64,000 nucleotides of DNA from an uncultured bacterium (GCA_965368975.1 CBDUPA010000010.1:185678-249677), one strand, 5' to 3'; shown: positions 1-64,000, numbered from the stretch's first letter. Made by a program: numbers and translations. Notes: generated by a model not told the origin, from the sequence alone.

Positions 1-162
1 CTCTCGACCGGCTTCATCGTCTTCGTCATGTTCGCCTGGCCCTTCATCGACCAGCAGATCCGCCGCCGTACGCGCTATCAGGAAGCCAGCGTGTGGATCG
101 GCATCCTGGCTGTCCTGACACTCATCGGCCTGACCCTATGGGAGGCCATCGCGGCCCACTGA
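1..162 (+). CDS. C-terminal end of a membrane protein, probably cytochrome b (bc-complex type); partial
   Basis: Frame 1 is open to TGA at 160-162 and reads LSTGFIVFVMFAWPFIDQQ...WIGILAVLTLIGLTLWEAIAAH. Two TM helices and a WPFID motif resemble the cytochrome b/subunit IV C-terminus. Confidence 0.55.
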   Translation, partial: LSTGFIVFVMFAWPFIDQQIRRRTRYQEASVWIGILAVLTLIGLTLWEAIAAH

Positions 163-180
163 GGCCCGTGAGGAAAACTC

Positions 181-1818
181 ATGACCCTAGAGCAAAAGCG
201 TTGGATTCTCATTGCCCTGTCCCTGCTGTTTCTAGTCTCGCTGCTGATCGTCCAGAAACTGGAGGTCGAGCGGCGGCTGGCCGAGGCAGGAGTGACGTCT
301 CATGCGGTAGCCGTTCCTGCTTCGTCGCGTCAGTGCGTCGACTGCCACGCTAAGTCGAACCCCGGCATCGCCGACCACTGGCGCGGTAGCCCGCACGCGG
401 TGGCCGGCGTCGCCTGCGTCGAGTGTCACCAAGCCCAGACCGGGGACGCCGATGGCTTCGACCATTACGGAGTGCACATCGCCACCGTCGTGACGCCGCG
501 CGACTGCGCCACCTGCCACGTCGACGTCGGTGCCGAGTTCGAGCGCAGCCATCACGCGGCCGCTGGCAACATCCTGGCCTCGCTGGACAACTTCCTGGCC
601 GAGACGGTCGAGGGCGCGCGCGCGCCGTTCAACCCACACAGTCCGACGCCAGGCATGGTCGTCGACCAGGTCAACGGCTTGGCCAGTGCCTTCTCGGGCT
701 GCCAACAGTGCCACGGCAGCAAGGTCGCGCTGGTCGCCGTCGACGGTGAACCGATCACTGTCGACGACCTGCAGCCGGGACCGGACGGTCAGCCGACCAA
801 CCTCGACGCCGTCGGACGCATCGCACGAGACGACAGTGGACGCCCCCGGTTCCATCCGGGAACCTGGCCCAACACCGGTATCGGCCGGCTCAACCTGGAT
901 GGCTCGCGCGGCTCCTGCAGCGCCTGCCACAGTCGTCACGACTTCTCGCCGCGGCGCGCCCGCCAGCCCGAGAACTGCGGCAAGTGTCACCTGGGTCCGG
1001 ACCATCCACAGAAGGAAATCTACGAAGAATCCAAGCATGGCGTCGCCTATCGTGATCTGCGCGAGCACATGAATTTGGACGCCCCGGACTGGGTGCTGGG
1101 CGAGGACTACAGTCAGGCACCGACCTGCGCCACCTGCCACATGTCCGGCCACAGCCGCAACGGCGGCAAGGTGACCCACGATCCCGGCGAGCGCATCTCG
1201 TGGACCAACCGGCCACCGATCAGCCTGGTCATGGACACCGACGTCAACGGCAGCATCGTCACCAGCCTGGACCCGGCCGAGCGGCAAGCGCTGATCGTAG
1301 ATACAGCCCAGCAGAAGCGTCAGCGCATGAAGGACGTCTGCTCACACTGCCACACGCCGGACTACGTCAACTCCTTCTATCGCCAGTACGACGACCTGGT
1401 GGTGCTGTACAACGAGAAGTTCGCCAAGTCGGGACAGGCGATCATCAACGCGCTCAAGAACGAGGGCCTGCTGACACCGACCCAGTTCGACGAAGAGATC
1501 GAGTGGACCTGGTTCTACCTATGGCATCACGAGGGGCGCAGGGCACGCCACGGTGCCTCGATGATGGCACCGGACTACACCCACTGGCACGGCATGTTCG
1601 AGGTCGCCGAACGCTTCTACATGGAGCTGATTCCACAGGCGCGCGAGCTGATCTCGCACGGACGCGACCACGGTCAGGCCGCTGCTGCGGCGCGCGTCGA
1701 GACGGTGGTCAACGGCATCCTCGCTCGTCCCGAGCACACCTGGTTCGAAGAGGGTGCGGCCGAGCAAATGGCAGCCATTCGGGCCGCCATGGAAGAACGT
1801 TACGGGCAGGGAGACTGA
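181..1818 (+). CDS. Octaheme cytochrome c, hydroxylamine oxidoreductase (HAO) family, probably reductive type
   Basis: N-terminal TM anchor. Eight CxxCH motifs (CVDCH, CVECH, CATCH, CQQCH, CSACH, CGKCH, CATCH, CSHCH). HAO-type motifs CGKCHLGPDH...YEESKHG and GASMMAPDYTHWHG. Confidence 0.85.
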   Translation: MTLEQKRWILIALSLLFLVSLLIVQKLEVERRLAEAGVTSHAVAVPASSRQCVDCHAKSNPGIADHWRGSPHAVAGVACVECHQAQTGDADGFDHYGVHIATVVTPRDCATCHVDVGAEFERSHHAAAGNILASLDNFLAETVEGARAPFNPHSPTPGMVVDQVNGLASAFSGCQQCHGSKVALVAVDGEPITVDDLQPGPDGQPTNLDAVGRIARDDSGRPRFHPGTWPNTGIGRLNLDGSRGSCSACHSRHDFSPRRARQPENCGKCHLGPDHPQKEIYEESKHGVAYRDLREHMNLDAPDWVLGEDYSQAPTCATCHMSGHSRNGGKVTHDPGERISWTNRPPISLVMDTDVNGSIVTSLDPAERQALIVDTAQQKRQRMKDVCSHCHTPDYVNSFYRQYDDLVVLYNEKFAKSGQAIINALKNEGLLTPTQFDEEIEWTWFYLWHHEGRRARHGASMMAPDYTHWHGMFEVAERFYMELIPQARELISHGRDHGQAAAAARVETVVNGILARPEHTWFEEGAAEQMAAIRAAMEERYGQGD

Positions 1819-1827
1819 GGTGAGATC

Positions 1828-4185
1828 ATGAGTATCGATCGACGTAGCTTCCTGAAAGTCTTGGGATCCGCCGTCCCGGTTGCCGCACTCTCGTGCCGCG
1901 ACCAGGAAGAAGTCGAACGGCTGGCAGCGCAAGACGGCAGCGCGCAAATCTCCGGCGACGGCGTCACCTGGGGCAAGGCACCGTGCCGCTACTGCGGTAC
2001 CGGCTGTGGTGTCGAAGTGGCGGTCAAGGACCAACGCGTAGTCGCCGTGCGCGGCGACGAGAAGAGCCCGGTCAACCGCGGCTTGCTGTGCGTCAAGGGC
2101 TATCACTTGCCAGGCTTCCTCTACGGCGAAGACCGCTTGCTCTACCCCATGCGCCGTCTCCCAGGCGGCAAGACCGAGCGCTTGAGCTGGGAGCAGGCCC
2201 TGGACCTGATCGCCGACAAGTTCCAAGGCGCCCTCGACCAGCACGGTCCGGACTCCGTGGCGGTCTACGGCTCCGGCCAGTGGACGGTCTTCGACGGCTA
2301 TGCCGCCCTCAAGTGGGTCAAGGGCGGCATGCGCAGCAACAATCTCGACCCCAATGCCCGCCTGTGTATGGCCAGCGCCGTCATGGGCTTCGTCACACAG
2401 TTCCAGAGCGACGAGCCAATGGGCTGCTACGACGATTTCGAGCATGGTGACGACTTCGTGCTCTGGGGCAACAACATGGCCGAGATGCACCCGGTCCTGT
2501 TCAGCCGCATCCTCGACACGCAGCGCAAGCGCCCGGGCGTGCGCATCATCGACATCGCGACGCGGCGCACACCGACCAGCCAGTACGCGGACCTCTACGT
2601 CGAATTCCGTCCCGGCACCGACCTGGCCCTGGCCAACGGCATCCTGCACTTGCTGATCGCCAATGGCAAAGTCGACCAGGCGTTCGTGCGTGAGAACCTG
2701 GTTTTCCGCCGGGGCATCGAGGATCTCGACGAGATCGGGTACGGCTGCTACGGCGACAACGCCGATCGCTACACCTTCAAGGACCGTGCTGAGGAAGCCT
2801 CCTTCGACGAGTTGAAGGCCTTCCTGGACGACTACACCCCGGCACGCGTGGCCGAGATCAGCGGCGTTCCCGAGGCACAGATCCGTGCCCTGGCCGACCT
2901 GTACGGCGACCGCGGGCGCGGCACCGTCAGCCTTTGGTGCATGGGAGTCAACCAGCACACCCGTGGCACCTGGATGAACAATCTGATCACCGACCTGCAT
3001 CTGGTGACCGGCAAGATCAGCCGTCCGGGGAACAACCCCTTCAGCCTCACGGGTCAGCCCTCGGCCTGCGGCACGGTGCGCGAGGTCGGCACCCTGGCCA
3101 ACCGCCTACCGGCCGACATGGTCGTCAACAAGCCCGAGCACCGTGCCGAAGTGGAGAAGGCCTGGGGCCTCGAACCCGGCAGCCTGAATCCGACTCCCGG
3201 CTACCACGCCGTCGACATGTTCCGGGCCCTCCAACGCGGCGACGTCAAAGCGATGTGGATCCAGACCACCAACCCCTGGGTCAGCCTGCCCAACCTGCAC
3301 CGCTTCGACCGTCAGCCCGGCGACGGTCGCTTCGTCGTCGTCAGCGACATCTACCCGACGCCCACCACCGCCGTCGCCGATCTGGTGCTGCCATCCGCCG
3401 CTTGGGTCGAGCGCGAAGGCGTCTTCGGCAACAGTGAGCGGCGCACACAGCAGTGGAACCAGCTGGTGCCGCCGCCGGGGGAAGCCACGGAAGACGCCTG
3501 GCAGATGATCGAGGTCGCCAAGCGCATGGGCATGGGGCACCTGTTCCCGTGGTCCGAAGACGAGTGGCACGAGAAGATGTGGGAAGAGTACCGGGGCTTC
3601 ACCGTCAACAAGGGCAAGGATCTGGCCACCTACACGCAGCTGCGCGAATCGCGGGGGCTGCGCTGGCCGGTGGTCGATGGCCAGGAAACCCTCTACCGCT
3701 ACGGTGCCGGCTACGACCCCTATGTCGAAAAGGACGAGGGCGTGCACTTCTACAAAGCCAAAGGCTACGGCCAGCGCGCCGCCGTCTGGCTGCGCCCGTA
3801 CCACCCACCAGCCGAAGTGCCCGACGACGAGTACCCCTTCTGGCTGTGCACCGGCCGCATCCTCGAGCACTGGCACACGGGCTCGATGACTCGCCGCGTG
3901 CCGCAGTTGCATCGCGCCGCGCCGGAAGCCTACGCCGAACTCAACCGCGCCGACGCCATTGAGCTCGGCGTCCAGCACGGTGGTCGCATTCGCCTGGTCA
4001 GCCGCCGCGGCTCCATGGAGCTACGCGCCCACATCGACCAGCGTGGCCAGCCCCCCCGTGGCAGCGTCTTCGTGCCGTTCTTCGACGAGAGTCTGAAGAT
4101 CAACGAGCTGACCCTTGACGCCATGGACAACATCAGCAAGGAGCCGGACTACAAGAAGTGCGCCGTCCGGGTAGAAAGAGCATGA
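1828..4185 (+). CDS. napA: Periplasmic nitrate reductase catalytic subunit
   Basis: Tat signal (DRRSFLK), CRYCGTGC 4Fe-4S motif, DPNARLCMASA Mo-ligand region, LTGQPSACGT, C-terminal PDYKKCAV. Confidence 0.93.
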   Translation: MSIDRRSFLKVLGSAVPVAALSCRDQEEVERLAAQDGSAQISGDGVTWGKAPCRYCGTGCGVEVAVKDQRVVAVRGDEKSPVNRGLLCVKGYHLPGFLYGEDRLLYPMRRLPGGKTERLSWEQALDLIADKFQGALDQHGPDSVAVYGSGQWTVFDGYAALKWVKGGMRSNNLDPNARLCMASAVMGFVTQFQSDEPMGCYDDFEHGDDFVLWGNNMAEMHPVLFSRILDTQRKRPGVRIIDIATRRTPTSQYADLYVEFRPGTDLALANGILHLLIANGKVDQAFVRENLVFRRGIEDLDEIGYGCYGDNADRYTFKDRAEEASFDELKAFLDDYTPARVAEISGVPEAQIRALADLYGDRGRGTVSLWCMGVNQHTRGTWMNNLITDLHLVTGKISRPGNNPFSLTGQPSACGTVREVGTLANRLPADMVVNKPEHRAEVEKAWGLEPGSLNPTPGYHAVDMFRALQRGDVKAMWIQTTNPWVSLPNLHRFDRQPGDGRFVVVSDIYPTPTTAVADLVLPSAAWVEREGVFGNSERRTQQWNQLVPPPGEATEDAWQMIEVAKRMGMGHLFPWSEDEWHEKMWEEYRGFTVNKGKDLATYTQLRESRGLRWPVVDGQETLYRYGAGYDPYVEKDEGVHFYKAKGYGQRAAVWLRPYHPPAEVPDDEYPFWLCTGRILEHWHTGSMTRRVPQLHRAAPEAYAELNRADAIELGVQHGGRIRLVSRRGSMELRAHIDQRGQPPRGSVFVPFFDESLKINELTLDAMDNISKEPDYKKCAVRVERA

Positions 4186-4796
4186 AGATCCAGCCGGCGC
4201 GTCGCGTCGTGCTCGTGGTCGCCCTGGCCGGCCTTTTCGGTTGCGACGCCGGCTCCGAATGGGTAGCGGTACCCGGCGGCGACGGAGTCGTCAAGTCGGC
4301 CAGCGACGTGCGCGACGCCCGTCGCGCCTATGACGGAGCACCACCGGTGATCCCGCACGAACCCCTCGGTGCTCCCTGCACCTCCTGCCACAACCAGGAA
4401 GGTCTGGCCGTCGTCGATCTCGGCTACGCCCCGCCGTCGCCCCACGGCCAGACCGCGGGCATGGGCGAGTTCGCGCGCTGCCAGCAATGCCACGTCTTCC
4501 AAGCCGAAGTCGGTCCGTGGCGCGGAAGTCGTTTCGCCAGTCTGCCGGTGCATACGACTCCGCGTGCCGGTACCCGAGCCTATGCCGGTGCCCCCCCCAC
4601 CCTGCCACACCCGGCCTTCGGCCACGAGAACTGCCTGGCCTGCCACAGTGGACCGGCGGCGCGGGAAGAGATCCGCACCACCCACCCGGAGCGTCGACGC
4701 TGCCAGCAGTGTCACGTCCCCCAGGCCTCGACGGCCACCGTCTCCATGACCCCCTTCACCACTGCCGCTGAACCTTCAGGAGCCTCCGCGCTATGA
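4182..4796 (+). CDS. napB: NapB-like cytochrome c with a duplicated domain (4 hemes); probable lipoprotein
   Basis: ATGA overlap with the napA stop. Two repeats of RAYxGAPPxxPH...CxxCH...CQQCHV. Lipobox-like LAGLFGC. Confidence 0.75.
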   Translation: MKIQPARRVVLVVALAGLFGCDAGSEWVAVPGGDGVVKSASDVRDARRAYDGAPPVIPHEPLGAPCTSCHNQEGLAVVDLGYAPPSPHGQTAGMGEFARCQQCHVFQAEVGPWRGSRFASLPVHTTPRAGTRAYAGAPPTLPHPAFGHENCLACHSGPAAREEIRTTHPERRRCQQCHVPQASTATVSMTPFTTAAEPSGASAL

Positions 4797-6019
4797 GCCG
4801 CATCGCTTGCCTCTGCACCCTGCTCTCTGCTTCTCTGCTCCTCGCCCTCCTGCTCCACGCTCCGTCCGCGGCCGCCCAGGACGCTCCGCGCTTCTTCCAG
4901 GACGGCAAGGTCTCCCTCGACCTGCGCTACCGCGTCGAGTCGGTCGACGATGATCGCCAGGCCAAAGACGCCTTCGCCTCCACGTTGCGCACCGCTCTCG
5001 GTCTGCGCAGTGCCGAAGTGAATGGCTTCAGCGTCTACCTGGAAGCCGAGAATGTCACGGCCCTAGGAAATGAAGACGGTTATCGCAATGCTGGTGCCGG
5101 CAGCCTGAACAATGGCGTCAGCGGCCGGCCCGTCGTGGCCGATCCGGAATTGACCGAGGTCAACCAAGCGTACGGCCGCTATCAACGCGAGGGCCTGCAA
5201 CTGACTCTGGGCCGCCAGGAGATCTTGCTCGGCGATCAACGCTATGTCGGCGCGGTCGGCTGGCGTCAGAACCACCAGAGCTTCGACGCTCTACGTCTCG
5301 AGTGGAAGGCCAGTGATCGGTTCCGTCTCGACTACAGCTTCGTCGACAACACCAATCGCATCTTCGGCGACAACAAGCAGATGGCCAGCCACCTGCTCTA
5401 CCTTCCCGTGCAACTGACAGCTGACGTTCAACTCACCGCCTATTCTTTTCTCCTCGACTACGATCGGCCCGCTGACGCGCACCTCTCCACGGCCACCTTC
5501 GGGGCCGAGTTGAGCGGCAAGCTGGCTGCTGGTCAGCTACGTTTCGAGGCCGAGTATGCCAGCCAGCAGGACCACGCCGACAACCCGAATCGCGTGCGGG
5601 CGGACTACCTGAAACTGAGCGCCGGCACATCGCTGGGCTCAGGAACTGGAGGAGTCAACCTCGACGTCGCCTACGAAGTCCTGGAGGGTAGCTTCGAAGA
5701 CGGTCGTTTCCTGACACCCTTGGCGACCTTACACAAGTTCAACGGCTGGGCCGACCTCTTCCTGGTGACACCACCCCAGGGCCTGGAAGACCTCAGCATC
5801 AGTCTGGCCGGTAAGCAGGGACAAGTCGCCTGGAGACTCACCTGGCACGATTTCCAGGCCGAGAGCACCAGCATCGACTACGGCCAGGAAATCGACGTCC
5901 TGCTCACCTACAAAGCGCCATGGGGACAGACCTTCGGCGTCAAGGGAATGTTCTACGACGCCGACGATTTCGCGGCGGACATCGCGAAGGTAGCGGTGTG
6001 GTCAGGGTTCCGGTTCTGA
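4793..6019 (+). CDS. Outer-membrane beta-barrel, alginate export (AlgE-like) family
   Basis: Signal peptide, LRYRVESV, GRQEI...DQRYVGAVGWRQNHQSFD, PLATLHKFNGWAD, terminal Phe. Translationally coupled to napB. Confidence 0.75.
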   Translation: MSRIACLCTLLSASLLLALLLHAPSAAAQDAPRFFQDGKVSLDLRYRVESVDDDRQAKDAFASTLRTALGLRSAEVNGFSVYLEAENVTALGNEDGYRNAGAGSLNNGVSGRPVVADPELTEVNQAYGRYQREGLQLTLGRQEILLGDQRYVGAVGWRQNHQSFDALRLEWKASDRFRLDYSFVDNTNRIFGDNKQMASHLLYLPVQLTADVQLTAYSFLLDYDRPADAHLSTATFGAELSGKLAAGQLRFEAEYASQQDHADNPNRVRADYLKLSAGTSLGSGTGGVNLDVAYEVLEGSFEDGRFLTPLATLHKFNGWADLFLVTPPQGLEDLSISLAGKQGQVAWRLTWHDFQAESTSIDYGQEIDVLLTYKAPWGQTFGVKGMFYDADDFAADIAKVAVWSGFRF

Positions 6020-6210
6020 GGCAGAGCGAGCTCTGACTGATTGGCCGTGCTTTCGTCGAGGTAGAACTTCGGCCTTCCAGCGGCGTACAGAAAGCAGATG
6101 ACTTCGCCGTTGACGTCAACGAAGTACCGGTTGGACCGGGGCTTCGGCCAACGTTGACTACCCTGAGCCTACAAGCTCGACCTTCGACTCACTCTGCTCT
6201 GGAGACCACA

Positions 6211-6381
6211 ATGAAGAAATCCTATCGACACACGCGCAAGAAGCTCAGCCTGCACCGGGAAACGCTGCACGAGCTGGCTTTGATCGAGGTGGAGGGTGGC
6301 ACCGGCACGACCACAACCACCCTGACCCTGACGACCATCTATACCCGTTCGGACATCTTCCCCGAGTGCATTGTGGTCTGA
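6211..6381 (+). CDS. Putative RiPP precursor peptide P1 (56 aa, Thr-rich core)
   Basis: GGAG RBS at 6201-6204. MKKSYRHTRKKLSLHRETLHELALIEVEGG|TGTTTTTLTLTTIYTRSDIFPECIVV. Leader shared with four other ORFs in the window. Confidence 0.75.
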   Translation: MKKSYRHTRKKLSLHRETLHELALIEVEGGTGTTTTTLTLTTIYTRSDIFPECIVV

Positions 6382-6401
6382 AACCTGCCGCTAGAACAGG
6401 A

Positions 6402-6440
6402 AACCCCGCCGAGCAGGAGCCTCGTTTGGCGGGGTTCTCT
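6402..6440. terminator. Intrinsic terminator-like hairpin between convergent P1 and GH13 genes
   Basis: AACCCCGCC(GAGC)...(GTTT)GGCGGGGTT inverted repeat followed by CTCT. Confidence 0.65.
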
Positions 6441-6489
6441 CGTCTGGGACCGAAGGCCTGGTTTTTCAGGCGAGTTCGTGCTTCCGCCG

Positions 6490-9400
6490 TCAGAGTGAGC
6501 CATCCAAGACCTGCAGGGCGTCCGCCAGCTCCAGCACTCGGTAGCCTGAAAGTTGCTCCGCCGCGGCCAAGCCCTCGATAATCGCAGCCGCATGCTGCAA
6601 CTCCGAATCATCCCTTTCCGTCTCGTCTTCGACTGCGGCCAGTTGAACAGCCGCCGTGGCAGCCAACCACCAGAGCAGCTCGGCGAACTCCTCCTGGCCG
6701 AACCAGTCGACCTCATCGAAACGGTTGATGCCGAGGAAGCGGCGGACGTCAGGGTCCTGAAGCCAGATAGCGGCGTCGAAGCTGCGCCACCAACGTGGAC
6801 GACCGGCGAGCAAAGAAACGGCACCAGCCTGGATCTCGGCAGTCTCCGGCGCGACACCGAGGTCGAGCAGAGTGTCACGAACGACGCGATCGAGCAGCCA
6901 CGTGTCGAAGAGCTCGCGGCTGGTCAAGCCACTATCGTCGGGGTCCAAGAGACGTCCTAGCGGATGCAGGACTATCCAAGCAGCCAGAGAAAAACGGCCA
7001 GCGGGCGCCGGAGCAAATCGCAGCAAGGTGTCGAGTGGGGTCTCGGTAGCGCTCCCTTGGGAAATCTTCGCAGAGGATGCTGGTGCACCAAGCACCGGCA
7101 CCGTCGCTGCCGGCTCGTCGCGGTCTGCCATGATCCCAGGCAACGGAGTCCCAGGCGACGGAGTCCCAGGCGACGGAGTCCCGGGTACCGTGTGCTCCGG
7201 CAGAGTGTGCAGACGTCGCAGTAGTGTCAGGATCTCTTCGACCATCGACTCCACCTCGGTGGCCTCTTCCCCGGGCGTCTCAGCGTCGAGCGCTTCAGCG
7301 TCGCGAGTCTGAGCATCACGCGCCTGAACATCTACAGCAGCCTCTGGGACCACCTGCGCAGTAGCGTCGTCCGCTTCTCGCAGTAAACGCCGCACCGCGG
7401 CTAACGCCTGGTTCAGTTCGGTGCGCACCGCCTGGAGTACCTCGACTTCACTCTTCTCTGGCGCCTCTAGAGGACCCAACCACAACCGTCGCAAGGGCTC
7501 CGCGCCCAGCAGGCGGCGCAGCGGCTCCTGCACCGGTGCGGCACGCAGTTCGGCCAACGCGTCGTCCAGACTGGGCACGCCTCGAATACCAATCATCTGC
7601 CAGAGGCGCTGATAGCGGCCGGCGGCGTCATCCGTGACCTCGTGTAGGTCGACCAGGACGCGACGCTCGTAAGGGCCGAGGCGTAGGGAAAAGCCTCGCA
7701 TCACGACTTCGCTACTGGGGCGCAGGTATTCGCGGCCTTCGATCAGATCGCGGGCCAGCAAGAAGCGTCGGCCTGGCCCCTCCACACTTCCGGCTCCGGG
7801 GCGCAACTGCAGCGCTTCGCCGAGCGTCGAGTGCACCAGGACCCCTTCTCCACCGTCCACCTTCGCGCGCCAGGCGACCGAGTGGTGTGCGTACCCTTCG
7901 GTAAACGCCGGTGTGTTGTGCACGAAGACCAGCGCTGCCTCCTCGTCGTAGCGATTGGAGAGCGCATAGACATCTTCGTTCACGCTGCCGTCCGTGCTCT
8001 GGAAATTGTAGAGCCGGAAGTGCGTGACCTCCGCGAAAATCCGGCGCAACAGTAGCAGCGGTACGATCTCATGCTCATGGCGTTCGATCAACTCCGTGTC
8101 GACAGCCTCGTCGTGGTAGGCACGGGCGTACTCCATGCCGTACTTCTCGCGCAGCCCCTCGAACTGGCCATGGCCGAACATCGGTAGTCCGGGCAGAGTC
8201 GCCATCAGCGTGCAGACGCAGAAGTACTTCTCGCTCGTACCGACCTGCACCGCCGCCGGCTCTTCGTCCGGTGTTGTCAAATAGTTGACGAATCGCTTGA
8301 GCACTTCCGGATCGAATTCCAACGTGTTGCGCAGAGTTTGACGGAACTTGGCGTTTTCCTCGTCGCGCAGCATGTGCATGAAGGCACTGTTGTACACCCG
8401 GTGCATGCCCAGCGTGCGCACAAAGTACCCCTCCATCAGCCAGAAGGCCTCGGCCAGCAGCAGGGTGTCCGGCACCTCAGCCGCAACACGGTCGACTACC
8501 TCACGCCAGAACTCCTCTGGGATGCACCGTTGGAAGGCCTCCTCCGAGATGGCATGCTCGGCGCGCGACGGGATCGCCCCTCCCTGACCGGGCTTGGGAT
8601 ACCACAGGCGCTGGATGTGCCGCTTGGCCAAGGTCATGGCGGCGTCGAAGCGGATCACCGAGAAGCGGCGCGCAACATTCAGGATAGTCTGAATCACCGC
8701 TTCGCGGGCGTCCGGGTCGAGGTAGTCCAGCTGGGCAGTATCGTTCCAAGGGATCGAGGTGCCGTCGTTGCCGTGGTAGACGTAGCGCACCTCGTCCGTA
8801 CTGACGTCCCGGCGCTGGAAGACGACCGCAGCGTCGGTACGGTCGAAGTAGTGGTCCTCTAGCCGTACCTCGACGCGTGCATCGTCGCACAGGTCCTCAC
8901 CGGTGAAGCGATAGTTGGGATAGGGACTGTACGGCAGGGACAGGAACCGCTCTGGATGCTTGACGATCCACTCCGAGTCAATACCGGTGTGATTGGGCAC
9001 CATGTCGCACGCCAAGCGGATGCCCAGCGCCTCGGCGCGCCGGCGCAGATCGTCCCAGGCATCATCCCCGCCCAGCGTCTCGGCGACGCGGTAGGACCGT
9101 AGCGAATACGCCGACGATGCCGCCTCTGGGTTGCCACACAGCTGCTTGACTCGCTGCGACGCTGGACTCCGTTCCCAGATCCCGATCAACCACAAAGAGT
9201 TGAAACCACGGCGGGCCAAGCGGTCGAGTTCGGCGTCGGGGATCTGGTCGAGGCGCTCTATGTCGGTGCCGTACTCGACGCTCAGCTGATGCAGCCAGAC
9301 ATACGTGTTCTTGGCCAGCAGCACGACTTCGGGCATCCAGTCTCGATCCTGACTGAAATGCTCCTCGTCGTCGTCCTGGCCAGCGTAGTCATTGACCGGC

Positions 9401-10290
9401 GGAGGTCCCGGCGGTGGCCCCGGAGCCGCTCCCGCCGACCGAAACGAGGGCTTGGACTCCTCCTTGATCACGTCCATGGCCACCAGCAAGCGATCGCTTT
9501 GCCGCTCGGACCAACCGCTCCCTAGCCAGCCACTATCCAGGAGCCAACGGAGCTGTTCGGTCAATGACTCCGGAGCCTGCTGGATCGGCTCCAGCAGGGC
9601 GTCGAAGAGGCTCAGGGTCGGGGCACGGTCGCTTCTTGACACTGCACCAGCGTCCGGACCCGTTTCTATAGCTGGCGGCATGCCTTCGAAGAACTCGCCC
9701 AGACTCCCTACGATCTCCCGGTAGCCCACATCAGCTTCCAGCTCCGCATCGTCGAACAGTTCAGCTAGCGGGTCGAAGGCCGGATTCTGGTTGGCCAGCC
9801 ACAGCATCAGCAACTCTTCGAGCACGATCTGCCGGTGAGATACTCCGGCCGTCTCCTGCTCCAAGTACTCCGCGACCGTCAACTCACCCCGAACCACCGG
9901 CATCGAGGGAAAGAGTTCCAAGAACCGCCGCAGAGCATGCTCGACCCGATGCTCGCCGAAACGAAGCTCTAGCCAGGACAGCGCCTCGCCCACGACGTCG
10001 CCGTCATGCCGCTGCCGGTACTGGGCGAACAGATGGTGCCAGAGTTCGTCGATCAAGCCGGCCGCATTGAGCGCGCCCGCACTGATCCCCCGCTCCGGAT
10101 GGCGCAGGACATCCCGCTCTTGGTTGATTCGCTGCACCAACTCCCGCGCCGCACCCAGGTTGGCAACGACGATATTGCCGTGAAGCGAGAACAACAGCTC
10201 ATCGACGCCATAGCGCTCTCGGGCACCTTTGGAGATGTGCAACTCCCTCACCACCTGCCCATAGGCTCTGGGCTGCCACCTCTCTACCAT
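6490..10290 (-). CDS. Large alpha-amylase family (GH13) glycoside hydrolase
   Basis: SLWLIGIW, DMVPNH (region I), RFDAAM (nucleophile), LAEAFW (acid/base), TLPGLPMFGHGQ. Confidence 0.8.
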   Translation of the reverse strand: MVERWQPRAYGQVVRELHISKGARERYGVDELLFSLHGNIVVANLGAARELVQRINQERDVLRHPERGISAGALNAAGLIDELWHHLFAQYRQRHDGDVVGEALSWLELRFGEHRVEHALRRFLELFPSMPVVRGELTVAEYLEQETAGVSHRQIVLEELLMLWLANQNPAFDPLAELFDDAELEADVGYREIVGSLGEFFEGMPPAIETGPDAGAVSRSDRAPTLSLFDALLEPIQQAPESLTEQLRWLLDSGWLGSGWSERQSDRLLVAMDVIKEESKPSFRSAGAAPGPPPGPPPVNDYAGQDDDEEHFSQDRDWMPEVVLLAKNTYVWLHQLSVEYGTDIERLDQIPDAELDRLARRGFNSLWLIGIWERSPASQRVKQLCGNPEAASSAYSLRSYRVAETLGGDDAWDDLRRRAEALGIRLACDMVPNHTGIDSEWIVKHPERFLSLPYSPYPNYRFTGEDLCDDARVEVRLEDHYFDRTDAAVVFQRRDVSTDEVRYVYHGNDGTSIPWNDTAQLDYLDPDAREAVIQTILNVARRFSVIRFDAAMTLAKRHIQRLWYPKPGQGGAIPSRAEHAISEEAFQRCIPEEFWREVVDRVAAEVPDTLLLAEAFWLMEGYFVRTLGMHRVYNSAFMHMLRDEENAKFRQTLRNTLEFDPEVLKRFVNYLTTPDEEPAAVQVGTSEKYFCVCTLMATLPGLPMFGHGQFEGLREKYGMEYARAYHDEAVDTELIERHEHEIVPLLLLRRIFAEVTHFRLYNFQSTDGSVNEDVYALSNRYDEEAALVFVHNTPAFTEGYAHHSVAWRAKVDGGEGVLVHSTLGEALQLRPGAGSVEGPGRRFLLARDLIEGREYLRPSSEVVMRGFSLRLGPYERRVLVDLHEVTDDAAGRYQRLWQMIGIRGVPSLDDALAELRAAPVQEPLRRLLGAEPLRRLWLGPLEAPEKSEVEVLQAVRTELNQALAAVRRLLREADDATAQVVPEAAVDVQARDAQTRDAEALDAETPGEEATEVESMVEEILTLLRRLHTLPEHTVPGTPSPGTPSPGTPLPGIMADRDEPAATVPVLGAPASSAKISQGSATETPLDTLLRFAPAPAGRFSLAAWIVLHPLGRLLDPDDSGLTSRELFDTWLLDRVVRDTLLDLGVAPETAEIQAGAVSLLAGRPRWWRSFDAAIWLQDPDVRRFLGINRFDEVDWFGQEEFAELLWWLAATAAVQLAAVEDETERDDSELQHAAAIIEGLAAAEQLSGYRVLELADALQVLDGSL
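7134..7185. repeat. 15-bp tandem repeat (about 3.5 copies) encoding a PGTPS linker in the GH13 gene
   Basis: GGAGTCCCAGGCGAC repeated directly in the sequence. Confidence 0.8.
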
Positions 10291-10370
10291 GTGCTATTTT
10301 CTTGGCTCCGCATTCCGTGCCCACATTAGCAGAGACCCCGAACCCGGCAAAGCCGACAAGACGTAGAAGC

Positions 10371-12671
10371 ATGAAGCAATTTCGATCCCTTCTCTTGACA
10401 GCTATGAGTAGCTTCTTCTGCCTCTGGCCCTTGCAGTCGGCAGCTCAGGAGGTCATGACCTTCACCGCGTCAGATCCTCTCCGTGAGCAGCAAGTCAATC
10501 AGTTCTTCCAGCACCATCTGCTTGGCGGAGCAGGAATCTCGCTGCTCGACCCGACTGCTTTCACTTGGCGCGAATGGAGCGCACTCACCCTTGGACCTGT
10601 GGGTTGGATCGGTTCTAGTCAGAATGTATTGTCCAGCCTCGGAACCTCTCTGATCGAGAACTCGATGACCGATTCTGGCTATGTCTGGAGGTCCGGTGCC
10701 GAACCTGGTGGTTGGAACTTCCCTAACTACACGATGGCCCCCGAGTACCTCACGGGCTACACGTTCGACCAAAACGGTAATACAGAGGGCTGGAGCCTTG
10801 TGAACATCCCCAGCAGTACACCTCAAGGTGGCATCTGGCAACTCTCGGTCCCGGATCCGGATCCCTGGATGGTCTCTCCTACCGTCAGCGTGGATCCCTT
10901 CCACGCTCAGTTCCTGAGAGTTGACATGGCGTCCAACTCGGCCAGCGACGTTGGACAAGTCTTCTGGAAGAGAACGACGGACTCGGGGTTCAGTCAGGAA
11001 CGTTCTCTGCCTTTGACCGTCCGCAACGACGGCGCAATGCATCGCTACTACGTGCCTATGCACGAACATCCTCTCTGGACGGGCACTATCCGGCAGATTC
11101 GTATCGATCCGACATCGTCGGGTGCGAGTGGAGAAACCATCTCGATAGATCGAATCTCATTCGAATACGACGGCCGCATGGCCACCACTAGCGCTATCTA
11201 TGCGTTGGCAGCTTGGCGCTACTACAGTTGGACTGGAAACCAGTGGATCTTCACTTCCACTAACCAGACGCCCCAAGGCAGTATCTTCGACCGAGCCAGA
11301 CTCGCCGTACAATTCTTGATGTCTCAGCTCGACGGCTCGGTCAGTAGCAGTGACTTAGCAAAGGCTCACATCATTCTCGTTCCCTGGGCCGGACACGACG
11401 GCCGACCAGGAAAGATCAACGGAACTCTCAACAAGGGACACGGCCTCCAATCACAGCATTGGATCGACAATCTACCCATCGGGCACGAGAGTGCCCACGC
11501 TACTGTCTTCTACTATGCCGCCGTTCGAGCTCTAGCCGAGCTCGAGAGAGTTCGAGAAGCGCATCCCGGCTGGGGAGTTGCTGCCAACCCGTTCGGCTAC
11601 ACCGCTGCTTCGCTCGAAGCGAAGGCTTCTGCGATCCAAGACAGCCTGCGCAACAACTTCTGGTTGGGAGGCAAGGGGCGCCTGATGGCATGCCGAGATA
11701 TTGACAATGTCATCAGGGACCCGGGCTTGATTCCACTGAATCTGGAGGCCATCTTCTACGAGGCGATCGATGACTTCCGAGCAGACCGGGTTCTGGAGTG
11801 GCTGAACGGTGAAAGGCAGGTCAGCACAGACACCTCTCAGGGAAGCGATCTCTACGCTTGGAGACTGGCACCCAGAGTCACGACAGTTCCGGTGGACGAC
11901 TGGTACATCTGGCCCATGTACCACTGGTTCGGCCTGAACACAGCTCCGGGATTTGGCCAGCAGCTCGCCAACGGAGGAAGTTCTCTGCACCTAACGTTCT
12001 TCGACATTTGGAGCCGGATTCGGCATCGAGGAGCAGACAACGCCTGGAGCCGGTTCGTTGCAGTACTCGACTGGTTTCAGGAGACCCAGAACGCGGGTGG
12101 TTACGACGCCTACTACAATGTGCATCCAGGAACCCCTCAATGCACCCTCGACCCGAGCGAAGGTATCGGAACCCTCGGCGTGAACTGTGAGTTTCCCGAG
12201 TCCGTGCTCGCACCTCTGAGCTTTCTCTACGGCTTCCTCGGAATCACAGCGACGGCTGAGAACCTGACGATCGATCCGGCGCTACCGGCAGACCTGACCT
12301 ACGCGGGAGTCCAGAGACTCTTCTTCCGCCAGCATTTCTACGACGTAACCGTATTTCGTGATGCGATGTCACCCGTACGCATTGCGACACACGCCGGTCC
12401 GGACTTGCCTCTCCCCAATGCTCCTCACGCTCTCCCGATTCGAATTGGTGGCCTGCAACCGAACTCGTCCTATTCGTTGGAGGTCACGAACCTGGACCTT
12501 GGTTCGACGACAGTTGGCAGTGTCGCCTCAAGCATCGACGGTTTTCTCGAGCTAGCAATCTCGATGCCCGCAAATGCACAGTTCGTTCTCCGCAAGGGGC
12601 AGGAAAACGCCATTTTCTCGGACGACTTCGAGTCCGGAGATCTCTTTGCTTGGGCGTTGGTATCGAACTAG
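10371..12671 (+). CDS. Secreted glycoside hydrolase-like protein with a CBM-like insert and a C-terminal IFSDDFESGD motif
   Basis: Signal peptide MKQFRSLLL...AAQ. CBM-like segment (DPWMVSP...WTGTIRQIRIDP), helical catalytic-like region, GFLGI...LTIDPALP C-terminal GH-like motif. Start chosen at ATG 10371. Confidence 0.55.
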   Translation: MKQFRSLLLTAMSSFFCLWPLQSAAQEVMTFTASDPLREQQVNQFFQHHLLGGAGISLLDPTAFTWREWSALTLGPVGWIGSSQNVLSSLGTSLIENSMTDSGYVWRSGAEPGGWNFPNYTMAPEYLTGYTFDQNGNTEGWSLVNIPSSTPQGGIWQLSVPDPDPWMVSPTVSVDPFHAQFLRVDMASNSASDVGQVFWKRTTDSGFSQERSLPLTVRNDGAMHRYYVPMHEHPLWTGTIRQIRIDPTSSGASGETISIDRISFEYDGRMATTSAIYALAAWRYYSWTGNQWIFTSTNQTPQGSIFDRARLAVQFLMSQLDGSVSSSDLAKAHIILVPWAGHDGRPGKINGTLNKGHGLQSQHWIDNLPIGHESAHATVFYYAAVRALAELERVREAHPGWGVAANPFGYTAASLEAKASAIQDSLRNNFWLGGKGRLMACRDIDNVIRDPGLIPLNLEAIFYEAIDDFRADRVLEWLNGERQVSTDTSQGSDLYAWRLAPRVTTVPVDDWYIWPMYHWFGLNTAPGFGQQLANGGSSLHLTFFDIWSRIRHRGADNAWSRFVAVLDWFQETQNAGGYDAYYNVHPGTPQCTLDPSEGIGTLGVNCEFPESVLAPLSFLYGFLGITATAENLTIDPALPADLTYAGVQRLFFRQHFYDVTVFRDAMSPVRIATHAGPDLPLPNAPHALPIRIGGLQPNSSYSLEVTNLDLGSTTVGSVASSIDGFLELAISMPANAQFVLRKGQENAIFSDDFESGDLFAWALVSN

Positions 12672-14065
12672 CTCAGCAAATAAGTGCTGCGAATCCAGGC
12701 CAGACAGCACACATTCACCAAGATCATCACTACCGCAATGGCAAGCGACCAACGCCAGGAACTCTCCCTGGTCGTCAGCTTCGATTCTTGCAGTCCCCAG
12801 CTGGCAAACACTGCGAAGACTCCCACTGACGGCAAGAGAAAGCGACCTTGTGGTTGGAAGTCCACGCGTAGCAGGAAAAGCAGCAACAAGAGTCCGTTCA
12901 TTGCCAACGCGGAAAACAGCAATGGTCCCAGCACCTGCGGCTTGGCTCGATCCTGTCGAGTCTCCTCGCCGGCCGTGGTCGACCTGGGGGATAGTTCTCG
13001 CACCCAACGCACCAGTCCAAAGGCGATTGCAGTGGTCGGAACGAGGAAGATGAGATAAGACTGCCAGGGCAAGGGCAGATTGAACCAGCCGAACTTGGCC
13101 CAGAAGCTCAACCAGACCGAAGCCAACCAGCGCAGCTCCACGACTCTCTCCAAGGACTCGGCTAGACCTCCGGCATAGCCGGTCGGAGGCGGAGGCCAGA
13201 GCGCTCCAAAGCGCCACCAGCAAAGGCCAAACCAAGCAGCTAGGCCCGCACCAACCGGTAGTGACAACGCAGCGGCCAGTTTCCACCAGCTCTTGCGAAG
13301 CCAAACCAGCAACAGCAGCGCGGTGGGCGCCAAGAGAAAGAAAGCTGTCGCCTTGGCGAAAGGGCCCAGTGCCACCAACAAGCCTGCACCCATCGCGAGC
13401 AGCAACGGTGGATCCGAAGCAGCAACGGTTGCTTCCGAATCGGTTGCCGCCCGTGCCAGGGCGGCGAGAGCAGCTAGAGCGGCGGTTGACAGAGCAATGG
13501 CGGCGCTGTCGTTGTTGACAGTGGCACAGACAAAGAGAAGCTGCGGTACCAGCGCAAAGGTCCACAAGGCCCCGCCGAAGGTGGCAGAGTCAGCGCAAGC
13601 GGTCTCCAAGAGCCACATGAGGGACGCCACGGTCACCAACCCCCACATCAAGGACAGCAAGCGCAGTACCAGCAGGGGACTTCGCTCTGCCGGCGTCCAC
13701 GTCATGGGCAAGAAAGCCCGAGAGCCAGTATTGTCGAAGCGCAGGTCCGGATTGGGCTGTGCTGGAAAGGTGACGCGCTGGAGTCCCACTGTGCGCAGGA
13801 GCGTGACACCTAGCCAGTACTGCAGAGGCGGGTGATGCGCCTGGTAGTTGAAGGCGTCAGGCTGGCCCGGAGGCGCCGGTAGCGTCCCATGGTCGAGCAG
13901 GTAACCGGCATAGAAGATGTGAGCCGCCTCGTCCGGCGCCTCTCCGAGCGGAACGGTGAGAACGTAGCCGACACCGAGAAGCGCGAAGACCGTGAGGATT
14001 AGCCAGCGCGGAGGCGATGCGGCTCGCTCCGCGAGGGTCGGCTCAGGATGCTGCGCGCCGGGCAT
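12668..14065 (-). CDS. Polytopic GT-C family glycosyltransferase (ArnT/DUF2142-like)
   Basis: PLGEAPDEAAH loop motif, HHPPLQY, VNND, SFWAKFGW, QGRFLLP, many TM helices. Start uncertain (14065 or 14083). Confidence 0.7.
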   Translation of the reverse strand: MPGAQHPEPTLAERAASPPRWLILTVFALLGVGYVLTVPLGEAPDEAAHIFYAGYLLDHGTLPAPPGQPDAFNYQAHHPPLQYWLGVTLLRTVGLQRVTFPAQPNPDLRFDNTGSRAFLPMTWTPAERSPLLVLRLLSLMWGLVTVASLMWLLETACADSATFGGALWTFALVPQLLFVCATVNNDSAAIALSTAALAALAALARAATDSEATVAASDPPLLLAMGAGLLVALGPFAKATAFFLLAPTALLLLVWLRKSWWKLAAALSLPVGAGLAAWFGLCWWRFGALWPPPPTGYAGGLAESLERVVELRWLASVWLSFWAKFGWFNLPLPWQSYLIFLVPTTAIAFGLVRWVRELSPRSTTAGEETRQDRAKPQVLGPLLFSALAMNGLLLLLFLLRVDFQPQGRFLLPSVGVFAVFASWGLQESKLTTRESSWRWSLAIAVVMILVNVCCLAWIRSTYLLS

Positions 14066-15059
14066 CTTCGGCCGTAGAACCACCCTCGGGTACGTGTTCG
14101 TGCGCGTGGTAGGAACTGCGCACCAGCGGACCGGATTCGCAGTAGGCGAAACCGATCTCCAGCGCGTAGCTCTTGTAGTCCGCGAATTCTTCCGGCGTCA
14201 CCCAGCGGTCGACCGGCAGGTGCTTGGAGGTCGGCTGCAGGTACTGGCCGATGGTCAGCACTTCCACCCCAGCATCCTGAATGTCGCGCATGGTGGCGAA
14301 GAGTTCGTCTTGGGTCTCGCCGATGCCCACCATCACGCTTGTCTTGATGCGCCCCGCGGCGGTCTGTCCCGGCGCGTCGGTCACCACGTAGTCGCCCGCG
14401 TCGCGACGCCGGGCGGCTTCGGCAAGCAGCGCCAGGCTGCGCTCGTAGCGGCTACCCGGCCGAGCCTTGCGGTACATGCGCGGCACGGTCTCCATGTTGT
14501 GCGAAAAGATCTCCGGCTGCGCACCGAGTACGAGATCCAGCGCTTCCGGAACGCCGCGAAAGTCCGGCGTCAGCACCTCGACGGCACAATGCGGGTTCTC
14601 GGTGTGGATCGCTTCGATCACCTGGGCAAAGTGGCGCGCGCCGCCGTCGGGCAGGTCGTCACGGTCCACTGAGGTGATTACCGCGTGTTGCAGCCCCATC
14701 ACCCGCACCGCCTCCGCCACGTGTACCGGCTCGTCGACGTCGACGCCCGCATTGGGACGGCCAGAGGTCACCGCGCAGAAACCACAGCGCCGGGTGCAGA
14801 TGTCACCCAGAATCATGAACGTGGCGGTGCCATGCTGGCCCCAGCATTCGTAGATGTTGGGGCAGCGAGCCTCCTCACAGACGGTGTTCAGCTTTAGGTT
14901 GCCGATCAGGCGTTTGATCTCGTGATAGCGCTTCGGTGTCTTGAGCCGAATGCGCAGCCAGTCGGGACGATTGTGGCGTTTCAGAGCCTGGGAGACAGCT
15001 GGCGGGTCGGTGTTCGGCGAGGTGCGGGGAGCACCGATCTGGACGAGGTTCTCGCTCAT
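14043..15059 (-). CDS. lipA: Lipoyl synthase
   Basis: CEEARCPNIYEC, CTRRCGFC radical SAM motif, VRSSY. Confidence 0.96.
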   Translation of the reverse strand: MSENLVQIGAPRTSPNTDPPAVSQALKRHNRPDWLRIRLKTPKRYHEIKRLIGNLKLNTVCEEARCPNIYECWGQHGTATFMILGDICTRRCGFCAVTSGRPNAGVDVDEPVHVAEAVRVMGLQHAVITSVDRDDLPDGGARHFAQVIEAIHTENPHCAVEVLTPDFRGVPEALDLVLGAQPEIFSHNMETVPRMYRKARPGSRYERSLALLAEAARRRDAGDYVVTDAPGQTAAGRIKTSVMVGIGETQDELFATMRDIQDAGVEVLTIGQYLQPTSKHLPVDRWVTPEEFADYKSYALEIGFAYCESGPLVRSSYHAHEHVPEGGSTAEDARRAAS

Positions 15060-15216
15060 GCCGCCAAGTCTACGCTAGGGGTGGGTGGGGGTCTAGTCGC
15101 TACGGGAGCTACGGGAACGTCGACGGGGCGGAAAGGCGACATGACGTATCATAGGTTATCAATGTGGAGATCACACGGATCTCTACATCTGCAATCTCGC
15201 CCCAAAGGAGATCCTG

Positions 15217-15450
15217 ATGAAGAAACGCAATCGCAAACTCAACCTGCACCGCGAAACCCTCCGTCAGCTCAACGGCACTGCCATCCAAGAAGTTGCAGGT
15301 GGGACGCAAGGAACCTGCGCCACCTACAACACCTGGGCTATCTGTGGACAACAGTGCGGTAGTGCGAACTGCAGCCTGAACTGCCCAGGCACAGGCGGTG
15401 CCTACTCTTACTGCTTCTGTCCGGAGACCGACACCGTCGACTTCTGCTAA
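15217..15450 (+). CDS. Putative RiPP precursor peptide P2 (77 aa, 8-Cys core)
   Basis: AAAGGAG RBS at 15204-15210. MKKRNRKLNLHRETLRQLNGTAIQEVAGG|TQGTCATYNTWAICGQQCGSANCSLNCPGTGGAYSYCFCPETDTVDFC. Confidence 0.82.
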   Translation: MKKRNRKLNLHRETLRQLNGTAIQEVAGGTQGTCATYNTWAICGQQCGSANCSLNCPGTGGAYSYCFCPETDTVDFC

Positions 15451-15459
15451 AGCTGGTTG

Positions 15460-15494
15460 ATCAATCCCGCCCTGCCATTCAGGGCGGGACTGAT
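15460..15494. terminator. Terminator-like hairpin after P2
   Basis: TCCCGCCCTG-CCATT-CAGGGCGGGA, flanked by ATCA/TGAT. Confidence 0.65.
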
Positions 15495-15529
15495 GTCTTG
15501 CCGTTGATCCCGCTAGGCCTCGTGGCGGC

Positions 15530-16096
15530 TCAGGTGGCAGCAGCTGGCCAGAGCCAGCCGAAGGTACCGGCAGTGAGCAGGCCGTACACGATGCCGTCGA
15601 TGATCATACGGAAGACGTTGCCCCACTTGCGGCCCATCCAGATCGCCTCCGGTGCGATACCTCCGGCGAAGCCGAGGATAGCCGCGGTGCCTACGACCTG
15701 GAAGACCTTCAGATAGTCGACACCTCGAGGTAGCACCTGGCCCGCCAGGTAGGCGACGAAAACCTGGATCACCAGGATGAAGACGATCCACTGCACCATC
15801 GTCTTCCCCATCTGCGGCATGCCCTTGGGCACGATGGTCAGGAAGCCGACCGGCCCCTCCTTCATGCGGTTCTGCCAGTCTTCACTCTTCCACTCGTCCG
15901 GCGACGCAGCAAACGGGAAGCTGTATTCACCCGGTGGCGTGTCGGCTCCGATGCCAGCACATGCTGCGTCTTCATCTGGCAGCTTGGCCCAATCCCTCTT
16001 GTGGAACTGGATCACCATCCAGATCAGGTTGCTGGCGATGAACACGAAGACCGTCGAGACGACGATCGGCAGCCAGAGTTCGGTCAACGGAACCAT
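15530..16096 (-). CDS. Hypothetical membrane protein (about 4 TM helices)
   Basis: 188-aa ORF with RBS (AGGAGG) and hydrophobic segments. Confidence 0.7.
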   Translation of the reverse strand: MVPLTELWLPIVVSTVFVFIASNLIWMVIQFHKRDWAKLPDEDAACAGIGADTPPGEYSFPFAASPDEWKSEDWQNRMKEGPVGFLTIVPKGMPQMGKTMVQWIVFILVIQVFVAYLAGQVLPRGVDYLKVFQVVGTAAILGFAGGIAPEAIWMGRKWGNVFRMIIDGIVYGLLTAGTFGWLWPAAAT

Positions 16097-16233
16097 AGGG
16101 GGCCTCCTCTGCGTGGGTCCGGATATCCGGAGGGATGGGACGAGCCAGCCCCTCTAGGGAGGAACAGAGCTCGCGGTGATCGATCAGAATTGATCGAAGT
16201 GTAGCAGATCGATCACCATGAGCCGCAGACGCA

Positions 16234-16270
16234 AATCAGCCCGGCGACGCCGAAGCGTCCCGGGCTGATT
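16234..16270 (-). terminator. rpoC terminator hairpin
   Basis: Minus strand AATCAGCCCGG-GACGC-TTCG-GCGTC-G-CCGGGCTGATTT, with a UUCG tetraloop. Confidence 0.7.
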
Positions 16271-16296
16271 CTCTGAATAGCAGCGGAAGGCGAAAG

Positions 16297-20475
<4,179 letters not shown>

Positions 20476-20487
20476 CGGGCCACCTCC

Positions 20488-24738
<4,251 letters not shown>

Positions 24739-25156
24739 AGAGCGTCCCTAGTCTGGAAAGGTCCGTTCGTGAACGCACCCGGAGGGCTGGAGAACCCAGG
24801 CCTTTGGGAGGCGCCCAGTGCCGCCGCGGAAGCGGCCGGACCGGTGCGGAAGTCGGGGCAAGGCCGTCCGTGGTAGCGAACGGCACGGCCGGCGGGAGTA
24901 GTGGCAGGGAAGAGCGAATGGGTTGGTTCGAGTGGGCCGGAGCCACAGAACGACACCACGCCCCTACCGTTGTCACCGAGGCGGTGGCCAACGTCAGGGG
25001 CATGGCGGCTGTGGGTACGATCCCAAGTTGGATGAATCTCGCTCGATCCAGGTCGAAGATCTCTCGTTCGATTGCGGAAGACGCGGTGAGGCGCAGCGGA
25101 CCAAAGGCCACAGACCAGAGTCCAGACTCAGGACCCGCTGCTCGTGCAGACAACTC

Positions 25157-25540
25157 TTACTTGAGTTCGGCTTTGGCGCCAGCTTCCTCGAACTTCTTGA
25201 CGATCTCTCCAGCCTCCTCCTTGGAGACACCTTCCTTGACCTTGGTCGGCGCGGACTCGACCAGATCCTTGGCCTCCTTGAGGCCCAGGCTGGTCACTTC
25301 ACGCACCACCTTGATGACGTTGATCTTCTTGGCGCCGACGTCCGTCAGCTGAATGTCGAACTCGGTCTTTTCTTCCTCGGCCTCACCACCACCGGCAGCG
25401 CCGCCAGCGGCCGGAGCCGCCACAGCGGCCGCGGCTGCGGAGACACCGAAGTGATCTTCCAGAGCCTTGACCAGGTTGTTGAGTTCGAGCACCGTCATCG
25501 ACTCGACTTGCTTGATGAATTCTTCAGTTGCTACCGCCAT
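25157..25540 (-). CDS. rplL: 50S ribosomal protein L7/L12
   Basis: MAVATEEFI...EEKTEFD...[10 protein letters not shown]. Start at ATG 25540. Confidence 0.97.
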
Positions 25541-25662
25541 CTCACCTTCTCCTTGGGACCTTCCCGAGCGTCGCCGCGCCCGGGGGAGTTGACTCTTTCG
25601 AGGCTTGCCTCGTTCCAATTCTTTCGGCCCAGCCCACGGCTGGCACCGCTAGTTTTCTCGGC

Positions 25663-26187
25663 TCAGGCACCCTTGCTCTGGGCCACCTGGTCCAGCACCA
25701 CCACGAAGCGCTGCTGCAGCTGGTTGAGGTCGCGAACCAGGCGCGTCACCGGCGACTGCAGCAGGAAGAGCAACTTCGCAATCAGCTCTTCGCGGCTCGG
25801 CAGCTTGGCGATGTCCTGGATCTGGTCCGGCTCGACCATCTTGCCTTCCACGACGCCGGCCTTGAATTCAACAGCCGGAGCCGTCTTGACGAATTCGGTC
25901 AGCGCCTTGGCGAGGGCCACCGCATCACCTTCGCTATACGCGACGGCGGTCGGGCCGGTAAAGATTTCTGGACGCTCGCCCAGCGGCTTGCCCTGAATGG
26001 CCCGCAGCGCCAGCGTATTCTTGACCACCTGATACTGCGCACCGCTCTCACGGATCTTGGCACGCAGCTCGGTGTCCTGGGGCACGGAAATCCCCTGGTA
26101 GCTGAGCACGAAAGCGTGCGGAGCAGCTGCCAGGCCTTCCTCGTAGTTGGCCACCATATTGTGCTTGTCAGACTTTTTCAACGGCAT
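25663..26187 (-). CDS. rplJ: 50S ribosomal protein L10
   Basis: VVKNTLA, GPTAVA, LPSREELIAKL; gene order. Confidence 0.95.
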   Translation of the reverse strand: MPLKKSDKHNMVANYEEGLAAAPHAFVLSYQGISVPQDTELRAKIRESGAQYQVVKNTLALRAIQGKPLGERPEIFTGPTAVAYSEGDAVALAKALTEFVKTAPAVEFKAGVVEGKMVEPDQIQDIAKLPSREELIAKLLFLLQSPVTRLVRDLNQLQQRFVVVLDQVAQSKGA

Positions 26188-26225
26188 GATCGTCGCCTCC
26201 CGCGGGTGCAGTGCCTCTTCAGAAG

Positions 26226-26927
26226 TTAGGCCTCGGCCGCGCCGAGGGTCGACTCATCCAGGCGAATGCCCGGCCCCATGGTCGACGAAAGGTTCACGGT
26301 CTTCAGGTACTTGCCCTTCGCTGCCGCCGGCTTCGCCTTGACGACAGCACCGATGAAGGCTTCAGCGTTCTCCTTCAGCTGTTCGGAGGAGAAAGAGAGC
26401 TTGCCGAGCGGACCGTGAATGATCCCGGTCTTGTCCACCCGGAACTCCACCTTACCAGCCTTGATGTCCTGAATCGCCTTGGCGACCTCGAAGGTCACTG
26501 TACCGGCCTTCGGGTTGGGCATCAGACCGCGCGGACCGAGCACACGGCCGAGCTTACCGACCACGCGCATCATGTCCGGGGTCGCGACGACGGCATCGAA
26601 ATCCGTCCAGCCACCCTGAATCTTGTCCGCCAGCTCGTCGCCACCGACGTGATCGGCTCCGGCATCCTCGGCTTCCTTGATCTTCTCGCCCGCCGCGAAC
26701 ACCAACACTCGCACCGTCCGACCGGTCCCGTGCGGCAGCACTACCGTGCCGCGCACCATCTGATCGGCGTGCTTCGGATCGACCCCCAACCGCATCGCGA
26801 TCTCGAGGGTCTCATCGAACTTGGTGAACGTCATATCCTTTGCCAGGGAAACCGCCTCACCCAGCTGGTAGGGGCGATCTTCGACCTTGCCAGCTGCCGC
26901 CTTGAAATTCTTGCCTTGCTTTGCCAC
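26226..26927 (-). CDS. rplA: 50S ribosomal protein L1
   Basis: [21 protein letters not shown]. Confidence 0.97.
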
Positions 26928-26963
26928 GACTCTTGTTCCTCCAGGCCTCTCTCGACGACGGCC

Positions 26964-27386
26964 TTACTCCACGATCAGGCCCATCGAGCGGGCGGTACCT
27001 TCGACAGTGCGCATCGCCGCCTCGACGCTTGCAGCGTTGAGGTCCGACATCTTGGTCTTGGCGATCTCTTCGACCTGGGCCTTGGTCACCTTACCCACCT
27101 TGGTCTTGTTCGGCTCGCCGGACCCCTTGGGCAGGCCTGCGGCCTGCAGCAGCAGCACCGCGGCCGGCGGCGTCTTGGTAATGAAGGTGTAACTGCGATC
27201 GGCGTAGACGGTGATCACCACCGGAATCACGGTGCCCTGGTTCTGCTGCGTGCGCGCGTTGAACGCCTTGCAGAAGTCCATGATATTGACGCCCGCCTGA
27301 CCGAGGGCTGGACCCACTGGCGGCGCTGGCGTCGCCTGCCCGCCCTTGATCTGCAATTTGATCTGCGAAATGACTTTCTTGGCCAT
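26964..27386 (-). CDS. rplK: 50S ribosomal protein L11
   Basis: [20 protein letters not shown]. Confidence 0.97.
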
Positions 27387-27549
27387 CCTGTTCCGCCCTT
27401 ATTGCCTTGCTTGGCGCCTTGGTTCTCGACCCGGCCCTGATTCTTGACTGTTGATGCCCTAAGCCCCGGACTGCGAACGGGCTTCGAGTTCGTGACGAAC
27501 TGCCGGCAACCCTAGGGACCGCCGCCAGACGTCGTTTCGCGACTTGTCT

Positions 27550-28146
27550 TCAGACCTTCTGCACCTGGGAGAAGTCCAGTTCCACCGGCGTTTGCCGACC
27601 GAAGATGGTCACCATCACCTTGAGAGTGCTGCGGTCGAGATTGATTTCCTCCACCGTACCGGTGAAGTTGCTGAACGGCCCGTCGATAATCTTGACCAAC
27701 TCGGCCTTCTCGAACATCACCTTCGGCTTTGGCTTCTCCTTGGCCGACACGACTTGCTCGAGGATCTGATCCACCTCGCTCTGTGACAGCGGCGTGGGAT
27801 TCTTACCCGTACCCACGAAACCGGTCACCTTGGGCGTATTCTTCACCACGTGCCAGGCCGCGTCGGACATCGCCATCTCGACCAGAATGTAGCCGGGGAA
27901 GAACTTGCGCTGGCTCTCCTTCTTCTTGCCGCTCTTGTACTCCACCACGGTCTCGGTCGGGATGCGGATATCACCAAAGGCATCGCCCATCCCAAGAGCC
28001 TCTGCGCGCTGCGCCAAGCTCTCCTTGACGCGCTCCTCAAAGCCCGAGTAGGTATGAACGATGTACCATTTCCGCGGGGGCGGCGCCTTCGTCTCCGACG
28101 CCTCGGCGGCACCGGGAACGAGATGGTCTGGAGCCGACTCGGTCAT
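27550..28146 (-). CDS. nusG: Transcription factor NusG
   Basis: WYIVHTYSGFE, FFPGYILVEM, KOW motif DGPFSNFTG. Confidence 0.96.
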   Translation of the reverse strand: MTESAPDHLVPGAAEASETKAPPPRKWYIVHTYSGFEERVKESLAQRAEALGMGDAFGDIRIPTETVVEYKSGKKKESQRKFFPGYILVEMAMSDAAWHVVKNTPKVTGFVGTGKNPTPLSQSEVDQILEQVVSAKEKPKPKVMFEKAELVKIIDGPFSNFTGTVEEINLDRSTLKVMVTIFGRQTPVELDFSQVQKV

Positions 28147-28337
28147 CGATCAATCACCCAGAAGAGTGCCTTGCTGATCACTTGATCCGACAGCCACAGG
28201 TAAGCGGCGAAAACGACACTGGTGACGAGCACCACCACAGTGGTGTTGATCAGCTCCTGGCGCCCCGGGAAGGTCGCCTTCCGGGTCTCGATAATCACCT
28301 CTTTGGTGAAGTTGCGCGTCTTGTCGATCCAGCTCAT
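28143..28337 (-). CDS. secE: Preprotein translocase subunit SecE
   Basis: ETRKATFPGRQE followed by one TM helix; lies between tRNA-Trp and nusG. Confidence 0.9.
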   Translation of the reverse strand: MSWIDKTRNFTKEVIIETRKATFPGRQELINTTVVVLVTSVVFAAYLWLSDQVISKALFWVIDR

Positions 28338-28449
28338 ATCGCCGCCTCGCTCCCGCTTACTACTTGTCCAGATAGAGCATCCGGAGGGTGGGTACCCGGA
28401 GCCGGCCGCCGAAGGCGCCCCGCAACCGAGAAGTCGTTGTCAAAGTCGG

Positions 28450-28526
28450 TGGCAGGCCAGGAGGGATTCGAACCCCCAACCCGCGGTTTTGGAGACCGCT
28501 GCTCTACCAATTGGAGCTACTGGCCT
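28450..28526 (-). tRNA. tRNA-Trp (CCA)
   Basis: Cloverleaf AGGCCAG...CTCCAAA...TTCGAAT...CTGGCCTGCCA. Confidence 0.95.
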
Positions 28527-28651
28527 TCGTATCTTGTTGATTTTTCTACCAGCGACTCAGCGAGAACACCCCCTCCGAGGGAGGGGGCATCCCGGCTCGC
28601 TGATTTCGGAACTCCCGAGCCACGACGACCCCGGACTCCCTGGAGTCGCGC

Positions 28652-29845
28652 TTACTCGATCACGTCGGTGACGGTTCCGGCACCTACGGTGCGGCCGCCT
28701 TCCCGAATGGCGAAGCGCACGCCCTTCTCCATGGCGATAGGAGCGATCAGCTCCACCTCCAAGGTAACGTTGTCGCCGGGCATCACCATCTCGACACCTT
28801 CAGGCAGGGTAGCGGAACCGGTGACGTCAGTCGTACGGAAGTAGAACTGCGGGCGGTACCCCTTGAAGAACGGCGTGTGACGACCGCCCTCATCCTTGGT
28901 CAGAACGTAGATCTCACCCTTGAACTTGGTATGGGGAGTGATCGAGCCGGGCTTGGCCAGAACCTGACCACGCTCCACCTGATCCTTCTTGGTTCCGCGC
29001 AGCAACACGCCGACGTTATCGCCCGCCTCGCCGCGATCCAGCAGCTTGCGGAACATCTCGACGCCGGTAACCGTGGTCTTCTGGGTATCGCGGATACCGA
29101 TGATCTCGATGGTGTCACCGACGTTGACGACACCGCGCTCGATACGACCCGTCACCACGGTGCCACGACCCGGAATCGAGAAGATGTCCTCGATCGGCAT
29201 CAGGAAGTCCTTGTCGATGTCGCGCTCGGGCTGCGGAATGTAGTCGTCGACGGTACTGATCAGCTCGATGATCTTCGAACCCCACTGACTCTCCGGGTCA
29301 CCGCTGTTCAGCGCCTCGAGCGCGGAACCACGAATGATCGGGATGTCGTCACCCGGGAATTCGTACTGGCTCAGCAGCTCGCGCAACTCCAGCTCGACCA
29401 AGTCGAGCAACTCTTCGTCGTCGACCATGTCGCACTTGTTCATGAACACGACGATCGCCGGAACACCGACCTGACGGGCGAGCAGGATGTGCTCACGAGT
29501 CTGCGGCATCGGGCCATCGGCCGCTGACACCACCAGAATCGCACCGTCCATCTGCGCCGCACCGGTGATCATGTTCTTCACGTAGTCGGCGTGACCCGGA
29601 CAGTCGACGTGCGCGTAGTGACGGGCCTCCGACTCGTACTCGACGTGAGCGGTCGCGATGGTGATACCGCGCTCGCGCTCCTCGGGCGCCTTGTCGATGT
29701 TGTCGAAGGCGGTGAACTCGGCCAACCCCTTGGACGCCAGGACCCGGGTAATGGCAGCCGTCAGCGTCGTCTTGCCGTGGTCGACGTGACCAATGGTCCC
29801 GATGTTGACGTGGGGCTTAGTGCGCTCAAACTTCTCCTTGGCCAT
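28652..29845 (-). CDS. tuf: Elongation factor Tu
   Basis: [17 protein letters not shown]. Confidence 0.99.
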
Positions 29846-29994
29846 GGCTGCTCAGACGCCTCCTCAAGCTTGGAACCCCACGGTTGTCAGGGGTTTTTGT
29901 TTGGAATCTTGCTCGGTTGCGAGCTCTGCTCTGATGGTAACTAGCTATGCGGCGAGCTTACTACTAGCTCAATCTGCTTGTCTTGCTCAGCTCG

Positions 29995-30069
29995 TGGAGC
30001 CCACGACCGGATTTGAACCGGTGACCTCTTCCTTACCAAGGAAGCGCTCTACCCCTGAGCCACGTGGGC
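29995..30069 (-). tRNA. tRNA-Thr (GGT)
   Basis: GCCCACG...TTGGTAA...TTCAAAT...CGTGGGCTCCA. Confidence 0.95.
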
Positions 30070-30199
30070 CTGATCTGTATCTACGCCGGGCATTGCGCGT
30101 CCCGGTTTCCTGCTTGTTTATGACCCCGCCCGTGGGTCGGGCACTGCCTCGGAGTGCCCGGCGGTGACCTAGACGGCGCACCAGCGGCGGGAAGTGGGG

Positions 30200-30228
30200 A
30201 TTGTTCCAGACCTCGGCACGGTTGTCAA
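30200..30228 (-). promoter_or_regulatory. Putative sigma70 promoter for tRNA-Thr/tuf
   Basis: TTGACA-17 nt-AACAAT on the minus strand. Confidence 0.45.
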
Positions 30229-30406
30229 CCCCCGCCCGGTCCCGGTCGACCGCATCGCCCCGGACCGCATTTCACCTGTTTTTTTCTCGTATCTGCCGCT
30301 GCCAGGACTCTGCTTCGTCGACACCGCTCCAGAGAGAGTTATCGTGCCCTACCGAGGTGCTTGCTTGGCGGCAGTCATCGCTGTGCGGAGGTTGCTCTAG
30401 AGAAGT

Positions 30407-30481
30407 TGGAGCGGGAGACGGGAATCGAACCCGCGACCAACGGCTTGGAAGGCCGAGGCTCTACCACTGAGCTACTCCCGC
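30407..30481 (-). tRNA. tRNA-Gly (TCC)
   Basis: GCGGGAG...CTTCCAA...TTCGATT...CTCCCGCTCCA. Confidence 0.93.
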
Positions 30482-30492
30482 CCGAAGAGATC

Positions 30493-30579
30493 TGGTGGAG
30501 GCGGATGGATTCGAACCACCGTAGGGCTTAGCCCAACAGATTTACAGTCTGTCGCCTTTGACCGCTCGGCCACGCCTCC
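30493..30579 (-). tRNA. tRNA-Tyr (GTA)
   Basis: GGAGGCG...CTGTAAA, long variable arm, ...CGCCTCCACCA. Confidence 0.95.
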
Positions 30580-30630
30580 TTTGTAATCTTGTCAATGTGG
30601 CTAGGATCCGGCTTGCCATCGCCGCCAGCC

Positions 30631-30705
30631 TGGGGCCGGCACGCGGGATCGAACCGCGGACCTACTGTTTACAAGACAGTTGCTCTACCACTGAGCTATG
30701 CCGGC
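30631..30705 (-). tRNA. tRNA-Thr (TGT)
   Basis: GCCGGCA...CTTGTAA...TTCGATC...TGCCGGCCCCA. Confidence 0.93.
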
Positions 30706-30801
30706 TCGAATCCCGAAGCGGTTCCCGCGTCCGGGATTGCGGATGTTACCGCGGCTCTGCCCCCCCTGGCAAGCCCTGAATCCATCTTTTTCTGTCAGTG
30801 G

Positions 30802-31545
30802 TCACTGCGCCCTCTTCTTGGTGCCCTGCATCACGCGGCTGCGCTGGCGCACTGCTTCGTACAGTACGGCAGCCGCGGCGGTCGCCACGTTGAGCGACTC
30901 GATGCGGCCGCGCATCGGTAGACCAACCAGGGCATCGCAGACCTTTCGCGTGCGCGCCCGGAGTCCGCGCTCTTCGCCGCCGAAACAGAGCACCACCTTC
31001 CCCGTGAGATCCAAATCCCACGGCGGCACTCCGTCAGCATCGGCACCGTAGACCCAGTAGCCCTGATTCTTGTACTCCTCGATGGTACGGGCACTGTTGA
31101 CCACACGCTCAACGGCGAGCCAGTCAGCAGCGCCAGCCGAAGTCTTGATGGCGGCTGGCGACAGCGGAGCACTGCCACGATCGCGCACGACCACGCTAGC
31201 AACTCCAGCACCCTCGCAGACACGCAACAATGCCCCCAGGTTGCGTGGGTCCTGGATGTCCTCCAGCAGGACCGCAAGGTGGGGATCGGCGGGATCTGCA
31301 CTGACGCTCGCCTCCGGCTCGTCGCGCAGGCGAGCGACGAAGCCGTTGTGCACCGCGCCGCGCTCGAGGCCGGCAACCACTTCCGGTGGCGCCGGCTCGC
31401 ACACCACCCCGGCTCGCTTCGCTTGGGCCTCGATCTCCTCGCGTCGGCGATCTGGACGGCGACCGACCAACCACACTTGCGCGACCTGCCGGGGCCGGTG
31501 GCGCAGCGCTTCCCGTACGGGGTGAAAACCGTAAATGAGAGGCAG
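30802..31545 (-). CDS. rlmB: 23S rRNA (Gm2251) 2'-O-methyltransferase, TrmH/SpoU family
   Basis: IYGFHPVREAL, DPRNLGA, GGEERGL, ESLNVA. Apparent CTG start at 31545. Confidence 0.88.
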   Translation of the reverse strand: MPLIYGFHPVREALRHRPRQVAQVWLVGRRPDRRREEIEAQAKRAGVVCEPAPPEVVAGLERGAVHNGFVARLRDEPEASVSADPADPHLAVLLEDIQDPRNLGALLRVCEGAGVASVVVRDRGSAPLSPAAIKTSAGAADWLAVERVVNSARTIEEYKNQGYWVYGADADGVPPWDLDLTGKVVLCFGGEERGLRARTRKVCDALVGLPMRGRIESLNVATAAAAVLYEAVRQRSRVMQGTKKRAQ

Positions 31546-31546
31546 G

Positions 31547-32101
31547 TCACACCTCCATGATCTGCTTCTCTTTGGTTGCCATGGACTGCGCGACCTCTTC
31601 GATGAATTTGTCGTGCAATTTCTGCATTTCATCGTGGCCGCGGCGCTCGTCGTCCTGGCTGATCTCCTTCTCCTTCTCTTTCTTCTTGAGCGCATCGTTG
31701 CCATCGCGGCGCGCCTGGCGCACGGCGTTGCGCGTGGCCTCGGCCATATCGTGGGCCTTTCGCACGATCTCTTTGCGCCGCTCTTCGGTGAGCGGCGGCA
31801 CCGGCAGGCGAATGATCTTGCCGTCATTCGACGGATTGAGACCCAGATCGGCCACCATGATCGCTTTCTCGATCACACTGATCTGGGAGCCATCGAAGGG
31901 CTGCACCACGATCATGCTTGGCTCCGGCACGCTCAAGTTGGCGACCTGGTTGATTGGCACCGGACTGCCGTAATAGTCGACGCTGACGTGCTCCAACAGG
32001 CTCAGGGAGGCGCGGCCGGTGCGCAGCGTTTTCAGCTCGCTATGGAAGTGATCCAGTGCGTGCTTCATCTTGCCCTCGATCTCTCGATACAGTTCCTTCA
32101 T
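31547..32101 (-). CDS. frr: Ribosome recycling factor
   Basis: LRTGRAS, LNPSNDG, PPLTEERRKE. Confidence 0.97.
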   Translation of the reverse strand: MKELYREIEGKMKHALDHFHSELKTLRTGRASLSLLEHVSVDYYGSPVPINQVANLSVPEPSMIVVQPFDGSQISVIEKAIMVADLGLNPSNDGKIIRLPVPPLTEERRKEIVRKAHDMAEATRNAVRQARRDGNDALKKKEKEKEISQDDERRGHDEMQKLHDKFIEEVAQSMATKEKQIMEV

Positions 32102-32161
32102 AGCCTGGTCTCCTGTTGACTGTTACCCCTGTCGCCCATCCAGTACGCCGTGCATCCGGCA

Positions 32162-32923
32162 CTAGCCGCGGACGATCGAACCGATCTTCTCGCCGCACAC
32201 GACTCGGCGAATGTTACCGCTCTTGAGCAGGTCGAAGACGACGATCGGGATGTGATTATCGCGACATAGACTGACCGCCGCCGTATCCATGACGCGAAGG
32301 TCACGCTCCAACACTTCGCGAAAGGTCAACTCCGGTAGCCGCTTTGCTCCCGGGTCCTTGCGAGGATCGGCACTGTAGACACCATCCACGTTCGTGGCCT
32401 TGAGCAACACACCGGCGTGGATCTCATTGGCGCGCAGCGCCGCTGCGCTGTCGGTGGTGAAATACGGATTGCCGGTGCCGGCACCAAAGATCACGACACG
32501 CTTCTTCTCCAGGTGGCGAATGGCTCGGCGGCGAATGAACGGCTCGGCGACCTCACGGATCTCGATCGCCGTCTGCACACGGGTCTCGACCTGACGCTTC
32601 TCCAGCGCATCCTGCAAGGCCAGCGCGTTGATCACGGTGGCGAGCATTCCCATGTGATCGCCCGCAACGCGGTCGATTCCGCGATGACTGGCAGCCATGC
32701 CGCGAATGATGTTGCCACCGCCCACCACCACTGCCACTTCGACCAGTTCCTGCACCTCGGCGATCTCATCAGCGATCTTGCCAACCACCGTCTCGTCGAG
32801 GCCGAATTCCTTCTGGCCCATCAAGGCCTCACCGGAAAGCTTGAGCAGGATGCGCCGAGCAATCGGCTCGGCACATCCGTCTTTGACGGCCTCATTGGCG
32901 CCGACATGCGGCGTCTCAGCCAT
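32162..32923 (-). CDS. pyrH: UMP kinase
   Basis: [23 protein letters not shown]. Confidence 0.97.
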
Positions 32924-32930
32924 CAGCCCC

Positions 32931-33593
32931 TCAGCCCTGCGCCGCGGCAGCAGCCTGAGCAGCGACTTCGGCAGCGAAATCGTCGACGCGCTTCTCGATA
33001 CCCTCGCCTACCTTGAATCGAGCGAAGCGGCGCACGCGGATGTTCTCCCCGATCTTCGCCACCTTCTCGGCAATGTAGTCGGCGACCGTCTGATCCGGAT
33101 TCTTGATGAACTTCTGTTCGGTCAGCACGTTCTCGCTGAAGAACTTCTCCATCTTGCCATTGACGATCTTGTCGACGATCTTCTCCGGCTTGCCTTCGGC
33201 GAGGACCTGCTCACGGTAGATCTCCCGCTCGCGCGCCAGCACGTCTTCGGTGACCTCCTCGCGCAGCGCGAAGCGCGGTTCGGACGCCGCAATATGCATG
33301 GCGATCTCGCGCGCCAGCTCCTGGAAGTCGTCGGTGCGTGCCACGAAATCCGTCTCGCAGTTCAACTCCACCAGCACGCCGATCTGACCACCAGCATGGA
33401 TGTAGGAACCCACCACACCCTCGGCCGCGGTGCGCGAAGCCTTCTTCTTCGCCGCCGCCAAGCCCTTCTTGCGAAGGTAGTCGATAGCCTTCTCGATATC
33501 GCCGTCGGTCTCGGTCAGCGCCTTCTTGCAGTCCAGCATGGGGGCCGCGGTCTTCTCACGCAGCTCTTTGACCATTGCAGCGGTGATCTTCAT
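32931..33593 (-). CDS. tsf: Elongation factor Ts (short form)
   Basis: [21 protein letters not shown]. Start at ATG 33593. Confidence 0.96.
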
Positions 33594-33799
33594 GGGGGAA
33601 ATCTCCTGAGAATGGGCCGGTCCCTGAGGGCAGCCAGTTGCCGCCCGAGGGGCCCGGGGTTCGCGACTCTGACGCGTGCGGCATCGGAGTCGGAAATATG
33701 CTTGGTGGATACACACAAACGGAGACCGCGGGCTCTCTAACCCCGTCGGTCTCCGGCGTTCAGTCTCTGATACACCGCCCATAGAGGCGGCCAGAAAGG

Positions 33800-34780
33800 T
33801 CAGCTCGCCTTGGCGCCCTCAGCCGACTTCTCGTCGGCTGGCTTGTCTTCAGCTGGCGTGTCTTCAGCTGGCTTCTCCTCGGCGGGCTTCTCCGCTGCGG
33901 CAGCCACCTCGGCAGGCTTGCTCTCCGCCTTGGTGTCCTCTGCCTTGGCAGGCGCGGGCGCCTCAACCTTCGCAGACGCCTCGGCCTTCGCAGGCACCTC
34001 TGCCGCCGCAGCCGCAGGCGCCTCGGCCTTCACCTCGGCAGCAGGCGCTTCCTCGGCAGGAACCTCCTGCTTCTTGCGCGCCACCATCATTCGCTCCTCC
34101 AGAGTCTTGGAGCCAGCGATGTAGGCATCGGCAATCTTGGAAGTGAAGAGGCGGATCGAGCGAATGGCGTCGTCGTTGCCCGGAATGGGAAAATCGACCA
34201 AGCTCGGGTCACAGTTGGTGTCGACCACGGCGATCACCGGGACTCCCAGCTTGTTGGCCTCGGCCACCGCGATCGACTCCTTCTTGGGATCGATCACGAA
34301 CAGCGCGTCCGGCAGATCGCTCATATCGCGGATGCCGTCGAGGTTCTTGGCCATCTTCTCGCGCTCACGATTGAGACGCAGGCGCTCTTTCTTGGTCAGC
34401 GCCGATTCGGCATCACTCAACCGCTCCTCGACCTCCTTGAGGCGCTTGATCGAGGCCCGAATGGTGACGAAGTTGGTCAAGGTGCCACCCAGCCAGCGGT
34501 GCGTCATATGGAACTCTCCGCAGCGCGAAGCTTCCTCAATGATGGCCGACTGCGCTTGACGTTTGGTACCGACGAACAGCAGTCGCTTGCCAGCGGCCGC
34601 CAGATCGTGCACGAACTCGGCAGCGTAGGCGAACTGACGCACAGTACGCTGCAAGTCGATGATGTAGATACCGTTGCGCTTGCCAAAGATGAACTGCTTC
34701 ATCTTTGGGTTCCAACGGCGTGTCTGGTGGCCGAAGTGGACACCACCCTCCAGCAACTGCTTCATGCTTACCTGGGTCAC
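33800..34780 (-). CDS. rpsB: 30S ribosomal protein S2 with an Ala/Glu/Lys-rich tail
   Basis: [26 protein letters not shown]. Confidence 0.97.
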
Positions 34781-34791
34781 GGGTCGCCTCC

Positions 34792-35190
34792 TTAGCGCTT
34801 ACTGAACTGGTAGCGGGCCCGAGCACCCTTCTGACCATACTTCTTGCGCTCTTTGGCGCGCGGATCACGGGTCAGCAAGCCGGCGGCCTTCAACTTCGGC
34901 CGGAGCTCTGCATTGAATTCGATCAGCGCACGGCTGATGCCGTGACGCAGCGCACCGGCTTGACCGGCGCTGCCGCCGCCTACCACCGTGGCGTAGATAT
35001 CGAACTTCTCCGTGGTCTCGGTCAGGGTCAGGGGCTGCTTGACCACCATCTTCAGTGCCTCGTTCGGGATGAAATCATCCAGCGTGCGACCGTTGATGGA
35101 AATCGCCCCGGTTCCTGGCCTCAGGAACACGCGCGCGGCGGCCTTCTTGCGACGACCGGTGCCGTAGTACTGCAGTTGACTCAACGTCAT
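34792..35190 (-). CDS. rpsI: 30S ribosomal protein S9
   Basis: GTGRRK, C-terminal QFSKR. Confidence 0.97.
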
Positions 35191-35251
35191 CTCCTAATTT
35201 GTTCGTGCAGCCGTTCAGCTCAATGGCCCAATTCCCTGAGACTCTAGAGTC

Positions 35252-35707
35252 TCAGGCGGACTGGACGTCGAACGGCTTCGGCTGCTGGGCACCATGCGGA
35301 TGCTCGGTACCAGCGTAAACTTTGAGTTTGCGAATCTGGCGCCGCCCCATCTTGGTCTTCGGCAGCATGCCCCACACCGCAAGCTCGATCATCTTTTCCG
35401 GGCGACGCTTCCGCATCCGCTCGGCCGTCTCTTCTTTCAGCCCACCCAAGTAGCCGGTGTGCCGGTAGTACACCTTCTGCTGTTCCTTGCGTCCGGTGAG
35501 CACCGTCTGCTCCGCGTTGATCACAACCACGAAGTCACCGACGTCCAGGTTCGGGGCCCACACCGGCTTGTGCTTGCCGGTCAGCAGACGAGCCACCGCC
35601 GTCGACAGACGGCCCAGAGGAATGTTCGCGGCATCCACCACGATCCACTCCCGCTGAATCGTGCCGTCTTCGAGCTCCTTACGCGTCGGGCTGTAGGTCT
35701 TGTTCAT
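35252..35707 (-). CDS. rplM: 50S ribosomal protein L13
   Basis: LGRLST, GKHKP, YYRHTGYLGG, HPHGAQQP. Start at ATG 35707. Confidence 0.96.
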   Translation of the reverse strand: MNKTYSPTRKELEDGTIQREWIVVDAANIPLGRLSTAVARLLTGKHKPVWAPNLDVGDFVVVINAEQTVLTGRKEQQKVYYRHTGYLGGLKEETAERMRKRRPEKMIELAVWGMLPKTKMGRRQIRKLKVYAGTEHPHGAQQPKPFDVQSA

Positions 35708-35789
35708 CTCTCGCTCCAAAGTTTCGAAATCTGCCAAACCTGTGCGGCGCGAACCCGGCCTTCGGACAGACTCCGCACAGAGGATCGAG

Positions 35790-35818
35790 AGGATAGGACA
35801 CCGAGACCTGCCTGTCAA
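35790..35818 (-). promoter_or_regulatory. Putative sigma70 promoter of rplM
   Basis: TTGACA-17 nt-TATCCT on the minus strand. Confidence 0.6.
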
Positions 35819-35912
35819 CCCCGCCGCGGGCGTCGCTCGCGCGATGGCGTCACGGTACAATCGGGACAGGCAACTTACCACGAGTGACACCCATACGGAG
35901 ATTTCCAGCAGC

Positions 35913-36905
35913 ATGAGCAATCCAGACGGTCCCATGACTCCAAACGGCCCCCTTACCTTGGACGGCAAGGCGACCGCCCAGCAAATTCGCGACGAAGTCA
36001 AGACCCAGGTCGCCGCACTGGTGGCCCAAGGGCACCGCCCACCTGGCTTGGCAGCCGTACTGGTCGGCGATGACCCCGCGTCGAAGGTCTACGTGGGCAG
36101 CAAGACCCGGGCGTGCGAAGAAGCAGGCCTCGTCGGCCGGACCGTGATTCGCCCGGCCAGCACTCGGGAAGACGAGCTGATGGCGCTGATCGACGACCTC
36201 AATGCCGACGACGCGATCGACGGCATCCTCGTCCAGCTGCCCTTGCCCAAGCATATCGACCCACGCCGCGCGCTCGAACGTGTCGATCCGAGCAAGGATG
36301 TCGACGGTTTTCACTCCGCCAACGTCGGCGCCATGTGGCTCGACCAGCCCGGCTTCCTCCCCGCGACGCCGTCCGGCGTGATGGAGATGCTGCACCGGTA
36401 CGACATCCCACTGAAGGGCAAGAACGCCGTCGTCCTCGGCCGTAGCTTCATCGTCGGCAAGCCCATGGCCGCGTTGTTGCTGCGCGAGAACGCCACCGTC
36501 ACCATCTGTCACTCGCGCACCCACGACCTGCCGGCCGTCTGCCGCCAAGCCGACATCCTGGTAGCTGCCGTCGGCCGCCCCGGCATGGTCGACGCCAGCT
36601 ACGTCAAGGACGGCGCCGTGGTGATCGACGTCGGCATCAACCAGCTCACCGACGAAGCCGAGGTCCAGCGTCTGTTTGGTGAAGGCAACGGCGGCGCGGT
36701 CCACGAGCGCAAGCTGCGGGCCTTCGCCAAGAAGGGCTCCGTCCTGGTGGGTGACGTGCACTACCAGCAGGTCAAGCCCAAAGCCAGCGCCATCACCCCC
36801 GTCCCCGGCGGCGTCGGCCCGCTGACCGTCGCGATGCTGCTGGTCAACACCCTCAAAGCCTGCCGCCGGCACCTGGGCCTGCCGGAAGCTCCAGAGTCGA
36901 CTTGA
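35913..36905 (+). CDS. folD: Methylenetetrahydrofolate dehydrogenase/cyclohydrolase
   Basis: GILVQLPLP, KDVDGF, TPVPGGVGPLT. Start approximate. Confidence 0.95.
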   Translation: MSNPDGPMTPNGPLTLDGKATAQQIRDEVKTQVAALVAQGHRPPGLAAVLVGDDPASKVYVGSKTRACEEAGLVGRTVIRPASTREDELMALIDDLNADDAIDGILVQLPLPKHIDPRRALERVDPSKDVDGFHSANVGAMWLDQPGFLPATPSGVMEMLHRYDIPLKGKNAVVLGRSFIVGKPMAALLLRENATVTICHSRTHDLPAVCRQADILVAAVGRPGMVDASYVKDGAVVIDVGINQLTDEAEVQRLFGEGNGGAVHERKLRAFAKKGSVLVGDVHYQQVKPKASAITPVPGGVGPLTVAMLLVNTLKACRRHLGLPEAPEST

Positions 36906-38086
36906 TGCGACGCCTGCTCGTCGGTCTCACCGGTGGCCTGGCCAGCGGCAAATCCACCGTCGCCCGCCTGTGCCACGAAGCGGGGTGTACCGTCATCGAC
37001 GCTGACCAGGTCGTCGCCGAGCTGTACCGGCCCGGCGGTGCAGGCGCGGCAGCCGTGCGGGAGCTGTTCGGCGACAAAGTCCTGACACCGGACGGCGCCG
37101 TCGATCGCCCCAAGGTCGCCGAGCAGGTCTTCGGCGATGCCAGTGCTCGGAAGCGGCTGGAAGAAGCGGTCCACCCCTTGGTCAAGGCACGGACTGAAGA
37201 ACTGCTGCAAGCGTCGGAAGGGCTGGTTGTCTACGAGGCAACCTTGTTGGTCGAAGCCGGTCGCGCCGACCGCTTCGACGTCGTCGTGAGCGTCGAGGCG
37301 GATCCCGAGCTGCGGCTGCGGCGAGCCGTCGAGCGCGGCATGGACGAAGCCGGCGCGCGGGCGAGATTGGAAGCGCAGGGCGATGGCGCGGCCCGGCGGG
37401 CAAGAGCGGATCACGTGCTGCACAATGACGGCGACCTGGCGGACCTGGCCGCAAGCGTCGAGGCGTTGCTCGCGCAGCTCGTCGAGCAGCTGCATACCGT
37501 GCCGGCGAGCGTCGCCGAGATACTGCGTCGAGCCGTGCTGGTGACCGGGAATCGCAACAAGGCGATCGAAGCGGCACGTCTACTGGGGGGCGTCGAACTG
37601 GAAACGGTGGCCGTCGACTTGCCGGAGGTCCAGGGATTGGACGCGGTCGAGGTGCTACAAGCCAAAGCCGACGTCGCGTGGGAGCGGCTGCAACGGCCGA
37701 TCATCGTCGAGGACACGGGCCTAGAGCTGGATGCCATGAACGGCTTTCCGGGGCCGCTGGTCAAGTGGATGCTCCAAGCGATGGGCAAGGAGGGGATCGC
37801 ACGGACGGGACTGGCGCTGGGCAACGCCGACGTCTGGGCGCACTGCGCGCTGTACTACCGGGATGGGGAGAAAAGCGTCGTGGCGCATGGGCGAACCGGT
37901 GGAACCTTGGTGCTACCGGCGCGGGGGGAGTCGGGCTTTGGGTGGGATGGGGTGTTTCAGCCCGCCGGGCGCGAGAGGACGTATGCGGAGATGCCGGCGA
38001 GCGTCAAGGACTTGCTGGGGCACCGGGGGCGGGCTTGGCGGGGGCTGGTGGAAGAGCTGCAACCCAGAATTCACAACCACTTCTAG
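36905..38086 (+). CDS. coaE: Fusion of dephospho-CoA kinase (CoaE) and Ham1/RdgB non-canonical purine NTP pyrophosphatase
   Basis: N-half GLTGGLASGKST, IDAD, VHP. C-half TGNRNK, EDTGL, GFPGPLVKW, FGWD, GHR. Single continuous frame. Confidence 0.85.
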   Translation: MRRLLVGLTGGLASGKSTVARLCHEAGCTVIDADQVVAELYRPGGAGAAAVRELFGDKVLTPDGAVDRPKVAEQVFGDASARKRLEEAVHPLVKARTEELLQASEGLVVYEATLLVEAGRADRFDVVVSVEADPELRLRRAVERGMDEAGARARLEAQGDGAARRARADHVLHNDGDLADLAASVEALLAQLVEQLHTVPASVAEILRRAVLVTGNRNKAIEAARLLGGVELETVAVDLPEVQGLDAVEVLQAKADVAWERLQRPIIVEDTGLELDAMNGFPGPLVKWMLQAMGKEGIARTGLALGNADVWAHCALYYRDGEKSVVAHGRTGGTLVLPARGESGFGWDGVFQPAGRERTYAEMPASVKDLLGHRGRAWRGLVEELQPRIHNHF

Positions 38087-41000
38087 GTCCGATTAGGTGG
38101 ACATATAGCAACACGAAAGCCCAGGTGCTTGGCCTGAATATTCGGAGGCCCCAAAGTGCGAACCGAACAGCGCAGATCAGGGCGCGGGTAGAACCATGCA
38201 CTACTACGGACCACTCGAGACTCCCTGAGTTTTGATTCCACAGTTTCTCGACACGCCCGCTCTTTCTCGTCTGACGGATATGGTGGGTCAGCTGCCAAAC
38301 TACGGGTCCATTCCAAGATGGACCCAACCATTTCTTCACAGCCTACAACACTGCGGCCCTCAGGAAAATTACCCAGGGCGTTAGTAGCCCCGAGCCTTTC
38401 TGCACCATTTACATAGTCTTGCTGGTATTTTGAACCCCAAGGGTAAATCCGCTTCGGCTGACTGTTCGTGACCAGATTACTCTTCAACTTCGTGCACTCG
38501 TGAGTTAATTCAGAGAGCGGCAGACAAACTGCCGGAATCTCTTGACACTCACCACCACGTGCAGCTTTCTCCCACTCCAGCTCAGACGGCAAGGTCACTA
38601 CCCATCCCTCTGGCAACCAACCCTCATACTGAGCCTCATCTTGTAACCAAGCGCAGTAAGCCAAGGCTTCGTACCAGCTGATTCCGATTGCTGGATGATT
38701 AGGCAATATTAGAACTTCATTAAAAACATCGCCAGGCTCTCGCCGTCCACGGAATCCCGTATCTTCATCCCAGTACCCCGCTTCAAGCGCGGCCCCCCAA
38801 TAACGGCACTGCCGGTTTCCCCCAGCACTGACAAAGACCTGGAATTGGCTCTGCGTCACTGGATAACGTCCTAGCCAATAATCGTAATCCACCGCCTGAA
38901 GTACGGAAGGTGCTTCTTGGATAGGCCAATGTAGAGGAGTCTCTTCACTCCCCATCCAGAACGGCCCCCTCCTCACTCGGCAAAACTCCATGCCCTCGAC
39001 CGTCATCACCTCCGGACGAGGATCTCCCAACTTTGCCAACAAGCGCCCCGCCTCGACCCGCTCCCGCACCGGCAACCCCTTGGGCACCAGTGACACCAGC
39101 CGGCGCCAGCACCGGCTGACGAACTTCGGCCACGGCTCCGGCCCTTTGAGGCTCACCCTCGCCGAGCCCACCTGTGTACCTGACTGCGTATCTGACTGGG
39201 CTCCCGGCTGGGTTCCCGGTTGGCCTTCCAGGAGCACCACCATCCACGCCGCCCAGAGACTCGCCCGCTTCGCCTTCTGGCTCTTGTTGCGCGTCCCCGA
39301 GGGGAACAGACCGGACGCCAGCCTCGGAACAAGGTGCCCCATGCGTCGGCAGTACACCAACTCTTCCACGCCCAATTGCACCGCCAGCGTCCAGAAGTCT
39401 CCAGCGGCGGTCAACTCGAAGAGCTCGCCCACCGGATCCGGCAGCGTCGTCAGGTAACAGCCAGCCAGGTACTCCTGGAACGTCCGGTGCGGGAAGCTGT
39501 AGCGAAGCGGCTCGTCCGGACCGCCACCACGGCCCACCAGGATGCCGGCGCGATCGTCGACGTAGTCGAGAAAGGCTTCGGCCAAGCTGAGCGAGCCGAG
39601 GTACGTGGAAGCTTCCAGCAGCCCCAGCAGCCCCAGCCGATCCAGACCAGCTTCGTCCGTATCAGCCCCCTGCCTGCCGACCTCTTGCTCTGCCTTGTGC
39701 ACTTCGAAGGCCAGCCGTTCCAGGATCGGCCGGATCCGGTGCTCATCGTCCAGGACCGGACCGAGTTGCTCGGCGATGTCAGGACTCAAGCCCTTGCGCT
39801 TCTGCCAGCGCACCAGCAGAATCCGCACCGCCTCGTCGTACAGCTTGACCCGTTGCCGTGGCAGACCGATGTTCTGCTGGTGGATCAGCGCCATCGTGGT
39901 GAGCAACATCGGATTCTCTGCCAGCTCCCGCAGATCCTGGGCGGCAGCCTGGAGATCTTCCGTGCGCTTCTGGGCCTTGTCCGCATCCAGGTGCCCGTGG
40001 CGCTGCTGGGCCTGGTACCAGGCGGCGATGAACTTGTCGATCTGCTCCTCACTGAAGGGCGCCAGTTCGTGCACCTCGAAATCCGGCAAGCGTGCATCTC
40101 CCTCGTACGAGCGCACGCGGCAAGTGACGATCACCCGCTCCACGCGGTATACCTGCAACGCCGCCTGAACCGCCTCGACGACCAGCGGTCGCAACTTGGC
40201 GCGCACCTCGTCGAGACCGTCGAGAATCAGCAGGCACTTGCCATCCACCAGGGCGTCACGCAATCCGTCCTCGAAGGCTTGCGCGTCGCTGCGCCGGGCC
40301 AGCTCCAGGACGGAGTCTCGCAGCGCCTCAGTCAAGGCTTCGCGCCGCCGCTCAGCGGACTTGCCAGCGAGGTCCAACTCCGCAAGGTGCGGCGCCAGAT
40401 CACGGAGGACGACAAGAATCGGCAGCAGATCTTCCGCCCAGGCCTGCGTGTCGGCGCCGTCCAGCCGTGCCTTCGCCAAGCGAGCCGCGATGTGCCGAAC
40501 GAAGGAACTCTTGCCACTGCCTGGATCTCCGAGAAGCACAAGGCGCGGCAGGGTCTCGGCGGCTTCTTGAGCAGAAAGAATACGAACCTCTCGACCGCCT
40601 CGGAGTTGTTCGTCAGCAAAGAGCTTCTCGTCAGCCTCCGACAGAGGAATACCCGTCTTCGTCCGCAGCTCGACGTATACGTCACTGAGCTGCACCTCTC
40701 CCAGACCGTCCCCCTGCCCGCCCAACTGCTGCAACGGCAACGCCTGACACTCCGCCACCAGCCGCTCCAGGTACCGCCGCCGCGCCTTCTCGACACTGTC
40801 ATCGCCAGCTACAGGCACCGCCTCCTGACGCTGCATCACCTGCAACGACTGCAACAACAGCTGCACCCCTACCAAGGAAGCCCCCTGCACCGGTAAGCTC
40901 TCCAGCTGCACCGCGATCCGCTGCAACTGCTCCAGCATCGCCGTCTGCAACTGCGTCTGCCCCCGAACATGGAAGGAGACCAGCTCCCCCTGCAGCACCG

Positions 41001-41418
41001 GCTGACGCACCGCCGCCATCACAAACGCGGCCTCCAGCTGCCGCAATCCGATCTCGGGCTCCAATCCCGGAAACGAAGCCAACGCCCGGTCGTGCTCGGC
41101 AAAGATCTCGATCACCTCGCCGATGGCCAGCTCCTTGCCGTCCAGGCACGCTTGCAATTCCTGCCCGAAGTCCTCGACTAAGGCTTCGTTCTGGAACGCC
41201 AGCTGGAACATCGTGTGTAGGTGGCTCTCATCATCTTTGCCAGACGTCTGGGCACTGGCGGTCAGCGCGGACAGACCAGCACCGCAGCAAGCTTCCAGCG
41301 CATTCTGTCGCTCGTCCCCACTGAGCCAGCGGCGGGCGGCGCGCGTCGAGGCGGAGAGAATCGCTGCGGCGAGATTGCCGGCAGCACCGGTCAGGATGTT
41401 GGAAAAAGGATCAGGCAC
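38083..41418 (-). CDS. NACHT NTPase with a C-terminal FGE-sulfatase (SUMF1/C-type lectin fold) domain
   Basis: Walker A GDPGSGKS, Walker B LLILDGLDE, NPMLLT, FPHRTFQEYLAG. C-terminal FWMGS, YPVTQSQF, LPSELEWEKAARG, GFRVA. Confidence 0.85.
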   Translation of the reverse strand: MPDPFSNILTGAAGNLAAAILSASTRAARRWLSGDERQNALEACCGAGLSALTASAQTSGKDDESHLHTMFQLAFQNEALVEDFGQELQACLDGKELAIGEVIEIFAEHDRALASFPGLEPEIGLRQLEAAFVMAAVRQPVLQGELVSFHVRGQTQLQTAMLEQLQRIAVQLESLPVQGASLVGVQLLLQSLQVMQRQEAVPVAGDDSVEKARRRYLERLVAECQALPLQQLGGQGDGLGEVQLSDVYVELRTKTGIPLSEADEKLFADEQLRGGREVRILSAQEAAETLPRLVLLGDPGSGKSSFVRHIAARLAKARLDGADTQAWAEDLLPILVVLRDLAPHLAELDLAGKSAERRREALTEALRDSVLELARRSDAQAFEDGLRDALVDGKCLLILDGLDEVRAKLRPLVVEAVQAALQVYRVERVIVTCRVRSYEGDARLPDFEVHELAPFSEEQIDKFIAAWYQAQQRHGHLDADKAQKRTEDLQAAAQDLRELAENPMLLTTMALIHQQNIGLPRQRVKLYDEAVRILLVRWQKRKGLSPDIAEQLGPVLDDEHRIRPILERLAFEVHKAEQEVGRQGADTDEAGLDRLGLLGLLEASTYLGSLSLAEAFLDYVDDRAGILVGRGGGPDEPLRYSFPHRTFQEYLAGCYLTTLPDPVGELFELTAAGDFWTLAVQLGVEELVYCRRMGHLVPRLASGLFPSGTRNKSQKAKRASLWAAWMVVLLEGQPGTQPGAQSDTQSGTQVGSARVSLKGPEPWPKFVSRCWRRLVSLVPKGLPVRERVEAGRLLAKLGDPRPEVMTVEGMEFCRVRRGPFWMGSEETPLHWPIQEAPSVLQAVDYDYWLGRYPVTQSQFQVFVSAGGNRQCRYWGAALEAGYWDEDTGFRGRREPGDVFNEVLILPNHPAIGISWYEALAYCAWLQDEAQYEGWLPEGWVVTLPSELEWEKAARGGECQEIPAVCLPLSELTHECTKLKSNLVTNSQPKRIYPWGSKYQQDYVNGAERLGATNALGNFPEGRSVVGCEEMVGSILEWTRSLAADPPYPSDEKERACRETVESKLRESRVVRSSAWFYPRPDLRCSVRTLGPPNIQAKHLGFRVAICPPNRT

Positions 41419-41553
41419 AGCACCTCCGTGCAGGAAAATGGTCTTGCTTCTACTGCTCTCAGAAAATCATCTGAATTGTATACCGGAGCCCAGTATGGCC
41501 ATGAAGAGCTTGAGCATCCTGCCCTGCCCGCTCCAAGCATCATGCGTGCGTGG

Positions 41554-41582
41554 TTGACACACCCTCGTCACATCGCTACCAT
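41554..41582 (+). promoter_or_regulatory. Near-consensus sigma70 promoter of peptide P3
   Basis: TTGACA (41554-41559)-17 nt-TACCAT (41577-41582). Confidence 0.65.
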
Positions 41583-41674
41583 CTCGTCGTTCCCAGATTT
41601 CATTTCTTCCTGATCGCAGAGTACCTACTATCGTTAAGCGGACTGCTTACAGTCCATCTGTAGGAGGCTTTGCC

Positions 41675-41863
41675 ATGAAGAAATCCAGAAAGAATCAGAA
41701 GCTCGGTCTGTCCCGTGAAACGCTCAGCAAACTTCTGCCAACCCAAATCTCACGGGTAGCAGCTGGAGACTCTGAAGCGGCCTCACATTGCATTATGGAG
41801 AGCTACCTGTGGGGCTGCTTCGCTGTTACGGTCGAGAACTCGTATTGCGAGTGCTCACCGTAG
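41675..41863 (+). CDS. Putative RiPP precursor peptide P3 (62 aa, 4 Cys)
   Basis: AGGAGG RBS at 41662-41667. MKKSRKNQKLGLSRETLSKLLPTQISRVAAG|DSEAASHCIMESYLWGCFAVTVENSYCECSP. Confidence 0.8.
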   Translation: MKKSRKNQKLGLSRETLSKLLPTQISRVAAGDSEAASHCIMESYLWGCFAVTVENSYCECSP

Positions 41864-42071
41864 TGTAGGCGCTCTAAACGAGGCAAGACCAGCCCGATAC
41901 AGCAAGTACGCCAGCGGCACCTTGCTGCACCCAAACCTCTAGAAGCAAGACTTTGCGCAAGGCAACTTAACGATCACAGAATTGCAGGCAAAGTGCAGAC
42001 CATAACCCTCTCACCACAGCAGGTGTTCCACGTTGAGACCGGGTGGTTCACCCCAAAATAGGGAGGAACTA

Positions 42072-42251
42072 ATGAGAAAACGCAACCAGGTCAGCAAACT
42101 CGCTCTTTCCCGGGAAACGCTCAGCAACCTCACCGCCAACCAGATCGCGGACGTACTCGGTGCGGTGGAAACCTACACTTGTTCCAGCGAAGGACCGTAC
42201 AACTGCGACACCATGTATATCTCGCTTTGCTATTGCCCGGGTGATCCATAA
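42072..42251 (+). CDS. Putative RiPP precursor peptide P4 (59 aa, 4 Cys)
   Basis: GGGAGG RBS at 42061-42066. MRKRNQVSKLALSRETLSNLTANQIADVLGA|VETYTCSSEGPYNCDTMYISLCYCPGDP. Confidence 0.8.
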   Translation: MRKRNQVSKLALSRETLSNLTANQIADVLGAVETYTCSSEGPYNCDTMYISLCYCPGDP

Positions 42252-42294
42252 GCAAGGCGATAATCGGCCACGTAAAAATGTGGAGTTTCTAGAA

Positions 42295-42339
42295 CCGGGC
42301 TCCATCGGCTTGGTCTCCTTTCCAACCGACGGAGCCTGG
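42295..42339. terminator. Hairpin after P4
   Basis: GGCTCCATCGGCTTGG...CCAACCGACGGAGCC imperfect inverted repeat. Confidence 0.45.
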
Positions 42340-42424
42340 CAGTTCCTACTCCTAACAATCCTCGAAAGCAAACGCTCGGGCTGATGAAGGCCATGTCGAA
42401 CGGAGTGCGTTCACCTTCGCTTAG

Positions 42425-42793
42425 CTACGCCAGGCTCCCACCATAACCTCGGGATCCGCTAAGTCCATACCGCTGCATGGTCGACAGCGCTTCGACCTCC
42501 TGACGCCGAGCTTCCGCCCCAATGACTGCCACCGCTTGCTCCGGCCGGTTCACGGCCAAGTCGAAACGGGCTTGAAGGTTGAGCCAAAACTGAGGCGACG
42601 TATCGAACGCCTGCGAGAGCAACCACGCCGTCTTCGCGGTTACCCCACGCCGGCCCCGCACCAACTCACCGATCTGGCGCGTCGAGACGCCCAGGTGATG
42701 GGCAAGAGCGGCCTGACTGAGCCCAAGCGGCGCCAAGAATTCTTCCTTCAAAATTTCGCCGGGGTGTGTCGGGGTGCGGTGGGTTGGTAGCAT
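42425..42793 (-). CDS. higA: HigA/VapI-family antitoxin (HTH)
   Basis: PTHPGEILKEEFL, LSQAALA, GRRGVT...AFDTSPQFWLNLQ. Confidence 0.88.
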   Translation of the reverse strand: MLPTHRTPTHPGEILKEEFLAPLGLSQAALAHHLGVSTRQIGELVRGRRGVTAKTAWLLSQAFDTSPQFWLNLQARFDLAVNRPEQAVAVIGAEARRQEVEALSTMQRYGLSGSRGYGGSLA

Positions 42794-42815
42794 GGTGAGT
42801 CTCCCGTCTCTGTGC

Positions 42816-42878
42816 ATGATAGGCGATGATCTGGACCTCGTGGGCATCCTGCCCCTGCCAGCGGAAAATAATGCGCCA
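42816..42878 (-). pseudogene. higB: C-terminal remnant of a HigB (RelE-family) toxin
   Basis: WRIIFRWQGQDAHEVQIIAYH directly upstream of higA matches the HigB C-terminus (WRIxF...DYH). The N-terminus and the stop codon are missing. Confidence 0.65.
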
Positions 42879-42880
42879 AA

Positions 42881-43042
42881 GCACGCTCCGACATCTCGCC
42901 GGACATGGCGATTCGGCTCTCCAAAGCCTTCGGCAGCTCACCCGGAGCGTGGATCCGAATGCAGGCCGCCTACGACACCGCCAAGGCCAATGCTCGGGCG
43001 GATGAGATTCATGTCGAGCGGTATGTACCAGCTTTCGCCTAG
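42881..43042 (+). pseudogene. 5'-truncated second HigA-family antitoxin
   Basis: RSDISPDMAIRLSKAFGSSPGAWIRMQAAYDTAKA...VERYVPAFA*. In-frame TAA just upstream (42869-42871); no HTH N-terminus. Confidence 0.7.
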
Positions 43043-43068
43043 GTCATTCCCACTCTCTCGAAGGCCGC

Positions 43069-43097
43069 TTGACAGCTCCCAATCTCGCACTTACGCT
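43069..43097 (+). promoter_or_regulatory. Near-consensus sigma70 promoter of peptide P5
   Basis: TTGACA (43069-43074)-17 nt-TACGCT (43092-43097). Confidence 0.6.
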
Positions 43098-43178
43098 GCT
43101 TACCAGATCCGAATCTCCATCGTCTCCATTTCGGAGACAACACCGGCTGCGTTGCAGCCACTTCCAGGAGGAAGCAGC

Positions 43179-43328
43179 ATGAAGAAGACCACCAAGAACC
43201 GCGAGAAGCTGAACCTCAACCGCGAGACCCTGGGCACCCTGACCGAGGGTGACATGGAGCGCGCCGCGGGCGGCAGCTGCCTGACCTGCGCCACGGGCAC
43301 CTGCGAGGGTGATGCCTTCGCGGCCTGA
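43179..43328 (+). CDS. Putative RiPP precursor peptide P5 (49 aa, 3 Cys)
   Basis: AGGAGG RBS at 43166-43171. MKKTTKNREKLNLNRETLGTLTEGDMERAAGG|SCLTCATGTCEGDAFAA. Confidence 0.8.
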   Translation: MKKTTKNREKLNLNRETLGTLTEGDMERAAGGSCLTCATGTCEGDAFAA

Positions 43329-43353
43329 GAGCTGAGTTCGTCAGCGATTGCCG

Positions 43354-43393
43354 AGACCCGTCAGGCGTGCGTCGCACGTCGGCGGGTCTTTCT
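43354..43393 (+). terminator. Intrinsic terminator after P5
   Basis: AGACCCGTC-A-GGCGTGC-GTC-GCACGTC-GGCGGGTCT followed by TTCT...TTT. Confidence 0.65.
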
Positions 43394-43675
43394 GCGTTTC
43401 AGGACCTCTCAGCCATCGGAGGCTGAGCTTCTCGCTCCTTGCCGCTTACCTTCGCTTCCACCGTGGAACCACGGCCCTCTCGCCAAGCTCCGGCCATAAT
43501 CACGGGATCCGCCAAATCCATGCCCTGCATGCTGGCCAAAGCCTCAACCTCGTGCTTTCGAACCAGTTGAGCGCGTGCTCCCAGTTGAACATCAACTGAA
43601 CCGCAACCTTCCGACTCACTCATCACTCAACCAACTCCTACCTTAGTAGACTATTGCTATGGCGACCTGCACCTC

Positions 43676-44680
43676 TCAAGTAGGGTCGAGCTTCCGCCTG
43701 AAAAGTAAGAGTAGAAGATCTACTCGCTGAGCAGCAAAACTGAGCACATAAAGAGCAAGAGCTATAAAGAACAAAGGCATGAGCAATAGGAAAAGAAAGT
43801 CTGTCGAAATATAAGCGGAGATCCCGAGCATCGCCAAACCTAAACTTAGCACAGCAAGCCAGAGACCAGCGAGGATCTCCCCAAAGTACTTCCAGGAGTT
43901 CTGGCGGGCGACATCACCATCAACAGAAAGAAACATCACCGAGTTCCAGAAGAAGTTCCCTTCAATACATATACCGAAGCGAGCTCCAGGATAGCCCCGC
44001 TCATTCAGGTGATTGATGAACCTAGGATGGACGTGAATACCCTCGAGTCTCTCGTCCCCGACATACAGGACACCACTAAAGACCCCGTTCTGCTGCTGCT
44101 CAGGCAAGAACCTACAGTACCTAGCTGAATAGAGCTTCAGCAGTCGAAGAGGACCAGGTCTGCCACAATCAACACTCATATCTAGCCGAGTCTGCGGTCT
44201 TGTACTTGAACCGCTGCTTTGCCCTTCATGAGTATCAGCCACTCCAAAAAACTCTCGAAGAATTCGCGGCTGAGACTTGACCCAGTAGTCAAGTTGGGTA
44301 GGTGTCCAAAAGTGGCACGAGTCGAAACAGCCCCATTCCTTCTGGATAGATCTACGAACCCTGGCAGTCAGCTCGCATGCAAGCACAAAGACAACATGAC
44401 CAGGCTGCTCGGCTTGTGGGAGCGCCCGAAGTTTGGCTATCTCGCACTTAGCATCACCTAGAGAGAAGTTCCTCACTCTCTTGCACTGAAGCACCCAAAG
44501 TTCCCCATTCTTCCTAGCTACGATGTCTCTACCCTGATCAGAACCGCTCGCTCCAAAATGCTCAATCTGACCGAATCCATCTTCTGCTTCCAATAGCCAC
44601 AGACTGAGCCGCTCAAAGTCCAACGGCGAGAGCTTTTCGAACGGCAGCACATGACTAGCAGAGGTCCACAAAGGCTTCAT
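43676..44680 (-). CDS. Mrr-like restriction-endonuclease-fold protein with two C-terminal TM helices
   Basis: LSPLDFERL, GSDQGRDIVA, WVLQCKR (PD-(D/E)xK, QxK variant). Hydrophobic C-terminus and visibly lower GC. Confidence 0.7.
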   Translation of the reverse strand: MKPLWTSASHVLPFEKLSPLDFERLSLWLLEAEDGFGQIEHFGASGSDQGRDIVARKNGELWVLQCKRVRNFSLGDAKCEIAKLRALPQAEQPGHVVFVLACELTARVRRSIQKEWGCFDSCHFWTPTQLDYWVKSQPRILREFFGVADTHEGQSSGSSTRPQTRLDMSVDCGRPGPLRLLKLYSARYCRFLPEQQQNGVFSGVLYVGDERLEGIHVHPRFINHLNERGYPGARFGICIEGNFFWNSVMFLSVDGDVARQNSWKYFGEILAGLWLAVLSLGLAMLGISAYISTDFLFLLLMPLFFIALALYVLSFAAQRVDLLLLLFRRKLDPT

Positions 44681-44693
44681 CGCAAACCGCTAA

Positions 44694-46472
44694 TCAGAAC
44701 TCCCAGATCACCGGAATCAACACCGCCGACAAAATCCAGAACGCGATCTTCGGAAACCACCCGGCCTTGATGTAGTCCATGAAGCGGTAACCACCCGGAC
44801 TGAAGACCATGGCATTGGTCTTGTACCCCATCGGCGTCAGGAAGCTCGCCGAGCCAGCGAAGGTGACGGCCATGAGCATCGGCTTGACATCGACGCCGAG
44901 GCTGGCGGCGGCGCTGATGGCGATGGGGACCATGAGGACGACGGTGCTGTTGTTGGAGACGAATTCGGTGAGCACCGAGGTGACAATGTAGATCACGGCC
45001 AGCACGACGAAGGGGCCGGCGGCTTCGCCCAGGCGGGCGAACTGGTCACCAATCGTGCCCGCCAGGCCGGTGTTGTGCATGGCTTTGCCCAGAGGCAGGA
45101 TCGCCGCGACCAGGAAGATGACGGTCCAGTTGATGGCGCGGTAGGCTTGCTGGATCTTCAGCTGCCCGGTGACGAGCATGGTCACGGCGCCGAGGATCGA
45201 AGCTTCGAGGATGGTCATCCAGCCGGTGGCTGCGGCGGCAACGACGGCGGGAACGACGAGGGCACCAATCCACCACTTTGGACTCAAGCGTAGGCGGATG
45301 TCGCGCTCTTCCAGAGAGACGAAGTCGTCTTCAAGCTCCATCAAGGCCTCGACACGACCGCGCGGACCGAAGACCAGGAGGGTGTCCCAGCGCTGCAAAG
45401 GGATCAGGGCGATCTTGTCGCGCAGGGTTTCTCCGGTGCGGTTGATCGCCAGGACGAAGACACCGAAGCGGCGGCGGAAGTCGAGGTCTTTGAGGGTCTG
45501 CCCTTCGAACGTGGACGTCGGGGACAACTGCAACTCGACCAGAATGTTGTTCTCGTCGTTCAGGTCTTCGTCCTGGAGTTTGATGTCGGTGAGCAGAAGC
45601 AGGCCGTACTGCTCGCGGAAGCCGACGATGTCTTCCATAGCGCCGCGCACGATCAATTGATCTTCGGCCTGCAGAGGCGTCTCACGCAGGTTCTGGCTGA
45701 TGCGCTGCTGGCCGCGCAGAATTTCCAGGACGTTGAGGCGGAAGCGCTCGGCGACGCGCTCGTCGATCACGGTCTTGCCGACCAGGGTCGAACTCGTGGG
45801 GATACGGATCTCAGTGAGGAAGGAACTCAGGTGGTACTTGGCGGTCAGGTCGGTGGTCGGGGTGCGTGCCGGCAGCCACCGCATGAGCAGCAGCGTGTAG
45901 ACCATGCCGACACCGAGCAGCACGACGCCCAGCGGCAGCATTTCGAACATACCGAAGGCGTCTTCACCCTGCTCGTGCGCTAGAGCGCTGACTAGCAGAT
46001 TGGTCGAGGTGCCGATCAGGGTGCAGGTGCCGCCGAAGATCGATGCGTAGGACAGCGGCAGCAGGAGTTGTGACGGGCTGAAGCCGTAGTGCTTGGCCAG
46101 GTGAATGGCCACGGGCATGAAGATCGAGACGGCAGCGACGTTGTTGATGAAGCCAGAGAGGCCGGCGGTGAGACCTAGGAGGCCGATGCAGGCCAACCAC
46201 TTGGAGTCGCCGGCAACACGAATGATGCGGCGGCCGAGCTGACTGATCAGGCCGCTGCGCACCAGGGCGTCACTCAGGATGAACATCATCATGACGGTGA
46301 TCACGGCCTCGTTGGAGAAGCCCGAGATCGCTTCCTGCGGCGTGATCAGGTCGAAGACCAGCAGCAGCGCAAGGGTGACCAGCGCGACCAGGTCGAGCGG
46401 CATCCACTCGAAGGCGAACGCCGCGATCATGAAGGCGATGATGCCGATCAGAATCAGAACTTCGATGCCCAT
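44694..46472 (-). CDS. SLC13/CitT-family permease with TrkA-C domains
   Basis: SGFINN, GGTCTLIGTSTNL, two TrkA-C-like repeats, SNN, TPMGYKTN. Confidence 0.88.
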   Translation of the reverse strand: MGIEVLILIGIIAFMIAAFAFEWMPLDLVALVTLALLLVFDLITPQEAISGFSNEAVITVMMMFILSDALVRSGLISQLGRRIIRVAGDSKWLACIGLLGLTAGLSGFINNVAAVSIFMPVAIHLAKHYGFSPSQLLLPLSYASIFGGTCTLIGTSTNLLVSALAHEQGEDAFGMFEMLPLGVVLLGVGMVYTLLLMRWLPARTPTTDLTAKYHLSSFLTEIRIPTSSTLVGKTVIDERVAERFRLNVLEILRGQQRISQNLRETPLQAEDQLIVRGAMEDIVGFREQYGLLLLTDIKLQDEDLNDENNILVELQLSPTSTFEGQTLKDLDFRRRFGVFVLAINRTGETLRDKIALIPLQRWDTLLVFGPRGRVEALMELEDDFVSLEERDIRLRLSPKWWIGALVVPAVVAAAATGWMTILEASILGAVTMLVTGQLKIQQAYRAINWTVIFLVAAILPLGKAMHNTGLAGTIGDQFARLGEAAGPFVVLAVIYIVTSVLTEFVSNNSTVVLMVPIAISAAASLGVDVKPMLMAVTFAGSASFLTPMGYKTNAMVFSPGGYRFMDYIKAGWFPKIAFWILSAVLIPVIWEF

Positions 46473-46537
46473 GGGTAACGTCTTCTCTCGCCCAGCGGGT
46501 CGCACGAACCAGCCGGTAAGTGGGAGGTCGATGAAAG

Positions 46538-47011
46538 CTAGTCGCTACGCACCCGCACGATGGCACTCCGATTGACGTACAGCGTCTCGTTCTCCTTCAG
46601 TACCAAGAGAAACGCCACGCCCGGGGCCCGCAACAGGTCGGCCAGCCGACGGTGTGACGATGGCAGCATGCTCAGCAATTCGCCGCGTACCGTGCCGCCA
46701 CCCAGCAGGTCGAACTCAACCGGTACCGGTGATGCCCCGGCGACGATGCGGTCGTCGACTTCGGGCAGGTGACCGGAGAAGCGTACGTAGGCGATCCAGG
46801 AGCGGCGGATCAACTCTTGACGGCCCCCGATCTCGCAGCGCAGAAAGGCCTCGGCGCGACCGTTGAGGCGGTCACCCAGAGTTTCTGTCTGACCATCGAT
46901 GCGCCGCAGCAGGAAGACCGCGTCCGAGCTGTGACCGTCACAGGTGATGAATCCGACGGGCAGACGATGGGCGATCGGGGCTTCGGTGTCGCTGGCGGTG
47001 GCTGCGCTCAT
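46538..47011 (-). CDS. Hypothetical protein (two similar beta-rich halves)
   Basis: 157-aa ORF with AGGAG RBS; no motif recognised. Confidence 0.6.
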   Translation of the reverse strand: MSAATASDTEAPIAHRLPVGFITCDGHSSDAVFLLRRIDGQTETLGDRLNGRAEAFLRCEIGGRQELIRRSWIAYVRFSGHLPEVDDRIVAGASPVPVEFDLLGGGTVRGELLSMLPSSHRRLADLLRAPGVAFLLVLKENETLYVNRSAIVRVRSD

Positions 47012-47129
47012 GGCTCGCGCTCCTGAGGTGATGGCGTCGATGGAGCGTAGAGCATAGCAGCAAGTACCCAGGACTCAAGCGGGATCGACGACTCGGCGTC
47101 CCCCCTCGGGCAACGGTTACAATCCGGTC

Positions 47130-47498
47130 ATGCCAAGCTACACCCTACGCGTCATCGGCCGCTTCGAAGCCGCTCACCATCTCGATCCTTACCGCGGCGG
47201 CAAGGAGCCCGTGCACGGTCATTCCTGGCGCGTCGAGGCCGAGTTGGTCAGCGCGCAGCTCGACGGCGACGGTCTCGCCTTCGACTTCGTCGAGGTCAAA
47301 GCGGCCCTCGGCGAACTGACGGCACGCTTCGATCACCAGCACATCAACACCGTGCCGCCCTTCGACCGGCGGAGCCCCACCACCGAGCACCTTGCGGCTT
47401 GGTTCTTCGAGCAGCTGACGACAGTCCTGCCGGCGGCTCCCCTGACCGCCGTCACAGTGTGGGAGGGACCGGACTGCTCGGCAACCTACCGGCCGTAG
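47130..47498 (+). CDS. 6-pyruvoyl-tetrahydropterin synthase/QueD family protein (ExxHGH type)
   Basis: FEAAHH, KEPVHGHSW, FDH, PTTEHLA, VWEG. Confidence 0.85.
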   Translation: MPSYTLRVIGRFEAAHHLDPYRGGKEPVHGHSWRVEAELVSAQLDGDGLAFDFVEVKAALGELTARFDHQHINTVPPFDRRSPTTEHLAAWFFEQLTTVLPAAPLTAVTVWEGPDCSATYRP

Positions 47499-47593
47499 GG
47501 CCTCGGAGCACACAGCGTGAGACGAACCGGCAAACAGGCAGATACGGTAAGATCGGCCTCTATCCGTCAACCTGCCGACTCAGGAGGTACTCC

Positions 47594-50470
47594 ATGATTC
47601 GACCGCCTTTCCCCCCCGCTGCCAGAGCCCGAGGTGCCACCCTCTGCGTGGCGCTCACCACGCTCTTGGCCTTGACGCCGGCACTGCTCGCCGCGCCGCC
47701 GATCTCGCTACCCGGCCTCGAGAACCCCGTCCGCGTGGTGCGCGACGCACAGAACATTCCGCACGTCTACGCGGTCACGGACAACGACGCTTACTTCATG
47801 CAGGGATACCTGCACGCTCAAGATCGCTTCTTCCAGATGGACTTCCAGCGCCGCCAGTTCAGCGGCCGGCTGTCGGAGTTGGTGGGAGCGGCCGGCCTCG
47901 AGGCGGACGTGCAGCTGCGCACCCTCGGGCTAGACCGTGCGGCACAGATGTCGCTGGAGGCCTTGCCCGCGGGAGCATTACCGTGGCTGGAAGCCTACGC
48001 CGCCGGGGTCAACACCTATCTGGCGAACAACCCGCTGCCGGCAGAATACGCCGCGCTGGAGTTGACGCATGCGTCGGTACCGCCCTGGCAGCCGGTCGAC
48101 ACGCTGGTGATCGGCAAGGGCCTCGCCTTCGGTCTCTCCTTCGACTTGCAGGACCTCGACAACACGATCGCGCTCGGCACCTTTCAGTTCGTCGGTGAAC
48201 TGGCCGGCTTCGACGGTACGGCCCTGTTTTTCGAAGACCTCTACCGTACGGCACCCCTCGATCCGACGATCTCGATTCCCGGCGCACTGAACGCCAACGC
48301 GAAGGCGGGCGTCGACCTCGCACAGGCTCGCCAGCTACGCGACCTGGTCGACCCGCGCACGGTCGCCATGGCCGGGCGCTACCTCGAGCAAGCGCGCTCC
48401 AACCCTGCGCTGCGCAAGGTCCTGCGTCAGGACGGCTCGGACACCGGCTCCAATTGGTGGCTCGTGGATGGCAGCCTGTCCGAGAGCGGCTATCCGATGC
48501 TGGCCAATGACCCGCACTTGGCGCTCAACACGCCCGCGACCTTCTACGAAGTCCACCTGATGGCTTTCAACAACGACCGTCTGCGCCCACTCAACGCCAA
48601 CGGCGTCTCGTTCCCGGGTGCTCCGGGCCTGGTGCAAGGCTGCAACCGTGACCTGTGCTGGGGCTCGACCGTGCATCCGATGGACGTCACCGACGTCTAC
48701 CAGGAAGTGCTGGTCCTCGACCCAACCACCGGCGTACCGGTCGCCACGATTTTCGACGGCCAACCCGAGCCGTTGCAGATCCTGCCGCAGGCCTACGGTG
48801 TCAACGTCATCGGCGATGGCGTGCCCGACAACCTGGTCGACTCCGGCCTCGGCCCGACCCAGGGCGGCCTGGTCTTCGTGGTGCCGCGCCGCAACTACGG
48901 CCCGATCGTCAACTTCGACACGACGCAGGATCCAGCGCTCGGCATCAGCATCCAGTACACCGGCTTCGGCCCGACCACCGAGTTCGAGGCCTTCCGCAAG
49001 TGGATGCGCGCCACCAATGTCGAGCAGTACCGCGAGGGGCTGCAGTACTTCGACGTCGGCTCGCAGAACTGGGCGGTGTCGGACGTGCACGGCAACATCG
49101 CCTACTTCACCAGCGCTGAGCTGCCGCTGCGCGAGGACCTGCAAACGCTCAACAATGTCGCCGGTCTGCCCCCCTACTTCGTGCGCGATGGCACACACAC
49201 CCTGCCCAACGAGTGGCTGCCCGGCACCGCTGGCGGCACGCAATCGCTGCCGTACCAGATCCTGCCGTTCGACGAGATGCCGCAGCTGGTCAACCCGGAT
49301 GCCGGCTATATCCTGAACGCTAACAACGACCCGGTAGGCACGAGCCTGGACAACAACCCGCTCAACCAGTTGCGCCCGGGTGGCGGTCTCTACTACCTGA
49401 GTCCCGGCTATTCCGAGCTGCGCATCGGCCGCATCGCCGAACGCATGGACGCGGCACTGGCCGATGGCGTGGTGACACTCGACGAGATGAAGGAGATCCA
49501 GGCCAACAACCAACTGCTCGACGCCGAGTTACTGGTGCCGTTCATTCTGGAAGCCTTCGGCCACGCTACCAGTGCCGGCGCGGCACCCGAGCTGGCCCCA
49601 CTGGCCGCCGATCCGGCTGTCGCCGAAGCCGCCATGCGCCTGGCCGACTGGGACTTTTCGACCCCGACCGGCATCCCGCAGGGGTACGACCCAGGTGACG
49701 ACCCCAACGACCGGCAGCCACCCGATCAAGCTGAAGTCGAAGCCAGCATTGCGGCGACGATCTACGCGCTGTGGCGTAGCCAGATGATTCAGCTGGTAAT
49801 CGATGCGCCGCTCGAGGCCCTGGGCCTGGGCGACGTCGCTCCGGGCAGCAGCCTGGCGCTGCGCGCCATGGCGCACCACCTCAACAGCTTCGACACCGCA
49901 AGCGGCATCGGTGCCTCGGGCATCCCGTTCATCGATCCCACCCTGGCGTCGACGCCTGAAGCGTCGCGCGACCTGGTCGTTCTGACCGCGCTGCGCAACG
50001 CCCTGGACCGCCTGGCCAGTGACGACTTCGCGCCCGCCTTCGTGAACTCCACGGACCTCGACGACTACCGCTGGGGCTACCTGCATCGCATCGTCTTCGA
50101 CCACCCGCTGGGCGGCCCGTTCAGCGTGCCGCCGGCGGGTGGCTTCGACGATGTGGCGCCCGGACTGATGCCCGGCATCGCTCGGTCCGGTGGCTTCAGC
50201 GTGGTCGACGCCTCGAACCACAATGCACGCGCCGACGACGCCAATGGCTTCATGTTCGGCTCCGGCCCCAACCGTCGCTTTGTCGGCACGATCCAGCGCA
50301 ACAACATCCAGGGATACCAGGTGATCCCCGGGGGTGAGCACGGCTCGCTGCTGAGCCCGGACTACGCCGGTCAACTCGGCCTCTGGCTGACCAACGACTA
50401 CCACGTGATGCGCCTGCGCTCGCGCGATGTCGTCGCTGGCCGTGTCTCGGCGCAGCAGTTCGTGCCGTAG
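47594..50470 (+). CDS. Penicillin acylase family (Ntn-hydrolase, S45) secreted amidase
   Basis: AGGAGG RBS, signal peptide, IPHVYA, GYLHAQDRFFQMD, GS|NWW catalytic Ser, LANDPHL, NANN. Confidence 0.9.
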   Translation: MIRPPFPPAARARGATLCVALTTLLALTPALLAAPPISLPGLENPVRVVRDAQNIPHVYAVTDNDAYFMQGYLHAQDRFFQMDFQRRQFSGRLSELVGAAGLEADVQLRTLGLDRAAQMSLEALPAGALPWLEAYAAGVNTYLANNPLPAEYAALELTHASVPPWQPVDTLVIGKGLAFGLSFDLQDLDNTIALGTFQFVGELAGFDGTALFFEDLYRTAPLDPTISIPGALNANAKAGVDLAQARQLRDLVDPRTVAMAGRYLEQARSNPALRKVLRQDGSDTGSNWWLVDGSLSESGYPMLANDPHLALNTPATFYEVHLMAFNNDRLRPLNANGVSFPGAPGLVQGCNRDLCWGSTVHPMDVTDVYQEVLVLDPTTGVPVATIFDGQPEPLQILPQAYGVNVIGDGVPDNLVDSGLGPTQGGLVFVVPRRNYGPIVNFDTTQDPALGISIQYTGFGPTTEFEAFRKWMRATNVEQYREGLQYFDVGSQNWAVSDVHGNIAYFTSAELPLREDLQTLNNVAGLPPYFVRDGTHTLPNEWLPGTAGGTQSLPYQILPFDEMPQLVNPDAGYILNANNDPVGTSLDNNPLNQLRPGGGLYYLSPGYSELRIGRIAERMDAALADGVVTLDEMKEIQANNQLLDAELLVPFILEAFGHATSAGAAPELAPLAADPAVAEAAMRLADWDFSTPTGIPQGYDPGDDPNDRQPPDQAEVEASIAATIYALWRSQMIQLVIDAPLEALGLGDVAPGSSLALRAMAHHLNSFDTASGIGASGIPFIDPTLASTPEASRDLVVLTALRNALDRLASDDFAPAFVNSTDLDDYRWGYLHRIVFDHPLGGPFSVPPAGGFDDVAPGLMPGIARSGGFSVVDASNHNARADDANGFMFGSGPNRRFVGTIQRNNIQGYQVIPGGEHGSLLSPDYAGQLGLWLTNDYHVMRLRSRDVVAGRVSAQQFVP

Positions 50471-50489
50471 ACGGCCCGCGCGGTCGTCC

Positions 50490-50522
50490 AAGGGGGGGGG
50501 CTGCCCGCCCCCCCTTATTTCT
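50490..50522 (+). terminator. Terminator-like hairpin
   Basis: AAGGGGGGG...CCCCCCCTT followed by ATTTCT. Confidence 0.55.
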
Positions 50523-50545
50523 GCAACTACCTCGCGAGAAGAACC

Positions 50546-51505
50546 TTGAGTCCAAGCAACCCGATCGAACGTTTCCTCGCCCAGCACGAGATCCTGCTTC
50601 TGGACGGTGGCCTGGGCACCGAATTGGAACGTGTCCACCGGCCCCTGTCGGGAACACCCCTGTGGTCCGGTGAAGCACTGCTCGAAGCGCCGGATCGGGT
50701 CAAGCAGGTGCACCGTAGTTTCCTGCAAGCCGGCGCCGACTGCATCGCCAGCTGCAGCTACCAGATCTCGCGCGCCAGTTGCGCCGAGCACGGCCTGGAC
50801 GCCGAGCAAACCGACGACTTGATGCGACGCGCAGCAGAGCTGGCAGTAGAGGCCCGGGATGCTTTCTGGGATGAAACACAGGACGATCCGCGCACCGAAG
50901 AACGCGAGAAGCCCATGGTGGCCGGCTCGGTCGGCCCCTATGGCGCGGTGCCGCTGGTGCGCGGTGAGTACCGCGGCGACTACGGCCTGAGCGTCGACGA
51001 GTTGGCCGCCTTCCACCGACCGCACGTCGAGATCCTGGCTGCGAGCGAAGTCGACCTACTGGCCTTCGAGACGATCCCCTGCTGGGCCGAGGCCGAAGCT
51101 CTGCTCCAAGTCCTGGCCGACTTCCCGGACCGCGTCGCCTGGTTCAGCTTCACCGCGCGCGACGAATTGCACATCTCCCAGGGCGAGGTCTTCGCCGACT
51201 GCGTCGAGCGCTTGAGCCATCACCCACAGGTCGCCGCCATCGGCATCAACTGCACGCCCCCGGGCTTCCTGCCCGCACTGATCCACACCGCAGCCAACCT
51301 GACTCCAAAGCCGATCGCCGTCTACCCGAACTCTGGTGAGACCTATTCGATCGAGGATGCCGCCTGGCACGGTACGAGCTACTACGAGGCCATCGAGACC
51401 CACGCCGAAACCTGGCACAAGACGGGTGCCCGCATCCTCGGTGGCTGCTGTCGTACCAGCGCCCAGGACATCACCCGCCTGGCCCGCTGGCGCTCGACGC
51501 TCTAG
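50546..51505 (+). CDS. mmuM: Homocysteine S-methyltransferase
   Basis: LLDGGLGTEL, GSVGPYGA, FETIP, GINC, VYPNSG, GGCC. Confidence 0.9.
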   Translation: MSPSNPIERFLAQHEILLLDGGLGTELERVHRPLSGTPLWSGEALLEAPDRVKQVHRSFLQAGADCIASCSYQISRASCAEHGLDAEQTDDLMRRAAELAVEARDAFWDETQDDPRTEEREKPMVAGSVGPYGAVPLVRGEYRGDYGLSVDELAAFHRPHVEILAASEVDLLAFETIPCWAEAEALLQVLADFPDRVAWFSFTARDELHISQGEVFADCVERLSHHPQVAAIGINCTPPGFLPALIHTAANLTPKPIAVYPNSGETYSIEDAAWHGTSYYEAIETHAETWHKTGARILGGCCRTSAQDITRLARWRSTL

Positions 51506-51586
51506 ATCCTCGGTACCAGGTCTTCGGCAACCGGCACCACGCATCGTCTGCGCCCAGACCTTCGCAAGTCCTCCCTGGTTTGAGCC

Positions 51587-51603
51587 CTGGCACGGCGCTT
51601 GCT
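51587..51603 (+). promoter_or_regulatory. Putative sigma54 (-24/-12) promoter
   Basis: CTGGCACGGCGCTTGCT matches YTGGCACG-N4-TTGCW, in the intergenic region before the Bat operon. Confidence 0.6.
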
Positions 51604-51807
51604 TTTCCCTGAAGCAGACGGGCCGCCACCCCAGCTAGCCCCCGTCAACTCAGTGACAACAGCACAGCTTCCGACAATGACACGGCAGTGACGCCTGCCA
51701 AACTGGCACAGGGCCTCTTGGCAGGCGGTCGCTCGAAACGAGGGCTCTCACGGAACATGGTTTGGATTGAGACGCACACCTCCTTGTCGAGATCCGCACC
51801 TGCGGTG

Positions 51808-53262
51808 ATGCGCTACGGCTGTATCGGGTTGCTCCTGCTCTTCCTGACCCCGCCGACACAGTTGCTGGGCCAAACGACCGGCGACGAGGTCGCGGCGAAG
51901 GTGGCCAGCTACGGGTTGCGAGCGATCGACCCGCCGGTACCGGCCCGCGACCTGACCCTGCCGCGCATGGACGGCGGCTCGGCATCGTTGTCGGACTTCC
52001 AGGGACGCTGGGTCTTGCTGACCTTCTTCGCCACCTGGTGCGGGCCCTGCCGCACCGAGATGCCAACGCTGGAGGCTGTACACCGGCGGCGCGGCTCGGC
52101 GCTCGGCAAATCGGCATTGGCGGCGAACGGTGGCGATCCGAACCAGGCGATCACTCCGGAAATAGTCGTGCTCGGTATTTCGATCGACGACAGCCGCTCC
52201 CCGCTCGACGCCTACCTTCGCCAGGCGGGGGTGACCTTCCCGGTGCTGTGGGACGAGAACGGCGTGGCGGCGCGGGCGTACCAGGCGTCGAGCATTCCGC
52301 TGAGCTACTTGATCGACCCACGCGGCCAGCTGGTCGCGGTCTCGCGCGGCGCACGGGACTGGACAGCACTCATCCCGCTGCTCGACGAGCTCTCGGGACG
52401 CAGCGTTGCCGGCGACGCGGTATATACCGCCGACCAGACAGATACCGTCGAGCTGCCTTCGACCCTCACGCCGCCGACTGCCGACGTACGACTGGCGACC
52501 GCCAAACCCACCGTTGGGGAACCGTTCGTCATCGAGGTCGACCTGCAGTGGGCGGGCAACTTCGAGGACTACCTGCCGCATCCACCGTCGATCGCCCTAC
52601 CCGAGGGGCTGCAGCAGGAGAACATCGCCGCCGCCACCAGCAGCCGCGACGGGCGCAGCCACGTGACCTATCGACTGACCCTGCGTGCCGACACCGCCGG
52701 CAGCTACGCGCTCGATCCGGTCGAGCTGAGCTACACGCCGCTGCGAACCACCGCTGCCACGGCCGAGGAGTCCCAACCTGGACCCGGCGCGGGCCAGCGC
52801 CTGGCGACACGGGTCAGTGGTCCGACCGTCGAAGTACGTCGAGCGACCATCGCCGGCATGACCCCGGGCACCCTTGCCGCCACCGTCGGCGGTGCGGTCG
52901 CCGCCTTCGGCTTGACCGCGCTCGGCCTGGTGTTCTGGCGCCGACGCGCCGCCTCGGAGGCTCTCGACACGGCCGGCGCCGACGGGGTCGAGCTGGCTGC
53001 CTGGCAGACCCAGCTGGAAGCCGCACGTCGCTTCCGCATGCAGGGCGACGGCCGCGCCGCACTGCTGGCTCTGACCAAACTGGACGCCGAGGCACACGGT
53101 CTCAGCGCCCCGGAAATCGATGCTGTCCGCTACGGCGGACGCACGCCCCCACCCGAAGAATTGGATCGGCTGACGCGCCGCGCCGAGCGTTGGCTCGAAG
53201 CGCAGCGCCCAGACCCCGACGCCACCACCCGCGAAGCGCTCAAAGAAGGAGATGCTCGATGA
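51808..53262 (+). CDS. TlpA-like thioredoxin fused to a BatD-like domain and a TM helix
   Basis: FFATWCGPC redoxin, IP(L)SYLIDP, BatD-like Ig segment, TM helix near the C-terminus. Start uncertain (51688-51808). Confidence 0.7.
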   Translation: MRYGCIGLLLLFLTPPTQLLGQTTGDEVAAKVASYGLRAIDPPVPARDLTLPRMDGGSASLSDFQGRWVLLTFFATWCGPCRTEMPTLEAVHRRRGSALGKSALAANGGDPNQAITPEIVVLGISIDDSRSPLDAYLRQAGVTFPVLWDENGVAARAYQASSIPLSYLIDPRGQLVAVSRGARDWTALIPLLDELSGRSVAGDAVYTADQTDTVELPSTLTPPTADVRLATAKPTVGEPFVIEVDLQWAGNFEDYLPHPPSIALPEGLQQENIAAATSSRDGRSHVTYRLTLRADTAGSYALDPVELSYTPLRTTAATAEESQPGPGAGQRLATRVSGPTVEVRRATIAGMTPGTLAATVGGAVAAFGLTALGLVFWRRRAASEALDTAGADGVELAAWQTQLEAARRFRMQGDGRAALLALTKLDAEAHGLSAPEIDAVRYGGRTPPPEELDRLTRRAERWLEAQRPDPDATTREALKEGDAR

Positions 53263-54248
53263 CCGTGACTGCTCAGGAGTTGCAACCCGAAATCGAAGCG
53301 CAGGCGCACGTGCTGCAGCGCGTGCGCGACGAGATCGGCAAAGTGATCGTCGGCCAGAGTTACATGATCGACCGCCTGTTGATGGCCTTGATCGCCGACG
53401 GCCACATCCTGATCGAGGGCATCCCGGGCCTGGCCAAGACCACCGCCATCAAGGCCGTGTCCGACGCCATCGACACCGGCTTCTCGCGTATCCAGTTCAC
53501 CCCTGACCTACTCCCCGCCGACCTCCTGGGCACCGAGATCTACCGTCCGCAGGACCACGAGTTCATGGTCAAGCGCGGCCCGATCTTCACCAACCTGCTG
53601 CTCGCCGACGAGATCAACCGCGCACCCGCCAAGGTGCAGAGCGCGCTGCTCGAAGCAATGCAGGAGCGGCAGGTGACGCTGGGCGACGAGACGCACGTGC
53701 TGCCCGACCCGTTCCTGGTGCTGGCGACGCAGAACCCGATCGAACAAGAAGGCACCTACCCGCTGCCCGAGGCGCAGGTCGACCGCTTCATGCTCAAGCT
53801 GCGCGTGGGCTACCCGGACCGTGCCGAGGAAAAAGAGATCATGCGCCGCATGGCGTCGCGCCAGAAGCCGAAGATCGAGTCCGTGGCGACGCCGGAGGAC
53901 ATCAAGAAGGCGCGTGACATCGCCGACAACGTCTACCTCGACGGCAAGGTCGAGGACTACATCGTCGACATCGTCTTCGCCACCCGCGAGCCTGGCCTCT
54001 ACAAACTCGGCGAGCTCGACAAGCTGATCGACTACGGCGCCTCACCGCGTGCCACCATCTTCCTGGCGCAGGCGTCAAAGGTGCAGGCGTTCCTCAGCGG
54101 CCGCGCCTATGTGACGCCGCAGGACGTCAAGACCATCGGCCCGGACGTGTTACGCCACCGCGTGATCGTCTCCTACGAGGCCGAAGCACGCGACCTCACC
54201 TCCGACGACCTGATCCAGGAAATCTTCAACACCGTCGATGTGCCGTGA
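53259..54248 (+). CDS. moxR: MoxR family AAA+ ATPase
   Basis: EGIPGLAKT, RIQFTPDLLPAD, LADEINRAPAKVQSALLEAM, LPEAQVDRF. Confidence 0.93.
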   Translation: MTVTAQELQPEIEAQAHVLQRVRDEIGKVIVGQSYMIDRLLMALIADGHILIEGIPGLAKTTAIKAVSDAIDTGFSRIQFTPDLLPADLLGTEIYRPQDHEFMVKRGPIFTNLLLADEINRAPAKVQSALLEAMQERQVTLGDETHVLPDPFLVLATQNPIEQEGTYPLPEAQVDRFMLKLRVGYPDRAEEKEIMRRMASRQKPKIESVATPEDIKKARDIADNVYLDGKVEDYIVDIVFATREPGLYKLGELDKLIDYGASPRATIFLAQASKVQAFLSGRAYVTPQDVKTIGPDVLRHRVIVSYEAEARDLTSDDLIQEIFNTVDVP

Positions 54249-55225
54249 GCTGGTTCTCGTTCCTCACCCCCAAAGAGCCGTCCGTACCGCAGGCCTACAG
54301 CGCCGGGACTCCCGCCGACAAGAGTCTCGGCGACGCAGGTCTAGGAGAAACACTCTCGCCGGAGCTGTTCGCCAAGATCAAGGCGCTGCAGATCCGCACG
54401 CAGAAGGTGGTCAACGAGGTCTTCGCCGGTGAGTACGAAAGCGCCTTCAAGGGTCGAGGCATGGAGTTCGAGCAGGTGCGCGAGTACCAGCCAGGCGACG
54501 ACATCCGGCACATCGACTGGAATGTCACCGCGCGCATGCACGCGCCGTACATCAAGGAGCACCGTGAAGAGCGCGAGCTGACCGTCATGCTGCTGGTCGA
54601 CGTCTCCTCCTCGGGCTCCTTCGGTACCGGCGAGAAGCTGAAGAACGAAGTCGCCGCCGAGGTGGCGGCGGTGCTCGCCTACACGGCGGTGAAGAGCAAC
54701 GATCGCGTCGGCCTGATCGTCTTCTCCGACCACATCGAGCACTTCATCCCGCCCAAGAAGGGGCGGGCGCACGTCTGGCGCGTGATCCGCGACATCCTCA
54801 CCCACCGGCCACGCCAGCGCAGCACCGACCTCGAAGGGGCCCTTGAGTACCTGGGCAAGGTGGTGCCGCGACGCGCGGTCGTCTTCGTCATCTCCGACTT
54901 CCTCGACGAAGGCTGGGGAGAGCGCCTGCGCATCGCCGCGCGCCGTCACGACCTGACCGCCGTACCGATCGCCGACCGCCGCGAGGCCGAGTTGCCGCCG
55001 GTGGGGCTGATCGAGCTGCAGGACGCCGAGACCGGCGAGACCGTGGTCATCGATACCTATGACTCGAAGCTGCGCGATGGTTTCGCCCTGCTCGGGCGTG
55101 AAGACCGCGAGGCGCGCAGCGACCTGTTCCGCTCGGCCGGCGTCGGCGAGGTGCCGCTGTGGGCGGACGGTGACTACGTCGACTCGCTGGTGCGCTTCTT
55201 CCGGGCGCGCGAGCACCGACGCTAG
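54245..55225 (+). CDS. DUF58 (vWA-like) protein
   Basis: GRGMEFEQVREYQPGDDIRHIDWNVTAR, DVSSS, ISDF. Confidence 0.9.
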   Translation: MSWFSFLTPKEPSVPQAYSAGTPADKSLGDAGLGETLSPELFAKIKALQIRTQKVVNEVFAGEYESAFKGRGMEFEQVREYQPGDDIRHIDWNVTARMHAPYIKEHREERELTVMLLVDVSSSGSFGTGEKLKNEVAAEVAAVLAYTAVKSNDRVGLIVFSDHIEHFIPPKKGRAHVWRVIRDILTHRPRQRSTDLEGALEYLGKVVPRRAVVFVISDFLDEGWGERLRIAARRHDLTAVPIADRREAELPPVGLIELQDAETGETVVIDTYDSKLRDGFALLGREDREARSDLFRSAGVGEVPLWADGDYVDSLVRFFRAREHRR

Positions 55226-55266
55226 ACCCAAGATCCTTCCCGATTGGCTCAAGACGGATTTCAAGC

Positions 55267-56370
55267 ATGGAACTACGACAACCTCCGCAAGTCGACGATC
55301 TCGATAGCAGACCCACGGGCGCCGACCAGATCGCACGCATCCTGATGACCGCCAATTTGCTCGCCGTGCTCGGCTTGGCCGCCGTGCTGCTCTTCTGGCC
55401 GTCCGGATCGGTCGCCCCCTGGCGCTCCGGCGACGGCGACCTCGACCAGCTGCGGCAAGTGGCGTCCAAGCTGAAGGCCGCTGGCGCCCTGGACGAGGCC
55501 GCGGACCTGTACGAAGACTACTTGCAGCGCGCTACCGACGTGCCCGCCGAGAGCCGTGCCCGCATCGCCTTCAGCCTCGGCACCACCTACCTGGACCGGG
55601 GCCGCTACGAGCAGGCGCTGCGCTGGTTCTACGAAGCCGAGACGCTGGGTGAAGGCGCCCTGAGTCCATCGCTGAGCCAGGAAGTGGGGCGCAAGATCGT
55701 GCACAGCCTGGAGCGCCTGGGCCGCTACCAGGCGGCGCGTGCGGCGCTCGAGAGCCAGGTGGCACTGCCGTCGAATGCGGAAGAGTCCGGGCGCCGAGAC
55801 GACAGCGCAGATCCGATCGTCGCCCGCCTGGGCGAGCGCGAGATCCACCGTTCCGAGGTCGAAGCCGCGCTCGACGCCCTGCCACCGCAGATGGCCGAGG
55901 CCTTCAGCAGCGGCGAGCAGCGCGCCGACTTCCTGCGCCAGTACGTCGCCGAGCAGCTGATGTACCGCAAGGCTCAGAAGCTCGAGATCGACAAGGACCC
56001 GGAAGTGCGGCGGCAGGTCGAGAACCTCATGCGCCAGCTGGTGATCTCGCGTTTCGTCGAGCAGGAAGTCGTCAGCCGGGCCTTTGGTGACCAGGATGGT
56101 TCGGTCGCCGAAGCCGATCTCGAGACCTGGTACCGCGCCAACCGCGAACGCTATGGCGACAAGGAGTTTGCCGAAGCACGGCCGCAGGTGACTCAGGACT
56201 ACCGGCGCGACAAGGTCCAGCGCGCCTACGACGCGATGATCGAGACGGAACTGGCCGGCGAGGACGTCGAGCTGTTCCCGCAAGCGATGGCCGAAGGCGT
56301 CCCCGCGACCACTGCCGCTTCACCCGCTGCGGAGTCCGCCACCACAGAAGTACCAGGAGCCGCGCCATGA
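55267..56370 (+). CDS. Membrane-anchored TPR protein with a SurA/PPIase N-domain-like region
   Basis: TM helix, TPR-like LGTTYLDRGRYEQALRWF, IVARLGEREI...LMYRKAQKLEIDKDPEV. Confidence 0.65.
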   Translation: MELRQPPQVDDLDSRPTGADQIARILMTANLLAVLGLAAVLLFWPSGSVAPWRSGDGDLDQLRQVASKLKAAGALDEAADLYEDYLQRATDVPAESRARIAFSLGTTYLDRGRYEQALRWFYEAETLGEGALSPSLSQEVGRKIVHSLERLGRYQAARAALESQVALPSNAEESGRRDDSADPIVARLGEREIHRSEVEAALDALPPQMAEAFSSGEQRADFLRQYVAEQLMYRKAQKLEIDKDPEVRRQVENLMRQLVISRFVEQEVVSRAFGDQDGSVAEADLETWYRANRERYGDKEFAEARPQVTQDYRRDKVQRAYDAMIETELAGEDVELFPQAMAEGVPATTAASPAAESATTEVPGAAP

Positions 56371-57463
56371 GTCTTTCTTCCCGGGCGTCACGGACTCGCC
56401 TGGCCGGCCTGCTACTGGCGGGCGGACTCGTCGGCGCCTGCGCCTCCGAACCAGCCGCACTTCCCGAAGACGCGCCCAAGGACCCGGTCCTCGCCAGCGC
56501 CACCGTCGACCGCGCGGTGGCAACCACCGGTGACGTGCTGACCTACACCGTGGTGCTCGACTACGACCCCGCCTACGAGGTCCTGCTACCCGAGCCCGGC
56601 GCCGACATCGCTGGTTTCCGCATTCTTGACCTCGGCCGCGAGCCTGTGCGCGAGCAGCGCGGGCGCACGATCGAGGAGCGCTGGTACCGCCTGCGCGCCG
56701 ACCTCGTGGGTTCCTATGTGCTGCCACCGCTGACCGTACGCTATCGACAATTGTCACAACCTGAAGCAGTAGAACCAGAAGAATCTACGGATTCTACGGA
56801 AATCTCCGAAGAACCAGCGGAATCCAGCGGAAATGGCGAGGCAACCGAATGGTCAACCTTGCAGACCTCCGAGATCTTCGTCGAGGTCGAGTCCGTGCTG
56901 CCAGCGGACGGCGAGGTGTCCGACATCCGCGACATCAAGCCGATCACCAAGGTCGATGAGCCGCTACCCTGGACGTGGCTGGCGGCTGGCGGCGGTGCGC
57001 TGTTGCTGCTCACTGGCCTCAGCCTCTGGTGGTGGCGACGCAGCCACAGGGTGCAGCCGGCACAGCCGCCACGGCCAGCGCACGAGGTCGCGTTCGCCGC
57101 GCTCAACAACCTGCGCGGCACCGACTTCGACGACCCCGAGGCCGTCCACCGCTTCTACTTCCGCCTCTCCGAGATCCTACGCACCTACGTCGAGGCCCGC
57201 TTCGGCCTCAACGCCACCGACCTGACGACGGAAGAGATCTTGGCGCAACTGCAAGAAGGCCAACACTTCCTGCCACAGGCCGACGTCCTACGCCGCTTCT
57301 TGCTCGCCACCGACCAAGTCAAGTTCGCGGACCACCATCCCGGCGAGGAGGAGATCCGCACCGCCTACGAAGACGCGCTCGGCTATGTCGAGGCGACGCG
57401 CCCCGCCGAGGTCCCCACACCAACACCCGCCAGCGCAACGACACACGAGCAGGAGGAAGCGGC

Positions 57464-57467
<4 letters not shown>
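56367..57467 (+). CDS. Bat-operon lipoprotein (BatD-like/DUF4381-like) with a TM helix
   Basis: Lipobox LVGAC, IRDIKP, TM helix, LSEILRTYVE, TTEEIL, DQVKFA. Confidence 0.7.
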
Positions 57468-58551
<1,084 letters not shown>

Positions 58552-58555
<4 letters not shown>

Positions 58556-60867
58556 GGAACGCTCTGCACCTTCGACACCTGGCGCTGCTACCGCTACTGC
58601 TCGCCGTCAGCGGCTGCGACGTCCTGCGCGACGACATCCAGCTCGGCAGCCCGGACTCACTCTGGCTGCTGTGGTTGGTGCCGGCACTCGTCGCCTTCTA
58701 CGTCTACGTCTTTCGTACCAGGACGCGGCTGCTGCGTCGCTTCGCCAGCGCCGGCCTGCTGCCGCGCCTGACCGCCGGGGTCAGCCGCGCACGCCAGGGG
58801 CTCAAGGCAGTCCTGGTGACGGTCGGCCTGACCGCCGCGGTGCTGACGCTGGCCGAGCCACGCTGGGGCTTCACCTGGGAAGAGGTCGAGCGTCAGGGCG
58901 TCGACATCCTGGTCGCCCTCGACGTCTCGGACTCGATGTTGGTCGAAGACGTCGAGAGCGGCGGCGGTCTGTCCCGCCTAGAGCGTGCCAAGCGCGAGAT
59001 CACCGACCTGCTGCGCCTGCTCGAAGGCGACCGCATCGGCCTCGTCGCCTTTGCCGGCACCGCTTTCCTCGAATGCCCGCTGACCCTCGACCACGGCGCC
59101 GCCGAGCTCTTCCTCGACGCCATGGACACCGACCTGATCCCGGTCAAGGGCACCAACCTGGGCGACGCCATCGACACTTCGATGCGCGCCTTCGAAGGCG
59201 GCAACCACACCTCGCAGGCGATCATCCTGATCACCGATGGCGAGGACCACAGCGGCCGCGCCGAAGCCGCCGCCCAGGCCGCCGCCGAGACCGGCGTGCG
59301 CATCTTCACGGTCGGCATCGGCCGCGACGAAGGCGCCCCCATTCCGGCCCCCGGCGGTGGCTTCCGCCGCGACCGCCGCGGCGAGATCGTGCTCAGCCGC
59401 CTCGACGAAACCACCCTGCGCAAGATCGCGGGCGCCACCGGCGGCGCCTACGTGCGCTCGGTCACCGGCGACGTCGACCTCGAACAGATCTATCTGCAAG
59501 GCATCAAGGCTAACCTCGAAGACCGCGAACTGGGCTCACAACGCCGCAAGCGCTGGGAAGAGCGCTTCCAATGGCTGCTCGCCGTCGCCTTGGCGGCCCT
59601 GGTGCTCGAACCCTTGCTTTCCGAACGCCGTAGGATCCCTGCCATGCCCACGACCGACACTCCGCACACCAACGAGCCCACCACGCCAGCCTCCACGCTG
59701 GCCGCCGGCCGTGCGGCAGGAATGCTGCTTCTCTTCCTGCTCATCGCCAGCGTGCCGACCCTGGCGCAGAACGACCCGCAAGGCGATCCTCAGAGCAGTA
59801 CCGGCCAAGCCGCGTCGAGCGACCCTTACGACGTCCCCGTCGACGCGGTACTACCCGAGAACGGTGCCAGCGAAGTACCGACACCACCGCCCGACAATCC
59901 CTACGACGCCTACCAGGGCGGCCACTACCAGGCCGCCCTCGCTGGCTTCACCGACCAGCAAGTCGAGCGTCCCGAAGATCCTCAGCTGTGGCTCAACATC
60001 GGCGCCGCCAACTACAAGATCCGCGACTTCCAGGCCGCCGACACCGCTTTCCACCGCGCCGCTGCCAGCACCGAGCCGGAGATCCGCCACCAGGCTTTCT
60101 ACAACCTGGGCAATAGCGCCTTCCGCCAGGGCAAGCTGGACGAAGCCGTCGAGCACTACAAGGCCGCACTCGACGTCGACCCCGACGACGAGGACGCCAA
60201 GTTCAACCTCGAATACGTGCGCGACGAGATCCGTCGGCGTCACGAAGAAGCCCAGAAGCGGCAGCAGGAACAACAGCAGAACCAACAACAGCAGCAACAG
60301 GGCCAGGATCCACAGGAACAGCAGCAGGGCCAGGACGAGCAACAAGGCCAGGACGAGCAACAGGGCCAGGACGAGCAACAAGGCCAGGACGGCCAGCAGG
60401 GTCAGGACGAGCAGCAGGGTCAGGACGAGCAGCAAGGCCAGCAGGAACAGCAACAAGGCGAGCAAGAGCAGCAGCAAGCCGGCGGCACGGACCGCGACCA
60501 GGACGGTCTGCCCGACGAGATCGAGCGTCAAGGCGCCAATCCCACCGATCCCGACAACCCCGACAGCGACGGTGACGGTCTGCCCGATGGCCTCGAAGAC
60601 CGGAACCAGAACGGTCAGCGCGACGAAGGCGAGACCGACCCCAACAAGGCCGACAGCGACGGTGACGGCACTCCCGACGGCGAGGAAGCCGAAAGCCAGG
60701 CCGCGGCGCAAGCCGCCCAGCGCGCCGCCGAACTGGCCGGCCAGCCGCAGGAAGGCATGACGCCCGAACAGGCCGCGCGCTACCTGCAAGCACTCGAAGA
60801 GGAGCGCCCCGAGGACCCGCGGCGCGGCAAGCGCGTGCGCGGTGCCAGCACGGAGAAGGACTGGTGA
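58552..60867 (+). CDS. batB: BatB-BatC fusion: vWA, TPR, Gln-rich linker, DxDxDG Ca-binding repeats
   Basis: DVSDSM, ITDGED, TPR YNLGN, QGQDEQ repeats, DSDGDG repeats, terminal EKDW. Confidence 0.8.
60325..60432 (+). repeat. 18-bp tandem repeat (6 copies) encoding QGQDEQ
   Basis: CAGGGCCAGGACGAGCAA-type units in direct tandem. Confidence 0.85.
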
Positions 60868-63695
60868 GCCCCTTGCGCAGGACACGCCCCTCGCGACGAG
60901 AACGACGGCGCCTGCTCGGCACGGCCGCCGTCGGCATCGTGCTCGGCATCGTCCTCAGCCTCGGCGTGCTCGCCCTGCTGCTCGTGCCCGCGCCAGCCGC
61001 CGACGCCCAGGACGATCCGCCGGTGCGCGTCACTGTCGACCGCAACCGCGTGCCCCTGGGCGAACCGATCTACCTCAACATCACCATCCGCGGTAGCCGC
61101 GACGCCCGGCCGCAACTGCCCGACCTCTCCGCCTTCCGCGTGCGCAACGCGGGTGAGGCGCGGCAGATCCAGACCATCCAGGGCCGCGCCAGCGTCAGCG
61201 TCACTTACACCTACGTCCTCTTCCCCAAGGCCGCCGGCACCTTCACCATCGACACCGTCAGCGTCGAGCTCGACGGCCGCACCTTCCGCAGCGCACCGTT
61301 CCAAGTGCAGGTCCTGGCCAACGACGCCACGCCGCAGGACGACGACCGCAAGATCTTCGTCACGGCCCAAGTCTCCGACGCCAACCCTTACATCGGCGAG
61401 CAGCTGATCTTCACCTTCCGCTTCTACCTGCTCGAAGACGGCCGCCAGATCCAGCTCGCCAGCCAGCCGCAGCTGCGGCCGGTCAACTACGACGGCTTCA
61501 CCGTCGAGACGCTGGGCGAAGTGCGCAACTACAGCACGACGCTCGAAGGCCGCCCCTACAGTGTCAGCGAGATCCGCCAGGCACTCTTCCCGCAGGAAGA
61601 GGGGACGCTCACTGTGCCTTCCTGGGAGCTTGTGACCGAGGTCGTCGAGCGCTCCACCCGCCGCCGCCGCACCTTCGGCGACTTCTTCGGCCGCGCCGAG
61701 CGCAAGATCCTGCGCACGCGCCCGATCGAGGTCGAAGTCCGCCCCTTGCCGCCCGCACCCGCCGACTACTCCGGCCTGGTCGGCAGCTTCAACGTCCAGG
61801 CTGAATTGCGCAAGCGTCAGCTTAAGGTCGGCGAGAGTGCGACCCTCGAACTGAGCGTGCGCGGCTCGGGCAACGTCGGCCTGATCAGCGAGCCAACCCT
61901 ACCGCCGCTGCCCGAGTTCAAGATCTACGACGACAAGCCCAGCTCCAGCATCGACAAGGACGGTGATCGCCTGCGTGGCCGCAAGACCTACCGCAAGGCC
62001 CTGGTACCGCTGGTCCCCGGTGAGTTGACCATCCCGGCCCTCACCGTCACCTACTTCGACCCCGACGCCGAGCGCTATCGCACCACCGAGACCCAGCCTC
62101 TGACCCTCGAGGTCGCTCCCGGCGACGGTGAGGAAGACCTCGGCCTGACCGAGTTCGTCACCGCTGGAGGCGGCAAGGTGTCGGTCAAGATCCTGGCCAA
62201 CGACATCCTGCCCATCTACCGCGGCCTCGACGCCGTCGCCAGCCCGGCCACGCCGTGGAGCGCGGGGAGCCACTGGGCCTCCGCCTTCTGGGTCGCCGGT
62301 TTCAGCCTACCGATTCTCGGCTTCCTCGCCTTCTGGTGGCGCGAGCGTCGGCAGGACGTCGACCACCACCTGCTGCGCGCCCGCACCGCGCGCAAACAGG
62401 CCAGGGCCCCCTTGCGCGAAGCCCGCGCGCAGCTCGAAGCCGGTGACTCCGGAGCCGGCGGCCCCGAAGCTACCGGATATCGCGCCGCCGCACAGACCGC
62501 CTCGCGCGCGCTGCGCGCCTACATCGGCGACAAGCTGCACGCCGAAGGCACCGCCCTCACCCCCACCGAAGCCGCGGGCTTGCTACAGCAAGCCGGTCTC
62601 GACGACGAGGATCTGCTGCGCGAGGTCCGCCGCGACCTCGAAGCCCTCGACGCCACCCAATACGGCGCCGGCCTCGATGCTGGCGGCGTCCAGGAATGTC
62701 TCGACCGTCTACCAACCCTGCTCGACCGTCTCGAAGCCGCCCTGCGCGGCCGCACTCCCAGCACCCGCGGATCGGTAGCCCGCGCTCTCGCGCTTGGAGC
62801 TGGCGTCTTGCTGCTCGGTGCTCCCGTCGCCGTCCAGGCCCAGGATGTCCCCCCGACGCTCCAGGGTCCGCCCCCCACGCAGGAGGCCGGCACGCCCGAG
62901 ACTCCCGACACCCCAACTCCAGCGGCCCCGTCCACGCCGAGTGCTCCCGAGGCTTCGCAGCCGGTCAGCCAAACGAGTCGACTACCCGTCCCTGCCGCCC
63001 CCAAGATCGACGCCGGCCAGCTCTTCGTCCAGGCCAACACCGCCTACGAGGCCGGTAATGCCGTCGAAGCCGTGCGCCTGTACGAACAGCTCGTCGACGC
63101 CAGCCACCGCGACGGTCGCCTGCTCTACAACCTGGCCAACGCCTACCTGCGCAGCTCGCAACTCGGCGACGCCATCGCCACCTATCGCCAAGCCCACAGC
63201 CTGCTTCCCCGCGATCAAGACATCCTGGCCAACCTCGACTTCGCCCGCCAGAGCACCAAGGACGACATCGCCCCCCCCACCGCCAGCACCGCCCTGCGCA
63301 CCCTCTTTTTCTGGCACTACAGCCTGAGCGTGCGCGAGCTGGCCTGGATCGTCTTGGTGCTGAATCTCCTGTTCTGGTCCGCTCTGGCGCTGCGCAGGCG
63401 CCGTCTGGATTCGGAGATCCTGCGCTGGACGGTGACCGGGTTGTTGGCGTTGCTGCTCGCTGGTGGCGGCTCACTCGCCGCCCATACGCTCTTCCCCGCC
63501 AAGGTCGCGGTGGTGCTGCCAGTCGAGGTGGAAGCCAAATCCGGTACCAGTGTCGACGCGGTGGTGCGCTTCAAGCTGCATGCGGGGACAGAGGTCGAGG
63601 TGGTCGAGCAGCGTCCGGGGTGGGTGCGGATCGCGCTGCCGGATGGGCAGCAGGGGTGGATCGAGGAGGCGGGGGTAGCGGTTGTGGGGTTTTAG
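60864..63695 (+). CDS. batD: BatD-BatE fusion (Ig-like repeats, TM, TPR, SH3-like)
   Basis: BatD repeats (YFDP...Y), then a TPR (YNLANAY...DILANL) and a C-terminal KLHAGTEV...WVRIALPDGQQGWI SH3-like segment. Confidence 0.8.
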   Translation: MSPLRRTRPSRRERRRLLGTAAVGIVLGIVLSLGVLALLLVPAPAADAQDDPPVRVTVDRNRVPLGEPIYLNITIRGSRDARPQLPDLSAFRVRNAGEARQIQTIQGRASVSVTYTYVLFPKAAGTFTIDTVSVELDGRTFRSAPFQVQVLANDATPQDDDRKIFVTAQVSDANPYIGEQLIFTFRFYLLEDGRQIQLASQPQLRPVNYDGFTVETLGEVRNYSTTLEGRPYSVSEIRQALFPQEEGTLTVPSWELVTEVVERSTRRRRTFGDFFGRAERKILRTRPIEVEVRPLPPAPADYSGLVGSFNVQAELRKRQLKVGESATLELSVRGSGNVGLISEPTLPPLPEFKIYDDKPSSSIDKDGDRLRGRKTYRKALVPLVPGELTIPALTVTYFDPDAERYRTTETQPLTLEVAPGDGEEDLGLTEFVTAGGGKVSVKILANDILPIYRGLDAVASPATPWSAGSHWASAFWVAGFSLPILGFLAFWWRERRQDVDHHLLRARTARKQARAPLREARAQLEAGDSGAGGPEATGYRAAAQTASRALRAYIGDKLHAEGTALTPTEAAGLLQQAGLDDEDLLREVRRDLEALDATQYGAGLDAGGVQECLDRLPTLLDRLEAALRGRTPSTRGSVARALALGAGVLLLGAPVAVQAQDVPPTLQGPPPTQEAGTPETPDTPTPAAPSTPSAPEASQPVSQTSRLPVPAAPKIDAGQLFVQANTAYEAGNAVEAVRLYEQLVDASHRDGRLLYNLANAYLRSSQLGDAIATYRQAHSLLPRDQDILANLDFARQSTKDDIAPPTASTALRTLFFWHYSLSVRELAWIVLVLNLLFWSALALRRRRLDSEILRWTVTGLLALLLAGGGSLAAHTLFPAKVAVVLPVEVEAKSGTSVDAVVRFKLHAGTEVEVVEQRPGWVRIALPDGQQGWIEEAGVAVVGF

Positions 63696-63699
63696 GGCT

Positions 63700-64000
63700 T
63701 TAGGCTTCGGAATCGGGTGGAGGTTCGAGGCCTCGTTCTTCGAAGATCTGTCGTAGGGCGGGGATGTACTGCTCGTCGGAGGGGTCGAGGCGCCCAGAGG
63801 TCTTGAGGTCCTGGAGGAGGATCCAGGCTTGCCGGAGATAGGTGGGAGCGGATTCGTCTTCGGAGTTTCCTAGCCTCCAAAGCGAGGCGACGAGGTCCCG
63901 TTGGTAGTCAGCACGGTCGGGCTCGCCTTCCGCTAGACGCTCTCGGATCTCAAGGCTGTTCTGGTAAGCCGTACGGGCCTGTTCACCCTGACCAAGGGCG
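63700..64000 (-). CDS. C-terminal end of a TPR-repeat protein; partial
   Basis: ALGQGEQARTAYQNSLEIRERLAEGEPDRADYQRDLVASL...PPPDSEA*, stop at 63700-63702. Not in the ORF track because its start lies outside the window. Confidence 0.7.
   Translation of the reverse strand, partial: ALGQGEQARTAYQNSLEIRERLAEGEPDRADYQRDLVASLWRLGNSEDESAPTYLRQAWILLQDLKTSGRLDPSDEQYIPALRQIFEERGLEPPPDSEA

Follow-up and report, generated by a model that had tools for sequence, protein, structure and literature searches.

A dispersed family of class I lanthipeptide-type precursor genes and a candidate distant LanB/LanC set in an uncultured bacterium

The window, by which we mean the whole 64,000-nucleotide stretch analysed, carries five short plus-strand open reading frames (ORF1 to ORF5) that share a KLxLxRETL leader, and the initial annotation read them as RiPP precursor genes served by a distant promiscuous enzyme. 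This raises the questions of whether the five are genuine precursors, to which RiPP type they belong, and which enzymes would mature them. Our analysis points to genuine class I lanthipeptide precursor genes, members of a scattered family of about 55 that would be matured by one distant LanB/LanC set, and we put the probability of this reading at roughly 0.65.

Five precursor genes in the window

All five ORFs lie and read as the initial annotation had them (Table 1), including the leader ends at residues 29–32. Each leader contains L-x-L-x-R-E-T-L-x-x-L, in which Arg replaces Lys, and closes on GG, GG, AG, GA and GG in ORF1 to ORF5, respectively. A GGAG/GAGG-type site stands 5–10 nt 5′ of the ATG in all five (GGAG in ORF1), confirming that each gene has its own ribosome-binding site. 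A downstream hairpin, likewise claimed for every gene, was found for ORF1, ORF2, ORF4 and ORF5 but not for ORF3 (z −0.36), so that the ORF3 transcript may run on into ORF4. The hairpin of gene 2 was missed by a consensus terminator scan because it lacks a T run.

Table 1 Precursor genes of the window and associated signals (positions in the window; NF038153 cut-off, 22 bits).
Feature	Position	Strand	Details	NF038153 (bits)	Second tool (E)
Precursor gene 1 (ORF1), 56 aa	6211..6381	+	leader residues 1-30, end EVEGG; core Thr-rich, 1 Cys, 11 Ser+Thr	13.2	2.3e-11
Hairpins 3′ of gene 1, G+C-rich	6402..6470	+	fold energy -40.3 kcal/mol, z -2.1; terminator-like site 6444-6461, then T run
Precursor gene 2 (ORF2), 77 aa	15217..15450	+	leader 1-29, end EVAGG; core 8 Cys, 7 Thr, 3 Ser (10 Ser+Thr)	23.7	5.1e-17
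Hairpin 3′ of gene 2, 10-bp G+C stem	15460..15494	+	fold energy -42.5 kcal/mol, z -2.8
Sigma-70-like promoter match ~90 nt 5′ of gene 3	41554..41582	+	10/12 hexamer positions; consensus match only
Precursor gene 3 (ORF3), 62 aa	41675..41863	+	leader 1-31, end RVAAG; core 4 Cys, 6 Ser+Thr	20.5	2.2e-13
Precursor gene 4 (ORF4), 59 aa	42072..42251	+	leader 1-31, end DVLGA; core 4 Cys, 6 Ser+Thr	24.1
Hairpin 3′ of gene 4	42295..42339	+	fold energy -37 kcal/mol, z -3.7; 0/200 shuffles as stable
Precursor gene 5 (ORF5), 49 aa	43179..43328	+	leader 1-32, end RAAGG; core SCLTCATGTCEGDAFAA, 3 Cys, 4 Ser+Thr	25.2
Hairpin 3′ of gene 5, U-rich tail	43353..43397	+	fold energy -43.9 kcal/mol, z -4.2; terminator-like site 43370-43384

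The surroundings of these genes include the housekeeping genes rpoC, EF-Tu, S2, EF-Ts, folD and coaE, and the window also holds a molybdopterin oxidoreductase gene and a NACHT-type NTPase gene with HTH and Mrr-like genes. Gene 2 is divergent from a lipA-like gene (14043–15059), in agreement with its annotated place beside lipA, and this gene is the sole radical SAM match in the window. The lipA flanks in two genomes of the same family (G001 and G003) carry other genes, so no insertion boundary for ORF2 could be drawn. The reported absence of a RiPP enzyme from the 64 kb was borne out on the whole of the window's contig (C10), where Lant_dehydr_N/C, LANC_like, Peptidase_C39, YcaO and DUF4135 gave no match.

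The leader had been likened to the class I lanthipeptide type, and profile searches agree with this. NF038153 (NCBIfam lant_leader_L1a, the class I lanthipeptide leader, with a curated cut-off of 22 bits) was passed by ORF2, ORF4 and ORF5, and at 16 places genome-wide, with ORF3 slightly below the cut-off; the genome's own leader profile joined all five ORFs to the family, including ORF3 and ORF1 (34.6 bits for the latter). The five ORFs carry an L1a leader of the form LxLx[K/R]x5L, with a Gly-Gly, Gly-Ala or Ala-Gly end; it fits the class I leader described for Bacteroidetes, LxLxKx5L plus GG (Walker et al. 2020, PMC7268733). Judged as class I LanA peptides, the five ORFs all possess an LxLx[K]x5L/GG-type leader and a core with Cys and Ser/Thr, and none adjoins a LanB or LanC gene, there being none on their contig. 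Such adjacency is customary in class I lanthipeptides and is mechanistically not required.

Searches of NCBIfam and Pfam (E ≤ 10) gave no Nif11 or NHLP leader match for the five peptides, and nothing in Pfam was significant. PF28317 appears as a precomputed Pfam identifier on some database homologues. For TIGR04149 (GG_sam_targ_CFB, an rSAM-modified RiPP family), ORF5 alone matched, at 12 bits against a cut-off of 25.

A genome-wide family with conserved leaders and variable cores

We then searched the whole genome, which measures 7.1 Mb and probably belongs to a member of the Thermoanaerobaculia, a class of Acidobacteriota. Built on no sequences other than the five window leaders, a profile scan of the kind that the initial annotation had proposed returned 48 further frames at E ≤ 10, and profile iteration brought the family to 55 ORFs, as expected from its forecast of many more copies genome-wide; a second, independent tool recovered 54 family ORFs at E ≤ 1e-3. 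The motif L.L.[RK][ED]T[LIVM] occurred 51 times in the six-frame genome translation, compared with 6 times in reverse. A Shine-Dalgarno core at the right distance precedes 53 of the 55 members, and the family GC3 of 0.74–0.76 (CDS GC, 0.59) has the high value that coding DNA of the host genome should show. Intact members with at least one Cys in the core number 54 of 55; the core of the copy at C11:198981 (contig:position) has four residues. At position 5 of the motif, most family members have Arg and not Lys. A k-mer enrichment search 5′ of the 55 genes for a shared promoter motif returned Shine-Dalgarno words and, in 8 sequences, a weak CGCTAG/GCTAGC signal, and established no regulon motif.

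Leader and core differ sharply in conservation. Across 54 sequences (1431 pairs), pairwise identity was 46.5% for leaders (23.8% when shuffled) and 25.6% for cores, which is the shuffle level (24.3%), and the N-terminal KLxLxRETL block is the best-conserved part of the leader. The cores are rich in Cys (11.8%), Thr (11.4%) and Ser (8.3%) relative to background (1.0%, 5.0% and 5.5%, respectively), and the Cys content of the leaders is 0.1%. A leader no better conserved than the core across homologues had been named as evidence against a precursor family: among paralogues the leader is far better kept, but in the ORF5 orthologues (n = 2) the core is kept at least equally. Conservation of the core in these two close orthologues, which come from other assemblies, suggests that the product is functional. 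The pattern that marks prochlorosin-type families, in which numerous dispersed genes pair a common leader with hypervariable cores, is seen here across 55 copies.

The distribution of the leader was investigated in other genomes. Among 40 relatives, seven genomes had leader matches, all with a LanB of at least 355 bits, and none of the five same-family relatives carried leader genes. In a phylum sample (n = 250), leader matches were found in 8/22 LanB-positive genomes (one of the eight, G182, is an unpublished genome) and 0/228 LanB-negative genomes. The co-occurrence counts of both samples overstate the support because related genomes are not independent. All 15 leader-positive listings over both samples (7 + 8, with G011 in both) had a strong LanB; conversely, 14/22 LanB-positive genomes had no leader match, and LanB therefore does not imply this leader. 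Four other genomes contain 22–33 scattered copies each, giving 54 (the window's genome), 33, 31, 22 and 24 copies in five genomes of four genera, and in those four none of the 110 copies lies on a contig bearing a strong LanB. Among LanB relatives in named genomes, an adjacent family precursor was seen at one of five loci (two of which are short or partial), namely in Pedobacter, where a family-type precursor lies 2.4 kb from a LanB relative of 30% identity.

Candidate enzymes and alternative explanations

The search for LanB/LanC and C39-ABC genes that the initial annotation had called for found both, all outside the window's contig. The genome encodes one full-length LanB (C13:48590-52069; Lant_dehydr_N 495 bits, Lant_dehydr_C 227 bits), homologous to the solved dehydratases MibB (186 bits) and NisB (88 bits). 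Between it and two LanC genes, whose proteins both keep the WC.G and CHG motifs, lie two family precursors. These rank 8th and 15th of 53 in the five-leader profile search, and their leaders thus do not stand apart from those of the scattered members. The distant enzyme set foreseen for the window genes accordingly has a candidate in the LanB and two LanCs of contig C13, whose adjacent precursors carry the same leader. The term "orphan" consequently holds for the five genes within the window, but not within the genome. Adjacency is nevertheless rare: 2/55 members adjoin LanB/LanC and two more adjoin a lone LanC-like gene, with about 5/55 within 10 kb of a recognised modifying enzyme and about 50/55 farther than 10 kb from any.

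We modelled the complex of LanB (residues 1–840) with ORF5, obtaining a score of 0.68 (median of three runs), compared with 0.00 for the best of three controls. The score mark was reached by 58/80 solved complexes and 2/110 mismatched pairs, counts that are only rough here because our own alignments were used. The runs share at least 40% of contacts, and the ORF5 pLDDT is at least 47 but under 50, leaving the partner fold uncertain. Confident modelled contacts join leader residues 10–22 (KLNLNRETLGTLT) to LanB 244–268 and 290–314, and the modelled contact residues R244, A246, E247, H257–V260, L268, L290, A304, E310 and L311 are invariant across 47 LanBs; the KLxLxRETL motif thus lies against conserved LanB residues in the predicted complex. 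A NisB-leader complex has already been solved (4wd9), so the score may partly reflect likeness to it.

These results suggest the following course of maturation. Each precursor gene would be translated from its own strong ribosome-binding site, the leader motif KLxLxRETLxxL would be bound by the sole full-length LanB, and LanB would dehydrate Ser and Thr of the core, to which core Cys would be added by the two adjoining LanC cyclases to form thioether rings; the two lone LanC-like genes beside other family members may contribute to cyclisation. At other loci the genome encodes three C39-peptidase ABC exporters (Peptidase_C39 105–117 bits; for one, a TIGR03796 equivalog match of 1094 bits), none of them linked to the LanB cluster, and one of the three would cleave after the double-glycine site and export the peptide. 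One enzyme set would in this way yield a library of peptides that are rich in Cys, Thr and Ser but unrelated to one another, a class I counterpart of the prochlorosin/ProcM system.

The same exporters allow another explanation, in which the leader is an export signal only and the products are double-glycine peptides (bacteriocin-like or signalling), cleaved by a C39-ABC exporter, neither dehydrated nor cyclised and bearing disulfides at most. Both hallmarks of C39-exported double-glycine peptides are present: the five leaders have GG-type sites, ending in GG, GA or AG, and the genome encodes three C39-ABC exporters, which lie apart from the LanB cluster. About 50 of the 55 genes have no recognised modifying enzyme within 10 kb. 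We consider this explanation unlikely, however, since the best-conserved part of the leader is its N-terminal KLxLxRETL block, which matches the class I lanthipeptide leader model and is the part that the complex model sets on conserved LanB residues; furthermore, leader genes are absent from all 228 LanB-negative genomes, and the cores are rich in Thr and Ser besides Cys.

Alternatively, the leader could be common to several RiPP pathways, with most scattered precursors being substrates of an enzyme other than the C13 LanB/LanC set. The genome is indeed rich in other RiPP enzymes, including a LanM (C18), three other LanC-domain proteins and several LanB-like genes (C12, C9; one split). Furthermore, the leader is not confined to LanB loci: the family member at C27:37553 heads an operon, standing directly 5′ of asparagine-synthase-like, radical SAM and FAD oxidoreductase genes, with an MbnB/TglH-family gene and a YcaO gene nearby. 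The LanM, the split or multiple LanB-like genes, a C27-type radical SAM/asparagine-synthase-like set or an unrecognised enzyme would thus be candidates, and the weak TIGR04149 match of ORF5 leans the same way. That match is far under its cut-off, however, and no family member was found within 10 kb of the LanM/LanKC/LanL-like loci, the split LanB or the C9 LanB-like genes; save for the C27 locus, the sole enzyme genes found beside family members are LanB and LanC, and each of the 15 leader-positive listings comes with a strong LanB. We therefore regard this explanation, too, as improbable.

It is highly improbable that the ORFs represent duplicates in decay, or frames that arose by chance, whose expression is lost, for although the C11:198981 core is so short and the same-family relatives lack these genes (0/5), the ribosome-binding sites (53/55), the coding-like GC3, the intact Cys-bearing cores (54/55), the ORF5 core kept in two orthologues and the 51 to 6 forward excess of the motif all speak against it.

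Probable class I lanthipeptide precursors, significance and comparison with known systems

Under the preferred reading, that of class I lanthipeptide precursors matured by the C13 set, the precursor type is a known one and what is new is its arrangement, a class I dispersal resembling that of the prochlorosins. Whether the prochlorosin strategy arose independently, in a class I form, in some Thermoanaerobaculia, with one LanB, separate LanCs, unlinked exporters and 20 to 55 scattered hypervariable precursors, some among housekeeping genes, we judge to be about an even question. To our knowledge, combinatorial libraries of lanthipeptides that stem from a single promiscuous enzyme have so far been a hallmark of class II ProcM-type synthetases in cyanobacteria. 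The literature searched yielded no description of a scattered class I precursor library; subscription papers and supplements lay outside that search, and an earlier description is possible.

If the reading is correct, the capacity to process dozens of unrelated cores extends to a LanB with stand-alone LanC cyclases. This would bear on what sets the ring pattern when enzyme and substrate have no fixed match, and peptide engineering would gain a new pair of leader and enzyme. Because few of the abundant Acidobacteriota have been cultured, their peptide chemistry is largely unexplored; with the pattern seen in five genomes of four genera, such a combinatorial peptide library would be a trait of the lineage and no isolated curiosity. 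RiPP precursors are undercounted when genomes are mined by gene cluster: of the 55 genes here, only about 5 have one of the RiPP enzymes searched for within 10 kb. The search of Walker et al. (PMC7268733) was confined to seven genes on each side of a LanC-domain gene.

The closest known systems are Gram-negative class I lanthipeptides with double-glycine leaders (pinensins, Pedobacter lusitanus Ped15 peptides, thalassomonasins and viridisins), which likewise have separate LanB and LanC enzymes. Both share an LxLxKx5L-type leader ending in GG that replaces the FxLD box (PMC7268733), whereas position 5 of the motif is Lys there and mostly Arg here. In those systems several precursors are served by one enzyme pair and adjoin the enzyme genes, according to PMC9680876, in contrast to the distances of more than 10 kb that prevail here. 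Their hosts are Bacteroidota or Gammaproteobacteria, whereas the host here is probably an acidobacterium.

Compared with NisB-NisA (4wd9), the modelled leader motif is likewise set on a strand-and-helix element of the LanB N-terminal domain, the motif being KLxLxRETL here and FNLD there. The site at which NisB binds the FNLD box is presumably equivalent to the modelled leader site.

The prochlorosin precursors are numerous, combine a conserved leader with hypervariable cores and are in many cases encoded far from the single synthetase (PMC7268733; PMC10783134). The prochlorosin/ProcM system (class II, marine picocyanobacteria) thus shares with the present family its numerous precursors, its conserved leader, its hypervariable cores and a distant enzyme. 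It differs in having a Nif11-type leader and one bifunctional LanM, whereas the family described here has an L1a leader and, as its candidate enzymes, a LanB with separate LanCs; class I LanB enzymes use glutamyl-tRNA.

The five window genes and their family

All five plus-strand ORFs of the initial annotation (ORF1–ORF5, the precursor genes of the window) were recovered with exactly the coordinates and reading it gave. Each N-terminus begins M[KR]K, continues with basic residues and then carries KL.L.RETL..L; the leaders end at residues 29–32 with EVEGG, EVAGG, RVAAG, DVLGA and RAAGG (ORF1–ORF5, respectively), and mutually unrelated Cys/Ser/Thr-rich cores follow. The ORF1 core is atypical for the family, with 10 Thr in 26 residues, a run of five Thr, and a lone Cys close to the C-terminus. 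As claimed, every ORF has its own ribosome-binding site (GGAG/GAGG type, 5–10 nt 5′ of the ATG). The downstream hairpin attributed to each gene was stable for four (z −2.1, −2.8, −3.7 and −4.2); the folding z-score test found no stable downstream hairpin for ORF3, where transcription may continue into ORF4. Preceding ORF1 are a molybdopterin oxidoreductase operon and a porin-like gene, ORF2 is divergent from a lipA-like gene and next to rpoC, and ORFs 3–5 lie within a low-GC stretch (41.2–44.7 kb; GC 0.50–0.58 vs 0.64–0.70 around) between a NACHT-FGE-sulfatase gene and an Mrr-like nuclease gene, set among housekeeping genes.

The suspected likeness to class I lanthipeptide leaders was upheld by NCBIfam NF038153 ("lant_leader_L1a, class I lanthipeptide"; cut-off 22 bits), with ORF2, ORF4 and ORF5 above the cut-off (23.7, 24.1 and 25.2 bits) and ORF3 and ORF1 below it (20.5 and 13.2 bits); a Pfam search of the five window peptides gave no significant match. 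The window leaders match the pattern of the L1a-type leader described by Walker et al. 2020 (PMC7268733), except that Arg replaces Lys; according to that paper, Gly-Gly terminates many such leaders, and a C39 protease gene is often part of the cluster. PMC9680876 covers Ped15, thalassomonasins and viridisins, systems of this kind modified by their own LanB/LanC in E. coli, and this precursor type is therefore already known. Nine database homologues (P0130, P0134, P0141–P0143, P0149, P0152, P0154, P0157) carry the precomputed Pfam accession PF28317.1, possibly a recent family that already covers the present leader.

A profile built from the five window leaders alone retrieved 53 frames genome-wide at E ≤ 10, seeds included, and three iterations gave 55 distinct ORFs, in line with the expectation of many more copies; exactly five lie in the window. 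A full-sequence E ≤ 1e-4 was reached by 53 of the 55; two tandem C4 copies were weak to the iterated profile (15.9 and 11.9 bits) and were added by hand. A separate tool, its model trained on 33 members, gave 54 matches at E ≤ 1e-3, which included both C4 copies and lacked only C7:124411. NF038153 gave 45 matches at E ≤ 10, 16 of them above its cut-off. In the six-frame translation of the whole genome (7.13 Mb, 59 contigs, 65.4% GC), in which the window occupies C10:185678–249677, L.L.[RK][ED]T[LIVM] occurred 51 times vs 6 for the reversed motif, far above chance expectation. One of a run of four C11 copies has a normal leader and a four-residue core (SVNK), and is probably truncated.

Locations of the window genes and of features elsewhere in the source genome
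Feature	Location	Strand	Remark
ORF1	window 6211-6381	+	precursor
ORF2	window 15217-15450	+	precursor
ORF3	window 41675-41863	+	precursor
ORF4	window 42072-42251	+	precursor
ORF5	window 43179-43328	+	precursor
1266-aa protein	window 6490-10290	-	weak alpha-amylase catalytic-domain match only; unrelated to precursors
NACHT/STAND NTPase, C-terminal FGE-sulfatase domain, 1111 aa	window 38083-41418	-	borders low-GC stretch
HTH_3 gene	window 42425-42847		within low-GC stretch
Mrr_cat nuclease gene	window 43676-44680		within low-GC stretch
1023-aa penicillin-amidase-family protein	window 47399-50470	+	unrelated to precursors
Full-length LanB	C13:48590-52069		
Family precursor	C13:48210-48422		directly downstream of LanB
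Family precursor	C13:47889-48104		directly downstream of LanB
C39-ABC exporter	C13:97270-99537		
LanB-like frames	C9:118735-128334		
Split LanB	C12:117131-121003		
Short-core copy	C11:198981-199091		
C27 member	C27:37553 (L066:10554-10718)		L066, C27:27000-42000

Candidate enzymes for maturation and export

Domain searches found no LanB, LanC, LanM, YcaO or C39 exporter on the contig of the window, as the initial annotation had reported for the window itself, and a genome-wide search placed no radical SAM gene in the window besides the lipA-like one. The genome encodes one full-length LanB (Lant_dehydr_N 495 bits, Lant_dehydr_C 227 bits), on C13, homologous to solved dehydratases (9g04, 191 bits; MibB, 186 bits; NisB, 88 bits). 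Two family precursors and then two LanC genes follow it, and alignments to solved LanC proteins located the WC.G and CHG motifs, which we take to be zinc ligands, in both LanC proteins. The LanB-adjacent precursors ranked 8th and 15th of 53 by the five-leader profile, so their leaders are not distinct from the scattered ones. Two further members lie just upstream of lone LanC-like genes (C1:561433, C13:186394). No family member was found within 10 kb of the LanM (C18), the other LanC-domain proteins, the split LanB, the LanB-like genes of C9 or any of the three C39-peptidase ABC exporters. The split LanB consists of a 367-aa ORF with Lant_dehydr_C and, immediately after it, a 921-aa N-domain ORF, and the C9 genes comprise three frames (878, 944 and 1698 aa) with weak Lant_dehydr_N matches, the longest with two N-domain copies. 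The C13 exporter falls within the equivalog family TIGR03796 of NHLP-family bacteriocin exporters (1094 bits). An NHLP/Nif11-type RiPP system is probably present in the genome as well, perhaps with the LanM as one of its enzymes.

The most likely account, at a probability of about 0.65, is that these ORFs encode class I lanthipeptide precursors, each ORF with its own ribosome-binding site and most with a terminator-like hairpin, and that their products would be matured in trans by the C13 LanB and LanC enzymes and then cleaved and exported by unlinked double-glycine exporters. A complex model of LanB residues 1–840 and the ORF5 precursor, built on alignments of 47 relatives and 33 paralogues, respectively, scored 0.68 (median of 0.70, 0.68 and 0.68; best of three controls 0.00). 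This is past the mark that 58 of 80 solved complexes, and also 2 of 110 mismatched pairs, attained, counts that are only approximate here since custom alignments were used. The runs had at least 40% of contacts in common, and the pLDDT of ORF5 was at least 47, leaving its own fold uncertain. The interface predicted with confidence sets leader residues 10–22 (KLNLNRETLGTLT, the conserved block) against LanB 244–268 and 290–314, where R244, A246, E247, H257–V260, L268, L290, A304, E310 and L311 are invariant in 47 LanBs. The model supports, without showing, leader binding by LanB; a NisB-leader complex has been solved (4wd9), so the pass may owe something to likeness, and the modelled leader motif differs from that complex in not being FNLD.

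That most copies are served by a different or additional modifying enzyme is unlikely. At C27, one member heads an apparent operon of asparagine-synthase-like, radical SAM and FAD-dependent oxidoreductase genes, with an MbnB/TglH/ChrH-family gene upstream and a YcaO of 780 aa roughly 7 kb distant. This locus may be a hybrid RiPP cluster reusing the L1a-type leader; the leader is thus not strictly tied to LanB, and since at least one copy has passed to a different enzyme set, the family may be served by more than one.

Co-occurrence of leader and LanB in other genomes

The best named matches of RpoC and LanB were both in Thermoanaerobaculia/Acidobacteriota MAGs, at 84–87% and 50–55% identity, respectively, which probably places the host in this lineage. 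Among 40 relatives, NF038153 matches (E ≤ 0.01) occurred in seven genomes, all seven with a LanB scoring 355 bits or more, and LanB exceeded 250 bits in three of the 33 without a leader match; at the same threshold, none of five same-family genomes had a leader match. Across 250 genomes sampled from the phylum (completeness 90% or more; leader E ≤ 1e-3, LanB E ≤ 1e-30), leader matches were found in 8 and LanB in 22, and all eight leader-positive genomes were LanB-positive (8/22 LanB-positive vs 0/228 LanB-negative), counts that overstate the statistical support because related genomes are not independent, and that depend partly on an unpublished genome (G182) among the eight. Several genomes with one or few leader matches have one within a few kb of LanB.

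The scattered pattern recurs in four other genomes: family-model matches (E ≤ 1e-3) numbered 33 in G011, 31 in G030, 22 in G039 and 24 in G250, vs 54 in the source genome, which the counts favour since the model was trained on it; G007 had 7, six in a single tandem cluster. In those four genomes, all 110 matches lie on contigs other than the one bearing the genome's own strong LanB, although the assemblies are fragmented, which makes placement on a different contig a weaker indication than a distance that could be measured. Export of the peptides without modification would sit easily with the absence of any recognised RiPP enzyme gene within 10 kb of roughly 50 of the 55 source-genome members; beside the co-occurrence with LanB, we consider it improbable, to the same degree as service by another enzyme.

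Coding signals and comparison with known systems

Over 54 members (1431 pairs), leaders shared a mean pairwise identity of 46.5% vs 23.8% shuffled, and cores 25.6% vs 24.3%, with shared cores among tandem neighbours only. Cys, Thr and Ser make up 11.8%, 11.4% and 8.3% of the cores (1.0%, 5.0% and 5.5% in the genome's long frames), whose leaders have 0.1% Cys and 12.8% Lys; at least one Cys occurs in 54 of 55 cores, the exception being the four-residue core. Searched with the profile, 5.8 billion proteins yielded 37 matches at E ≤ 1e-3, two of them with 73% and 76% identity to ORF5 and an almost unchanged core. The proposed contrast between a conserved leader and a free core therefore held among paralogues and not for the ORF5 orthologues, whose core is conserved too; this combination is as predicted for a functional product. 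A Shine-Dalgarno core lies at −18 to −4 in 53 of 55 family genes, and their GC3 (0.74–0.76 vs CDS GC 0.59) is the level expected of real coding sequence in this genome. That the genes are silent relics is a reading that we regard as very improbable beside these coding signals. We hold it highly probable that the window ORFs are genuine precursor genes of RiPP type, belonging to the L1a family.

By every sequence criterion tested, the five ORFs belong to the class I LanA family with L1a leaders; what they lack is the customary adjacency to LanB/LanC. A search of the main text of open-access papers yielded no account of a class I library scattered in this way, which would be of solid interest for RiPP biochemists and genome miners, and not revolutionary given the prochlorosin precedent. 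As in the prochlorosin/ProcM system, the precursors are many and scattered, with a conserved leader and hypervariable cores; the present family falls outside that system, however, because its leader is not of the Nif11/NHLP type and its candidate enzymes belong to class I.
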